From Protoeuglena noctilucae (Eukaryota), in assembly GCA_958009085.1 (NCBI GenBank), contig OY253671.1, positions 62,001 through 126,000 on the forward strand: a stretch of 64,000 nucleotides of DNA. Reading direction: 5' to 3'. The notes under the pieces are model-generated. The model had not been told where the DNA came from, did not search any database, and saw nothing but the letters and a program-made list of their open reading frames with translations. This document shows, piece after piece, positions 1-64,000 of the stretch. Position numbers and translations under genes: made by a program. Each line of letters begins with the position of its first letter. Positions within the stretch are counted from its first letter, which is position 1.

Positions 1-780
1 AATGCACATTAAACGGGCTGCTCCGTGTATCTGGCGGGTCCTCGCCTGTGCTCCATCGGTCGGCTGCTGATTCTGCCTTTTCCAGCACGCGCTCGACCAT
101 CGCCCTCGTCTGCGCGAACGAGGAGAGTCGAGAAACTCGCGCCGAGTTGCAACCCGGTCCCTCGCGTGGCACGCGCAGGGCGTCCGGCGCTGGTCTGCGC
201 GTCCAGAGCATATCACCTCTTGATCCAAATGCTGCACGAAGCTGGCGTATCGCTGGGCGCTGCGGGGAGGGGCCGCGCGGCATCGATGAAGGTGCAGACC
301 CACACGCAGCGCCGCGAGCGAGCGGCCGATGTCGATTGCGCGCAAGTAAAGCACAAGATACTTTGGGTATCAAAGTCCTCGGCATACCTGGCGGCGACGT
401 TACGCTGCCGGCAACGTAGCTGCTCGGCTGCGGGGCTGCGCGTCGGTCTCCGGCTGCCCAGGCCGGCCCATCGAGCCCGCCGGGCGAGGAGGCCGAGAGG
501 TGCGCGATGCATAATGCCGCAGAGCACAGAGTGAGACAGCCGGAGGATGGATTAAGCGGCCAACGGTGACTCTCTTAGCAACCACCTCCACGACGGCCAC
601 GCGTCTGAGAGACCGCAGCGCTGATCAATGGCGGATTGCGCACGACAGACTGCAGAACAGCAGTGACATTTTATCGGCAGCACATGACACGCGCAGCGAC
701 ACGTGCCAGCAACGCTCGCGCCAGACCATCGATTCAATGTCGTGTTTACAGCTGCGCTGTCAACTCCCATCCCACGCAGC

Positions 781-3700
781 CTATCTCCCCCGCCCACGCT
801 CCTCATCCCTCTCCCTGCCCCTCCCCCAATCCCTGTCCCTATCTCTCCTATCCCTCTCTCTGTCCCGATCTCTATCCCGCTCCCTCTCTCTATCCCGCTC
901 CCTATCCCTCTCCCTCTCTCTATTCCTGTCCCTATCACCACCACCACCACGCTCTCTCCATCCATCTCCACGCCCCTCACCCCTCCACCGCCCATCCCCA
1001 CGACCCCCACCCCTGTTGCCACCCCTCTCACGCTCACCGCCCCTCTCACGCTCACGCTCGCTACCCCTATCCCTGTCCCTGTCCCTCTCCCTCTCTCTCT
1101 CTCCACCCCTCCCATCCCCCCTCTCCCTCTTCCCCCCACCCCACTCCCCCCCCCTCCCCTCCTCCCTGCCCCTCTTTCGCCCATCCCCCCTCCCACCCCC
1201 CACCCCCCCCACCCCCTCATCCCCCAACAGCATATCCGCACCCCCCCTCGCATTCCCCCCCATACCCATACCCATGCCCACCCTCGCCCCCCGCACCGCC
1301 CCCTCCTTTATTTCAATGTTAGACCACGCGCCCTGGCCGCCCCCACGCACGTGACTGCGAAGGGGAATAGAGATGGGAATGGGGATAAGAAGTGGTGTGT
1401 GCATCTACTTCCATCACCGGTAATGTGATTGCTACCAAAGAATATGAACCACAATCTCAACTATCACAACTGATAATCTATTGTCCACACTGATAGACTG
1501 TTACCATTCATTAATAGTACTTAATACTATTAAGTAGCATCCCCCCCTCACCGGTCTGCCTCGGCCGCCATCCCCGCGTCCCCCCCCCCTTTCCCCCTCA
1601 ATTTGAATTGCTTCCATAGCTTGGCCACCGATTGAGAGAAGTCCACCTTGATGCGGCGGTCGTCGATCAGGCTGGGGGGAGTGGGGTGGGGAATCCACAT
1701 TGATTAGTATTACTGAGAACTAACCAACATCTTGAAGTACGCTTCACCCACCTATTATTGTCCATCAAGTAAAGTATACTATATATTAGTATACTTAGTA
1801 TATAGTATACTAGTATATTTACTATGTACTAGTATATTTATGCACAACCCATCCCTCACCAGTTGTTCATCTTGAAGTACGCCTCCTCGGCCGCCTGCTC
1901 CGATTCGAACCCGATGAATCCGTAGTTGAGACTGTCGCCCGTCTTGTAGTCGCGAATGATGTTGCAGTCCACCACCTGAGATGGGTTGGGGAAGGAATGA
2001 TAATAACATGTTTCATCGTGACAACGTAACAGCAGATACTCCACATGTGCGGGGAAGCGATCATGGCACGTTGAAGCATCAAAACGCCACTCATCGCCAC
2101 CGTCACCATCACCACCCTCACCATCCCATCACTACCATCCCCCCTCACCGTTCCCCACCCAAATAACTACATAACCACTCGCCTTCCCGAACCGGGAGAA
2201 TATGATCTCCAGGTCCTCCTCCCCCGTCACCGGGTTGAGCTTGCATATGAACAAATGAGTTGATGGGGGCTTGACGTCCGCGTCTGGCAGGTCCCCAATC
2301 ATCTCCAGAACCACCGCGCGAGACGCAGCCTCCTGCCTGCGGGACTCTGCCTCGATCTCCTCCGCGGGTCTGCGTGGGGGGGATGGGATGGGAGTGGTGG
2401 TGTGTGTATATGGGTGTGTATATGGGTGTATGTCTGCCTGCGGGACTCTGCCTCGGTCTCCTCCGCGGGTCTGGGGGAGAGTGGGTGTGTATGTGTGGGT
2501 GTGGGTGTGGGTGTGGGTGTGGGTGTGGGTGTGGAGGTGTGCACCGGCAACGAGACGCTTGCTAAGAGCTGTCCATACCCCTATACCCATCCACCGATCC
2601 CCAGCCCTGTCGATACCCTTCCATCGCCGCAAACAACAAATCCGCACCCCACCCGACCCCATCGCAACTCGCCACCCTCGCTCCCCCACTCGCTACCCCA
2701 CTCGCCCCCCTCCCCACCACCCCCCACCTGTCGTCTTGGCCCGCCACCCATCCGTCCTCGATTCGATCCTTGGCGTCAAATTGCGGCTCCGGGGACTTCT
2801 CCGGGATCAGGGCTTCGATCCCCGGCATGTCCTCAAAAGGGTCGTCCAGGATGGCCGTGTGGCGGATGCTGGGGGGGTTGAGAGGGAATGAAGAGGGTGT
2901 TTTGTGCTCTGGAATATCAGTGCGTCACGTACGGACAGTGAGACATGGTCGCCGCTTGTTGTGAACCTCGTCTGTGTGTGCCATGAGAGGCGCGATTGCC
3001 GCCATCCCCCATGGTGTGCTCACCTACCCAACTACGCTCCTTTGCAACCTCTCCCCGCACGCTAGCTCTTCACCCCGCCACATCTGAGACACCATCGCCC
3101 TTTCTCCTCTCTTTCTCTTTCCCTCTCTCACCGTATGTTTTGCAGCGGCCGCTCGTCCCCGTCCACGGGCGCCTCGTTGATGCGCTCCAGCACGTCCATG
3201 CCCTCCGCGACCTCCCCGAATATCGTATGACGCTCGTCGAGGGACGAGAGGTCCGCGCCCTGCGTGGAATCGCGGGGAATCGCGAACGCTTTGTTACTGC
3301 AGTGACTCGGAACGCTTAATCGAAGCCTGCGGGCCGCCTCCGGGCGCGGATGCGAGCAAGGATGCATGTATAATAAAGCATACTACGCATTGCTCACCAG
3401 TGTGATGTAGAATCGCGACCCGTTGCCGTTTTTGAAGGTGCTCGCCATGCCCACCAGGCCGCGCCGACGGTGGCGCAGGTGCGGGCGGATCTCGTCGTCA
3501 AAGTGCTGCGCGGGCGGTAGAGATTGGCATTTATCAGACAATCGCGTCTTTGATGCATCGGGCGACGGCCCGGGCGACCGCGGCGCCTCGCCTTGGCATG
3601 GTCGCCGTAGACGAGCCCGTACGCCGACTCCCCGCCGCGGCCGGTGTTCGTCGGGTCGCCGGACTGCGCGATGAAGTTCTTCTGGACGTTGAAGAACAGG

Positions 3701-3946
3701 CAGTTGTTGTAGTACTTGAGCCTGCGGCGAGAGAGAGGCAGAGGTGGACGAAGCTTGCTCTGCTGCCTCCCCCGCGCACCCGCGGCGCAGTGGCGCGCGA
3801 TGGGCGGCGCCGATGATTAAGGGCAACGCTACTTATGCCGCGACTCACTTGCAGAGCTTGAGGAAGTTCTTGGAGGCCTGGGGGCAGTCGTCGACGTACA
3901 GATCGATCGTCAGCTCCCCCAGGGACGTCTCGAGGATCACCGCCAT
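781..3946 (-). CDS. CYP59: Cyclophilin-type PPIase with RRM and RD/RE-rich tail (CYP59/PPIL4 family), multi-exon
   Basis: Spliced translation: [33 protein letters not shown]...[15 protein letters not shown], then [36 protein letters not shown]...[15 protein letters not shown]...[15 protein letters not shown]. Last exon is RD/RE-rich to stop at 781. Exon phases were checked at the main junctions. Confidence 0.93.
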
Positions 3947-4318
3947 CGCCGCGGACCGCAGGCACGAATGTGCGCGCGGAGACGCGCGATAACTCTGCTC
4001 CGCCCTCTCCACGCGCGCGGGCCAGGGCCAAAACTCGTCTCTCTGAGAGAGAAGAGATTCAGCTGCCGCGGAAGCGCCCTCTCGCGGCTCCCGATGGAGT
4101 CGTGCTCAAACGCGCAACATCTGGTGCGAGATCGGAGCCCCGGGGACGTCGCGTCTTGCCAGGTCATTCCGACGACGGCGCGCAGGAGAGCCGTGGAGCG
4201 TCATCCGGCCGCGAGGGCGGCCGTCGAGGCTGCTGTTCCGCAGCTGTTGGCTGATCGTTCCCGATCGCAAGGGCATCCGAGGTTATCGCGCCGGGAGCGC
4301 CGCGGGGTGGCTGCGAGC

Positions 4319-7300
4319 ATGCTGGGCGCTGCGTCTCCGGCCCGGGCGTGTCCTCGCGCCGCGGAGGCCCCCGGGCCATCGCAGGCGGGTCTTTGCAGCA
4401 ATCATCGTCGGCGGGATGCGCGGCGGGCGCGGCGCGGGGCCGTAGGGGGCTCCTCTGGGCCCGAGGGGGGCGACCACGAGGGCGGCCGCGCCGGGGATCC
4501 GTTGAGCGATGTTCGGGCGAACGAAGCGCTGTCTTTCGATTTTTTCGAGGCGGAGTCCGCGACGGAGCAGGTCACAGCCCCGCGCGTCGCGGATGCCGGC
4601 CGGGCGGGCGCGACACCGCTGCTGCCGCCCGTTGCGTGGTGAGGATTCCGCCTCTCGCGCGCGATGGCCGATTTCGACAGCGACGTTGAATTATTTGCTA
4701 ACATGCGCATTTGAGACCCATCACGCAGGTCTCCGTCCCGCGCCCCGCTGGATGCGGTGGCGGGCGTCGTGTGCAGCGCTCCTCCGCACTTCACATCGCC
4801 CCTCCCCCCGCTCGCCCCGACCGGCGACGCGGCGTCTTCGGCGGGTGGCCTGGCCATCGCGGCCGTCGCTGTGATCGCCGCGCGGTTGGGAAGACACCAA
4901 TCGGAGCGCGACCGGATCGGTCTGGGCTACTGGCAGCGACGGCAGCAGGTACGGGGCATACACGGGTGGTCACGTGTGCGGGGAGTGATAAGGAATGCAG
5001 CGTTATTGCGTGACATTGAGGTGGGGATTTGTTCATGGCCATGGGCTGGTCTGTGTGCTCTCTAGCTCTGCATTCGCTTCGCTGCGTAGTCCCCACATAC
5101 CACACCATACGCATAGCATCACTTCTCCCCATTCCTCACCCCCAGTGGCTTGAGTCTGCGGCTGGCGAGCTCCACGCGGCTCGTCTGGCGTACGAGCGCG
5201 GTCAGGCGGAGCGTCGTTCGAAAGCGGAGGCGGAGATGCGGGCGACGGCGGAGGAGGCGAGGAGAGCGGCAGAGCAGAGGAGGCGGGAACAGGCGAGGAG
5301 GGGTGGGGTGGATGGGGTTGGGTAGGATGGGTGATGGGTGTGGGAGCAGAGGAGGGTGAAGGGTGGTGGGGTGGGGGTGGGGTGATGGGATGCAACCGGC
5401 GTATACATACTATGGATGATTTAGGTGCTGAGTATTGCATGTTTATGTTTTCTTATATACATGTTATATAATTGTGTCTATTTGGTGTCCTCAGGAGGAG
5501 GCCCGTGAGGCTCAGAGGGCGGCGGAGGCGGCGCTGGAGCGTATGAGGGAGGAGTACGAAGCGAAGGAGAGGTGAGGGATTTGATGTTAGATGGAGACCA
5601 TGTAACAGAGATGTATTCATGTTCATCTTGAGTGTGGGGATGCCAAGCCGGTGGGTGGAGCGATGCGGTCCGCGCCTGCCACTGCCCTGCAGGTTGATAA
5701 CATGTATAATGGCATGTACGATCATGAAAAAAGCATAGTTATCTCGATCATGGCCACCTCTATCGCAGGGAGATGCGCGCGGAGATGGACCGGCGCGAGC
5801 GTGAGGCGAGGGATGCGGTGCGAAGGCGATACGAGGAGCAGAGAGACAAAGAGAGGAGGGAGGTGGAAGAGAAGAGGGAGAGGGGGAGGGTGGCGAGGTG
5901 AGGGGTGGGGGTGGGGGTGGGAGCGGAGAGGGTAGGGTGTGGGGGGATGATGGGAGTGGGGTGGGGGGTAGCAACCGAGTGCTGAGTAGGACATATCTGC
6001 ATGCTGCAGTCGTTGCTGTGATATCTAGAACATCTGTCAAGTAGATATGTTGGAATTTGTACCTCTTTCCCCCTTCACTCTCACCCAGGGCTGAGCGCGA
6101 GGCTCGCGAGAGGGAGGAGGAGGAGAGGCGGGAGAGGGAGGTGGAGGAGAGGAGGGTGCGGATTAGGTGAGGGGATGGAGAGGGAGAAGGGATGAGGGAG
6201 TGTGTGTGTGTGTGACCACTCTCACACCCTCCACTCACCCTCATCCCTACCCACCCACTCACCCACGCTCACCCCACCCTCACCCCCACCCCCACCCCCA
6301 GATCCGCCAGCACCCGCCTCACCCTGCCCCTCTCCGGCAGCGTGGAGGTCGCCGCGGCCCCAATAGGCACATTGGTGGACCCCACGGGTATTGACCCCAC
6401 GCCAGCGACGCTGCAAGTCACGGTCCGGGCGGGCACGCTGTCGGGCGGGACGGACGAGGAGGTGGCGTACTTCCGGTGACGAGCGCAGTGTTACTGAACG
6501 AATGAATCGTGATGTGAAATGTAACGATGGTGGAGTCTTATGAACATAGTAATGTCGGCAGTTATGCTATTGTCACAGTGGCTTTGGGTCGCGGGCCCCA
6601 ATCAGCCCTTTTTTGTGCACCTGCGGCTTCTTCTGGCTGCTGATTGCTCGCGTACTGGCACATTCTGCTCATCAATGCTTTTCATTTTCGCGACATAAGT
6701 CCCTCATATCTCCCCGCAGGGATCGCGACGACGCGATGCGGAGATCAGGGGCGGTGTGCGGTGGGGTGGCAGACAAGGGGGTGGCGATGTGGGTGGGGGC
6801 TGCGGGGGTGAAGGGGGCGAGGGGGGAGGGTCCGTTGCAGGGGATGGACGAGTTGGAAAGAAATGCGTGGGCGAGGGCGGCGAGGGTGCGGGGAGGGGTG
6901 GCGCTGCAAGACGCGCTGTTGCAGGCGAGTGGGGGGTGGGCGAGTGGAGTGGGGAGGGATGAGCGAAGAGGGGGTAGCCTTGATCAATGCGTGTTTGTGA
7001 CTGATGTGTGTGTGATGGCGACCCCCGTCTCTCACCCCCCGCAGTGTCTGTCGGCGTTCCGCGGCCGTGAGCCCCTGTCGCGCAAAGTGGACATCCCCAC
7101 CGTGCACCTGCGAGCACCAATTACAAGTGCGAGTGAGGGTGCAAGTGCGGGTGGCAGTGCGGGTGGCAGTGCGGGTGCGGGTGCGAGTGCAAGCATCGGG
7201 GTGGATGGTGTGGACGGGGACGTGAGCGTCGCGGGGCGGATGCGTGAGGCGCGTGTGCTGGTGCAGGAGGGGAGGGGGGCGGAGGCGGCAAGGTTCACGC

Positions 7301-9181
7301 TGATGCCGCTGATACGCGACCAGGTGAGGCCTTTGTGTCAAATGCAAACATATTAACGAGGCGTTGCAATGTACTGGAGTGTCACACTGAGTCTCGCAGC
7401 CACGCTTGCCTTCACCTCTAATCTTAATAAACACTTATCACTCTCTCCCCTCCCCACCTCCCCAGGCAGACCAGCTCTCTTCAAACCTCTCCCTGCCATC
7501 CCTCGCCGACCCGGCCCTCCGCCCCCACATCCCCGACCCCGCCCTGGCCGCCGCACCGCTCACTCTGGCACACTGGCTTGCCAGAGTGATGGACGAGCGA
7601 CCGGGGAAGGAGGTGGCGGCATCTCCGTGGTTCGAGGCATCGGTTGCATTGGCGAGGGCGGTGCTGAAGGGAGACGCAGACAAAGCGGAGGAGGGGGCGT
7701 TGGTGCCGGTGTCAGGTGGGTGTAAGGGGGCGGTGTTGAGGTGTGGAATTTTATAAGCAATAGAGAAGTAAGATAGACAGATGATAGCTGGTAGCATGTC
7801 TGGTATCGGGAGTTGCGGATGGCTGGGTGCGCGCTGGCGCGGGCGGGCACAATGGACCTTCGATCGTTGCGTGAGGGTATGGCACTCGTTTCGGCATGCC
7901 CACCATGCGGGATTGCGATTTCTTCTGCCTCTCGCAGACTGCGTGGCGCGCGTGCTGGGCGACAGTCACCCGATCAGCCGGGAGGTGGAGCGGCTGGCCA
8001 GGGAGAGGATGGGGGCGGAGGAGCGGCGGAGGCGCGAGGCGCAGCGGGCCGCGGACGAGGAGCGGCGCGTGCAGAGGTGAGTGGAAGGGGCAGGGGCCAT
8101 GTCGAAGTCAATGGTAGAAGCATCGCATGTGGATGCTTCTCAATTGCGGAGAGGCGGGACCATACCATCGCGTGGGCCGTGTTCGCGTCAACAGTCACCG
8201 TCGATGAAAATGCGTGCAAGAACTAGTTATTCGTATCAACGCGCATTCTGTGATATCATATCCTCGCTCTCGCTTCGTTTCGCAGGATGCTGGACGAGGA
8301 GTGGCCCGAGTACAGCGAGCGGGCGCGGATGCGGGTGGAGGCGGCCGAGGAGGCGACGCCGCTGCCGGAGAAGGCCTGGGCGCTGCGGAACGTGGCGCTC
8401 GCGTGCGGGGACGAGGAGCGGGCCAGGGACATGCTCCGGATGGCGGTAGGGTACATGGAGAGACACGTCCAGGGCGACAGGTGCGACTGCGTGCCGGAGC
8501 GCGCGGATTGCGCCGCGTGCGTCCTCCCCAAACCCAAACCTGCGAAAAGTCAATATTTACTCATCCATTTGACTCCCGCGTCTCTTTTCCTCTTCTCAGC
8601 CACCCTGCGCTCCTCCTCGACCTGCTGCACCTGGCCGAGTTCTGCGAAGCGCGCGCCGGGAGATCCCCTGACTGGGCTGAGGAGGCGAAGAATGCGTGGA
8701 GAAGGCGAGCGGGCGCATCGGGTGTCCGCAGCGGCGCGCCAAGCGTATCGTGCTGAGCGTTCCCGTTTCATCTCCCCGCAGGGTGGCCGGCATCCTGCTG
8801 CAGGCGTCGGAGGCGGCGTGGAACGAAGGCGTCGTCGAACGCGCGGCGCTGCTGGCCCTCGCGGCGGCCGGACAGTGCGGCGGGGCGGGCGACGAGGAGC
8901 TGCGTGCGCGTGCCGAGGTGCCCTGTCCGGCCAGCCAGCGCATCGCTGCAGTCCGCGCACCGCTCCAGACGATTACTTGTCGATCTATTCCGCAGGATCG
9001 TGGAAGGTCTCTCCTGGAGAGGCTCCCCGCGCCGGCGCAGGAGCGGGTGCAGGGGGCGCTGCGGGCGGGCGGGGTCGTGCGCGGCATGGCGGAGGAGTTT
9101 GCGGTGCGGATCGAGACGCAGAGGAACTTGGAGAAGGAGCTCGCCAAGCGCCAGTCCGCCGCGCGCCGCGGCAAGCTCTAG
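4319..9181 (+). CDS. Hypothetical protein: E/R-rich coiled coil plus C-terminal helical (TPR-like) region, about 12 exons
   Basis: Exons joined by GT/GC-AG in consistent phase (EEARRAAEQRRREQ, KAWALRNVALACGDEERARDMLRMAV, HPALLLDLLHLAEFC); stop TAG 9179-9181. Start and function uncertain. Confidence 0.6.
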
Positions 9182-10423
9182 CGGCGCTGGGACCAGCCCG
9201 AGTGCGTGGCTGTGCCGCAGCCTTGCTGCACCGGCCGTGGACGAGTCTGGGCCTGTTATCGCCACTCCGCGCAGCAAGGCATCGGAAGTGACGCGACTGG
9301 GCTTTGAAATCCCAGGGCGGTCGCCGGGACTCGTGCCCTTGTCCTCGGTGTCAGTGAGGCACGGCCCGGGCGCGGTGAAGGGGCGGCCGGGAGCCCGAGA
9401 CGCGGTCACGTCGCAGCGAATTCAAAGCCCGAGGGTGTCGCAGCGTGCGTGCTCGTGTATACCCGGCCAGCCCGCTTTTCCCGCGAGCGTCACCTTTTCG
9501 GAGCCGTGACCCGCCAGGCGCTGGGCTGGGCGACGCATTCGTGATTGCGGAGTGCGCGTGGAGGAGGGCGTCCAGGCGAGTCGGTCCACGGCGAGAGGGA
9601 AGCCTCTCGGGAGTCCAGCCGGGCTCCAACGCGCGACCCCGACGTGGACGCGCCCAGTGGGGCGTGGCTGGATTGTGTGAATGTGACGTAGTTCTGCCAA
9701 GAGTGCGGTGGCGTTCGCCTATCGGGCAACGCAAACGCTCTCGCGGCCCCTGAGTTTCAAAGGCGGCAAGGGGCCAACCGGCCGGGGCGCCCACGGACCT
9801 CGGCGTGCTCTGCGCCGGGGACGCCTGGTGTCGGGGATTTCATATGAACGTGCTTGCCCAGGCGCGGCGCGCGTATACACCCTCGCGGGGGCGGGGCGCC
9901 CGGGGCTTTGCTCGGGGCGGTAGCGGTTCGCATGCCGACACGCGTGCGCTGCCGCGCGCCCCTCCTCCCCACGCTCGCTCGTCGCCGCGGGGAGGGGCCG
10001 CCTTGAGGCTCGGATGCGGCCCCGGCGAGCGGCGACCTCGGCGCAGTGGCCGGGGCACTCGCCCGTCCCGGAGCGCTCCGCCTGGTCCCCCTTCCCGTTT
10101 TCGGCGCCATCGCCGTAGATTGTGATCCAAAATGCATTGTCCCCCCCCGCCCGCGCGCGTGGCGTGCGTCCCCGCGCGCGATCGCGAGATGCCTGGCCCA
10201 TGTGGCGTCCCCCTGCGCCCCTTTCACGCACAAGATGGGGCGCTGTGTGGCGATTGCGCGGTCTTTTCGTACCGACATGCGCGTGCGCTCGCGCTTGCGC
10301 GGGTTCTCCGCCCGCATCTTGCCCACGGATCCGATTGGCGTGGTCCACTAGGTCATCCATCGCGACCGCGGCCCGCAATGCCCCTCCCGCCTCCCCCCGC
10401 CTCAGGCCCACGCCGCCGTCGAG

Positions 10424-12438
10424 ATGCCGGCGGCCGCTATCGAGGCCTTCCCCGCGCGGGACTTCCCGGGGAAGGCGCGGGACCCGTGCGATGTGATGGG
10501 GGCGGAGGACCCCACCCGGCTCAAGAAGAAGAGCCGACCGGACCGGGACCGGTCCCAGCGCGTCATGGCGTGCCTCGGCAAGCGCAACGGCGAGGACGTG
10601 CTCAAGTCCATGCACATGGACCACGTCGACGGGTTGCTGGCGGTGAGGGGCTGGCCGTGGCGAGGGCGACGGCGAGGGCAACAGGGGACTGTGCGCTGTA
10701 CGCTCCCACTGTACCACCACCCATGCATAAGCCACAGGCACCACGCCGCACACGCACCACCCCGCGCCGGACCCATCGCCCCTTCCCCCACACCCCCGCA
10801 GCCCCGGCTGTCGGCATCGTCGGTCAGCAGCGACGTGGCGCTCTGCCCCCCCGCCCACCGCGCCCCGGACGCCCCCCAGACGAGTGGCACGACCCACGCG
10901 CTGGACGGGGACACGGCCGCATGCGCCGCCTCGCCGGACCACGCCCAAACAAGGTGAGGGCAGCGGGGAGGGAGTGGCTGGGGTGGGACTGGTGGGGATA
11001 GTGGGGGTGGTGGAGTCTGAGTTGGGGACCGAGGATGGGGTGGGATAGAGATCCCGGGGTGTGCGTCTTGTACCAACCGCGCACCCTCGCCCGCGCATGT
11101 TACCCCTCGCACCCGGGCCTGTGATGCGTGTATCGGCACTAATTCTTCCCCATCGCCCGTCGTCCTCACGCAGGGCGTGGCGCCCTCGCCAGGCGTGCCG
11201 GCGGGTGGAGGGCGCGGACGTGCGCGCTCCGCTGCACCACCCGGCAAGCAAGGAGGAGTGGGTGGAGGACAGCCCGGATCGAACCATGGACACGGACGGG
11301 GAGGAGAGCGAGTCGGGGCCGCCCCGGCGGTGCGGGAGTGTGGCAGCGGACGAGCTGGCCTCGCCGCTGCGGGTCGACGTGACGGAGCCGACGGGGGGCG
11401 CTGTGCTGCCCGGGACGCGGATGCAGCGCGCGTGGCAGGCCGCCTGCGAGGACCCCACCCACATGCAGTCCCTCTTTTTCCGGTGAGAGCACGCTCAGTC
11501 TATAGTCAGCACACCCACATGCCCGCTCCTTCTGCCCTTTCAGCCCTTGGCAGTGTCGTCCGCCGCTGCCATCTGCCCCACCCGCACTCACCTCCCCTCC
11601 CCACCCTCCCCCGCAGCGGCACCCACATCCCCGCGCACGGCTGGCTCAACGCCTGCCGCATCTGCGGGTCCTGGACCTCCCGCACCCGCCCCATCCAGGG
11701 CGCCCACCTCAGCGTGCCCCTCTGCAGCGGGTGCGCCGAACGCATTGACAAGGTGAGGGTGCACGAAGCCATGACCCATGGGTATAGCTAGTTTGGAACA
11801 TTGCGGTGGTCGATTGAGCTGCGCAGCCACCACCGTGCACCCAGCACCTACCCTTGGCAGTCGAGTTCCCCACCTCTGCAAGTGCGAGTGCCGCTGCTAT
11901 ACCATCCTAACCCTACTTCTGCTCCCTCCCTCCCTCCCTCAACACAGGGCACGCTCTTCGCCCTCTACCCCCTGGACCCCTGCTGCCCCCCGCCCGTGGC
12001 CCCCTCCCCCAATGCGCACCCCTCGGGCCCCGTGCCTCTGGGAGCGGCCTGGTCGACGCCGGAAGGGCGGCCCTGGGTCTCAAGGCAGAGCGCCGCCAGC
12101 GGGGGGCCCTTCCAGACGGTGCAGTTCCTCAAGGCGAGGGCCAGCGGAGCACGAAGCGCTGTGACAGAGGCAGCGCGCTTCTGGAATGTTGCACCTGACC
12201 AACGTTTCGCCTCACGCGGCGTACCCTGCCCTCTCCGCGCCTTCTAGATTCAACCCCAGCCCCGCATATGTATGTGACTGCTCCATTTACAAATCATGTG
12301 CGCCCGCGTCGCTCTTGCTCACTCCTCCACCCCCCTTCGCTTTGATCTCAGGACCACATGCGCCGCAACGGGGGGGACTTCACCACGGCCCTCCACCAGC
12401 TCCACCTCCGCGTCTCGACCCTCCTCAGCCCCCAGTGA
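10424..12438 (+). CDS. Hypothetical protein with CxxC...CxxC putative zinc-binding motif
   Basis: MPAAAIEAFPARDFPGK...; internal exon HGWLNACRICGSWT...PLCSGCAERIDK. Last exon DHMRRNGGDF...SPQ* assumes a GC donor at 12134; otherwise the frame stops at 12247. Confidence 0.55.
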
Positions 12439-13923
12439 AGACCACACTCTGAAAGCCCCCAACACCGACGGCCCACGACATGACGCCACAGCGACATGGT
12501 CAGCGTCTGCGGCATTGACAGCCGCCACGCCACAGCGACAGCAGCATGGCCAGCGTCAGCAATCCACCCACGACGACTGGCCATCACACTCGGCTACTCC
12601 GCACCCGTCGAGCCCCCGCCCACACGCAGAGCCACCGCCCGCGCCGGGGGGGCTTTTCTCGAACGGGATTGCGGATTTTGTGGCGCTTTGCCTTCACCCG
12701 GGAAGCTGTGCGGCGATGTTGGTGTCGCCCTGCCTCCCTGGGTACTTCACCCCTAGCGTTGCCATAGCCGCCACGCCGCCACCACCGCCACCGCCACCAT
12801 TGCCGCCGACCAGGCATGCGCGTGTGCTCGCCGCCGCGACTGACACCGACTGCATCCCTGCCCGTTCGCTCCCCAGGGTCCCTCCCCTTCCCCGGCCTTG
12901 CTTTGGCTTGCTTTGCCCCGCAAGTGCTATGCCTTTGGCAAACCCCCGTCTGTGGCCCCCCCTTATCCCAGGCAGACCGCAGCGCTGTCTGTCCGCCGCT
13001 CCTTTGCCCCTACCCCGTCGCCGCGCCTGCGCTCGCGCCCTAGCCACCCTCCCTTGGGCAAGGGCAGTGCCTTTCGCCTGCCCCCGCCCCTCCGGCCCCG
13101 GCTGCCGCCCCCCCGCCCCATCGGACCCTCTTGTCCCGCCCCCCTTTGGCCGCGGCCACTTGACCGCACAAGCCCACGCGCGCCCGTCGCTGCGCCCTGC
13201 ATGCTTGCCCGATGATCCGCGCACGACCGTGACTGCGCTCCCCCTCCGTTCCTCGTCACCCCTTTCCTTCCCCCATGCGGGCGGCGCCGCCCCAGCCCTG
13301 CGCCCGCAGGCGGCGGCGCGGCCGGCCCTGCCTAGCCCCGCGCTCCGCTGCTCTCTTCTATCGCAGTTATCGGTTCCTGCACCCCTGCCCGCGCCCGCAT
13401 GCGCCGCTAGCCCCGATTGCGATGGCGCCCCCTTCCCTGCCGGACGCATTCCCTTTGCTTGACACTGTTCTAGCGACCTCCCCGTTGACGCGCGGGGGCG
13501 AGAGCCGTCCCGCTGCGCATGGCTGCTCGCCGAGGCTGAGCGCCTCGCGATTCGTAGACCTGCCAGGCCCGTAGCGCACTTGTGCGGAGGCGATGGGGCG
13601 CTGGCGCTTGTCCGGGACGATCTCAGTGTCGAGGACGAGGCATTGAAGAAGAAATGATGAAATGGGGGAGGCCCTCAGGTCTGGCGGAACTGACCGGCTC
13701 GCAAAGGACGCCTTTGCAGACGGAGACGGTCGCGTCGAGTTGGAAAGATAGATTCACGGGACCCGAGCAAGTCGCGACTGTAGCGGGCAACTATCCGCTG
13801 ACTTCCACCCCGTCAGCTCGCCCGGCCAACCAGAGCTCACGGGAGCTTCCTAGCAATCGCAGCTGGGTCGCAACGTGGCTGTGGCATCCCAAGCGATCGC
13901 GGGGGACTGCTCCAAGCCGCAGA

Positions 13924-16900
13924 ATGTCCCGGCCGTGGCCAGGCGCGACCGACGTGGGCGCGGGCCACACATCCGCCAGTGCAAACCGGCAGCCGGGCAC
14001 GCGGGCTCCGGGCTGGCGCGGTTCGCGCGGGAGGAATGCCGTCATTGCAAGGGTGAGGCATCGCTGCGTTCCCGTCGCGGCTCGGGCGGGCCAAAGCTCC
14101 TTGGCCGAGCAAAAAAGCAAGCGTGCCGCTTTTACGCGGCCGCGAACGCGACCGCCCCTCCGCCGCCCCGCGCAGGCGTCCCCGCTGGAGTCCGTGGCGC
14201 AGGCGGCATCGGACGCGGCGGGCCGCGTCGCCGAGGAGGTCACTTCCCTCGCTGCCCGTGTGCCGGGGGCGGTGGGGCCGGACGGGGCATTGCAAGACGG
14301 GTCGCTGCAGGACCACTGGGGCTCGCGCCTCGCCGCCGGGGCTGCCCGCGCCGCCGTCGACGCCGCGCGCGGCGCTGCGGGGATCTCTCCGGAGGGTGTC
14401 TGGGCAGACGCGGTATCGGCCGTGAGAGGCCTGCCGCCCGCCCTCAGCCAGGTGAGACTCGGCTCGTTGCATGGGTCCACGAGCGGGAATATACATTGTA
14501 TTCTTCTCATATGTGAGATGCGAATGGCGCTTAGTGTCTCTTGTAGGGTCGCTGCTAGCTAGCGAGCATGCCACCGTGCCAGCACAGGCCGAGCCACCGC
14601 TGGCATTTGCTACCATTGTCACTCTTACTCAATTATCGCTCCTCTTACCACCCCTGCAGTACCTGTCGTCAGCCGGGGGTCCTCTGTCCGCCGATGCGCA
14701 GCGACTGGCAGCAGATGCGACAGCAGCAGGGCAGGCGACAGCTGATGCCATCGCAGCACTTACGGGAGACGCAGCGCAGATCGCCGCGGACCTCGTCGGA
14801 GCGGCGCAGGCGCTGGTGACCGCTGCCGTCGCCCCGCTGGCAGCGCCGGCATCGGCGGGGGCGGCGGCGGGGGCGGCGTGGGCGGCGGCAGTTGCAGCGG
14901 CAGTGGCGGCGCCGTTCGTCGACCCTGCGCTGCTCTCCGGGGCCGGCGACGCCCCGCTGGTGTCCTCCGGCGCCCTCGCGACCCCCGCCTTCGCCGCGCT
15001 CGTCGCCACGGTGTTTCTGGCACCGCTGGCGGCGCTGCTTGTCAGCCGGTCGCGCGCCAGAAACGACGCCGACCAGCCTGGTGTCTTCGATGTGGACCCC
15101 GAGCTGCCCCGGGAATACAACGTGGATGCGCTCGCTGCCTATTATGCGAAGCGCCCGGGACAACTGATTGGCAGGGCCACGCAGACGGGGCAGCGGGTGA
15201 GGGGGGGCGGTGTATGGGATGATGTGATGTGGGGTGGAGCACGTTTGCGTGTGTGATGTGACATGTGACTCTGTTGTCCTGTCCATGACTGTTCGCATAA
15301 TAACTCTCTTACTGACTCTTCTCCCCTCTCATCTCCCCCAGGTGGGTCTCGTGGCCCTGGGCATTCTGACGGACGTGCGGATGGGGAGGGTGAAGGAGAA
15401 CGAGAGGATGCGGGCGAGGCAGGCGAGCCGTCATGTTATATTGAATACTAATGGTAATACTACCAATACTTAGTATACCATATGTAAGTACCACTGTATA
15501 AGTGTAGTACTACTCTAATTTACTATGTCTCCCTCAGAATCATTGTATTTCTCTTACTCTATTTTACTATGTATTCCCATTCTCGCGCAGGTCCGCGAGG
15601 CGTGCGAGGACCTGGGCCCCGCGTTCGTGAAGGTGGCGCAGGTGCTGTCGACGCGGTCGGACATCCTGTCGGACGCATACATGAGGGAGGTCATGAAACT
15701 GCAGGACCAAGTGCAGCCGTTCGAGACAGCGGAGGTGAGACTTGTTACAACCACCACTACTGCCACTGCCACCCTCAACCCCATCCCCCCTGCCACCCTC
15801 ATCACCACCCCCCACTGCCACCCTCAACACCACCCCCACTGCCACCCCCAATGCCACCCTCACTGCCACCCTGAACACCACCCCCACTGCCACCCCCACT
15901 GCCACCCTCACTGCCACCCTGAACACCACCCGCACTGCCACCCTCATCACCACCCCCACTGCCACCCTCACTGCCACCCTCAACACCACCCCCACTGCCA
16001 CCCCCACTGCCACCCTCAACACCACCCCCACTGCCACCCTCAACACCACCCCCACTGCCACCCCACCTCACCCCATACCCCACCCCATACCCCCCCCCCA
16101 CAAACCCAGGCCTTGGATCTGATGCGCCAGGAGCTGGGCCGCGACCCATCGGAGGTGTTTGCTTCTATCACCCCCGAACCTGTGGCAGCCGCGTCGCTGG
16201 GGCAGGTCTATCGCGCGACGCTGAGGGACGCGTATGGGGGAGGGGAGGTGGCGGTCAAAGTACAGAGGCCCAGGGTGCTCGAGAGGGTGGCGTTAGACCT
16301 GTACGTCATAAGGGAGGCGTGCCGGTGAGCGGGGTTTGGGGAGAGAGAGAGTTGAGAATGAGAGTTGTCCTATCTCATATCTCAGATCTCACTCACCTGT
16401 CACCTCTACCACCTCACCCCTCTCACCTCTCATTTCTCCCCTTCACCCCCAGCCTGGCCCACCAGCTCTTCCCCTCATCCGTCGCCACGGACTTCTCCCC
16501 CGTCATTGACGAATGGGCCGTGAGGTTCTTCCGGGAAATGGACTACACCATCGAGATGCAGAACGCAGTGGTGAGTTGGTGATATAGATACAGTAAAATG
16601 GACTTCACCATCGAGATGCAGAATGCAGTGGTGAGATTTAGTAGACTTTTATAGATAGCAGTAATGGATCGATCGTGTGCTTGTTATGTAATGATGCACC
16701 ATTGAGATGCAGAGCGTGCTATGATGCTGGTCGCTATAGTAATAGTTCATAATACAACAAAACAAAACAACATCACAAACTACCACCACGTAGCCATCAC
16801 CCCCGGCCCACCCATCCCCCCCCTCCCCCACCTGCAGCGTTTTGCGGAGGGCGTGCGCGGATTGGACGGCATCCTGGTGCCCCGGCAGTACCCCGACCTC

Positions 16901-19836
16901 ACCTCGCGCCGGCTGCTGGTGACGCAGTGGGTGGAGGGGGAGAGGCTGGTCGACTCGAAGGCAGACGACGTCAGGCGAGAGAGGGTTATATGTAATTATA
17001 TAATTATATAATATAATTATTGTTAATATATAAATGTAATACAATATAGTAACACGTGGGATAATGGACGGTGGCTGTTCTCATGGCTACATAGTACTCG
17101 GTAAGTATTACAACCCACTGTCTTATCCCCCTTATTCAAACCCAGGACCCTCTGCGACACTCTCTTGAATTGCTATCTGATCCATTATTATCCATTGCCA
17201 TCCAACCCAACCCATTCTCATCTCAAACCCAGGACCCTCTGCGACACTCTTTTGAATTGTTATCTGATCCAGTTACTCTCATCCTCATCCATTACCATCC
17301 CTATTCAATGAATGCAGGACGCTCTGCGACACTCTTTTGAATTGTTATCTCATTCAACTACTCGACACCGGATTCCTGCACGCCGACCCCCACCCCGGCA
17401 ACCTCCTCCGCACCCCCGACGGCCGCATTTGCATTCTGGATTACGGGCTCATGACCGAAGTGGACACCGACAAGCAGTACGCGTTCGTGGAGTTCATCGG
17501 TGAGTGGATGGGGTGGTGGGTTGGGTGGATATAAGCAGTATATGTTACTGATTGATATGAGCAGTACACCCATCTGAACCTCCCTTACTATATATTTGAT
17601 TTCCATCTCTCTTCCCACCCTTTCATAAACACAGTTACAAATATAAATAATATAATGAATGTCTCAAAATTACTTCTTACCCCCTCCAGGCCACCTGTCG
17701 ACCGGCAACTGGGCGGGCGTGGCTCAGGACCTGGTGAACCTGGAATTCGCCCCCCAGGGGTACACCAATTTGCTGGAGGTGGAGGGGTTTTTGGAGTTGA
17801 TCGAGCAGGCGAGGATTAGGGGGATGGGTATGCTCGAATTGGGATATGATTGTTTTACTGACACTGAGAAACCCAGATTACAATACCATTACTCTTATCA
17901 CCTTGTCCTGTCCCCAACTCCCTATCCCAGGTCCTGAGCGTCCTGATGCTGACGGGCGGCGGCGCCGACCGCGTGCAAGAGCGCGCCAGGTCCATGAACA
18001 TCGGGGTGGTGTTGGACGAATTGGAGGACATGAGCAAGGAGTACCAGTTCGTGATTCCGCCCTATTTCGCCCTCGTGCTGAGGGCCTTCTCCGTCATTGA
18101 GGGCATCGCGCTGAGGGTCGACCCGGACTACGCCATCGTCAAGGTGAGGGGTTGTGGGGGTGGTGGGTGTGTGTGTGGGGGGGGTGGATATGAAGAGATG
18201 GTGGAAGGACATTGATCCGGTTAAACTTGTATTTCGCATTGTCACTGTTGCACTCACTGCTGCCCTTGCTGTCGCCCCAACACCACCCCCACTGCCACCC
18301 TTATCACCACCCTCCACAACACCCCTCCTTAACCCCCCCCTCCCTCTCAGGAGTGTTTCCCTTACCTCTCCCGCCGCCTTTTGCGCGACCCCTCCCCCCG
18401 CATGCGCCAAGCACTGAGGGAGCTGCTTTATGACAAGGGAAAGCGCATCGACGTCGAGCGACTGAGGAGACTGGCGTCGGGACTGAGTCAGTTCACTACT
18501 GACGGTCTGACGGAGAGAGATGCAGGGGTGGGGGTGGGGGCGAGGGCGAGGGGGGGGCGTGTGTTGGATCGGACAGCAGTGGAGGCGGTGAAGGTGAGAA
18601 GGAGATTGGGGGGTGGTGGTGGTTGTTGTTAATGTATGTGTGTGTGTGGATGTGGTGGGTGGCAGTGTGGGTGTGGGCGTGGGTGTGGGGTTGCGGCTCA
18701 TAACACCACCACAGTTGACAACAACACCACCCCACCCCCATATCCCCGTATCCCCCACCACCCCGACAACACAGGTGGTGTTTGCCAAGGACGGCTCGTA
18801 CATCGCGGACCTTCTGGTGGACGAGCTTGCAGCGACCCTCCACGCATTGTCCCGTGAAGCGGGATTGGAGTTGACGCGGGCGGTGCTGAGCAGCGCGGCG
18901 GTGGCGGGGAGTCAGCAAGCGGTGCGGGCGCTGGGGCCACTACGGCCGATCGTGGCGCCCCTGCCGCTGCCCTCGGAGGTGAGGGGTTTTGGTAGATAGG
19001 CTGTGCGGGTGTGGGGTGTCTTGGTTGTTTGTTAAGATAGTCGGTCACAATCACAATTAACAGTCACCCACCAACCCCTCCCGTCTCAGGTCCTCGCCCG
19101 CCTGTCCCCCGCCGTCCGCCTCACACTCTCACCCTCACCGATAGTCACATACTATCAACCACAGTAAACAATCACAACAAACAATCACTCCCACCCATCC
19201 CATCCCCCACCTCAGGTCCTGGCCCGCCTGTCCCCCGCCGTGCGCCTGACCGAAGACGACCGCGTCGCCCTCCACAACGTGAGGGTGCTGTGGTCCGAAC
19301 TGCAGCCCATCATCACCAGATCCCTGGCACTGGCACCTGACGCAGCGAACTCGCTGTCAGGGGACCGGCTGCGTTTACTGGCGGAGGCGGGGGCGGAGCT
19401 GGGGGAGCTGTTGCCGGAGATCGCGCCGGGGCTGCAGAGGGCCAATCGGCGATTGGTGTCGGATCTGCTCAGAACGACCGCGGAGAGGCTCGTGCAGGTG
19501 AGGGTGGGGTGGGGTAGGATTGGGGGAATAAAGTGGGGTTAGTGGGGTTGTGGGGTGGGGTGGGGGTAGGTGTGGGGGGGGTGGGGTTGAGGAGTGCAGT
19601 GGTGGGCAGTGGTGATGGGGAGTGGGTGTGCAGGGGAAGGGTTGAGTGGGTGGTTTCACAGCACATCGTCACAGTCACAGCACATTGTCACAGTCACAGC
19701 ACATTGTCACAGTCACAACACTTCCGTCACAGCACGTTGCGATACGCATCAGGGTGATGCACCCACGCATCACCCTCCCTCCCCTTCTCCTTTCCCCCAG
19801 GATTTGGACGAGGCGCGCAAGATGCAGCTCGTTTGA
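13924..19836 (+). CDS. ABC1/UbiB-family atypical kinase (plastid ABC1K type), about 13 exons
   Basis: Motifs GPAFVKVAQVLSTRSD, AAASLGQVYRA, VAVKVQRP, HADPHPGN, LDYGLM, PPYFALVLRAFSVIEGIAL; stop at 19836. Start ATG inferred. Confidence 0.92.
15750..16065 (+). repeat. 12-bp minisatellite (CCCCACTGCCAC / CCTCAACACCAC) in an ABC1K intron
   Basis: About 25 tandem units visible. Confidence 0.9.
19656..19735 (+). repeat. 19-bp tandem repeat (CAGTCACAGCACATTGTCA) x3-4, intronic
   Basis: Direct tandem copies. Confidence 0.85.
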
Positions 19837-20161
19837 AACGAGGGGCAGCTTGTTTGAAATGAGGGGCAGCTTCCGACGGGAACGGGACCGGGAGTGGAGT
19901 GGCGTTGGTGATTAGGGAGCTGAGAGGGTCATGGGGCTGTAAGGGGTGCGACAGATTGCCCAACGTAGGCAGCTGTGGCAGGGCTGGGAGGGCTGGATTT
20001 TGTAGTCTTGTTTGCAGATGCAGCGTCACCGTTACACTAGCCGGACCTGCTTCGTTTTAATTTGAAAGCACGCTCGTCTCACGATTGCTCCCGTGTTCTA
20101 AACAGAGGGTGTCATTTACTTATCATTCACTTAGGATTCAAATCTATACCATTCCCATTGT

Positions 20162-23100
20162 TCACGAGTACACCTCCCCCGACCGTATGTAGTCGAATGC
20201 CTCTTTCGCCAACACCTCCACGAAAAGGGGGTACCCCCCCAATGCTGCGTCTGCCAGCGTGGGACTCTCCCTGGACACCCAGCCCTGCGAGCGAGGTCGG
20301 GATTATGGCACATCATGGTGACAGGAGGTGATAGTAGCAATGAAGTACAATAAAATTGTTTTAAAATTTTGAATCTATACCTAACAGATATTAAAATATT
20401 ATAATAACAACTAATAAAACCCACTGTCCCACCCCCTCACCTCCGCGGGCTCCTCGATGAGCATCCTCACGAGCCGTGGGTCGTCGCACGGGTCGCCTTC
20501 GTAGCCCAGCAGCTGCGTGCGGGGGGTGATGCTGCGGGACGCCTTGACCGCCTGCATGTGCCTGAGCGGGAGAAGGAGAGAAGGGGGTGATGGCAATGCA
20601 CCTTCATTTAAAATAGAGAAAAGCTATGCTTGGAACACACCCCCTCGATTGCCGCCCATCGGCGCAACCCCCACCAAAACGTGACCCGTCTCCCTCACAC
20701 ACTAACGGCCCATCTCTCACGTCTCAATTACTTATTATACACACCTCATCCACGCTCACCTGGCGAGTGGCGCGTCCGGGGGTGGCGGCCAGGGCATCCC
20801 CGCCGCCCCCGCCTCGCTGTACACCAACAGAAGGGCATAGAAGGTATCCAGCAGAAACGCAGCCACCTCCTCCTGCTCCTCCTCCACCGTCTGGGGGTGT
20901 TAATTGATAATAATTAGTATTAGAGTTTTATAATTATTGATATTTTTGTTGTAGTACATGTGGTTAGGAGTGCGTTGGGTGCATCGCTCCCTCGCCCCTC
21001 TGCTTAGCAGCATAGCTAATAACAACAGTAACAATACCAATACCAATACCAATACCAATACCAATACCAATACCACCACATCACTCACCCCCCTGCTGAG
21101 CAGCAGCCGGTCGTGCGCGATTTCCGACAGCGAAGCCCACGACTCCAGGACAGGGTAGACAGCACGCGTCAATTCGTGGGGCGGCAGCGCACACCACAAT
21201 GACAAAATGAAGGGGCGCAGGTCGGGGTGGGACGGGTCGAAGCCGGATGTGGGGGGGGCGCCGGTAAAGGGGGGGGGGGTAGCCTGGGGGTGGGGGTGGT
21301 GGTGAGGGTGGCAGTGGGGGTGGCAGTGGGGGTGACAAGAGTGAATGTGCATGTACAACCTGTCGCGCCACCACCATACCATCGACACTCTATCAGTCAA
21401 CGCATTGCATGTCCCAACCACACACACACACACACCCTCACCATTCACGCCCACCACGTCCCCCATCGGCCCCGCCACAGCCGGCATGGGCCCGTCCGCC
21501 GCCTGCTTGGTTTGAATTTGAATTCCAGTGCCGTCCCTTGCAGTGTAGGGGAGCAGGGGCGAGCGCAGGAGGGCGTAGACCAGGCGGGGGATGACCTGGA
21601 GCTGCAAATGGGGTGAAACGAAAGAGATGGTTGTAATATGGTAACTATGGTGATAATATATGCAGATAGTATAGAAAGGGTGGTAATAGCAAAGACGGCG
21701 ACGTCCTGGGTGCACGACACTGAATAAGCGACAACTGCATAAAATGCACATAGTAACATCTCATGATCCATCTATAATATCCATATATAACATCAATCTA
21801 TAATATATTTCATATCAACCTGCGGGAACGCGTCCAGATCCACCAGCACGTCGTCCGTGGCAAAGTCGTCCGGGATAATCACCCCCTGTCGCTCGTACAT
21901 ATTGGCAGTATATCGAGAAACACAGTTGACGAGCCAATCGGCGACCAGGTCGCGGGCGCTGGGGATGCCCTCCACACTGCGATTGTTTGGGGGTGTGGGT
22001 GTGGGTGAGTGGGGGTGGGTGAGGGTGAGTGAGAGTGGGGGTGAGGGTGCGGCGGCGAGGGAATGAGTGCATGAGCAGGGCCAGGCATGTTGCGACCAGG
22101 AACACACACAGACATAAGCAGCATATATAATTGTATATACCATAATTGTGTACACTAACAACTACTGTATATCCTCGCCTGGCCGCCTTCATGGCCTTGT
22201 GCATGAGAAGAGCCAGCACTGCGTCGGGGTCCACGTCCCTGTAAATGTCGCTGGGGCGATGGCCGATGTCGAAACGCACTGGGAGATGAAAGAGAAAGGA
22301 TTAAGTTATTATTGTTATTACAATAGTAATAGTAATAGTAATAGTAATAGTAATAGTAATAGTAATAGTAATAGTAATAGTAATAGTAATAGTAATAGTA
22401 ATAGTAATAGTAATAGTAATAGTAATAGTAGAAGTAATAGCAATAGTAATAGTAATAGTAATAGTAATAGTAATAGTAATAGAAATGGTAATAGTAATAG
22501 TAATAGTAATAGTAATAGTAATAGTAATAGTAATAGTAATAGTAATAGTAATAGTAATAGCAATAGTAATAGTAACAATAACAACGACAGCCAACCCTAT
22601 TACTCACTGGTGCTCAGCCGTATGCGCCTCTCCAGCGTATACCCCACCCCAGACCCCAAGAAGCCATCTTCGTCGTCCCCACCCCCCTCCGCACCCGCAC
22701 CCGCACCACCACCCTCCACATCCACACCCCCATTGCCACCGGCATTGTCAACACCCGCGTTATTGACACCCGCATTACCACCCACATTGCCACCCGCAAT
22801 CCCACCCCCACTGCCACCCCCACCCGCCCCCTCCACCCCAACCCCCCTCGCCCCCCTCAGATCCTCAAACGCCCTCCGCACGCCCCCCTCGTCGTCAGCG
22901 TCAGACCCAGAATTGCCAGAATGGGATTGCGAGGGGGATGCCCCTCCCCTGTTTCTGGCGCGATGGGTCAGGGCCCTCGCGATGCCCGCCCCCGCCTCCC
23001 GCCGGCCCGAGGAGGCCTGGGGGTGGAGATGAAAGGAAAAAATTGAAAATGGGATTTGAAAAAAAGGATTGAAATGTGGTTGTTCAACATACTCACAGTT

Positions 23101-26100
23101 ACTATCCTAACGCAATCACGGACTTAGTTAGTACTACTAACTCAGTAGCAGTCACCACACTCACCGCCTGCTTGCCCCCACTCTGCATGATAGGGAACTC
23201 TCACCGCCATGCAACCCACGATCACAGCCACTATCTGTTAACAGTAGATAGCACATACTATGTAATAGCACCCCCCATCAATCAATCACCGCTCACTGCC
23301 TGCTTCCCCCCCGCCTGCCCCTGCCTGCTGACGATGGCGGTGTAGCTGAACGCCACTTGAATAGTCGGGGGATTGAGCGCTGTCTGGGAGAAAGCACGAA
23401 ACCCGTCTGCGGACGTGAATTTGAAATCGACCGCAAAGGCGTCCCGGCCGTCGCACGCCACTACGTGATGGAGGTCGTTGTACTGGTCGTCCTGGGGAGA
23501 GGGGGGAGAGTAATACTTTTTTTATATTACTATCATAGTATATGATATAATAATAACAGGAAAATGATGGTAATAATAGTAATAATAAAATTACTTAAAA
23601 TTACTCTAGGGCAAATATCAACAAAATTGATGCCAATATCACCTTGAACAGCCTGCCGTACGCCTCAGCCACCTCGAAGTCCGGCGACGTCCGGACCCGC
23701 AGCATGCCGCTCGTGCCCCTCTGGGCGGAGACTCGCTTGGCCACGTCCTGGGGCATACCACACCCATCCAGGCTGGGATACAGGGCAAGGAAGCCGCCGG
23801 AGCTGCGGGTGACGGCCTGGGGATGGGGGGGGGGGGGGGAAGGGGGTGAGTGGGTGATGGGGGTGGGGTGGGGGTGGGGCGGGGGTGCATTGCGGGAGAC
23901 GGCCTGTGTGTGTAGGGGGGGTGTAGGGGTGTGGGTGTCACTCCTACACTCCCTCACTCAGTCACTCACTCACTCATCCACTAACTCACTCACTCCCTCA
24001 CCCACTCACTCACCTCAATGCTCTCCAGCCCCACCACATCTCCCCTGTCTGTCACTGCATACACATCCACCGTCACACCCAGCGCCGCCGCAGCCACAGC
24101 CGCTTCCTCATAAAAGGGACGAGCGCGGGCGTATGCCAAACCATGGGGGGTAGTCGGAGCATGGTCGGGCTTGTTGGTGGCCTGCGATGGTGGTACAACG
24201 GGGAACAGAGAGTGAGGGAGTGGCGCGTGATGTGTTATGCAATTGCTGCCATTCCACATTTCATGCAGATGCGCCCACACACGCCCATAAACCACCAGAA
24301 CCCACCCCAACGCACATCAACCATGTACCTACCACCCCCCATCTCACGCACGCACTTGCACAATCCAACCCCATGCACATCCCCATCCCCCACCCACTCT
24401 CTCACCTGCCCCCCCATCTCATGCACCCTTCCCCGCCCCGCGTTTGGCCCTCCCGCCAAGAAACACAGCAGCCTCGCCCCTGCATAAGTCACTGCCTCCG
24501 CCACACCCGCACCACCCCCACCCCGCCGCCCCCTCCTCAGCCGCGCTTGAAGCCCCGCCAGCACCGGCCCTGCTCCTTCCGCCAAATAACGCAGCGTGGC
24601 TTGCAGTGCGGGCCCGAACGCTCGCACGGGGGCGGTGGCGGGGTCGGTGGTTGAAGCGTCGATGTGGTGGGTAAAGACCGCGTCGATCAGGCTGGGAGTG
24701 GGATGAAAAGAGGAAAGGACAAGGTTAATATTCAATAATGATGATCTTATAACAGTCAGGCTGTGTACTGTATGTGGTGGGTGAAGACCGCGTCGATCAG
24801 GCTGGGAGTGGCTCGGAAAAGATGAGGGTTATTGTTCATTGATTCAAATGATCATTTAGTATTACAAATTTCAGGTTTCGCTGCACATAACACCCTTCCA
24901 TCCCCACCCCACCCCTCACCCGCACCCACCCCCCCCTCACCTCCTCAGCGCCCCCCCTCCCCCCTCCCCCGTCCCCGCCAGAGCGTGTTCGAGCGGCAAC
25001 GCATCCTCCAGCGCAACCTCCGCAGGCGCCCCTCCCCCCTCATTCCCCAAACTCAGCGCCACCCATCGCGCCCCCACCGCCCCCCCCTTCACGCCCACCC
25101 CGTACAAGCCTAGGTGAGAGGAAAACGTGAGGATACCGAAAAGGGTGCCGGGGGATAGTGACTCGATCGCAGCTTCCAGTGACGATTGGACAGTCGACAG
25201 GAAGTCCGCAGATCCAGTCACGTCCACCAGCGCCAGGCAGATGGGGTGGCCGACCTGGGGAGATGTCGGGGAGCGGAGGTGTAGGATTTGAATTTGAATG
25301 GTGGATGAAGGTGGGTGAGGTGAGGGCAGGTCCTGGTGGGTGGCAGCGGTGCGCTGTGCGGTGTTTGGGCCATCCAATCCAAACGTGTTTTGGGCATGTA
25401 TAGCCTATAATCATATGCAGTATTGCACACAACACTCTCAGGTATGTGAATTTGATACTACTTCTCTCCCCCAGCCACCAAGCCGCTCGCCTGCACTGCG
25501 GCGGAGAGCCCCGCGGGCCCTGCCTGCCCCGCATCGTCCCCCGTCACCACCAGCTCCGTCACGCCCGGCCTGCGATCACGGAGATACGCGAATACAGAGC
25601 AATTGCAGAGCAGATTAGATCAGCTATGACAAACGCGCATCGCCGGCCCTGTTAAGGTCGGCAGACTTTGCCGCGCTGTGCAGCACCCTTGCCCAGCACC
25701 CTTGCCCGCGCTCTGCGCCTCCCGCGCGCGCGCAAACGATTAGATACCTCATCCGCAATCGCACCTGAGCTCCGGCAGCCGCGCGCGGCTCGAGGGCGGG
25801 CCGTAGCGGTCCTGCAGGTCCCGGTAATCATTCACCCCCGAGCAGAGCGCGCACGTCCACGAGTACAGATCGAACGAGCAGACGCGGGACACCCACGCAA
25901 AGCAGTACTGGCAGCGGGCCACGGAGCTGGGCGCAGGGGCGGGGAGAGCGCGTGGAAGCCAGGCAAGTCCGGGCGCTGGCTCTTTCCAAACCGGGGCGAT
26001 CGAGGCGAGCGGCGGCGCGACGGATGGCGAAAAGGTATTTGAATCGAATCGTGTCCCACGCGCGGCGAGGCGAGCCGCATCCCGGACTCGCGCGCGGCTC

Positions 26101-26269
26101 GCTCGCGTGCATGCGCGCTCGGGCCTCCCCACCTCGTCGGGACGGGCTCGGGATCCTCCTGGGAAGACGGCGTCGCGAGCGGTTGAATGATGCATCCCCA
26201 CGGGAGCGCGCACTTGTCCTTGATCACGGCGTCCACGGGGAAACGCCGCAGCGAAGGAGACAGTGCCAT
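20162..26269 (-). CDS. Sec23/Sec24-family protein, resembling plant SEC23D-type
   Basis: N-terminus RRFPVD...LPWGCIIQP; Zn finger RCQYCFAW...WTCALCSGVN; trunk LALVDVTGS, FGILTFSSHLGLY, FLAGGPNAGRG; beta-barrel GMLRVRTSPDFEV; last exon ends EVYS* at 20162. Confidence 0.88.
21032..21074. repeat. (AATACC)n microsatellite, intronic
   Basis: About 7 tandem units. Confidence 0.9.
22322..22575. repeat. (AGTAAT)n microsatellite, about 42 units, in a SEC23-like intron
   Basis: Direct hexamer array with a few variant units. Confidence 0.97.
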
Positions 26270-26940
26270 TTCTCAGCACGCCCGCGGGCTCAGCGGGCAT
26301 GCATGGGACCCGGCGGACGGAGAATGCGCACGAGGGAACGGAAGGCCGCAGGAGATGAGCTAGAGGGTCGCACGAGCTCCAGGGAGGGCGCTTGGCGGTG
26401 GTACTAGCACTGGTAGGGCTCGCAGCGCCGCAATCCAAGACTGTGCGCCAGACAATGAGATGTGACGAACACCCATGCGACTGTGGAGCTGAGGGGACGC
26501 TGGCGGAGGCATCAGAGCAGGTGGGCAGGCATGACGGCGGTGCCAGAGGGGGTCTGACGCCGCGTGAAATCGACCGCAAGATGTCGGTGCGCGTCATTGT
26601 TATCGCGGGCGCAACAGCTGAGGCAGCAGCGACGCACGGCGCGCGACAGAGCGCGGGCTGATGACGGACGTCTGCTGCTCGGGGCATGATGGCGGGGACG
26701 GGGACCTGGACTGCGGCGAGGAACATGATGCCACGCTTTGTGAGTCTCATGTGCAGCTGCAAGGCCGTCTGGAGCCTTTGTCGAGCCCTGTGCGCCCCGC
26801 TCAGGGCCGTCGCACTTCTCGATGCTTCTGCCGGCGAGGGAAACGCACCGCGTGCTCCCGTCGCCGGAAGCATGGACTGCCGCGTACAATCAACTAAGAA
26901 CTTTACCAACAGCCCCTTCCCTCGCTCGTTGCCCGCAGCG

Positions 26941-28658
26941 ATGTGCTGCATGAGGGAGAAGCAGCAGCAGGCTCGCAGCGCGGCGCTGAGGCGAGTTGCC
27001 GGCCGAACCTGGATACGCCGTTATGAACAAGACGCATATGATGCTCTAGAACCGGGGCCGCACATGCCCGGGGAGCGCGGTGGCTCGCGTTCCGCCCTGC
27101 CACGTCGCTCGGTGCCTCTCCCGCAGGGCCGCGCTGCTCCGCCACGACCCGACGTCCGTCCGCGGCGACGCCATTCGAAGCGTTATCAAGCCTCCGCCGG
27201 CCGCTGCGGCCCCGCGCGTCGCAGCGGAGCGCAGAGAGGTCGCTATGTTGCACGATGACAATGAAGAAAGGGATTCCGATTCCGCCCCTGCCGCGAGTCG
27301 AACCGAGAGCTCCTTTTCCGAATCTTCATTGGATTCTAATGACGACGATTGGGACGCGGAGACGCAGCGGATCCGCGAGTTGCGGCTGCAGGAGATGCGA
27401 GCCCAGGCAGCGAGGGCCCTGGCACTGCGGTGAGGGGCAGGGGGCAATGGTGGTCATGGTATGACCATCTGTGACGCTGATATGTCAACAGTTTATTGAC
27501 TATACTGCTTCATGTTACTTCAGGGAAAGTGGTGCTGGTGGGGTGCGTGTGGTGACGGAGGTAGAGGCGGTGAGGGGAGCCGAGGAGGCACAGTGTGCCG
27601 TGCTGTGGCTCCGAACAGGAGAGGAGGAGTGTGGTGGGGCACAGGTAAGAGGAAGCAGTGTTGTGGGTGCATGCACGTGAGGTGAGAGGGTAACATGCAC
27701 AGCCGCAGTAGCACCCTAGATGCTCCCCACCGCTGCTTCGCTCTTCACACCCCCACTCCCCTCACCCCGCTGTGCTCATTCGCAGCCACAGGAGCCCTCG
27801 GGCGTGCTGTCGGGTCTGGCAGGGCAATACCTGGGCACTGCGTTTCTGGCGTCGGAATGCGCCCCGGGGCGACGGCCGCTGCCCCACCTCCGGTGCCCGG
27901 GTGAGGGGCGATGGTGTTAGGCGTTGGCAGACAGCGTGAAATACGATTAAAAACGATGAGCCGCGTCTTTAATGATATGGTTATAGCGGTACTGTAGGTG
28001 ATCTGAGTCACTCCACTCCACGCTTCCCCGCAGACCCCCCCTGTCTCCTGGCACTGCGTTCTGGCGTCCTCGTGGGTTCGTTACCGCTGAGTCAGGTCGG
28101 GTGGGGTAACCCCGGGGGGGTGCGCGGGGAGGAGGTGGAGGGGTGGCTGAGGAGGGCGGGGGTGCTGGTGAGGGGGATGGTGTTATATCAATTTGCTATA
28201 TTGATAACATTGATGGTGAATGGTGCGTTGGTTGGTGCGTGGGAGGAGGTGGAGGGGTGGCTGCGGAGGGGGCGGGGGGTTGCTGGTGAGATGGATGGTT
28301 GGCAGTGTTGATAGTACAAGGTGCTGGTGAGTGGGCGTGATGGTTGGGTGGCAGTGTGTTGATACTTGATCTTGTGTGCACTGTTGTCGCAGTGTGTCTG
28401 TTACTTACGCAGTATAGACAGATCAATATTTGCATTACTCTCCCATGCCTCACTCGCGTCTCTCTGTCGCAGTCGAGGGGAGGGGTGGGGGATGACAGCG
28501 GTGATGAGAGCGATGATGACGATAATGATAATGAAAGGGAGTCGTTTGGGCCTCATTGCGACAAGTGCGGGCGACCGGGGTATCACGTGCACATCGGAGT
28601 GCCAGAGAGGGCGGGGAGCGGGGGTGGGGGTGGGAGCGAGAGCGAGGGGGAGGGGTGA
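26941..28658 (+). CDS. Phosducin-like / thioredoxin-fold protein with C-terminal CxxC-H motif
   Basis: MCCMREKQQQARSAALR|AALLRHDPT, acidic stretch, RIRELRLQEMR helix, LAGQYLGTAFL, PCLLALRSGVLVG, EVEGWLRRAGVL, CDKCGRPGYHVH; five introns in phase. Confidence 0.7.
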
Positions 28659-28663
28659 CGAGG

Positions 28664-28668
28664 TGTAA
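28664..28668 (+). promoter_or_regulatory. TGTAA chlorophyte-type poly(A) signal candidate after the phosducin-like stop
   Basis: TGTAA also occurs downstream of stops at 19938(+), 33829(+), 20032(-), 28761(-) and 746(-); UGUAA is the established Chlamydomonas-type signal. Confidence 0.55.
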
Positions 28669-28796
28669 CAATATGACAGTATGACATGAGAGGGGTGGAT
28701 AGAGGGGAAAGAGGGGTTAAGTGTCTATATAGATCTTCCTTGAATGATTCAATTGATACCTTACAGGCACAACTGCACCGTTCAAATCCAACCGTC

Positions 28797-31700
28797 TCAT
28801 CCCTTGCCGTTACTCCCATCCCCGCTCCCACTGCCACCCCTGCCCTCCTCCCCCTCACTCCCCTCCCTCTCAGCCCCATCACCTACCCTCTCACTGCTAC
28901 CCCTGTCAACCCCCACCCCACTACCCCTCGTCCCCCCCTCCCCACCTCCCCTCTCGCTCTCTTCAAGCTTCCCCATGCCCTCCTGCACCTTCTGCAAGCC
29001 AAACGTAAGGAATCATGTGCAATAATCATAAAGACAATATATATGCGACAAACATGAACTGATATGTGCAATACTGCAATAATGACCAATTACCCCACCC
29101 CACTCATCCCCCACCCCCCCCTTATTCCCTCACCTTCTCCACCTTCCTCAGCAGCTCCTTCCTTTTTGAAACTGTCCTGCGTTTCTGGCGCCTGACATAG
29201 GCGTCCCGCAGCACGTCCCTGGCCACGGCTGCCGCGTAGGGGGCGGCCAGGTTGCTGCCTGTGAATGGGGGGGGGGAGAGGAAAACAACGTGATCATTCA
29301 ATTTACGAAATAAGGCGTTATGAAGACGCACCGTGCCTCACCACCCTCAGTGTACCCATCGCATCCATGCCATGTTGTCTTTACTACAACTTTCACACCC
29401 ATCATGCAACCATCACCACGTCCCCTCACCCGTGAGTATCATGACGCTCCCCAGCGCGACTGTCTCAACTGCCACTTTCGCTGCCTCCATTCCCACCGAA
29501 AGAGACCAGGCATTTGTGACCGGGCGCATCACGGCAGCATTCACGGCTGGGGGGGAGAGAGTATTGATGATAATATCGAAAGGATGGGAGTGTTGTGTTT
29601 GTTGCTATGTTTGCCAGTATGTACTGTACAAATACAATGCTCATTACCCCACTCTCACCCCTCCGCACGTTCTCGATGGTCTGTGGGTCCACATTCACAA
29701 TAAATGAATATAATCAACTATTATATCTATAATACTACAATTACCATAAACTCACCCTTCCGCACGTTCTCGATGGTCTCCGGGTCCGCCTCCGCCCCCC
29801 CCGTCGCCTCAATGCCACCCACGCCGCCCTCCGCCACGCCTGGGGGGGAGTGGAGAATGGGGCATGTAAACTGATGATAGTACGATGTCACCATAGTACC
29901 ATATACACTATGCGATAGTATTGCATGTGCAGTACCATGACAGTACCGTCACCACAACTCTTACCACTACCACCCCCACCCCCACCCCTCACCTCTGCTC
30001 GACCACCTCCCCACCACCCCCACCCCCACCACCGCCGCCGTCATGCACGCCAGCCCCAGCCACGGCGCTTGCGTCCTGGCGAGCTCGGGTTCGATTCCCG
30101 CCTCACTCAATCGGTCCAAAGACCACGCGGTGAAGAAGAGGAGCGCTGGGGGTGGGGAGAGGGAGATGTGGTGATGTGGTGATGAGTGACGGCAAAAGCC
30201 AACAATTATATAGATGTGTAAAAGAGTGCTTCCCACCACCATATGTAAAACATATTCACAGCACCCCCTTCCCCGCAACAACCCCCACCCACTCCTCCTC
30301 CCCCCCCCACACCCGCCCCCCTCGCAAACATCTCCCTCCCCATCACTCTCACCACCACCACCACCACCTCCACCACCACCTCATCACCCCACCCCCTCAC
30401 CCGCCCCCCTGGCAAACATCTCCCTCCCCATCGCCGCCACCACCGTCACCGCCACTTCTGTAAGCAATGGCGACGCGATGTCCACCTCCCGTCCCCTCCT
30501 CTCCAACAAACGACGCTGCAGGGTGTAGGCAGCGCGGCGGAAGAGGGGGCCCTGGGGGTGAGATGGGTTGGGGTGGATGTTTGTTACATGGGGTGTGCTT
30601 GGGGTGCCTGCTAACACACGCGCTCTCATTTCCCCTGTTTACAGTCCGTCTTAGACCTCTGTCTACCATCACCACTCTCCCACCCCCCATGTACCCACCC
30701 CACCACCCCCCATCTCCCACTCTCTCACCTGCACCGTCGACCCCAGCATCTCCAGCTCCTGCTCCGTTTCTGACATCCTCGTCCCCTTCACGATGATGCC
30801 CCCCGGCACGCCCACCACCACGCCGCGCCAGGTGCGGGGGGGGGTGGGGTCGTCGGGGCTGAGGCGGGGGCGGGGCTGCGAGGGGGGGTGGGGAGGAGGT
30901 GGAGAGGGGTGGGTGGGTGAGTGAGTGGCGGGTGGTGTTTGGACGAGCGGAGTGGAGTGAGTGAGAGGTGAGGGTGGGGCTGCAGTGCACAGGCGCCTGT
31001 GAGTGGAGTGGGGCATAAGTGAAACTGCGGTGAGGAGGTATAAATTGCTGCAAGCGGCCTCAGTCAGTGCACACCTTCCCCTGCCCCACTGCCCCAACTG
31101 CCCTCACCTTCACGGCAGGCACTGTGACCCTTCCCCCTTACCCCCCTGCCCCCCCCCAACTGCCCTCACCTTGACAGCGGGCACTGTGACTCGCAAAGGC
31201 GCGTCGCTGGAGGCCGTGTAGTTGGGGAGCAGCAGCAGAGCATCGATGGCCAGAATGGGGAGGGCCAGGGATGCGGCCGTGAGCATGTGGCGGGGGTTGC
31301 TGAGATCGAAGCCCTGCGGGGGGGGAAGGGAGGTCGGGGCGACAATTGCTAACGTGTTACGAGGTATTTTTATGAGGACCGTTCTCTGCTCAGTCACCCG
31401 TTCTCTGCTCACTTCTTTTCTCTTATCCCATGCCAGCATGCTCTCACCTGGAACAGGTCCGCCCGCAGCGCCCACGCCACCCCGACCGCCGCGGTCCCCT
31501 GTATGGATGCCGAAAGCAACCGCACCACCACGCCACCCATCGCGCCCATCAGCCGGGCCGCCCCGGACACGCGCGGGGGGCGCTGGCCCCACTGCTCGGA
31601 GTCCACTTGGTCCCCGCCGCCCCTCCCGCCCGCACTGTTTGCACCGCGCTCGCTTTCCGTACCACCCGCCCCGTCGCGATCCGCGCGCTCTCTCGACTCC

Positions 31701-32158
31701 CCGTCGCGGCTGCCTTTTCCCTCGTTATTACGTGCTTCTAATCCGTCGCTCTCTGCCCCGACCCGCCGCGCATCCGCGCCGCGCGCGGCCTGGGACGTGG
31801 ATGCGTCCTCGCCATCGCCTTCGCTGCCCTCGCGACTGGACACCGCGTCCCGGCGATCGACGTCCCCTTTCGTAGACGATCGCCTCCATGTGTGGCAATG
31901 ACGCGGGATACCCCAAGCGGCGCGGCGGGGCGCGACCAGGGGGCGCGTGACGGACAAAGGCGCAGGGGGGCCTGCAATGGATTGGATGAGCACCTGACGT
32001 CACGGTTGGGACAAATACAAAACAAAGAAGCAGGAGGCGCACTAGTCAAGCAGTAACTCGTCGAATCGCGGGACCCAGAGCCGCCCGAAGTCGCCACACT
32101 CACGGTGCGCCTCCCGCATCGCCCGTCCGACAGCCGACGCCCCGCCGACGCTCGTCAT
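28797..32158 (-). CDS. Putative plastid membrane protein, degenerate CPBP (CAAX protease/Abi)-like
   Basis: Transit-like N-terminus, several hydrophobic helices, motifs GREMFARG and GSNLAAPY that resemble CPBP motifs. Family assignment tentative. Confidence 0.55.
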
Positions 32159-32747
32159 CGTGTTTCGATCCCGAGAAGCGACAGTCGAGGCAAGCACTCC
32201 CTAGATGTTGCAAAATCGCAGTATACCAGGGGCGAAGATGCGAGAGGTTGTCGGGCTTCCTTGTGATCGGTTCCACCCCCCCCGCCTTGCTGTCATCGAG
32301 GCCGCTATGGTGCACAGGTACAGATCGCGCTCGCCTATCGACGTCCTGCTGCGCCGGCCAATCCCCCCACTGGCGCGGCCCTGACGCCGGCCGACCTCGC
32401 CGGGCTCGCTCATCCGTGACGCCTGCCGACTGCTCTGCCAAGACGTGAGACTCGAGATGGTGTTCGGGGCACCAGCCGCGCTCTCATAGCCTCTTCTTCT
32501 TGCCGTGAGAGTCTTTGCAGCGAGCGATGACCCCCTGCGGGGCGAGTAAGATGGCGTAGCGCGCGTTTCCGCACCCGGCGGTTCTAGTTTAGCAAGATGC
32601 AGGCGCGGCCTGCGGAGGCGGAGTCGTACATCGACCAGGCGAGCGCGCGGAGTTTAGCGCGGGGACGGAAACACGAGCGCCCCGTGCGCCCCCGCCAGCG
32701 CCGATGGCGTCCCGGCGACCGCTGCGAGATATGCTTGACTGACGCAG

Positions 32748-33733
32748 GTGAACATCCGCCGCGTCCGGGACCGTGAGCTCGTGATCCCCGTCGTGGTGGG
32801 CTCCGTGGCGTTCTACTTGGGAAAGAAGGCGACGGACACGTTCACGCACCGCTGGACGGTCTTCCTGCGAGCCCCGGACAACTCGGACCTCTCACATATC
32901 ATCCAGAAGGCGAGCGCGCCGCCCTCACCGGCCCCGCGCGCTCCAGGGGCTGCGTCCCACCGGCCCACCGCTTTCGCCTCCCGCGACGTCGCAGGTGACC
33001 TTCCAGCTCCACCATTCCTTCACGGAGGCCAACCGGGAGATCTCGACGCAGCCGTTCCAGGTCACGGAGAACGGCTGGGGCGAGTTCACCGTGGGCGTGA
33101 AGGTCTCCTTCACGGCCGACGCCAAGGCGAGCCCTGCGCCCGCGCAATTCGAACCCGGGACCTTAATTTCGCATGTTTCTTTTCATATACATGAAATGAA
33201 CTGTTCCCGCGCGTCGCAGCTCCCGGACGTGGACCTGTTCCACCCCCTGAAGCTCTACGGAGACGAGAAGAGCGCTGAGCAGGGCCTGCCCGTGGTGTCA
33301 GAAACCTACGACGAGCTGGTGTTGGTGGACCCGACGTGGGAGGTCTGGCAGCGGTGCTCGGGGGTGCAGCCGAAGCCGGCACCCTACGCGGATTGGATGG
33401 CGCACGTGCTGCACCACAGGCGAGCGAATGGAGTGGGTCGCTGCGGCATGGATGGTCGAGATATGCGATGGGGGAAATGTGATAGGGTATGGTACGCGAT
33501 TGGACGCGCGTGGGCGTTGTGGATGCTTGACAAACGCGCACCCGTCCCCGCGCGTTCACTGGGTAGCAGCATTGCGATGTAGCGTGCGTGTCATGTGTTT
33601 GCATCACGCTAGATGTTCAGATCCTTCTTCACTTGTCCGCAGCGGGGACACGGAGCTGCAGAAGGTGCTTGCGGCGCGGCAGAGGATCGCGCTCATGACG
33701 CACGCCCTCAAGGTGCAGGGGGCGGCGGTGTGA
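32748..33733 (+). CDS. YEATS-domain protein (YAF9/GAS41-like); first coding exon upstream of 32748 unresolved (ATG 32597 or 32528 possible)
   Basis: THRWTVFLR, VTFQLHHSF, PFQVTENGWGEF, LFHPLKLY, VVSETYDEL; three GC-AG introns (32910-32994, 33127-33219, 33420-33642). Confidence 0.9.
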
Positions 33734-33987
33734 GGCTGCGGATCGCCGAATCGCGGGGCTAATCTGTCGTCAGTCCATTTAATCGCGGGGGTTAGTTATC
33801 TTGCACCAATTTTGTTCCTACAAGGGACTGTAACAATGCCGCGCGACGTTGGACGCAAGTAGACGTCTCGTAGACATCAAGGGGCGCCCCCACGCAGACT
33901 CGCAGACATCGAGCGGAGCAGATCGTCGTACATGCGAGTGGCAGTGGCAGTGGCAGCGCGCGTGTCGCTACGCCCCACGCTCATCGC

Positions 33988-34944
33988 TCACGCGCGACCT
34001 CCTGCCCTGTCAGACCGACCGCCGCGCATCCTCTGTGGATGAACAGAGAGGGGACCGTTGTCAACAGCTCAGCACCCGAGCATGCACCGACGCCTGACAT
34101 CTGCAGACAACCAGCCCCCGCCTACTCCACACCCGCACTCGCCTCTGCCACCGCCCCCGTCTCTCCCGTGCGCACTCGGATGACGTCCGCCACGGGAGTC
34201 ACGAAGATCTTGCCGTCCCCGACCTCGCCCGTGTTGGCCACCGTGCACACGATACGCAAAACATCATCCACCTGGTCGCGGCTGACCACCACACTGATCT
34301 GCGACTTGTCCACCAGCGCCGCGATGCCGAACTCGTTGCCGCCGTAGCGCTCCGCCAGGCCGCCCTGCACGCCGCTGCCGCGGACCTGGCTCACGGTCAT
34401 GCCGCGGATGCCCTCGTCGCTGCGGAGGGGGCGAGAGGGTAGCGCTGGCGAGGAGGGCGCACATCGCCTCCCTCAACGCCGCGTTTCTGCACGCCGATTC
34501 CCCGCGAGACGCAGCGCATCGTACCTCAGAGCACACACGACGTCGTTGAGCCTCCAGGGCCGCAGAATCGCTTCCATCTTGAAGAATTGGCATTCCTGTT
34601 AGGACGCATAAAGGTCGCGGGGTCTCTCCGGTGACGCGTCGGGCACGGCATTCTCGCAACAGGCGCAAGTACAAGTGAAATACACTCTCGCATGCGGATC
34701 GGCGGCCGCGAGGGTCGCGGGCGTCGACGCTGGCGTAACTAACCCGTCTGATGCTGCTCCTCGGTCTCACCGGGAAAGCGGAAAGGTCCGCGGTCAGCGT
34801 CTTGAGCTTGGCGTAGATGTCACCATTCCCCTCAGCTGCCTCAGCCCTCGCCCGCACGATCCGAGCGGGCCTCCGCGCTGCCACGCATGCCCGCGGCGTA
34901 GCAGTCGCGGAGAAGGCGGGGAGGGGACGACGGCACGCGAGCAT
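33988..34944 (-). CDS. GLB1: Chloroplast nitrogen regulatory protein PII, 4 exons
   Basis: Transit peptide, [58 protein letters not shown] (last exon 34032-33988 via GC-AG intron). Confidence 0.95.
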
Positions 34945-35173
34945 CTCTCCTTCGACGATGGCCCAAGCTATTTCACGACGGATCGGCTGCGGCTGAGGGG
35001 CTGCGGCTGAGGAAGACGAGGGTGGGCCAGTCGCCCGCGTGTCGGTGCCAGCTTTGTACGTTCGACTTGCTGCCCTCGATCTTGGAGCCCGCAGGTGCAC
35101 TGGGAGCAAGTGGAAGGCTGGAGAGGGCAGAGTGTGGTATTGGTTCTTCGCCACGTCGCGCGCACGGGTCGCC

Positions 35174-37264
35174 ATGGACCTCAAGGACGAGCTGCTCGTG
35201 CGGACGTTCCTCGTCGCCCATTTCCGGCGGTGGAGCGAATTAATTGGTGAGTTAACGACGCGGCGCTGCCGTATGCACACGCACATGCACTCGTCGGCGC
35301 GCTATGGCCTCGCGTCCGGTCCTCTTCTGTGTCGGTTCGCCTTCGTCGACCGCTCAGCCCGCGGGGCGGCCCAGCGGGGCGTGAATTACGCCGTGCAATT
35401 TAAAAATGTTGCGATGACACGCTGGGGAGGCCAATGGCTGGCTTCGTGAAGAGAACAGCGCTTGGGCAGGCTAAAAAGTTGCTCGTCACAGCTGCGCCCA
35501 TCCGGGGCCAATGTCGCAACGTTGATCCCACTCACTACCCGCAGCGCATGTACGGCAGTGCAACGCGCACGGGGTGACGCCGGAGGAGCTGCGCATGACT
35601 CTGCGTTTCCTGGTGGTCTCTTCGGGCTACGGACCCTGCTTGGGGGCTTTCACCGCACTGAAGGCGAGAAGCTAGAAGCGACCATGCGTCGGCAAAGCCC
35701 TCTCCCCACGCGAGCGCTCCGTTACGCGACGGCCGAGTTTTGTGCCGCAGGATGCGGGGCTGCTCCCCGCGCAGACGCCTGGAAAGGTCGGGGGCCCTCC
35801 CAGCCGCGCTTTCGAGGTCGTATACGAGGGCATCGCATCCAGGGTCCGCAAGGTCGTCCATTCCAGCGACGCCGTCCTCGGGAACTGGATTCAACGGTGC
35901 ACGAATGCCACCCACTGCCGGCTCTCATGTCGCACTGAACATGCCCAGCACCCGCGCCCTCTTCCTCTTTCATGACCGCTTTCATTGACACAGCCTTCCA
36001 TTGAACAGGCTGACTTCCTCGCACTGACCCCCTCACTCTGGCCCTCGCAGTCACCTGTACGGCGACGTCTTTGCGTCCCCGGGCATCAGCCTCCGCCTCA
36101 AGGAGCTGCTCATGGTCACCTTCTTGGCCGAGGCTCACATGCCCAGTCAGCTGTACGGGCACTGCCGGGGTGAGGACCGCACAGACGCACTGACAAAGAT
36201 GTCGCATGTCCTTGTTATATCCTAGTTATACTGGCCCTATCTGGATGCATTGCATATACATTGCAGATTACGGAAGCCTGCTGGACCAGTTCGCACCCGT
36301 GCCTCTCCCGCAGCCGCCTTCCGCTTCGGCAACTCGCCCCACGCTGTGCAGCGCGCCATCACGCTGGGATTCGAGTACGCGCCACGGGTCCATCGCCCCG
36401 CACTCCAGGCGAGCCACAGCAACTATTGCGACGCCAGGCATTGCAACCTCAGGCCTAACAACAACCCCAGTAGTGTGCCACCATGGAGTCTCCTCACCAC
36501 ACCAGGGTCACTAGGGTCACTCCCTCAACGCATGCTGTAGCCGACTGACCACCGCTTGCCCCCGTATACCATCATACACTGTTCCCCTGATACATTGAGT
36601 CATGCAGAGAGAGCGACCGCGTCCCTCCATTGCTCATCACCCGCAGGACGCGACGGACACGGCCTGGGCGGCGTGGGCCGCCTTCCGCCGTGAGACGGGC
36701 GGCCAGGGCGCCGCTCCTTGTGCCGCCTCCGATGGCACGGACCTGACCCCCGCGGCCTTTCTCCTGGTGCCCGACACGCCCCGAGACGACGATGCCGGGC
36801 AGCTGCAGGCGACGACAGAGCATCCGCAGCCCACGTCGACCCACATCAGCCAGCTCAGTGCTACCACCGACATGGGCGCTGCTCTTGACCTGAACGACCG
36901 CCTCAGCGGCGCCTCGGACATCGTCAGCCCCATCGCAGACAGCCACGCGCACTCCACGCTGGCCGCGGTGCTGGCGGGGCTCACGACGGGAAGGACCATG
37001 TCGCGCCGGTGGAGCCTGGGCGAGCGGCGCTCCGTTTCCGGCGCAGCTGCCATGGCAATGCTCGGGTCCCGGTCTAGGGTGGTGGGAAGCACTGCGTTTG
37101 CGGGTGTGGCAGCCCTGGCGCCGCTGCCGCTCGACAAGCGGCCGTCGACGAGGCGGGGGAGCCTGGTGGACGGTGCGAGGGGCGGCGTGGGGGCGATTGC
37201 GGGGCTGGGATGGCGCCGGAGGTACCATAGCGAGACGCCGCACGTGGGGGCGGCAGCGGCGTAG
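35174..37264 (+). CDS. Carboxymuconolactone decarboxylase / AhpD-like protein with long low-complexity C-tail
   Basis: Spliced: GVTPEELRMTLRFLVVSSGYGPCLGA, HLYGDVFASPGISLRLKELLMVTFLA...QLYGHCRAAFRFGNS, matching the CMD helical-hairpin pattern. Confidence 0.75.
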
Positions 37265-37871
37265 CGTGACGGGATGGTGTGTCACTGGCAAAGGCAGCAC
37301 GCAATGACATGCCATGCAATGCCATGTTCTTGAATTGCGCCACACGAGCACCTGGGCGGGATGTCGGGATGACTGAGGGACTGAGCTATTGAGCTGGGCT
37401 CGCCGGGGTGTGACCTGGGTAGCGGGATAGGTGTTACTGTGATGGCGAGCGTGGGCAAGGCGGCGGTCAGCATTTCTATAGTAGCTATGGGGTGGCCGTC
37501 TAACTGGCGGCGATAATGAGGCGAAGACGATTCGCAGTAAAAAACGCGGTGTTGTATCATTCATGTCCCTCTGGTCTGGATAGGCCGAGCAGTAGAGGGC
37601 CGTCTACGAAAGGGCGACCAATCATTGTGCGATGCGCAGCATGCGCAGTGCAGCAGACGTGAATTGAATCCATGGCATCAACGACGCGCGCCGATCTGAC
37701 TGCTCTTAGACAAAGTGCATCAAGGGGCATGGCTGCCAAGCAGTGCAGCCGGATGGCGAAGAGAAGATAGGGCCTGACTGAAGAACGCACGCAACGCTGC
37801 ATGTGATACGCATCTGGCATCTAGGCAAAACTTTGGGAACGTCGACCACACGCTTGAATTCGAATTCTGGC

Positions 37872-39837
37872 TCACTGTGCCAGAATCCTCTGCAGGTTGT
37901 CGTGCGCCTTGGTGATGCGCATGAAGGCCTCCTGGGCTCTGCAGAGGCGGGAGGTGAGAGAAGCGATTATGCAATCATCACATGATTATGCGAGACTCTG
38001 TTCTGCTAAGAAATCAGGACGTTGTATTGTGCCTGACGTGCCACCACGCGACACGATGCGACCAGCGGCGCGCTTGGGAACACGCAAACCCCCGAGCACG
38101 TTGAGAGAGTGACCAAAGCATGTTGCGACCACATAACCCTCACCTGGGCAGCTGGCACTTGTCCGGGTGCAGTCCCCTGGCCATCTGCTTGTACCGCTGC
38201 CGAATGTCCTCCAGCGAGGCCTCCATGCCCAAACACAGCGCGTCGTAGTCAGTCTGTGATGCAGTCACGGGTACAGTTACGGATCATGCAAGTACATATG
38301 CTAATGACTGTTATAACACACGACATGCATCGCTCGGGAACGCCGACGGGGTGCAGCGAGCACCCTCAGCTGCAATCGCACACCCCGGCCACCGCAGAGC
38401 ACGCACACCAACGCCACGTCACTCAAACGTGGACACACAAACCAGTCAGATCCACTGATCAGATACTCGCCTGCGCCGACAGGACGGTGGCTATCAGTGC
38501 CGCATCCACGTCCACCCTCGCAATGCGGCGGTGCGTGGCCGCCGCTGTCGCCAGCCCCTCCGCGCCCCCGCCCGCCTTGTCGCCCTTCTCTCGCCGCATC
38601 GTCGACAGCGACTCGGCCAAACGCTGCCTGCGAGGGCGCGGCGGGGTGAGGTACACAGGTGAAGTGGTGTTGCTCTAAGTGTGCAGCGAGCCATGGGCTG
38701 CAGGTGCTGGAAGGAGTCAGCGGGACGCTCCCGGGTGATAAAGGATCGACTATTCCGTCGCTTCACGCATCGTCCCGCGTCCCTTACCCCTTGAAATCTC
38801 TCTTGTTATGCATTGCCCAAGGCCCCCCTCGCCCCACACTGCGGCGCCCCCGACTACAGGCCCTCACCGTCGCTCCCGGTCGGCCTCCTCCATCGCCCGC
38901 ACTCGCTCCGCCTCCTCTCTCTCTTCTCGCAAGCGCGCTTCCGTTTCTGCGTGCTCCTGCCTTCGACGCTCCAGCAACGCCCGCACCTCCGCCTCCCTGC
39001 GACGATGCGAGAGGGCGCCGGCCGCGGAGGTGCTGGAAAGGAGGTGTCAAGCAAAAGAGCGTTGCGATGGGGACGTATCGGGGGCCGTCGCGAGCCGAAA
39101 AGGGTGTTGCAACGATGCGACGCCTAGACCTCCCACCTGGCGCGCTTTGCCGCCATCTCCGCCTTCAACTCGGCCTTCTTTTCGTGAGGTGTCAAGGAAC
39201 CCGCGCGCCAGACCCGCGGGCGCTTGGCGGGGGGCGGGGCGGAGGCATCCCCCGCATTCCCCGACGAGCTCGCGGACGGGTCATCGCGACGCCATACGCG
39301 ATTCCCCTGCCTCTGCTTCGGCGCAGGCTTTGCGTCTGTCGTCGAAGGCCCCGTCGCGGGCCTCGCGGCTGCGGCGTCGGCCTTGGTGGGTGCCGGCGGA
39401 GCACGGGTCGCCGTGCCCGCGGCGTCCTGCGAGCGCATGCGGCCCTACTTGGTCAGCAAGTCTACACAGCTACAAAGAATGCAAAGCTGCAGCTTTCGTA
39501 ATACGGCAGCGCCCAACGAGGTGAACATCGAGCAAGCGTTTGTCCTCACCGCAGCTTGCCGGCACCACTTGACCGCCCCCATCGCAAGGGGCTCTTGTTC
39601 ACAGACTAGCTGGAGCTCATTCGCAGCAGCGCAGCCGGGCTGCAGGTTGGGGAAAGCGGGCCCTTGCCCTGGGATCTGACGTTCGCGGACTCTTGGTCCC
39701 TTGCGACTCCCGCCCCTGGCCACATTCCGCGAACGCGTCCGGTGCGATTGCTCTCCTACAAAGCAAACTTCACTGTCACTAGAAGAACGCTGTCGGCGAC
39801 CCTTTCTGCTTAGCGGGGAAGGAGATCGATCATGCAT
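37872..39837 (-). CDS. Protein with C-terminal J (DnaJ) domain; start uncertain (may extend to about 40080)
   Basis: TDYDALCLGMEASLEDIRQRYKQMARGLHPDKCQLP|RAQEAFMRITKAHDNL* (HPD motif), preceded by coiled-coil exons. Confidence 0.8.
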
Positions 39838-40337
39838 GCGCGGGGGCTGAGCGCTGGGATCGGCGCGAGCCAAGGTGAGAGGCCGTCGCGGCGAGCATTA
39901 CTGATTCACGAGCTGCTGCTGCGGTGCCTGGCCGGTCCGCGGGGTGTCGGCGTCGCAGGCGACGCGGGAGGCAAGGTTTGCGGCCGCCGGCCACGGGGGC
40001 CACTGCGCCTCGATGCGGCGCGGATGCGCGAAAGGCGTTTGCCTCCGCGCGTTTCCGCAACTTTGTGCTTCCGACATGGATGCCGGGGACCCCCCCGGCC
40101 GTCGCGCACGCCGGCTGCCCCCGCATGGCCGCGATTGGCCATCTGCAGCCCTCGGTCGACGGGACCACCCGCCCCCGCGATCGCGGCCGCGCGGCGCCAT
40201 CGTTGGCTAGCTCAATACGGGCCCGCCCCTCCCGCGGGTCTCCGGACGCGTGCGCAGCCGCCTCCATGCACTGCAGCCAGTGCCCGTCCCTCTCCCGTCT
40301 CCCATCCGACTCTTCAAACTTGCCAGCATCTTCTTTG

Positions 40338-41102
40338 ATGCAATCGTTTTACGTCTTTCGACCCGCAGCTCGCCTGCAGCTCTCCGCGCGCCCGGCTCCG
40401 CGCCTGGTGCGTGCGGACGCGTCGCTGCAGTTCGTCAAGGGCATCGTCGAGGACTGCATCCCCGACGTCAAGCTCACGCGTTCCAGGGACGGCTCGTCGG
40501 GCACCGCGACGTTCGTGTTCGAGAGCCCCTCCGTGTTCGAGGTGCGTTTTTGTTGTGCCCAGTCTTCCAGCCCCGCGTTTTGCCGATTTTTCTCAGTACG
40601 CGCATCGCCTATCGTCTTTCGCATTTCCCGCAGGCATCGGCGGACATCGGCGACATCACGGGACTGTACATGGACGACGAGGAGGGGACCATTCAGACGG
40701 TGGAGGTGCAGGCCAAGTTCGTGAACGGCAAGCCCTCCAAGGCGAGTCTTTCTTGTTCGTGCGGATGCATAGAGCATTACATATGTATTATCTGTCCTCC
40801 GATCCCACAACGCGCGACGAATGGGGGCAGGACGAGCCGCAGCACGTTCCCGGCACTGGTGGACTTCCCAGCCCTATCATACAGACTCGCGGACTTGCGA
40901 AAGCAACATGTTGAGGCCCTTCCCTTTGCTCTCTAAGCACCTTTCCAGTTTCTGAGGACCACCCCGCTGCCTGTGTTGTTCGTGTTGTTCGCAGATCGAG
41001 GCGCGGCACGTGATGCGTAGCGCGGGGGAGTGGGACCGTTTCATGCGTTTCATGGAGCGATACGCGAACGAGAAGGGGCTCGGGTTCAGCAAGGCCAAGT
41101 GA
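40338..41102 (+). CDS. PSB28: Photosystem II assembly factor Psb28
   Basis: [71 protein letters not shown]; two introns. Start ATG chosen for a transit peptide ending VRA. Confidence 0.95.
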
Positions 41103-41467
41103 TGCAGGCCCCAGGGTGGGTTGCATGGGGCACGGTAGTGGTGGGGTGCGAATGTCGACATCCCATGTCGCGCCCCCGATGACAGTATGACACCTTTTCA
41201 TGAACGCACTAGCGAGCCGCGCTCTCTGTGATGCTCGCCGGCGGCTCCCACACCGAATGCCCCCCTGCGAGTGCGAGTGTGACTGGTGGCGCTCGCTGTT
41301 GCTTGGAGAGCCCGCACTGTGTCGCTTCGTCGTGTTGTTGAATGGGAGGGCGATTGGTGCTTGGTGCGCGGACCCAAGTGGCCGATCAACGTATCTTTGT
41401 CAGTAAGTATGTCCTTCAAAAAGCAGCTGTAGTGTGTCAGCCACGCCCATGCATGGCGAGCCCCGCG

Positions 41468-42081
41468 TCACTTGCCGCCCTTCTTCGCTTGTTCCGATTC
41501 GGCCTTTGCCGCCACCTCCTCCCCCTCCCGCTCCGCCATCTCCTCCGCCACGTCGTCCTGCGCCACGACGCATAATCGCACCCGTTCGCACTATCATCAC
41601 ATCCCATTCATGACATCGCCCGTCACCATCTGAACAGCGCACCATGGCGCGTCATCATAAAAACACCGCAACTATCCCCTGCGGGGCCACCGCGTGACGT
41701 TACTCACGTGCAGTGCGAGGATGGGCGCGTAATAGTCCTTGTGCTTGAGCATACACTCGTTCATGTCCATGAAAAGCTGCCCGCATTCCTCCGCCATGTT
41801 TCCGCCCTGTTCGCGGACGCAGTCCACGCACTCCTCCCATTTCAAAAACTCCTCTTTGCACTGCCCCCCCTGCGCGGGACCAGACCGGGCGAACGCGGCG
41901 ACGTTTTGCGAACGAGCGATTGCAAGCTGCAATGGTCACTGCAGCTTTTCCGCAAAACTGCGCTCGCCTTCATGAACGTGCACATAGGGCACTCGTACTC
42001 CTCATCGGCATCTTCCGAACCCTCCTGGCCGCCTTCGCCCGCGTCCCCGCCCGCGCGGCTCTCCCCCGCCCCTCCCTGCAT
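41468..42081 (-). CDS. GCK-domain (twin-Cys, mitochondrial IMS-type) protein
   Basis: ECPMCTFMK|GGQCKEEFLKWEECV...EECGQLFMDMNECMLKHKDYYAPIL; last exon inferred. Confidence 0.82.
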
Positions 42082-42840
42082 GGCGACCAAGCACCGCGCG
42101 TCGTCGGGACCGAGGGACGCGGGCCATAGGATCGCTGCCACGTAGCGTACGACAAATGTGTATCCGCGGATCTCGCGCGCGGCGCGGAGATGGCCGCCTA
42201 GGACGGCGATGGCCGCGGACGTGCCGCCCGTGGCTGCCTGGCCCGCGAAAAAGGCAAAACGCATCCCTGCGCCTGGTCCCGCGTCGAACGCACCTTCGAG
42301 GTCGTCTCCGCACTCCCATGCCTCGATCCCTCCTCCCCCGCGGCAGAGGGCGCCTCTGGCCTGGACTCCTCGACTGCGACGGCAACGGCGCTCCCGCGTC
42401 CGCGGCGCCGGATCCCGCGCCACTAGCAGGGCGGACAGTTACGCATTCTATCGCGCAGCACATCGCTGGAAGGCGGAGCCGTGACGTGTGGCCCACGCTC
42501 CGCGCGGCTCAGGCCCCGACGCGCTAAGCACTGCGACGGGCTCCCCGCGCCCCGCCGCGGCCCCGATCGCACGCGCAGCGATCCTGCCAGCATCTGCGCC
42601 TACCTGGCTTCGACTCGGGACTCCCCATCGGCCTTCCTTGCGCAGCAGCGGGCGCGGCAATCGCGAGGACACAAGACCGAGTAGTTTTCGCCCTTTCAAC
42701 GCCGAGCGCTGAGCTGAGACGAACGACAATAGCGCAATAGCGGAATCTAAGCTCTACACCACGCCCAACGCGGCCTCAAGGGTCCAGACGGAACTGGCAC
42801 AAGCCGCCAGACGCCCGTGCCAGACCATCCCACCCCGTGC

Positions 42841-45800
42841 TCATTCGCGCTGCCGCGCCGACCCCTCCGCTCCCTCCCCCGACGCGCGCCCCTCCCGCGC
42901 CACGCCGCCGCCCCTCCCCTCCCTCTCCCCCGCCCCCTCAACCCCCGCCACCGTTGCCGCTGCCGTTGCCGCGTGTGATGGCCTGTCCGGGTGCCTCGAA
43001 GCGCTGCCCGACGCCCTGGGTCCCCTGGCGTTGCGCGCCCTTGATGCGCTCGGGTTCGTGGCTGCCTTCTCTAGCTTTGCGATGTCGTGCACCACCTTCA
43101 TGTTGCCGGAGGTGGTGAGCCAGTCCTTGAACCACATCTGCACCGTCATCTGTGGATATGGGAGGAGATGAGAGTCAGTGTTTGAATGAACTATCACATC
43201 TGCACAGTCATTTGAGATGGGGAGAGAGAGAGCAGGTGAGGGAAGCAGTGAAGTAGTCACCACGCACACACCCACACCCACACCCACCCTCACCTGCAGC
43301 TCCACCTTTTTCGCGTCCGTCAGGTCCGCCCCCCTCACGGCATTCCTCAGCTCCGACACCATCCTAAGCTTCCTATCCAACGCGCTCGCGTACTCGGGGG
43401 GCAACGGGAACACCCCAGGCTCCAAGGTCACGCCCACGGCTGAGGATCCCAGTGCACCGTCGTCTTTGCGGGAAGTGCTCGGGACGCCGCCACCCACGCG
43501 GCCCGGGCCGCCGCTGGGGTGGGGGGTGAGGGTGGGGTGGGGTGGGTGAGTGGGGGTGGCAGTGAGGGGGTAGGTGGGTGAGGTGACTGGGCTGGATGAC
43601 TCAAACAACCGCATGATCGAAGCAGCAACTCCTCACCTCTCTCTGTAGTTGTGTTAACCCCAGCACAACCCCTCACCAGAAGGGTATGGTGAACGGCATG
43701 AGCGTGACAGCCGCTCTCTCTACCATAATCACATTCAACTGTATGTCACCATATCAATAACCCCCTCACCGGAAGGGGATGATGAAGGGCATGAGTGCGA
43801 CAGCCACATTCCCATGACACACTCAATCCATCAATGAGCACAACATATCTCACCGGAACGGGATGATGAAGGGCATGAGGGCGTCCGGCGGCAGTGCCTG
43901 GGCCTGTGGTGGCACAGTGGCATCGGCTGCCCAGGTCGCAGTGCGGCTGGCGGGGCTGCGGGGGTTCTTGGGGGAGTCGGGGGCGGCGGAGCGCGGGTGG
44001 CGGACCAGGGACTGCGGGGGGGTGAGAGGGGTGGGGGTGGCAGTGGCAGTGGGGGCAGCAGTGGGGGTGGTGATGAGGGTGGCAGTGGGGATGAGGAATG
44101 CCACAATATGCTATCTAACTATTCTTATCTCATTCCCTCACCAGCGGCTGGTCCCACAGGTTGACGAGGGACGCCACACGCACGGCGTCCATGTGCGCCT
44201 GCAGCCGCTCGTATCGCGTGCAGTAGGGGGCCACCTGGGATTAAGGGGAAAGAGGGAGAGGTATATTTTGTACTATTGCAGTAGAATAACAGTAAAAATA
44301 AATGTAATAATATTGTAACATTACTGTAAGCAATATTGTGGTGGTGGAGGTTTACATATCATAACATTGTACAGCATATTCCACCCCATCGCATCATCGC
44401 TCGTCTCGCCTGGATGCCCCGCGTGTCACCCAGCAGGTAGGGTGGGCGGTTGGTGCCCAGGTACAGCGTGCAGTTGTGGCAGGAGCTGACTGCGGGGGAG
44501 AGACAGAAGGGGAGCCAGTTAAGGTAAAGTAAAGTGCCAATAACTGATAACTCTGGCTTTCTAATTTCTAACACGAGCATATGTAATGACGGTCACCCCA
44601 TGAGCTTGACGCCCCTCGCAGTCGTTCAACCATACCAACAGTTATCATTGATGATAGCTGTGATAATTATGATGACTAACCAGCCATTCCCTCACCCGCG
44701 ATCCTCTTGCACGCGACGATGAGCTTGACGTCCTCGCACCTCTCCAGCCGAATGAACCGCCCCACCGCTCCCACCACGATCACGCAATTAGAACAGCCAT
44801 ACACGGTGCAGTAGTGGACGGGGACCAGAGCGTAGATGTGGGAGTCCTGGCAGGACTGAAGGGGGGGTGAGGGGGGTGAGGTCTTATTATAAGGGCTATA
44901 AGGGGTGGGTTACCAGGGGGATAAGGTTCGATCCCTGGCAAGGGCGGGACTGGGGGAGCATATCTAGCTACAGCTGCATATCGAATCTGTGATCTATCTT
45001 TAATATACAATCAACCATGGTTGATAATCATACCCACACTCCCCCTCACCACGATCCTGAGCGTCCCCGAGGGGCACGCGTCCTCCCCCCTCACGACCGT
45101 CTCCTTGACAGTGCCTGAGATGTCCTCGGCAGGGGCCAATGCCTGGAGCTGGGCGCCGGGATCGGGGCGGGGGACCACGGGCTGGAGGGGGGGTGTGGGG
45201 GGATGGTGAGAGGGGTGGGGGTGAGGGGTGGGTGAGGGGTGAGGGGTGTTAGGGTGGGTGAGGGTGCGGGGGCGGGGGAGGGAATGTGCTGTGATGAGGT
45301 GTGAGAGTGCAAAGAATGTACGATAACGTACCACGCACCCCTCCTTGTCCCTCACCAGCACCAGGTGCTTCTGGATGTGCTGCACGACCTCGGACGCGGG
45401 TGCCTCCTTGGAGTCTCGGAACTGCGAGGGGGAGATGCCATGGGGAGAGGTGAGGGTGGATCATTAGCACGTGCGATGGGGTGCAGTGCATGGCACGGCG
45501 GTGTGCATGTCACACTGCCACCAATACTCTCACTCGCTCACTCAATCAATGAATCAATCACTCATCTTCACTCACCATAAGCAGTGCTATTGATTCCTAC
45601 AATATAATCATATGCATGTCACAGTATCTCTTATCACTGACCATGGGCAGCGCGGACGCGATGGACCCGTGGCTGTCTACGCATGTCACTCACCATGGGC
45701 AGTGCTGCTTATGTATAAATCAATATTCTATACATAATACATTACTAATCATCTCACTTATCTCACCATGGGCAGCGCGGATGCGATGGACCCGTGGCTG

Positions 45801-47383
45801 TCGGTGGCGGTGCTGCCCACGGACGCCTCCAATTGAAGGAGCTGTGAGGGTGGAGAGGGGATGGGATGGGGTGAGTGAATTTGAATACGTGAGGTGATGA
45901 GGGGGGAGGGGTGGGGTGGGGAGGGGAGGCATGGAGATGGAGGGAGTGTGAGAACAGTCACGCCATCTCCCCCTCTCCCCCTCACCAGCGACAGTTGGTC
46001 CACCTGAGTTGACAATCAGTTTTATCTAGCAATAATGTAACATTAACGCACCCCCCACCCTCTCTTCCTCACCAGCGACAGGTGGTCCACCTGCGCCCTT
46101 GTGACCGTCACAGGAGTGCCTGCTGGGTCGTCCGTGCACATGGCCAATAGCGTCTCCGCGTATGTCTTGATGAAGTCCACATACTGAACCAGCGTCTGCT
46201 CCAATGCGGCCTTGAAGGAGGCGCCGGGGAGGGCACTGGGGTGGCAGTGGGGGTGGGGGTGGGGTTAAGAGTGGCAGTGGGGGTGGCAGTGGGGGTGGTG
46301 TTGAGGGTGGTGTTGAGGGTGGCAGTGGGGGTGGCAGTGGGGGTGGTGATGAGGGCGGCAGTGGGGGTGGCAGTGGGGGTGAGAGTGGGGGTGGAGCGGA
46401 GAGACATGCGTTTGCTCGTCATGCCACGCTGCCACACTCCCTGCACCACCACCCACCCCCTCATCCCTCTTCCCCACTCGTCACTCACCCCGGCGACCGT
46501 GGCCCCGAGGGCGAGGGCGGCCCCTGAGACACCGGCCACACCTCCACCGACTTGGCACTCAGCTCCTGGCCTCTCTTCTGCACCGTCTCGTACAGCTGGG
46601 TCATCAGGAACTGCGAAAGTCGAGCGGCATGGATACTCATTACAAGTTAGATGTATAGCAACTATGGCGCATGGTACGTTCGCCTGTGCCCGTGCGGACC
46701 ACTCCGTTGCGCTCTCACCAGAGACAGCGCGTGGCAGTCGACGTAGCGCGCGGCCCCGGGCCTCGAGGTCCCCTCCGGCGCCGCCTTCTCGTTAATCCCC
46801 GTCCGGATGACCTGGTATGGCGAAATGCCATCCAAAATGTCGAGCACGGCGCGCGCGTGGTGAGACGAGAGCCCGAACACCTCCCCGACCTTCTCGATCG
46901 TGCAGTAATACCAACCGTCCTCCTGAACTGCGTCTGCAATGCCGGGGCGCGGGCGGCGGGGCTCGCGGGTTGCTTGGCGATGGAAGCAAACGCTGCGCTC
47001 GTCGCGGAAACGCACCTTTCATCAGCTCCGCCGCGATCTCCTGCACCTGCGACACCTTGCGGAGGTCCGGAAGCACCCTGGAGGGGCGGGAGAGCAGCCG
47101 GGGATCGCGGGCAGCCGGAGGGGCCGCGCAACGACGCGCCAGCGCGCATCGGGCCGAGCGCCGCGAGGGGGCGTCCGCCGATGCACGGGCGCGGCGCGCG
47201 GGATCCTCGGCAGACGACGCACGCGAACGTCTGCCCGCGCGGCCGGCAAGCCACCGAGCGCGCCGGGCAAATTCAAAGGAAGCCCGCGCGGTCCGCGCCT
47301 GCGCGCGCCGGCCAAGCAGCGACTCACGAGTTCAGCGGGAGCATCCCGAACTCTAACGCCCGGCTCCGGACGGTGAGCGACAT
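42841..47383 (-). CDS. TBCC domain-containing protein 1-like (C-CAP/cofactor C beta-helix)
   Basis: ALEFGMLPL N-terminus, DISGTVKETVV, CQDSHIYALVP, CHNCTLYLGTNRPPYLLGDTRGIQVAPY, PFIIPF, QMWFKDWLTTSGN. Confidence 0.85.
46237..46392 (-). repeat. Same 12-bp minisatellite family in a TBCCD1 intron
   Basis: GTGGCAGTGGGG / GTGGTGTTGAGG units on the + strand. Confidence 0.88.
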
Positions 47384-48452
47384 GGCGCCCGACCCTCGCG
47401 CGCGCGGGGGGTCCCGCACGTGTCCCTGGCCACCCCCGACGGGGCCGAGCCGGCGAGGAGGGGTCCCGCGCCGCTGCTGCGGACGAGCACCGGTAGGAGG
47501 ACCTCACAGACTGCGCTGCTGGATGCTGGCAAGCCAAGATGGGCCGAGATGCGCGCTGCAATCTGGTCGGTCCGGCCACGCCGTGTGGACGACCTGGGAG
47601 TGCAAAGCGTCGTAGTTGTAAAGCGCAATGCGCGAGGCGTCGAGCTCAAAGCTCGATCGGCTTCCCTGGCAACGAAACCGATCGACGGGCACCCTCTCTC
47701 CTAAGCGCAGGGATGGTTCGCCACCACCACAACGAGCGTTCGCGACTGGGATCGTCGAAGCGAAGATCGATCGTCGCAAGAGCACCTCTCGCAACCCCCC
47801 ACGCCCCCGGTAGGCCACACCCGCGTCCGGTCCGGACCGGCCTTCACATAAGGGCAAGCTGTCCCGCGTGAGAAGGCTGTGGAGCATGCTGGCGCGGACC
47901 GCGACCGCCTCCCTGGGCTCCAGGGCGGGGACGAGGGCTGCGGGGAGCGAGGCGAGCCCGGTGAGCCGGACAGGCGGGGCGGACGCGGTTTCGAGTGCGC
48001 GTGGAACATCGTGATGTCATTTACAAGCCGTCGGTACTGGGATCCGCGTTCCCGGTGCGCCCGCCGGGCGCGAGGGCCCCCCGCACCTCGCGCTCCTGGC
48101 TGCGGAGAGAGGGGTCCCGTCGCCGCTCCCTGAGCGACGTCGCCGCGGCTTTCCGCATTTACGCTTTTCCCCGCGTATGCAAGTCTCTTCCGCGGATGCT
48201 CTCATCGCCGCGGAACGCTCCTCGGCCGCGTGTGCCTGGAGCGTTTCCTCGGTCGACCTCGCGGGGCCCGCGATGCGGCCGGAGCGAGCCCTCGTCGGTC
48301 GCGCTAGTTTCTTTGTTTGCACCTGCGTTCCTGGATAGCCCGCTTGGGCGCATCCGACCTCGCCGTCGCGGCCCGTTGCCTGTTGCATGCGGGCAACGTG
48401 ACGATTCACGCCCACTGTCCCGCCCCGTCGCCCGCAGTCGCTCCTCCGCGCA

Positions 48453-51400
48453 ATGTCCCTCCCCGCGCTCGCCTCTCGTCCGCTGCTGGCCGCCGCCCGA
48501 GCCCGCCAGCCCTCCGCGCGCCGGGGCGTGCTGCTGGTCCGATCCGCGGCCGCCGTCGCCGAGCCGATCAAGTACGCGGCCCCCCGCCAGGCGCACGGAT
48601 TCGAGCTCGTGCGGGAGAAGTTCGTCGCCGAGGCGAGAGCCGCGCGGATCAGCCACGCGCGGGGCGCTTTGAGCTCGATAATCACCTCATGTGCAATTTT
48701 ACTCGCGAACGGAGGTCAAACGGCCCCCGATTGACTCTCCCGCAGAACGATTCGCACGTGTTGATGTACCGTCACGTGAAGACGGGCGCGGAGGTGATGT
48801 CGCTGGTGTGCCGGGACGAGAACAAGTGCTTTGGCGCCGTGTTCCGCACTCCGCCCTCCGACTCGACCGGAATCCCCCACATCCTCGAGCACTCGGTGCT
48901 CTGCGGGTCCCGCAAGTACCCCATTAAGGCGAGGGGGCGAGCGAACGAGCGAGCGCGGCTGCACTGAGAGGTTCTGCAACACGCGCATCGACAGCACTTG
49001 CAACACCAGATTCCAAACCATCCCCCATCTCCCACCCCACCCCAGGAGCCCTTCAACGAGTTCATGAAGGGCTTTCTAGATATCCTTCTGGAAATGATAT
49101 CTTAACACCTCCCTCCATATAACCCCTCCCCCCATCTCCCCAGGAGCCCTTCAACGAGCTCATGAAGGGCTCCCTCAACACCTTTCTCAATGCCTTCACC
49201 TACCCCGACCGCACCTGCTACCCCGTGGCCAGCACCAACCTCCAGGACTTCTACAACCTGGTCGACGTGTACCTGGATGCCGTGCTGCACCCCAAGTGCG
49301 TCGACGACGAGATGACATTCAAGCAGGTGAGGAGTGGGTGGGGGGGGGTGGGGGTGGCAAGAGAGCAGGGGAGGGGGTGGGCGTGGGGTAAGCGAGTGAT
49401 CTGCATACAGGCTGGCACTTGGAGCTGGACAGAAGACAGCATCATGTTGGTATGTAATACTAGTACTAGATGTAAGACTAATTGTAATACTAACACTCAC
49501 AACCCCACTCCCCCATCCCCACCCAGGAGGGCTGGCACCTGGAGCTGGACCGCCCCGACGAGGACGTGACCATCAAGGGCGTGGTGTTCAACGAGATGAA
49601 GGGCGTGTACTCGCAGCCCGACTCGGTCTTCTATCGCACAGTCCAAGCGGAGCTGTTCCCTGACAACACGTACGGGGTGGACTCGGGGGGCGATCCTTTG
49701 GTCATCCCGGACCTCACGTTCAAGGGGTTCCGGGCGTTCCACCAGGTGAGTGATGGGGAAGTGGTGGTAGCTATTAGTATAATCATATAGAGAGTAATAT
49801 ACTTTCTATAATGGTTGTGTTCGAGGGGTTTGGGGCGTTCCACCAGGTGGGGGGCGGGGGGTGAAGAGAGCGGGGATAGAGAGTTAGAGTAGCCTTAATG
49901 AGGCAACTGGTGCAGCAGCACTGACCACCACACCTCATCTTTTTTACTACACTCTGTCAACACACAACATAGTACTAGCTAACACCCCCATAACGCATCG
50001 ATTCCCCCAGAAGTTCTACCACCCCTCCAACGCCCGCTTCTGGTTCTATGGGGACGACGCCCCCGAGGAGCGACTCCGCATTCTGGCGACGTATTTGGAC
50101 GAATTCGAGAAGAGGGACGTCGACTCGGCCGTGCCCGTGCACAAACTATTTCAGGAGCCCAAGAAGGGTGAGGGGGGTGGGGTTGGGTGGGGGTGTGGGG
50201 GTGGGGTGTGATGATGGGGTGGGGTGCATGGGGTAGCGATGAGCAAGGGGGTGGGGTAGGGGGTAGCGATGGGCGAGGGTGAGGGAAAGGGGTGGAGTGG
50301 GGTGGGGGTGGGGGGGTGATGGTGTGTGGGGGCCGTCACAACCCCACACCGCGTTCCCCCCACCTGTCGCACCTGCACGCGGTCCATACATTCCCTTACT
50401 TACTTACCATCTATCTCTGAATCCATCTATCCCAATCCCACCTTTCTCACACCACCATCTACCACCATCCATCCCCGCATCCATCTGTTCCAATCCCATC
50501 ATATCTATCCCACTCCCACCATATCTGATCCCCCCACCTCCCTCTCACAGTCACTAGGTACTACGCGGCAGGGTCGGCCGACGATGGCGACATGGCAATG
50601 GGAGAGGGCGAGGAAGAGGGAGTGATGGAGGAGGGTGCTAGTGAGGGTGCTGGTGAGGGTGCCAGTGAGGGTGCTAGTGAGGGTGCCTGTGAGGGTGGCA
50701 GTGAGGGTGCTAGCGAGGGCCTTACTGAGACTGAGAGTGGTCCCTCTGACAATGCAGCGTCGGACCGCAAGGCCTTTGCTTCCGTGTCGTGGGTGCTGAC
50801 GGATGAGGACCTGGATGTGCAGACAGAGCTGGCGCTGGGGTTCCTGGACTACCTCATGACGGGCACGGCAGCATCGCCACTGGTGAGAACGAGAGAGGGG
50901 GGGTGGGTGTAGTTGTAGGTGGTGATGGGGTAGGGTGAGGGGTGGGGGGTGGATGGGTGATGTGAGTGACGGGCACGGCAGCATCGCCACTGGTGAGGGG
51001 GTGGGGTGGTGGGTGTAGTGGGTCGCCGGCTGGCTTGCAAGAGTAATTGTAATGCCAAGTTGGGGTACCTCAATTACAACGTTGTCATGTAACTTGACAC
51101 CACCCTCTCCCCTCTCCCCTCCTCATCCCCAGCTCAAGGCGCTGAATGACTCCGGCCATGTCACTACTACAACCCGTAACACCCATCTCCCTTCCCCCAC
51201 CCACAGCGCAAGGCCCTGAACGACTCTGACCGTATCACTATTGTCCTTAACAATAACTTATAACACCCTATCCCTTCCTCATCCCCAGCGCAAGGCGTTG
51301 AACGACTCTGGCCTGGGCGAGGCGCTGGTGGGGGGCGGCATGGAGGACGATCTCAGGCAGCCGGTCTACTCGATCGGGCTCAAGGGGGTGGACCCCAAGG

Positions 51401-54400
51401 ACTGCGACAGGGTGGAGGCGCTGGTGTTGGAGACGCTCGAGGTGAGTGGGAGTGGTGATGGTTAACTCTACTTAGTACTACTTAGTGCTACTTAGGACTA
51501 CTAGTAAGGTGTAAAGGGCTGCGACAAGGTGGAGGCGCTGGTACTGGAGATGCTGGAGGTGAGAGTGGGGTGGTGGTAGTGGCGGTGATGGTGGAGGTGG
51601 TAGTGAGGGTGGTAGTGATGGTGGAGGTGGTAATTGAGGCACTGGTGTTGGAGACGCTCAAGGTGAGTGGTTGGTGGTGGGGTTAGTGTTGGTGGTGTTG
51701 GTGGAGTTCGGGGGCGTGCGATCGTGACTGGAGAGACGCACTAACCCCCCCCTTCCCCAATCCCCCCAGCGCCTCTCCCGCGACGGCTTCCCCTCTTCAT
51801 CGATCGAGGCTGCGATTAACACGATCGAGTTCTCACTGCGCGAGAACAACACGGGCCGCTTCCCCCGTGGTTTGTCGCTCATGCTGCGGGCGGTGGGGAC
51901 GTGGCTGTATGACAAAGACGCCTTTGAGGCTCTGGAGTGGCAGGGGCCACTGGAGGAATTCAAACGGAGGGTGAAGGAGGACCCGGGGGTGTTTGGGGGG
52001 TTGATCCGGAAGTATTTGCTGGAGAACAAACACCGGTGAGGGAGTTGACTTCGGGGGGGAGTAATAGGGGTGGTGTGTGGATGAGGGAGTGAGTGGATGA
52101 CTGACACCGGTGAGGGTTGGGTCACCCTCGCTGCCACCCCCACTGCTACCCCCATTCATCACCCCCCCCCCCCAGCGTCACCGTGAACCTGCTCCCCGAC
52201 TCTGAGCTGGGCCCTGCGATGGAGAAGCAAGAGAGGGACCGCATCGCCCGCGCCACTTCTGGCATGAATCAGTCTGACCGGGAGGCCCTGGTGCGTCAGA
52301 CCGAGGAGCTGAAGAGGAGGCAGGAGACGCCCGACGCGCCCGAGGCACTCAAGGTGAGAGGGGTGGGTGGTGGTGTGTGGTGAGAGAGAAGGGTGGGTGG
52401 TGGTGAGAGAGAAGGGATGGTGATGGGGTGGTGGTGGTAGTAATGATGAAAGAGAGTAGCCGGTGCTATCAGTGAGGTCCATGCGACCAGCAACCAACAA
52501 CCTCACCCACTCCCCCACCATCTAACCCCCTCACCCCCCACCCCTCACCCCATCACTCACCACTCACCCCACCCCATCCCCCTTCCCCCCCCCCGCAGTG
52601 CGTCCCCTCCCTCCAGCTCTCCGACATCCCCACGCGCGCCGCCACGATCCCCACGTCTACCTCAAACGAGCAGTCCGCGACTGTGCTGCGGCACGATCTC
52701 TTCACCAACAGCGTGCTATACGCGGAGCTTGCTCTCGACATGACGGGGGTCCCCATGCACCTCATCCCCCTCATCCCCCTCTTCTGCCGCTGCCTCACGC
52801 AAATGGGGACAGCGCAGGAATCGTTTGTGGAGCTGACCGCGCGCATCGGGCGCAAGACGGGCGGTGTCAGTGTGTCGCCTTTTGTGTCGGAAGTGAGGGG
52901 GAGGGCGGACCCGGCGGCTTTCGTGGTGGTCAGGTGGAAGGCGATGGGGGACAAGGCGGGGGAGCTCACGGGTGAGGGGGTGGGTGGTGATGGGTGGGGT
53001 GGTGGGGTGCATGTGAGGGGGAAGGCGATGGGTGACAAGGCGGGCGAACTGACGGGTGAGGGGTGGGCGGGGGTTTAGGTGGATGGTGGGTTAGAGCCAC
53101 ACAGACCGCCTCATCGCCTATCCCTTCCCCCGCGACCAGCCAACCGCATCTGCCCTCGTCTCTTCACCCACATCCACCCCACCTTTGCCCTCTTCCACCC
53201 CACCCCCCTCGCTCCGTATCTACTATTGCCCCTCCCCACCCCCCGCACCCGCAGACCTAATGCGCGACATCCTGCTCACCGCTCGCCTGGACGACCGCAG
53301 CCGTTTTCGGCAGATGGTGTTAGAGACCAAGGCGGGGCTGGAGGCGGCCGCGGTGGGGTCAGGGCACTCGGTGGCGGCTACGAGGCTCGACGCGCAGGTG
53401 AGGGGGAGCGGGAGATGTGATGCGTGATGAGAGATGAGAGCAAGAGAGTACTGAGGTGTATGGTTTGGCTGGGAAGGTGCGGTGGGTAGATAAGAGATGC
53501 TGGCGATGCATGGTCTGGTCTGCAGCAAGGGTTGTCACTAAGTACCGATGAGATGAGGTCTTAGGCTAAGATGTGGGTGCTGGTCTATCGAAGAGAGTTT
53601 GCTCGACAGCCCACTGCAACAGCCAAGCCATCCACGCCCGTCGTCATCCCATCGACCGGCCACCATCACGCATCATGCCCCGCACCCCCCCCTCACTCCC
53701 GCAGCGCTCGATCGCCGGCTGGGTGGGCGAGCAGTTCTCTGGCGTCACGTACCTCGACTTCATCCGCGAGTTGGCGCGGAGGGTGGAGAGCGACTGGGAC
53801 GCGGTTCGGGGCGATCTCGAGTCCATCCGCAGCGCACTCCTGCAGCGGCGGGGGGCGCTTGTGAATCTCACTGCCGACGCGGCGACGCTCGAGAGCAGCG
53901 CGGCGCACGTCAGCGGGCTGCTGGCGGCGCTGCCGGAGCAAGTGGCGGGGGCGGCGGGGCCGGCGTGGGCGCCGGTGTTGGTCGGGCGCAACGAGGCGCT
54001 GACGGTGCCGACTCAGGTCAACTATGTCGGCAAGGCGGTGAATCTGTACGAGGATGCGGGGTACAAGGCGAGGCGGGCTGGATGCAAGGCTTGGTGCATG
54101 CACGGTGGGGCAGGTGGATGACAGCGATAACAGCGCGTCGTGACGCTCTGCGGTTGGTCCTGGGCTCGGGCCCAGGATGAGCCCCAGAGCGGCTTGGACG
54201 CGCTGGTATCGCGGGTCGAGTTGCGGCATGCAATGAGCGAGCGGTGGTCAGGTTGGGATGGCGCAGCCGTTGCGAGCGTATGTAGACGCGCACTGTATTG
54301 CTCTCGCTGAGTTGAGCTGACAAGTTTGTCCCATTCCCCGCAGCTGTCCGGCGCGGCGTACGTCATCTCCAAGCACGTGGGCAACAGCTACCTGTGGGAC

Positions 54401-55265
54401 CGGGTGCGCGTGGTCGGCGGCGCGTACGGCGGATTTTGCGACTTCAACAGCCACTCGGGCATGTTCACCTTCCTCAGCTACCGCGACCCCAACCTCGCCG
54501 CCACGCTCGACGTCTACGACGGCGCCGGCGACTGGCTCCGGAAGCTCGAGGTGAGGCGCAAGAGCGGATGGGAGCTTGCGGGGGAGGTTGTGCGTCGACA
54601 TCCTTCGCGAGGGAGGGCGCAATAGCATGGCTCGCGAGGTTCATTACACACTGTATGCTGGACGGATGCTGCGGGCCTTTTCCATTCGCCGTTCGCGGGA
54701 AGTTGCTCGATCAAGACCGGTCGCTTCGGTTTTTCACCGTCCCCGCCTCAGCGACTCTTCCTGTTTTCCGTCCTGCTTTTCCTGATCATCTACCTGCGCG
54801 CGTCCCTTGCAACGGCGCCCTCGCCCTCCCCATTCCAGCTCGACCAGGACTCGCTCACCAAGATCATCATCGGGACCATCGGAGACGTCGACGCCTACCA
54901 GCTGCCGGACGCCAAGGGGCACACGGCCATGGTGCGGCACATGCTAGGCGTCACGGACGAGGAGAGGCAGGAAAGGCGGGAGCAGGTGAGGCGCACGGTG
55001 GCGCGCGACATCTGGAACAAGTGTGCTGCGCTTCTCGGCGCCCGCCGGGCCCTCGCGGCGCTCGCTGCCGCTTTTATATGCGTATCGTGACCTGTTCGCG
55101 CAGATCCTCGCCACTTCGCTGAAGGACTTCCGCCAGTTCGCCGATTATCTGGACGCCACCCGCGGGGACCGCGCCAAGGTCGTGGCCGTCTGCTCGCCGG
55201 ACGCCGCGGAAAAGGCTGCCAAGAAGAAGCCGGGGCTGTTTGACGAGGTCCGGCGGGTGCTGTGA
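48453..55265 (+). CDS. PREP: Presequence protease (pitrilysin family M16C), about 18 exons
   Basis: HILEHSVLCGSRKYP (inverted HxxEH), LNAFTYPDRTCYPVAS, GVVFNEMKGVYS, DSGGDP, YHPSNARFWFYG, LWDRVRVVGGAYGG, SYRDPN; stop at 55265. Confidence 0.97.
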
Positions 55266-55436
55266 TGCCGGGGATTTAAGAATTTCATCTTGGCATTGAT
55301 GAAGCGCCTTGCAAGCCAGACAGTGATTAAAGGCGGGGCCCTAATGCTGCAGCGGACGACGGCGGACTGCCTTCAACGACGTCTGGCTGCGTTGTGTTGA
55401 GCGATCTAGCCTCGCACACATCCTCATGTGCTCCCC

Positions 55437-58400
55437 TCAGACTCGCCGCTGCTCCTCCAAACATCTCTGCATGCAATCTATGATCTTCTCTCCATTGACC
55501 ACGGCGAGAGCGAACCTCAGGGCCATGTCCTTGCCCAACTCCTGCTCCATGCGCTGGAAGAGCTTCTTGGGCAGGTCGGGCACCATCGCGGCCTCATCCG
55601 GTGCTGCAGCTTCATTGCCAGGACCTGCACCAGGCCTAGCTCCCGTATCGTGAGGGCTTGCGGCTTCCTCCGCGGCCACCACCCTCCCGCCACCCACGTT
55701 GCCGCGCGAGGCCCGGGGCCGGCGGGCCGGCGCAGCCACAGCTTCCATGGCCCCCGCATCCCCACCGTCCGCCGCTGGAGCCTCCACCACTGCTGTGTCG
55801 CCACCGGCCGCGCCGCCACGCGAGGCCCGGGACCGGCGGGCCGGCGCAGCCACGCCCGTCCCGCCGCCATCATCCCCACCGTTCGCCGCTTCCGCCACTG
55901 TTGCCACCCTCTCGCCGTCCCCTCCGCCGCGGGAGACCCGAGACCGACCGGGCGGCGCCGCATCGCCCCCCTCGGCCCCCTCGTCCCCGCCATCCCCACC
56001 GTCTACTGCTCCTTCCGCTGCCACCGATGCCCCGCCGCCACGCGAAGCCCGGGAACGCCGGGCCGCCGCAGCCACAGCTTCCCCGCCACCCGCGTTTCCA
56101 ACATCTGCCGCCGCCCTCCCTGCTGCGTGCGTACCCTGCCCCGACTGGCGCTTGGGTGCAGTCTCGCATCGCCGTTTTGCCGCCGTCTGCTGTCCCGCAG
56201 CCGCCCTATCAGGGGTCTCATCGTCGCTGGTGCTGCCCCGGCGCCTCTTGGCCCGCTGCGTCGTCGAAGGACCGCCCTCAGCCTCCTCCTCTTGTCCACT
56301 CTGCCGCCCCATGCCAGCCAGAGTCTCCGCGGCAGCTTGATCAACGCGAAGACGAGGAAGTGCCCCCAGTTCCAAGAGGGGCGGCAGTGGCGGCAACAGT
56401 CCAGCTGCCGCCTCCGGCAGCCCTGCAAGAGGGGCAGCGCCGCGCCGCAGCTCATCTGCCGCTGAACCAGCGCCGCCGCACCAGCACTGCCGACGGCTCG
56501 CCTCGCACGCATCGGCCCCGTCCCACCGCTGACATCCGCACTCGCCTGGAAGTCCCGGTGCGGCGCCTGGGGAAGCCCCATTGGCCACGCCGGATGGCCC
56601 TGCGCCCGCGCTGCCGCCGCCGTGTAGACATTCTTGCATACACTCGTCCAGCTCTGGGCTCGTGATGCCCGCCTCCTCGGCCTTCTGCAGCACGTATATC
56701 CTCCTGAACGCCTGCTTGGCCTTCAGCCGCTTGCCGAGCTTCACCGCGCACCACAGGCTGGGCATGGCGGGCATGCCCGAGATGGGGGGCGGCTTGGCCA
56801 TGACGAACTCGCTCACCAGCTGCCCCACCGCCGCCAGGGAGCGAACGAGCGTCTCGTGGTTTGGCCCTGAGTCGTCAAACATCGTCTTGTCCTTGGCAAA
56901 CGACACCGGGACGACGGCGCTGCCCAGCACCAGCGATCCCACCAGGGCGTCCACCACCGTCTTGGCCCAGCCGGTGTTGGTCTTGCCCATGGCCACGGCG
57001 AGCAAGAAGAGTCCCACGAGCAGGCACTCGATGTCGTCCTTCGTCGGCAGCCCGCCCTCCTCGCCGCACGCCACCTCCTCCCCGCTGGCGTCGATGAGCA
57101 CGGTCCTCCCGCCCCTGCGCTCTTCAATAACGCCCCAAAACGCGTGGATGTCCTTGGCAATGTCCCGCGCGGACCCCACGCACTTGGCATACACCAGCTC
57201 CCCCGTCCCTTCTAGGAACGCTTCCTTTGCGCCAGCCACCTTGCCCCGCACGGACCCCACGGCATGCCTGCTAGCCGTTTCCTGAGCACGTCCAGCCGCC
57301 TTGCACTGTGGGGGAGACGCGGCGAGCCTCATGCTGAGGCACGTGACTGCCAGCCTCTACGGCGCAGTCTCACGACATGCGAACACCACACGCGCACGCT
57401 CCCACCCCGCGCGCACACTTCCACCACACGACAGCGAGCCCCATGCCGAGACGTCCGTGCGCAGCGCCTAGCGCCCATCCCGGACAGCGTTCATCTGCTT
57501 TCCACCAGCCGCCTGCACGCACCATGGCAGAGGCCTTCCCGCCGACCTTGACGTCCGTATATCGGCAGACCCTCCGGGCCCGGAAGAAGAGGTCGGTGCC
57601 GAGCTTGTCCTCCGCACCCGCCTCCGCCGCCGTGGCGAACCTGGCACCCTGGCCGTCGATGCGCGCCCCCGGGTCCCTGCCCTTGGCCTTGGCCTTGCCT
57701 TTGCCCTTAACCCTGCCCCCGCCGGCATTGCGCGGCGGCTCCACGCTCACGAAGGGGTAGGCGAAGTATGCCACCACGTCCTTGTGCTCGCCCTGCCCGG
57801 TCGTGATGGTCTTCTTGAAGGGGCACGTGAGCTCCTCCTTGCTCAGGATGGTGGAGAGATAGTTGGGCTCGACCTCCCGTCCCGCCACGGTGATCTTGCA
57901 CACTGGCGCCACGGCGCCACGGTCGTCCTGGCCAAAGCGGCGGTACATGAGGCTCGTACGAAGGCGGAGCTCCTCCCAGCGGTCCTGGCCCCATGCCACG
58001 CCGGCCCGTCCCGACAGCATCGGGGGGTCGAAGCACAGGATGGCCGTCCCGTGCTGGCCCTGCAGAAGGGTCCCGAACACCCACTCATCCCAGCCCTCCG
58101 CCAGCCGGACCATCCTGCCCCCGCCCCGGAGGGCGTCCGCGTCCGGGCCAGGCACGTCCAGGTTGTGCACGATGGCCCTCGCGCAGTCCCACGCCGCCGG
58201 GTCCGTCTCCATCCCGAACTCCTGCACGCGCTTCCCTAGGCGCGCCACCAGGCAATGCCCCGGGGCATCCCTGCTGCGGGTGGCAATCATCGCGTCCTCA
58301 CAGAGCAGCAGAAGGGCCAGGATCATGCCCTCCCCGAACATGCTGATCCCGCTCTCGCCGTCGTAGTCGAACCCGTCCGAGTGGCCGATCTTGATGGCCT

Positions 58401-59249
58401 CGTCGAACTCGTCCTTGGTCATGCCCACGCCGTTGTCACTGCGGCATGGGCCAGGCGAAGGCGGTGGGCCCCCACGCGGCTGCCACACGGATCTTGCGCC
58501 GCGCCCGCGCCGCGCCCCCGGCGCCCCGCCGAGGGTCGGCTCCAGCCCTGGTAGGCCTAATGCGGCGCGCCGCGCCCTCACATGACGGCCAGGATCGCGG
58601 GCGCCACGCCTCCATCCGGCGCCTTGAAGTAGTCGCCGGAGCGGGGCTCCAGCGAGTCGATCGGCCCCACGCGGATGTTCCTCGCGTTCCACTTGTTCTT
58701 GACCTGCGCGTGCAGCGTGGGCCCCGACGGCCGTCACGACCCCCGTGCGCGAGGCCCTGCCGCAGCCCGGCCCGCGCCCGCCCGGGCCACCCACCATCAC
58801 CGCGTTGTCGATCAGCTCCCGGATAGCCTGGTCGGGCGTCTTCAAGATGGCCTTGGCCGTGCTGAGCATGCTGGTGAATGTGACGGGGATGGGCGTGCCC
58901 CGTGGCCCCCTGCGACCGCATGGGAGCCCAGGAAGAGCTCAGTCCACGCACATCGTCAGCCGTAGACGCACACTCGGTCTGCGGGACAGGCAGGCGGCCC
59001 GCACGCCGCTTGCCCCTGCTGGGGGGGGGGTGATCCCGGGCCCTCTCACCCCTGCGGCTGCGTGGGGGCGTCCCGCGAGGCTGCTCCGGCGTGCTGGGTG
59101 CCGCTGTTACTCTGCCCGTGTCCGCTCGCTGCCCCCGCATCCGTGGCCTCGACGGGCGGAGCACCCCTGGGGGCCTCAGCGGGCTGCCCGCGCGCCCGCG
59201 GTCGCGATGCCATCGGTCTGCGTGGGATGAGGGGCCGGCTGCTTTGCAT
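55437..59249 (-). CDS. Divergent MORC-like GHKL ATPase with long disordered repetitive C-terminus
   Basis: AIRELIDNA, IDNGVGM, GISMFGEG, IATRS GHKL boxes across exons. Joining to the 55437-57283 ORF is inferred from splice sites. Confidence 0.7.
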
Positions 59250-60794
59250 TTTGTCAAACGAGAAAAAGAGATGCCGCGCCGGCCTCTCCGGGCGCCCCGC
59301 CGACCCGGCGCCCTGGGGCCCACTGCGCTCCAGCCGCAGGGGGCTGCCGCAACACGCGCGCCCAGCCCCAAAGCGCACCTCGCTTTTTCTCACCGAGTGA
59401 AATAAAACGCTCCGCGTCTGGGAGCCGTTTCCGAAGGCGGACCTCGGCCGCTGCTCGCTTCCGCCCGCTCGCCCGTGGCGCGGCGCCTCCGCCAGCCGCC
59501 AGCCTCCAGCCACTGCGAGTAGTTGCTCGAGAGCGCAAGAAAATCGCGCACGCGGGAAGCGTCGACGCGCGCTTCCCGCTTGCAGAGAGACTGCCCACCC
59601 CCCTCGCCCGGCGCAGACGAAAGCCGAGGGCGGCGACGACACGTACTCGATACGTCCCCTAGGTGGTTGAGATCTGCACGCGCCGATGCGCGCACGGCCC
59701 CCGGAGGACGCCGGTGCGCCTGAGGCTGGCATGATGCTTGCCAGTGGCTCAATGCGCCTCGCCGCGCGCCGTGCGGTGCGCACGCTGGCGTCTGCGCGCG
59801 CTTCGACGACCGAACGCCACGTGCCAGGAAGGGGGAGGTGCGGCTGGCGCCGCCGAGGACGCACCTGCCCCCATCCGTCAGCTCTGCTTGGGAGGGCGCA
59901 CTTGCAGCAGCGACCCGCGCGCGTGGTGGGCGGTCGCACGCCAGCCCTTCATTCTCTTCCGACAGACTTAAGCGATCGGCTCTTCCTTCGCCCGGGCCCT
60001 CCAGGTGCGGCGCGGCTGGCTGTGGGATGCAGCAGGTGGCCCGGCCGGAGGGAAGGGCCTTTTCCGCAGCCCAGCCCTCGAGATACAAACGACCGGCGCG
60101 TTCCCGGCCCTGCAAAGCCCTGGGGCACGGGTGGACCGCATACGGCAGCAGTCCCCGGGAGGCCAAACGGCTGCGGGGCCCAGCTGTGCAGTGCAGCGGA
60201 GCGTGCCGGGGGCGGAGCCGCGGGCCAAGTGGCGCCTCCCGTGGTCCCGTGCGCGTCAAAGTGGCCTACCCTGGCGGACTGTGCGAGCCAAGCGGGCCCG
60301 GCGCAGGTGCCGGGGCGCGCACCCCCTTGAGACATGGGGAGGCTGCGAATGCACGGGCAGGCCTGAGCCAATCCAGCAGCGGGGACGAGGCGTGGCGCCC
60401 GGGACGCACCACTGCCTCCACAGGACGCCGACGCGTTCGGACTGCCGCTCAGGCCCTTTCTGCGAGAGGGGCCGGGCCCGGCCGGGCTGCTGCCCCGAGG
60501 GTCGAACACAGGACTCGGGAGCCAGGGTCGGGCCAGCGACATTCCTCCCACTCCGCCGCGAGTCTGCCTCGGACTCACGTCGCCTTAGCAGCCTGTTCGC
60601 AGGTGCGCTGCTGGGGTACACGGCAGACTTGCAAACTCGCCAGGCTTTCTTGCTGCGTATTCCATTCTCACGCTTTTAATGCGAACAACCTTTGCTTCCC
60701 TCTCGCCGCTCTGCGCTCTCGCCTGCTCTGCGATCTTACCTGCTTCAGGACTGGGGGGGACCCAAAACTCGGCGTTCCTCCTCCGCCGACAAAA

Positions 60795-63243
60795 ATGAGC
60801 TCCATGACCTTTCACGCCGGTGAGCAGCTGGCCCCCGGCACTTGCTTTCACGTCCGTGACGACGGTCCCGCCAAATTGTCTCAGTCCCGGCGCCTCTGAT
60901 ATAGCGAAGCTTGTTAATGACATCGTTGCTTGTTCGGTACGCTCCCCGTTTGTCGAGATCCACGCCCGCATAGAGCCTCACGGTTTGCGAGATCCCCCGC
61001 TTGCGGCGAGGGCTGCCTGGGGGCTCGCATGAGAGTTTGCGCCAGTTCCGTCAGTTCTTTTTCTGCTTCAGTGCTGGCGGGCGCCTGGGAGCGCTATACG
61101 CGCAGGCTTTTGCTTTGAGGGGGGGGGGGGGGGCTGGGGGCACAGGGCCGGGCCCTGCCCCCCGAGCGCTCGCTAGCTGGCCAACGCATATTAGTGGCCT
61201 ACAGGGCTGGGCCGGCCCATCTGCGATCGCGAACACGGGAATTCGCGGGGTCTTTTGTGTTGCATGGTCCTGCAGCGAATAAAGCAGGCGAGCGCGGGCT
61301 TTTCAGTTGTGTTTCCGGGCAGCACTGGGCTATAACAAGGTTTGTGAAACCTCCCCCAAAGCTGATTGGGGTGAGGAGCCGTGAATTGGGCCTAATGGCC
61401 CTTCTTGGAAATGCCACCGCTTCCCCCTCTCCGCCTCGCGTTCAGGACTTGTCATTAGACACGGCGCTTATGGAAATATTAATAACAATTTAAGAAATGG
61501 ATGGTCGGGCAGTAGTTGGGAATTTTGCGATTCTGTGAACGTCTTGTTCCCTCTCTAGTGGATGCATGATCCTAGGGGAGTGGCTGCCACTAACTCTCCT
61601 CTCGCCCTATCTCTCTGCAGGGTGCCTGAGGTTCCTCCTCTTGAGGGTTATGGCTCTCTGGTACTCCATCACTGACATCCCGGGCGATGTTTCCGACCAG
61701 GCCTCATACTACGCGGCCCACATCTGCACGGCCATCTTCCCGGAGGTGAACAACAGATATGCCAAAAGCCATGTGCTTGACAGCTTCTTGGTCGTAGCTG
61801 CAGCTCGCATGCAAGGCCATGTGTAATTGTGACTCAAGGTCCCACCTGTTCCTTGAAGCCCTTGTCCCGTCGTTACTCGAGTGCTGTGGTTTTACTGCGA
61901 TGATGTGATCTGTTTTGCTAAAATATTCCGAACTCACAAAATTTTATTGTTGTTAAGCTAGGGATGAGTGCACTGTACTATTCTGTTCCTCATTCTTGCC
62001 CCTGCAGGAGAAAGAGAAGAAGGACGACGGGAAGGGCAGGAAAGCAGAGAAGGAGGGGCAAGGGAAGGAGGGAAGGAAGAGCTATGGGAACGGGTTGGTG
62101 AGCGGCATATTGCGCGAAATCGCGTGCCTCCTCAACTCGACGTTCCGCTCCCTCAAGACTGTGGTGTCAGCGGCCGAGGACGGCAACAGCGGAGTGGGCC
62201 TCGAGAGTGGGTTCGCTACTGATGGAGACGTCATCGCATTCTTCAACAAGATGGGCCTGCCGGACCTTCGCAATAAGGTCCTTGAGACGCTCCTGGGGAG
62301 GAAGCTGACGATGCGTGAGAAAGCCCCCAACACCAAGCACAAGCTCCTCTTGAAGGGAGAAGGGCTGCTGGGGGCCAAGAAGGGTGACCTCCGCAACAGG
62401 GTCTTCTCGGTGAGGGTGCATTTGATCATGCACATCCGCCGGTGGGTGGAGGACAACCCGGAGGCAGCCAAGAAGCACATCAAGGAACTCCGTGACCGTT
62501 TGCGTGAGAGGGCTCTCAACAGCAGGGGCTGCGCGGGCAAGCGCAGGTCCAAGCGCAAGTCTGGGACGCCCCGGGCGCAGCGGGGGTGAGTCCGGATTTC
62601 CCATGAATCCATGGGGAGGGCAGCCGTTCCCATTGCGCAGCGCTGCAATCTCAAAACTAGCATTGCGTTTGATGATCATGATCACCTTCTTCTTTCGACT
62701 GCCGGCCGCAGGGGGACTGGCAGCGGGCCCGAGGCCACCAACACGCTCGCTGCCAAGGGCGGCGTCGAGAAGCGCAAGGCGGCGATTATCGCTTGCAAGG
62801 CAGCCACTCCCCGCAAGGCAGCCAACCTCCGCAAGGCAGCCACCGCCCTCGGCCCAGCCACGGCATCCCGCATGCGCACCCAATCTGTGGCGGCGAGGGA
62901 AGCCGCGAGCGTCCCGGAGGCAGACATCGGGTCGGACCCTGACCAGCCGCTGCCGCCGACGCCGATGACGCTGGACATGGGCAAGGCGTCGAGGGGGACA
63001 ATGGAGGTCGACAGCAAGTTCAGCAGCGGCCTCTCTGAGCCCACCAGCGACGGCGGCGATTCGTTGCCGGCCAGCATCGGTGACCTTTTGGGGCCGGCCA
63101 AGGGTGGCGACCCCTGGGAGCCAGCTTGCAGTGGTGATGTGCTCAGCGAGCTCCTGGGTAGTGAATGGAAGCCCATCCGGGACATCCAGGATATCGAGAG
63201 CTCCTGCCTGCAGCCCGCTGTGTCCGTGTGGGCCGAGCACTAG
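60795..63243 (+). CDS. Orphan hypothetical protein (basic helical core, Ser/Pro/acidic tail)
   Basis: GC3-rich exons at about 61621-61820, 62008-62585 and 62712-63243 with plausible splice sites; first exon tentative; no recognisable family. Confidence 0.5.
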
Positions 63244-63638
63244 GCCGGATGCTGCCGTGCACGCGTGCCAGCGAGCAGCCCGCCTGCGTTGCCCCATTGC
63301 GATTCTTTTACCCTGTTCGCACCTTTCCTGCCCTTGACTTCCCGCACCCGGCTGCCTCGCTTTGCTTTTGTGTGCCCTGCCACCCCATCCTCAGCAGCCC
63401 TTGTCTGGCAACGCTGCCCTATAGTCGCATGCGCTGCCAGCGCTAGCCACACTCATAGGTGCAACCTCGCATCGCAGCACCTGGCCCTTCTCAGCCCTGA
63501 AAATTGAATGCGTGCCCCCGTTTTACCACCAAAGCGGACCACGCTGCCCCGACAAGCCTGACAGCAAACGCTGACCAAGCATGCCATGCCAAAGCAGGTT
63601 TTTAGTAACCATGCATTCCATGCACCACAGCTGCCTCT

Positions 63639-64000
63639 TCACCGCCGCTTCCGCTTCCCAGCATCCTCTTGCAAGCCCTCCCCGCTCCCACTACGCAACC
63701 CACCCGCCCGACGCCTCCGCCGCGACCCCTCGCTCACAGCCACCCCCTCAGCTCCCGTCCCAAGCCCTGCACCCGACCTGTCCGCTCCTTCCCCTGCCTC
63801 AGCTCCCTCCTTTGTCCCAGCCTCCCCGCCCACTCGCACCACTGGACCCCCGCCACCCCCACCGCCCCCACCGCTGCCCCCCTCACCCCCGCAACTCTCG
63901 CTCCCCGCATCTCCCCACCCAGGTCCGTATCCCCAAGGGTCCTCGTCCTCACCACTACCACCCTCACCCTCACTGCCACCCTCGCTCCCGTTCCCGCTAT
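63639..64000 (-). CDS. Probable 3' end of a gene entering from beyond the window (Gly/Glu/Ser-rich, ends KRKRR*)
   Basis: Frame open from the window edge to stop at 63639; low complexity only. Confidence 0.3.
   Translation of the reverse strand, partial: SGNGSEGGSEGEGGSGEDEDPWGYGPGWGDAGSESCGGEGGSGGGGGGGGGPVVRVGGEAGTKEGAEAGEGADRSGAGLGTGAEGVAVSEGSRRRRRAGGLRSGSGEGLQEDAGKRKRR

Follow-up and report, generated by a model that had tools for sequence, protein, structure and literature searches.

In the 64-kb stretch of DNA from the marine green alga Protoeuglena noctilucae that was analysed here (the window), local repeats read in their context form 22 clusters with 29 intronic copies, or "echoes", of an adjacent exon end. 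The echoes belong to short tandem duplications across exon-intron junctions, in which the unit measures ~50–220 nt. An echo and the working exon end appear to differ as two functional versions of a gene would, by ~0.3 at silent sites and in the flanks and by ~0.03 at amino-acid sites. The copies were probably not born as identical twins that later drifted apart, and the free decay of the echo itself seems to have lasted for a short period only. The preferred explanation, judged to have about an even chance of being right, is that the copies come from long-diverged functional exon versions and that recombination, unequal or illegitimate, or template switching joined them.

Detection and anatomy of the echoes

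An unbiased self-comparison of the window, filtered for low complexity, returned 42 local direct repeats at offsets of 25–400 nt, as opposed to 1, 1, 0 and 0 at the control offsets of +1000, +3000, +6000 and +10000; a second scoring scheme gave 41 local repeats versus 1 and 1 in the controls. These numbers bear out the first-pass annotation, which had described intronic copies of exon ends with their splice sites, some of them in triplicate. Thirteen clusters are of the donor type, eight of the acceptor type and one falls slightly inward of an exon end; 21 of the 22 include the junction. The echo blocks are 13–51 nt long and lie 52–221 nt from the real copy, with two or three echoes present in CL4, CL5, CL13, CL14, CL21 and CL22. 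As read from the alignments, GTGAG is kept in 14 of 19 donor-type echoes and CAG in 8 of 10 acceptor-type echoes. In all 22 clusters the exon is copied at one end only, over 13–51 nt, and never as a whole. The introns that carry echoes are 140–406 nt long and also contain unrelated sequence.

The echoes are spread over at least seven genes within 64 kb, at donors and acceptors alike, with nine clusters in the PreP gene. The only sequence that a given echo resembles is the exon next to it, and no dispersed repeat family was detected in the 64-kb window, where 0–1 repeats other than low-complexity ones occur at offsets of 1–10 kb. Among arrays with a period of at least 50 nt, TRF finds two echo arrays, with 87-nt and 84-nt units and 81–82% matches, one coding repeat and nothing else, and thus no intron-only array of such a period in the window. 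The self-comparison contains three short intron-only repeats (CL3, CL6 and CL19), which were kept out of the codon tally as purely intronic, together with CL2 and CL26, for which the boundary or the coding status is unclear. Of the gene names given earlier, CYP59-like (RRM and cyclophilin domains), ABC1 and TBCC are supported by Pfam and PreP by tblastn, whereas the short ORFs named SEC23-like, phosducin-like and CPBP-like gave no Pfam matches.

Clusters along the window

Two clusters belong to the CYP59-like gene on the reverse strand. The donor-type CL0 (1728..1885) is found at the exon with the RRM_1 Pfam match, with the real exon end at 1868-1885 and the echo, which differs by one synonymous change, at 1728-1745; this echo shows an apparent 6-nt in-frame gap followed by a donor-like GTTAG site. 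In the acceptor-type CL1 (2333..2473), the real copy at 2333-2372 (CAG at 2370-2372) and the echo at 2434-2473 are identical in 39 of 40 nt, the one difference being non-synonymous (I/T).

The ABC1 kinase gene, on the forward strand, contains three clusters. The donor-type CL4 (16536..16716) has its real copy at 16536-16575 and echoes at 16596-16635 and 16697-16716, with two synonymous and two non-synonymous differences; at both of the latter it is the echo that has a residue rare or absent among homologues (which have Y in 76/77 and N in 43/43). The acceptor-type CL5 (17136..17363), at the ABC1 Pfam match, is made of an 87-nt unit repeated 2.5 times, with echoes at 17136-17184 and 17223-17278 and the real exon start at 17318-17363 (CAG at 17315-17317), and all 10 counted codon differences in it are synonymous. 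The acceptor-type CL27 (19090..19251; echo 19090-19125, real copy 19216-19251), with four synonymous and no non-synonymous differences, was detected only by translated self-comparison.

The next clusters lie on the reverse strand. In the donor-type CL7 (20988..21105), the echo at 20988-21012, with the donor GCGAG, differs from the real copy at 21081-21105 by two synonymous changes. CL8 (22067..22216) is the weakest cluster, matching in 16 of 18 nt; its echo (22067-22084) duplicates a piece of exon lying slightly inward of the exon end (22199-22216), with two synonymous differences. The acceptor-type CL9 (24662..24811) pairs a real copy at 24662-24701 with an echo at 24772-24811, identical in 39 of 40 nt with one synonymous difference. 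Two donor-type clusters follow: CL10 (29643..29787; echo 29643-29690, real 29740-29787), with one synonymous and two non-synonymous differences (E/Q and K/R), and CL11 (31092..31190; echo 31092-31128, real 31154-31190), in which all three exon-part differences are synonymous and 16 intronic nt past the junction are identical between the two copies.

Further along the reverse strand, the acceptor-type CL12 (43133..43214) has its real copy at 43133-43152 and an echo at 43195-43214, with one synonymous difference and CAG changed to CAA; it is bridged by the X5 metagenome contig 43000-44086. The donor-type CL13 (43669..43889), also bridged by a metagenome contig, has echoes at 43669-43712 and 43762-43805 and a real copy at 43846-43889, with five synonymous and one non-synonymous differences. 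The donor-type CL14 (45568..45803), in the gene with the TBCC domain, is bridged by X5 44061-45893 and X6 45257-45875; its real copy lies at 45759-45803 and its echoes at 45634-45677, 45686-45706 and 45568-45588, with two synonymous differences, the last echo resembling only another echo and being left out of the tally. In the donor-type CL15 (45971..46093), the echo at 45971-46006 and the real copy at 46058-46093 show one non-synonymous difference (H/Q).

The PreP clusters are on the forward strand. In the acceptor-type CL16 (49040..49171; echo 49040-49073, real 49138-49171), the single, non-synonymous difference places F in the echo as opposed to L in 88/88 homologues, and the downstream, real acceptor is used in RNA. 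The acceptor-type CL17 (49410..49550) has an echo without CAG at 49410-49430 and a real copy at 49530-49550, with one synonymous difference (CTG/TTG). The donor-type CL18 (49718..49849; real 49718-49748, echo 49819-49849 with the donor GTGGG) shows one synonymous and two non-synonymous differences, and for one of these, K/E, the commonest residue among homologues sits in the echo (E in 55/93). The copies of the donor-type CL20 (50857..50997; real 50857-50887, echo 50967-50997) are identical in 31 of 31 nt. In the acceptor-type CL21 (51110..51313), both echoes (51110-51157 and 51184-51231) have one breakpoint in common, and they differ from the real copy at 51266-51313 (exon start 51289) by five synonymous and two non-synonymous changes, both echo residues being absent among homologues.

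The remaining PreP clusters are of the donor type. CL22 (51397..51670; real 51397-51446, echoes 51514-51563 and 51636-51670) has four synonymous and four non-synonymous differences, and at one of them, R/K, the echo residue is that of 71/94 homologues. CL23 (52030..52116) is a 13-nt block, ACACCG|GTGAGGG, present without differences at 52030-52042 (real) and 52104-52116 (echo). CL24 (52929..53063), with its 84-nt unit, pairs the real copy at 52929-52979 with the echo at 53013-53063 and has five synonymous and one non-synonymous differences; the working exon has W and the echo has G, as do 84/87 homologues.

Presence in independent assemblies

Assemblies are known to err by concatenating divergent haplotypes or strains in tandem, and the echoes resemble such false duplications in that they are tandem copies differing as alleles do. 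However, two independent marine metagenomes, short-read assemblies of samples from a different study, have single contigs that run across 9 of the 12 clusters in the compared stretch and match the window with no differing letters and no gaps. CL15, CL20 and CL24 are unbridged among the contig pieces listed, and a loose contig end lies at 52971 in CL24. At CL20 the contigs listed break at both copies, and those of the deeper run end and begin anew there, which is the behaviour expected of a true, exact 31-nt repeat in a k=31 graph. The concatenation that the first-pass annotation had named as fatal to its proposal is thus effectively excluded, and an artefact is given only a negligible probability.

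The copy numbers in the two metagenomes are the same as in the window, as read from contigs, which drop rare variants. The two metagenomes match the window and no variant is listed at the exons, so they show no sign of a second haplotype with 90% identity or more. No close relative was found in the protein or metagenome collections, the best matches being at 74% and 70%.

Codon differences and decay of the echoes

The tally of 28 echo-versus-exon blocks (244 codons) gave 50 synonymous and 17 non-synonymous differences, a small sample of 67 in which copies within arrays are not independent and the reading frames of nine clusters come from the open frame and GC3 only. The differences fall at codon positions 1, 2 and 3 in the ratio 12/10/46, with pS of 0.29, pN of 0.03 and pN/pS of 0.10. 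This independent count agrees with the earlier hand tally of ~47 to ~15, and the claimed synonymous excess over neutral decay stands against both neutral nulls. A permutation test that preserves substitution types predicts 33% synonymous differences (20.6/63), as opposed to 46 observed, a value reached in 0 of 20000 shuffles; the control is for base identity only, and the argument takes neutral mutability to be the same at all codon positions. Under the null of a neutral echo and an exon that changes only silently, 49% would be synonymous and 75% are (binomial P=2e-5). With one echo per cluster, the ratio is 32 synonymous to 13 non-synonymous.

G/C swaps account for 16 of the 50 silent differences. 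Silent changes go both ways in similar numbers (20 S>W, 14 W>S), much as might be expected between two sequences under the same codon regime. Differences between echoes are also enriched at third positions, ~13/22 as counted by eye, which could indicate that sites of this type are intrinsically more mutable or that echoes exchange sequence with the working copy.

Homologues polarise 12 of the amino-acid differences: the rare or absent residue is in the echo at nine, being absent among homologues in eight and seen in 1/77 in one, and the working exon is derived at three. The echoes are therefore in decay at present, and coding selection on them is unlikely. Decay in the echo lineage is estimated at ~0.03 per site, about tenfold below the silent divergence of ~0.3. 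In PreP, echo-lineage change of 0.034 per site compares with 0.23 per silent site remaining, and under an equal-time model one would expect 4.2 silent differences, as opposed to the 16 observed (Poisson P ~1e-5). The intron-derived flanks score z<2 in 11 of 24 comparisons; in the others they align in patches only, at about 65–75% identity and with numerous gaps. With a divergence of 0.25 or more, they exceed by far twice the echo decay of 0.03. Translated self-comparison revealed no echoes of great age, in which the protein would be conserved and the DNA saturated, its seven low-identity matches being at the noise level of the controls.

Splicing of echo-bearing introns

Metatranscriptome contigs cover 11 PreP introns and join the exon-contiguous sites in 7/7 of the echo-bearing ones. 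In PreP the donor used is the one furthest upstream and the acceptor used is the one furthest downstream, and no junction to an echo is present among the joints listed for the PreP RNA contigs, in which rare isoforms are invisible. In PreP the echoes are therefore spliced out, and the tandem duplications are tolerated because the extra copy becomes intronic and is removed.

The first-pass annotation had proposed that the echoes may be kept by coding selection as alternative splice ends, a suggestion with which the RNA and the polarised residues disagree. Selection in place that mirrors coding constraint might act on minor-isoform exon ends, or indirectly, through gene conversion or unit loss that moves echo sequence into the exon. 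The low pN/pS and the splice signals, intact in most echoes, are in line with it, and minor isoforms could escape contigs that lose rare variants. However, splicing at an echo site would retain the spacer in the message, the offsets are multiples of 3 in only ~1/3, and both spacers that are read in frame (CL22 and CL27) hit stops. The rare or absent echo residues and the lack of old protein-conserved echoes in the translated search also count against it. The indirect form appears to fail on scaling, as the 29% silent divergence would cap the transfer rate at a few times the mutation rate, and Ne*s would therefore be about the nucleotide diversity, far below 1. Selection in place is accordingly considered improbable.

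Origin of the duplications

The main rival to a join between diverged versions, held to be possible but clearly less probable than it, is tandem duplication in cis by slippage, unequal sister exchange or templated repair on the same molecule, with copies identical at birth, an echo that decays and an exon that changes silently. The silent excess would then result from this asymmetry together with chance, the non-independence of arrays or more mutable G/C-rich third positions. The tandem units with their two TRF arrays, the flanks that do align (z up to about 5–7), the full identity of CL20 and several echoes only one site off their exon all suit such an origin, as do the decay of echoes at conserved residues, the third-position enrichment between echoes and the absence of diverged alleles from the sampled population. 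On the other hand, both the overall synonymous share and the silent differences in PreP are well over what it predicts, and the flanks have diverged much further than echo decay allows. Moreover, intron-only duplications with units of this size should be roughly as common and easier to detect, as opposed to none by TRF and three short ones by self-comparison.

In the preferred reading, a join between long-diverged homologous sequences, an unequal or illegitimate crossover or a template switch in repair or replication would have produced the echoes. Candidate partners are deep alleles, homeologous chromosomes or those of a hybrid, and a haplotype block that does not recombine. They would pair at the conserved exon edge, and since their introns are unalignable the join would be offset by 50–220 nt. 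Offsets that duplicate a junction would be harmless and stay recognisable, those confined to an intron would be harmless and become unrecognisable, and those inside exons would be purged by selection. Once two copies exist, ordinary unequal exchange between them may add a third, with the breakpoint kept. The earlier proposal of capture from divergent alleles thus fits the contrast between echo decay and silent divergence and the poorly alignable flanks, but no donor lineage was found for it. Taken as independent offset joins, the nine PreP clusters would require a very high event rate, which counts against this origin.

Comparison with known systems

The closest likeness is to human F7, in which, as outlined in PMC1557585, a 37-bp minisatellite of intron 7 has its first unit across the exon 7-intron boundary, and the authentic donor is followed by silent pseudo-donors, the most upstream site being chosen. 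There, too, tandem units start in the exon, and PreP likewise uses the upstream donor. The F7 array, as outlined there, is a single locus with identical pseudo-sites and homogeneous units, whereas the window has 22 clusters in 64 kb and at least seven genes, includes acceptors, and has units with barely alignable intron parts and exon parts that differ mostly silently. Units that take in the exon end and splice site (21/22 clusters) and sole use of the exon-contiguous site (7/7 echo-bearing PreP introns seen in RNA contigs) are thus common to both systems, and the homogeneous head-to-tail array is not, as TRF detects only two echo arrays.

Intron gain by tandem duplication of an AGGT-containing exon segment, as summarised in PMC3265369, PMC4974935 and PMC2891723, similarly involves a short duplication with splice-site sequence that is neutralised by splicing. 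In those summaries the new intron is the duplicated exon sequence, whereas the echo duplications take in pre-existing intron sequence, and lengthen an intron rather than create one: the echoes lie 52–221 nt away inside introns of 140–406 nt with unrelated sequence. Mutually exclusive tandem exons, in which an entire exon is doubled together with its two splice sites and either version enters some mRNA, do not match either, with one exon end copied and no echo junction among the joints listed.

Template switching in break-induced replication and homology-facilitated illegitimate recombination would yield just the echo anatomy, with one side anchored by homology and the other joined at an offset without it. 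The echo data point to no particular enzymatic route, and neither process is known for dense, fixed traces where exons meet introns.

Introners form dispersed families whose members resemble one another and have short target-site duplications. Unlike them, an echo has its only likeness in the adjoining exon, and dispersed similar copies are missing from the 64-kb window (0–1 repeats at 1–10 kb). The likeness lies elsewhere: introner elements and transposon-derived introns are presented in PMC9860276 as a lineage-specific, high-density remodelling of introns in marine algae, and the echoes too are a lineage-specific, high-density intron remodelling in a marine alga.

Exon-end repeats and their anatomy

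The window is GC-rich (52–72%) and contains many introns, with GTGAG donors, CAG acceptors and short-period GT- or AC-rich repeats inside the introns. Self-comparison at offsets of 25–400 nt, with low-complexity matches filtered out, detects 42 local direct repeats, as opposed to 1, 1, 0 and 0 at control offsets of 1, 3, 6 and 10 kb; an alternative scoring scheme gives 41 local repeats and 1 and 1 in the controls. Inspected in gene orientation, these repeats include 22 clusters with 29 “echoes”, intronic copies of the adjoining exon end with its splice site, so that the copies claimed in the first-pass annotation are confirmed against a background of 0–1 repeats. Thirteen clusters copy a donor junction, eight an acceptor junction and one lies just within an exon end. 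The echo blocks are 13–51 nt long and are placed 52–221 nt from the working, exon-contiguous copy, with two or three echoes in six clusters. Read by eye, GTGAG is retained in 14 of 19 donor-type echoes and CAG in 8 of 10 acceptor-type ones. Five repeat clusters were left out of this set, three as purely intronic (CL3, CL6 and CL19) and two as ambiguous (CL2 and CL26).

The intron-derived parts of the repeated units either align in patches of ~65–75% identity broken by numerous gaps or fail to align, and TRF found no long-period array built of intron alone in the window. A translated self-comparison for ancient echoes yielded one extra cluster, CL27 in the ABC1 kinase gene; apart from it nothing exceeded the control level, and no old echo with conserved protein and saturated DNA was found in the window. 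The repeat scan applied to 26 other loci, at most a few of them from intron-bearing algae, returned marginal matches with scores of 31 or less, the one exception being an unrelated element in locus L007.

In the acceptor-type PreP cluster CL16 (echo 49040–49073, working copy 49138–49171) weak similarity, counted by eye as roughly 12 of 28 nt, continues beyond the 34-nt block between 49074–49100 and exon positions 49172–49198. The corresponding peptides are KGFLDILL and KGSLNTFL, followed by a stop in the echo-side sequence; this extension may be due to chance or represent an earlier echo, decayed and since renewed in part.

Gene content and relatives

Pfam and tblastn locate a CYP59-like gene with RRM and cyclophilin domains (1.5–4.1 kb, minus strand), an ABC1 kinase gene (14.9–19.5 kb, plus strand) and the presequence protease PreP (48.4–55.3 kb, plus strand), along with P-II, GCK-domain, TBCC-domain and HATPase_c_3 genes. 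The closest relatives of the PreP exons in the protein collection are a metagenome protein (74%) and a pedinophyte protein (72%), and the best matches in metagenome_contigs reach 67–70%. Such distant best relatives of PreP indicate that the window comes from a chlorophyte without a close relative in the collections searched; likewise, no relative near enough for a nucleotide-level match to the echo variants was found in the protein or metagenome collections. Among public runs, the stretch occurs in four from a single organism and in marine metagenomes and metatranscriptomes.

Several other repeats are present. An AATAGT hexamer microsatellite (22322–22575, 42 copies, 95% matches) lies within a low-GC stretch, and four copies of a 111–114-nt unit (55676–56126) form a protein-coding, Pro/Arg/Ala-rich tandem repeat within the minus-strand ORF 55437–57356, which has no Pfam match. 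Repeats of 12-nt period, GT-rich on one strand and AC-rich on the other, for example GTGGCAGTGGGG, are common to many introns (46239–46394, 51571–51632, 15763–16063 and others). Metagenome word depth rises from ~14 to 480–975 at these repeats, which points to great abundance of this family, either in the genome or in the community as a whole.

Physical reality and splicing

Contigs of two marine metagenome and two metatranscriptome runs were aligned to positions 43000–53200 at a likeness of at least 90%. Nine of the 12 clusters in this region are spanned by single DNA contigs with no other letters and no gaps, including CL21–CL23 in PreP (contigs 50968–52152 and 51013–52172) and CL14 in the TBCC-domain gene (44061–45893). 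Among the contig pieces listed, CL15, CL20 and CL24 are unbridged. CL20 is a perfect repeat of 31 nt, where the contigs listed for the deeper run break off and then resume, as expected of a true repeat that splits a k=31 graph. The metagenome runs and the organism-labelled runs, which contain the whole stretch, belong to separate studies. This excludes a concatenation artefact in the reference, and with it the joining of haplotypes by assembly that had been named as one possible refutation of the echoes. Many contigs of 90–95% likeness stack on low-complexity bins. No second haplotype at 90% identity or more was found in 43000–53200 in the two marine metagenomes, where a single variant is listed over ~10 kb including introns (46349 A>G, within a 12-nt repeat), suggesting that the natural population is nearly invariant at this locus.

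RNA contigs reveal 10 junctions in PreP, plus a loose end at 52971, and in all seven echo-bearing introns among these 11 splicing takes the exon-contiguous site, upstream for donors and downstream for acceptors; the joints listed cover PreP and none of the minus-strand echo introns, and contigs are blind to rare isoforms. The suggestion that echoes serve as alternative splice ends is thus not supported in PreP. Recursive splicing is also unlikely, since no pyrimidine tract precedes the echo AG|GT.

The RNA contigs further link an upstream exon (~47754–47959) to the initial coding segment of PreP through the joint 47959>48437, a 477-nt GT..AG intron that is probably in the 5′ UTR. Another joint, 50651>50757, removes 105 nt comprising most of a 12-nt repeat array (50631–50719, unit GAGGGTGCTAGT, 7.4 copies) with an open Gly/Glu/Ala/Ser-rich frame, and this intron consists largely of coding-like minisatellite.

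Divergence at silent sites

For PreP the reading frames follow from tblastn, and for the RRM and ABC1 exons from Pfam matches; the remaining ones were assigned as the sole open, highest-GC3 frame, which is clear in 13 of the 14 contexts examined. The comparison of echo with exon covers 28 gapless blocks (244 codons), in which differences at codon positions 1, 2 and 3 number 12, 10 and 46. The tally of 67 differences from one 64-kb window divides into 50 synonymous and 17 non-synonymous (pS 0.292, pN 0.030, ratio 0.10), an independent count that agrees with the ~47 and ~15 obtained by hand in the first-pass annotation. With one echo per cluster the proportion is 32:13, and echo-versus-echo differences appear by eye to be likewise rich in third positions.

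When each base change is relocated to a random site bearing the same base, 20.6 of 63 changes are expected to be synonymous and 46 are observed, a value reached in 0 of 20000 shuffles; base identity is the only factor controlled for, and the inference of origin treats the three codon positions as equally mutable when neutral. A fairer null, in which the echo decays freely and the exon takes silent changes only, expects 49% synonymous differences, and 50 of 67 are observed (binomial P=2e-5). Heterogeneity of silent divergence among blocks was not detected, in a test of low power (X2 29.0, 26 df, P=0.31). G and C are exchanged in 16 of the silent differences. Changes from strong to weak and from weak to strong are balanced (20 and 14), which contradicts a directional shift in codon usage. 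CpG hypermutability can be rejected as the cause, because it predicts equal numbers of changes at position 2 of NCG codons and at position 3, where 1 and 11 are observed.

Polarity of the changes

Ten amino-acid differences in PreP and two in the ABC1 kinase were set against 94 and 78 long homologues, respectively. In nine of the 12 the conserved residue is in the working exon, and the echo residue occurs in none of the homologues (eight cases) or in 1 of 77. These changes strike invariant residues, showing that the echoes are not under coding selection now, contrary to one of the explanations first proposed for them. In the other three, the common residue is in the echo and the odd one in the working exon; thus a W codon in the working PreP exon (52935–52937), whose letters are matched by RNA contigs, stands opposite a G that is found in 84 of 87 homologues and in the echo (53019–53021).

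Decay of the PreP echoes amounts to 7 changes over 203 non-synonymous-type sites, or 0.034 per site, as compared to 16 silent differences over 61 sites. Equal divergence time for both PreP copies predicts ~4.2 silent differences (Poisson P ~1e-5). Hand-summed over PreP and ABC1, there are 9 changes over ~332 sites and 32 silent differences over ~100 sites.

Origin of the echoes

In the exon part of the echoes the amino-acid sites are conserved, the divergence at silent sites is similar to that of the intron alongside, and decay of the echo is a small fraction of the total silent divergence. A conserved protein with diverged silent sites and slight decay is what one sees between two functional copies when one of them has lately fallen out of use. 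Origin from diverged functional copies is therefore the best-supported reading, as yet unproven. We give an even chance to the view that the echoes are offset joins between long-diverged homologous sequences, which could arise by unequal or illegitimate crossover or by template switching in repair or replication. The exon edge would serve as anchor for the join, and resolution would take place in the unalignable intron. Offsets spanning a junction would alone be both harmless and recognisable, which would account for the involvement of exon ends in nearly every repeat that can be detected. Arrays with shared breakpoints, such as CL5 in the ABC1 kinase gene and CL21 in PreP, may expand later by ordinary unequal exchange.

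A more specific version, held tentatively and with slightly less than even confidence, is that the echoes are recombination or template-switch scars between deeply diverged functional haplotypes that pair only at exon edges, from which a fossil record and a main driver of intron turnover would follow. Each offset join would deposit within the intron the other haplotype's exon end together with some of that haplotype's intron, and the haplotypes could derive from hybrid or homeologous ancestry or from a long-lived non-recombining block resembling a mating-type region. The capture of divergent alleles, already suggested in the first-pass annotation, is favoured by the branch asymmetry, the synonymous excess and the unalignable flanks; against it, no donor lineage was found: the two metagenomes have no listed exon variants, and a close relative is absent from the collections. 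Three further points weigh against an origin from diverged copies, namely the assumption of equal mutability at the codon positions, the third-position richness of differences between echoes as counted by eye, and the sample of 67 differences from a single 64-kb window.

Plain tandem duplication in cis followed by decay accounts for the anatomy of the repeats and for the decay at conserved residues, but it leaves unexplained the branch asymmetry, the divergence of the flanks and the scarcity of intron-only duplicates; it is the main rival, though clearly less likely. Long target-site duplications of an inserted element can be rejected because such copies would start identical. Constraint of the echoes in place by selection is quite improbable in view of the RNA junctions at exon-contiguous sites, the echo changes at invariant residues and the missing old echoes. 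Indirect selection through conversion or loss of units fares no better, as a transfer that leaves 29% silent divergence would be too slow for selection to act. An assembly artefact, hardly credible given the independent bridging contigs, is the least probable of all.

Comparison with known systems and implications

The closest described case found is the minisatellite in intron 7 of human F7, in which the first unit spans the exon–intron boundary and the pseudo-donors are silent downstream of the authentic upstream donor (PMC1557585). The echoes share its splicing logic and differ in their higher density, the involvement of acceptors, the heterogeneous units and the silent-site divergence. They do not match intron gain by AGGT duplication, introners, whole-exon duplication or haplotype artefacts, and no account of dense exon-end copies with silent-site divergence was found in the literature outside closed journals.

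Whatever their origin, the echoes form natural arrays, by the dozen, in which intact splice sites go unused, a test set for splice-site choice. They also show that dN/dS-like signals can arise in untranslated sequence, which calls for caution in gene finding and selection scans. If the copies stem from diverged functional versions, each echo keeps a fragment of an ancient allele or partner genome that has otherwise disappeared, and past hybridisation or deep haplotype structure would be directly readable in a marine alga at uncultured scale; under the lost-partner reading this would be a datable, site-by-site fossil record of the partner genome. An exon-edge-anchored recombination route, offset in unalignable introns, would then renew and lengthen introns with the protein untouched, and in this lineage the process would be among the main forces behind the lengthening and turnover of introns.

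Follow-up and report, generated by a model that had tools for sequence, protein, structure and literature searches.

In mutually exclusive tandem exons, every copy has an acceptor and a donor of its own and forms a complete exon, and the copies can replace one another in frame. Internal gene duplications were reportedly surveyed by Gao and Lynch in 2009, who are said to have estimated their rates across model genomes and to have linked them to the creation of new introns. A more local arrangement is found in human F7, where intron 7 carries a 37-bp VNTR minisatellite whose terminal unit lies across the exon-intron boundary. Several intronic pseudo-sites of the same sequence accompany the authentic splice site; the outermost site alone is used, and the silence of the others was shown experimentally (Borensztajn et al. 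2006, PMC1557585). In the Rogers model, tandem duplication of an exon segment containing AGGT doubles the splice signals, and the original message is restored by splicing. The 5' end of the resulting new intron copies the start of the downstream exon, and its 3' end copies the end of the upstream exon (Hellsten et al. 2011, PMC3265369; PMC3443670). Our literature search, which may miss organism-specific genome papers, returned no account of an alga with densely duplicated spliceosomal junctions.

The array described here lies at the junction of intron 7 and exon 8 of an ABC1K gene, on the + strand of a 64-kb window (the whole stretch of DNA that was analyzed). The original prediction held that three tandem copies of a 3' splice site plus exon start are present at this junction, and tandem repeat searches confirmed all three as real features of the sequence. 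CAG/G (the slash marks the splice site) followed by codons for TLCDTLLNCYLI occurs at 17143, 17230 and 17315, with a period of 85-87 nt, and this splice consensus is present in every unit (17143-17146, 17230-17233 and 17315-17318). The peptide that follows CAG/G is TLCDTLLNCYLI in all three copies and extends to QLL in copy B and the real exon. Tandem Repeats Finder placed the array at 17136-17350 (period 87, 2.5 copies, 82% matches, score 265), and a repeat search recovered three copies of 49 nt at start positions 17136, 17223 and 17308 (spacing 87 and 85 nt), the second and third of which are 96% and 80% identical to the first. The 36-mer at 17315-17350 matched at 17143 (3 mismatches), 17230 (1) and 17315 (0), and matches were found in 0 of 100 dinucleotide-preserving shuffles. 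Furthermore, gapped self-BLAST aligned 17136-17278 with 17223-17363 (146 nt, 81.5%, E 1e-27). Because this alignment runs from unit to unit through the spacers, the spacers of the array appear to be homologous as well. For an introner or transposon-derived intron, similar copies would be expected in other genes; within the 64-kb window, BLAST of intron 7 returned matches only to the local array and short low-complexity matches. We conclude that the feature in intron 7 is probably a junction-spanning minisatellite of ~2.7 units of 85-87 nt that arose by local tandem duplication, with pseudo-acceptors that are predicted to be silent.

Exon 7 (16838-16974) was delimited by a tblastn match to residues 448-493 of the homologue P0001 and by a single-frame exon model; it ends GAC GTC AG, which leaves 2 bases of a split Arg codon. 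In the exon model, intron 7 (16975-17317, 343 nt) is of the GC-AG type (CAG/GCGAGA ... GCAG/G) and contains both decoy copies. Decoy copy A (17136-17184) consists of a 10-nt acceptor tail, TCAAACCCAG, with its CAG at 17143-17145, and a 39-nt exon-like head from 17146 that codes for (R)TLCDTLLNCYLI. It is followed by spacer A-B (17185-17222), a low-complexity, ATCCA-rich segment that can be aligned weakly to spacer B-C. Decoy copy B (17223-17278) has an acceptor tail with CAG at 17230-17232 and a 46-nt head from 17233 that codes for (R)TLCDTLLNCYLIQLL and was itself matched by tblastn. The interval 17279-17317, which contains a TGA at 17309-17311, is made up of spacer B-C and the acceptor tail of the real exon. 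The real exon 8 (17318-17499) has the third repeat copy as its first 46 nt and then continues with DTGFLHADPHPGN and the ABC1 kinase core.

The gene that hosts the array is an atypical kinase of the ABC1/ADCK/UbiB family, of the green-alga type, and Pfam PF03109 was matched above its curated cut-off of 22.9 by exon 8 (55.1 bits, E 7.6e-15) and exon 5 (75.4 bits). Its model comprises 14 exons in one open frame of 940 codons. The HADPHPGN stretch is common to all 60 homologues listed, and the LC-TLLN-YL-QLL stretch at the start of exon 8 is kept in all 60 of them. Protein searches for sequences of the same or a sister species returned nothing above 88% identity, a degenerate DNA pattern for the exon-8-start peptide matched 0 metagenome contigs, and these searches yielded no contig from a second strain or from the same species. 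In tblastn, P0001 is colinear over the joining of 16974 to 17318, without room for an insert. Judged by this colinearity and by the single open frame, the third copy is the true start of exon 8, as had been predicted, and it would be the working acceptor because it alone runs on into the remainder of the exon. Four metatranscriptome runs contain a fraction of 0.33-0.42 of the words sampled from 14000-20000, close to the 0.40 expected for exon words only, which suggests that, in the sea, the gene is transcribed and its RNA largely spliced; these shares do not bear on use of the decoy acceptors.

Both upstream copies retain an intact CAG, and the prediction that a functional product requires skipping of the two decoys is therefore upheld. 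The frame entered at copy A continues through copy B in frame (87 nt is 29 codons) and then meets the TGA at 17309-17311, where the frame ends whichever decoy serves as acceptor. No Pfam match was found for the frame read from the decoys, and no GTGAG or GCGAG donor is present in the sequence after copy A or copy B. The exon fragments read from the decoys end in a stop, so they cannot replace exon 8.

Duplicated junctions are present in 3 of the 13 introns of the ABC1K gene, a local density that seems unusually high. CAG/GCGAG donors are also found in 3 of the 13, intron 7 among them. At the intron 6 donor (16536-16721, + strand), the array opens with the real exon end and its GTGAG (16536-16575). 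A first decoy at 16596-16635 matches it at 38/40 positions, and a second one, at ~16697-16721, has decayed. At the intron 12 acceptor (19080-19250, + strand), a decoy CAG plus head (19080-19124) precedes the real copy (19206-19250) with a period of 126, and 3/3 differences in 11 codons are synonymous. Over the whole window we curated at least 15 junction arrays (20 decoy-real pairs) along with 2 probable ones. The 15 curated arrays, 9 at donors and 6 at acceptors, lie on both strands, and the outermost copy is always the one that is continuous with the long open frame. GTGAG is kept in 9/12 decoy donors and AG in 8/8 decoy acceptors, so that decay of the decoy splice signals is about as expected. 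A census counted 2.5 repeats per 10 kb in the window, and the same census of 766 kb of control loci counted 0.13 per 10 kb. The control is weak and includes few intron-bearing algae: it consists of 79 metagenome loci from a protein-based scan, mostly of bacterial UbiB type, and the best 7 of the 79 are intronless and at the level of paralogues (37-43% identity to P0001). Dense junction repeats are not a generic property of DNA. Because many neighbouring introns carry similar spare junctions, the array in intron 7 most likely arose passively, through local duplication of DNA.

We propose that two rounds of local tandem duplication would have generated the array, by slippage during replication or by unequal exchange within the low-complexity DNA of the intron. 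Each round would have copied ~10-40 nt from the 3' end of the intron and the adjoining 39-46 nt of exon. The two upstream copies would then have been absorbed into the intron as pseudo-acceptors. These decoys would normally be skipped, and use of either would yield a transcript with a premature stop. The same duplication process has probably acted on many introns of the genome, at donors and acceptors alike.

The codon differences that the original prediction listed were found again. Copy A differs from the real exon at ACC/ACG, CTC/CTT, TGC/TGT, CTG/CTC and ATC/ATT (5 synonymous and 0 nonsynonymous differences over 12 codons), and copy B differs at ACC/ACG, CTG/CTC, ATC/ATT, CAG/CAA and TTA/CTA (5 and 0 over 15 codons). 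The count of 10 synonymous differences out of 10 stands, but the weight implied for it is not supported. Because ACG/ACC, CTC/CTG and ATT/ATC are common to copies A and B, the 10 pairwise differences come down to 7 distinct changes. Copy B is a mosaic, agreeing with copy A at 3 sites and with the real exon at 2. Five of these 7 changes are not assignable to a decoy rather than to the real exon; the other 2, which do fall on a decoy lineage, are both in copy A, and both are synonymous. The exon is also constrained: the peptide of its head is conserved in green algae and plants, so the real exon-8 head changes synonymously only. Strong purifying selection at the protein level would make every change on the real-exon lineage synonymous, and the 2 changes on the copy-A lineage would be synonymous by chance. 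Taken alone, 7/7 synonymous changes at this array have an uncorrected P of 0.0005-0.012. The window, however, holds at least 15-17 arrays, and correction for 16 of them gives P 0.02-0.19, which is not proof of constraint on the decoys. Since decoys of other arrays do carry nonsynonymous changes, the intron-7 array represents the extreme of a distribution.

Alternatively, the decoy heads may be non-neutral, kept in step with the exon by frequent local gene conversion plus selection against decoy variants that would damage the exon once copied into it, or by a sequence-dependent role in splicing. Several arrays are indeed all-synonymous (7/7 at the intron-7 array, 3/3 at 19090/19216, 3/3 at 31108/31170 and 2/2 at 43770/43854). 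When best local cores were pooled with shared changes counted once, 31/42 differences were synonymous against 0.38-0.53 expected, and the share minus the intron-7 array (24/35) is above the neutral-decoy expectation as well (P 0.0002-0.046). With lenient ends, however, the pooled share was 37/68, where neutral decoys and constrained exons predict 0.36-0.53, and this count is within the neutral expectation under GC-biased mutation. The excess is therefore sensitive to the trimming of ragged ends, and there may be a modest surplus of synonymous differences over the arrays. Furthermore, nonsynonymous changes are present in 8-12 decoys (12/20 or 8/21 decoy-real pairs, depending on the count), and multiples of three are not favoured among the array periods (7/20 adjacent pairs). 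Conversion alone would not raise the synonymous share, and indirect selection would need a conversion rate that would erase the observed synonymous differences too.

The comparison of heads with spacers also bears on the possibility of non-neutral decoys. Decoys A and B are identical at 47/49 positions in tail and head (96%) though their spacers have diverged, require indels and align little better than shuffles. At 50857/50967, head plus GTGAG are identical at 31/31 bases beside spacers that do not align, and over 20 adjacent pairs the mean identity is 0.90 for heads, 0.59 for spacers and 0.52 for shuffles. This contrast is not predicted by plain duplication with uniform neutral decay; to explain it, either the spacers must slip rapidly or the heads must be homogenised. 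Faster slippage mutation of the low-complexity spacers may suffice, and we consider it unlikely that the decoy heads are non-neutral. It is quite unlikely, in our judgement, that the alga has a process that repeatedly copies or re-homogenises a junction-centred segment of ~30-55 nt, made up of the exon end and the splice consensus, into the adjoining intron, whether by conversion or by an RNA- or repair-templated route. Under such a process, heads would track the exon at amino-acid-determining positions, spacers would turn over, and the spliceosome would systematically pick the outermost among several intact sites.

The decoys could also be deliberate 'poison' acceptors, whose use at 17146 or 17233 would introduce a premature stop and tune ABC1K through nonsense-mediated decay. 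Each has kept its CAG, a C/T-rich tail and a candidate branch-point-like CTTAT/CTCAT upstream, and the stop at 17309-17311 is reached from either. The same architecture is found, however, at ~16 other junctions in unrelated genes, donors included. Nor does any stable RNA structure set these sites apart, as folding of 17090-17400 revealed nothing special (z +1.23; 91/100 shuffles fold at least as well). Because the architecture recurs in unrelated genes and at donors, the evidence argues for an origin by mutation and against a device specific to this gene, and a regulatory role of this kind is very improbable.

It is likewise highly improbable that allelic or strain variants of one junction were placed side by side in the assembly, even though synonymous-only exon differences with indel-rich intron differences resemble diverged alleles. 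The original prediction had argued that a two-haplotype mis-assembly fits poorly, and our results agree: the three versions are all distinct, and older, decayed copies in the sister arrays (heads 72-81% identical) cannot be alleles. The window contains no N, and four organism-labelled runs, which may include the assembly's own data, contain 97-98% of the 31-mers sampled from 14000-20000. Two marine metagenome runs contain 93% and 85% of these 31-mers. Intronic array copies account for 7.8% of 14000-20000, and such k-mer shares are silent on copy order.

Several further candidates were rejected: transposon target-site duplication and intron birth by the Rogers model, since the copies lie on the same side as their source, each with its own acceptor tail (and, for the latter, the mRNA junction is CAG/GAC, not AGGT); recursive splicing, since joins of exon 7 to a decoy regenerate no GT or GC donor; and mutually exclusive tandem exons, since the decoys lack a donor and their frame ends at the TGA. 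Low GC3 as a mark of exchange between exon heads and intron copies was seen by eye at the intron-7 array only; the other arrays lack it, and the idea was discarded.

Passive local duplication is thus the reading we prefer. The ~17 junctions with intact spare donors or acceptors in 64 kb offer a natural experiment on how the spliceosome chooses among equivalent sites, and on how introns can lengthen by taking in copies of their own borders. Caution is warranted in annotation, as gene finders and protein-to-genome aligners will match decoys, which tblastn did at copy B. If true genome-wide, the possible synonymous excess and the head-spacer contrast would point to concerted evolution of exons and intronic pseudo-junctions.

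Like mutually exclusive exons, the ABC1K copies are tandem and exon-like and encode nearly the same peptide; unlike them, the decoys are exon fragments that have an acceptor without a donor. The array also resembles the internal gene duplications that Gao and Lynch are said to have surveyed, in which small intragenic tandem duplications may take in boundaries and add spare splice sites, but here an existing intron was lengthened and no new intron was formed. With the Rogers model it shares duplicate splice signals from tandem duplication and a message that splicing would restore. It differs from that model in that the copied starts of exon 8 are found in the 3' half of a pre-existing intron, each behind its own acceptor tail. 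By analogy, the closest counterpart appears to be the human F7 intron-7 VNTR. Like F7, the ABC1K array is built of head-to-tail units with a boundary-spanning terminal unit and a splice consensus in each, and homologue colinearity and the reading frame indicate that here, too, the outermost site alone would give the conserved product. In contrast to F7, where a 5' splice site is repeated in a mammal, the ABC1K array repeats a 3' splice site in an alga, with donor versions elsewhere in the window. Its units are 85-87 nt long rather than 37 bp and have diverged, the silence of its pseudo-sites is predicted from sequence, and many introns of the same algal region carry the feature. The ABC1K array may thus be viewed as an acceptor-side equivalent of the pseudo-donor repeat in human F7: its three acceptors are near-identical, and the last alone would be usable.

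Repeat searches at the intron 7/exon 8 boundary of the ABC1K gene, the ABC1-family kinase gene, revealed a tandem array of acceptor-plus-exon-start units at 17136-17361 (Tandem Repeats Finder: period 87, 2.5 copies, 82% matches, score 265). Three in-register 49-nt copies start at 17136, 17223 and 17308 (spacing 87 and 85 nt); the first two, copies A and B, are decoys within intron 7 and the third begins exon 8 at 17318. The second and third copies are 96% and 80% identical to the first. A search with the 36-mer at 17315-17350 found it again at 17230 (one mismatch) and 17143 (three), and 100 shuffles yielded no match at all. Every copy consists of CAG, then G, then codons for TLCDTLLNCYLI, and copy B and the third copy continue in frame to QLL. 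Copy A differs from the third copy at ACG/ACC, CTT/CTC, TGT/TGC, CTC/CTG and ATT/ATC, and copy B at ACG/ACC, CTC/CTG, ATT/ATC, CAA/CAG and CTA/TTA, so that all ten codon differences are synonymous, as the original prediction held. Because three of the ten are common to A and B, they represent seven distinct changes; in this unrooted comparison two are private to A, none to B and three to the real exon (two more are covered by the B comparison alone). The array fills ~180 of intron 7's 343 nt.

The exon translations matched Pfam ABC1 (PF03109) in exon 8 (E 7.6e-15) and exon 5 (E 4.8e-21). The nearest database proteins are unnamed metagenome sequences (86-88% identity), and the best named ones are from green algae (<=78%). 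Searching the window by tblastn with two homologous proteins, P0001 and P0003, followed by a frame check, gave a model of 14 exons and 13 introns (14141-19836) that forms a single open frame of 940 codons with its stop at 19834-19836, a length counted from 14141, which is not necessarily where the gene starts. Its splice signals are unusually uniform, since ten of 13 donors are GTGAG, the other three are all CAG/GCGAG (introns 3, 7 and 9; 15423, 16975 and 17809) and all 13 acceptors are CAG. Copies A and B both lie within intron 7 (16975-17317), a GC-AG intron. P0001 matches 16838-16975 with its residues 448-493 and 17310-17501 with residues 491-554, so that no insert fits between the two; this colinearity identifies the third copy as the working acceptor and bears out its earlier designation as the true exon start. 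Copy B (17231-17284) was also matched by tblastn, and the decoys can therefore easily mislead annotation. The frame entered at copy A passes through B (87 nt, 29 codons), ends at TGA 17309-17311 and had no Pfam match. These results demonstrate that three acceptor-plus-exon-start copies lie in tandem and that the last alone is continuous with the kinase core; as read from the frames, use of copy A or B would lead to a premature stop.

Exon 8 opens with 15 codons (17318-17362) of which seven are G/C-ending, at a local GC of 40-48%, compared with 55-72% in its remainder; no such signature was seen by eye in other duplicated exon heads. Intron 4 (15761-16108) is mostly filled by 12.5 copies of a 12/24-nt tandem repeat, CCACTGCCACCCTCAACACCACCC, and akin CCACTGCCACCC motifs occur in another intron (18275-18325) and on the opposite strand in a neighbouring gene (~21290-21330). 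A long trinucleotide-type repeat at 22118-23032 reads (NS)n in one frame. In the best metagenome contig loci (L001-L007), the ABC1K genes are paralogue-level relatives with 37-43% identity to P0001 and, unlike the intron-rich gene of the window, have no introns, running unbroken over ~480-690 residues. Protein and metagenome searches found no same-species or sister sequence.

Self-BLAST of the whole 64-kb window for local direct repeats, followed by inspection, uncovered 15 curated and two probable duplicated-junction arrays. Besides the curated intron 7 acceptor (17318), the ABC1K gene has a triplicated intron 6 donor (array 16570: real copy 16536-16575, decoy 16596-16635 matching it at 38/40 positions, and near 16697-16721 a further copy, now decayed) and a duplicated intron 12 acceptor (array 19216: 19080-19124 and 19206-19250, period 126). 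On the minus strand are curated donors at 29756, 31170, 43854, 45767 and 46073, a probable donor at 23160/23292, and curated acceptors at 2369 and 24691. A plus-strand gene at 48900-51700, which its translated peptides, rather than a database match, suggest is PreP/M16C-like, holds six duplicated junctions in ~2.6 kb, two of them triplicated: acceptors at 49046/49144, 49410/49530 (probable) and 51133/51207/51289, and donors at 49745/49846, 50882/50992 and 51441/51558/51662, curated unless noted. Its array at 50857-50997, by appearance perhaps the youngest, repeats 31 nt, the last 26 nt of an exon followed by GTGAG, with 31/31 identity 110 nt downstream; the downstream copy is directly preceded by another GTGAG, and the G-rich spacers have just a GTGGGTGTAGT block in common. 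Among the listed local repeats of high complexity, 18 of 20 take in a splice junction. The outermost copy (5'-most donor or 3'-most acceptor) is the one continuous with the long open frame in each of the 15 curated arrays, frame continuity being the sole basis of assignment outside the ABC1K gene. By the same census, repeat density was 2.5 per 10 kb in the window, versus 0.13 in control loci (766 kb) that are mostly bacterial and not intron-rich algae. The literature searched describes no alga with densely duplicated spliceosomal junctions; the host's genome paper, if any, may describe them.

Across 20 adjacent copy pairs, mean identity was 0.90 in exon-derived heads and 0.59 by global alignment in intronic spacers, versus 0.52 for shuffles, with seven spacer pairs above shuffles at z > 3. 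Decoys A and B are identical at 47/49 positions of acceptor tail plus head, and their spacers have a ATCCATTNCCATCC block alone in common, with indels needed. Tandem duplication nevertheless stands, because gapped BLAST still aligns whole units (81.5% over 146 nt). The spacers are low-complexity, ATCCA-, CA- or G-rich DNA, and rapid slippage within them is the simplest account of the contrast; alternatively, short conversion tracts may have homogenised the heads. Copy B is mosaic-looking, with three sites as in A and two as in the real exon. We propose that two local tandem duplications built the array, their right-hand ends probably falling at different places, A ending after ...ATCCA and B after ...TTACTC. 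In splicing, the GC donor at 16975 would normally be joined to the last of the acceptors, and occasional decoy use would put a premature stop into the transcript.

The head-versus-spacer contrast and the all-synonymous arrays lend some weight to constraint or concerted evolution of the decoy heads, which we consider rather unlikely. The exon 8 start encodes a stretch conserved in green algae and land plants, so changes on the real-exon lineage must be synonymous. With neutral decoys and constrained real exons, a fraction of 0.36-0.53 of the decoy-real differences should be synonymous, the value varying with the mutation model. The intron 7 locus alone (7/7 synonymous) gives P 0.0005-0.012 uncorrected and 0.02-0.19 when multiplied by 16 arrays. 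Pooling 20 pairs with lenient end extension gave 37 synonymous and 31 nonsynonymous changes (codon positions 14/14/40), which is compatible with expectation under GC-biased mutation (P 0.005-0.43). Best local cores, with shared changes counted once, gave 31 and 11, or 24 and 11 without the intron 7 locus, and this strict count exceeds expectation (P 0.0002-0.046 without that locus). Since the outcome varies with the treatment of ragged ends, a general synonymous excess across arrays is possible but unproven. Clearly, the decoys are not strictly protein-conserved: amino-acid changes occur in 12/20 (lenient) or 8/21 (strict) pairs, the array period is a multiple of three in 7/20 adjacent pairs, and splice signals have survived in decoys about as often as neutrality predicts, with GTGAG kept by 9/12 decoy donors and AG by 8/8 decoy acceptors.

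That the decoys serve as poison acceptors is very improbable, because the same layout recurs in unrelated genes and at donors. Equally hard to credit is an assembly artefact, which the original prediction had already doubted in the form of a simple two-haplotype mis-assembly: the three versions are all distinct, sister arrays contain old decayed copies, the window has 0 Ns, and four of the organism's runs contain 97-98% of the 31-mers sampled from 14000-20000, an interval of which intronic copies form 7.8% (such k-mer shares are no proof of copy order).

Tandem duplication remains our preferred reading, and the closest documented case is in the human F7 gene, whose exon 7/intron 7 boundary carries a 37-bp VNTR. 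Its functional pseudo-donors are identical to the authentic site but remain unused, selection falling on the most upstream site (PMC1557585). In the model of intron birth, an AGGT exon segment is duplicated (PMC3265369; PMC3443670); intron 7, in contrast, already existed and is lengthened by copies that lie on their source's own side.
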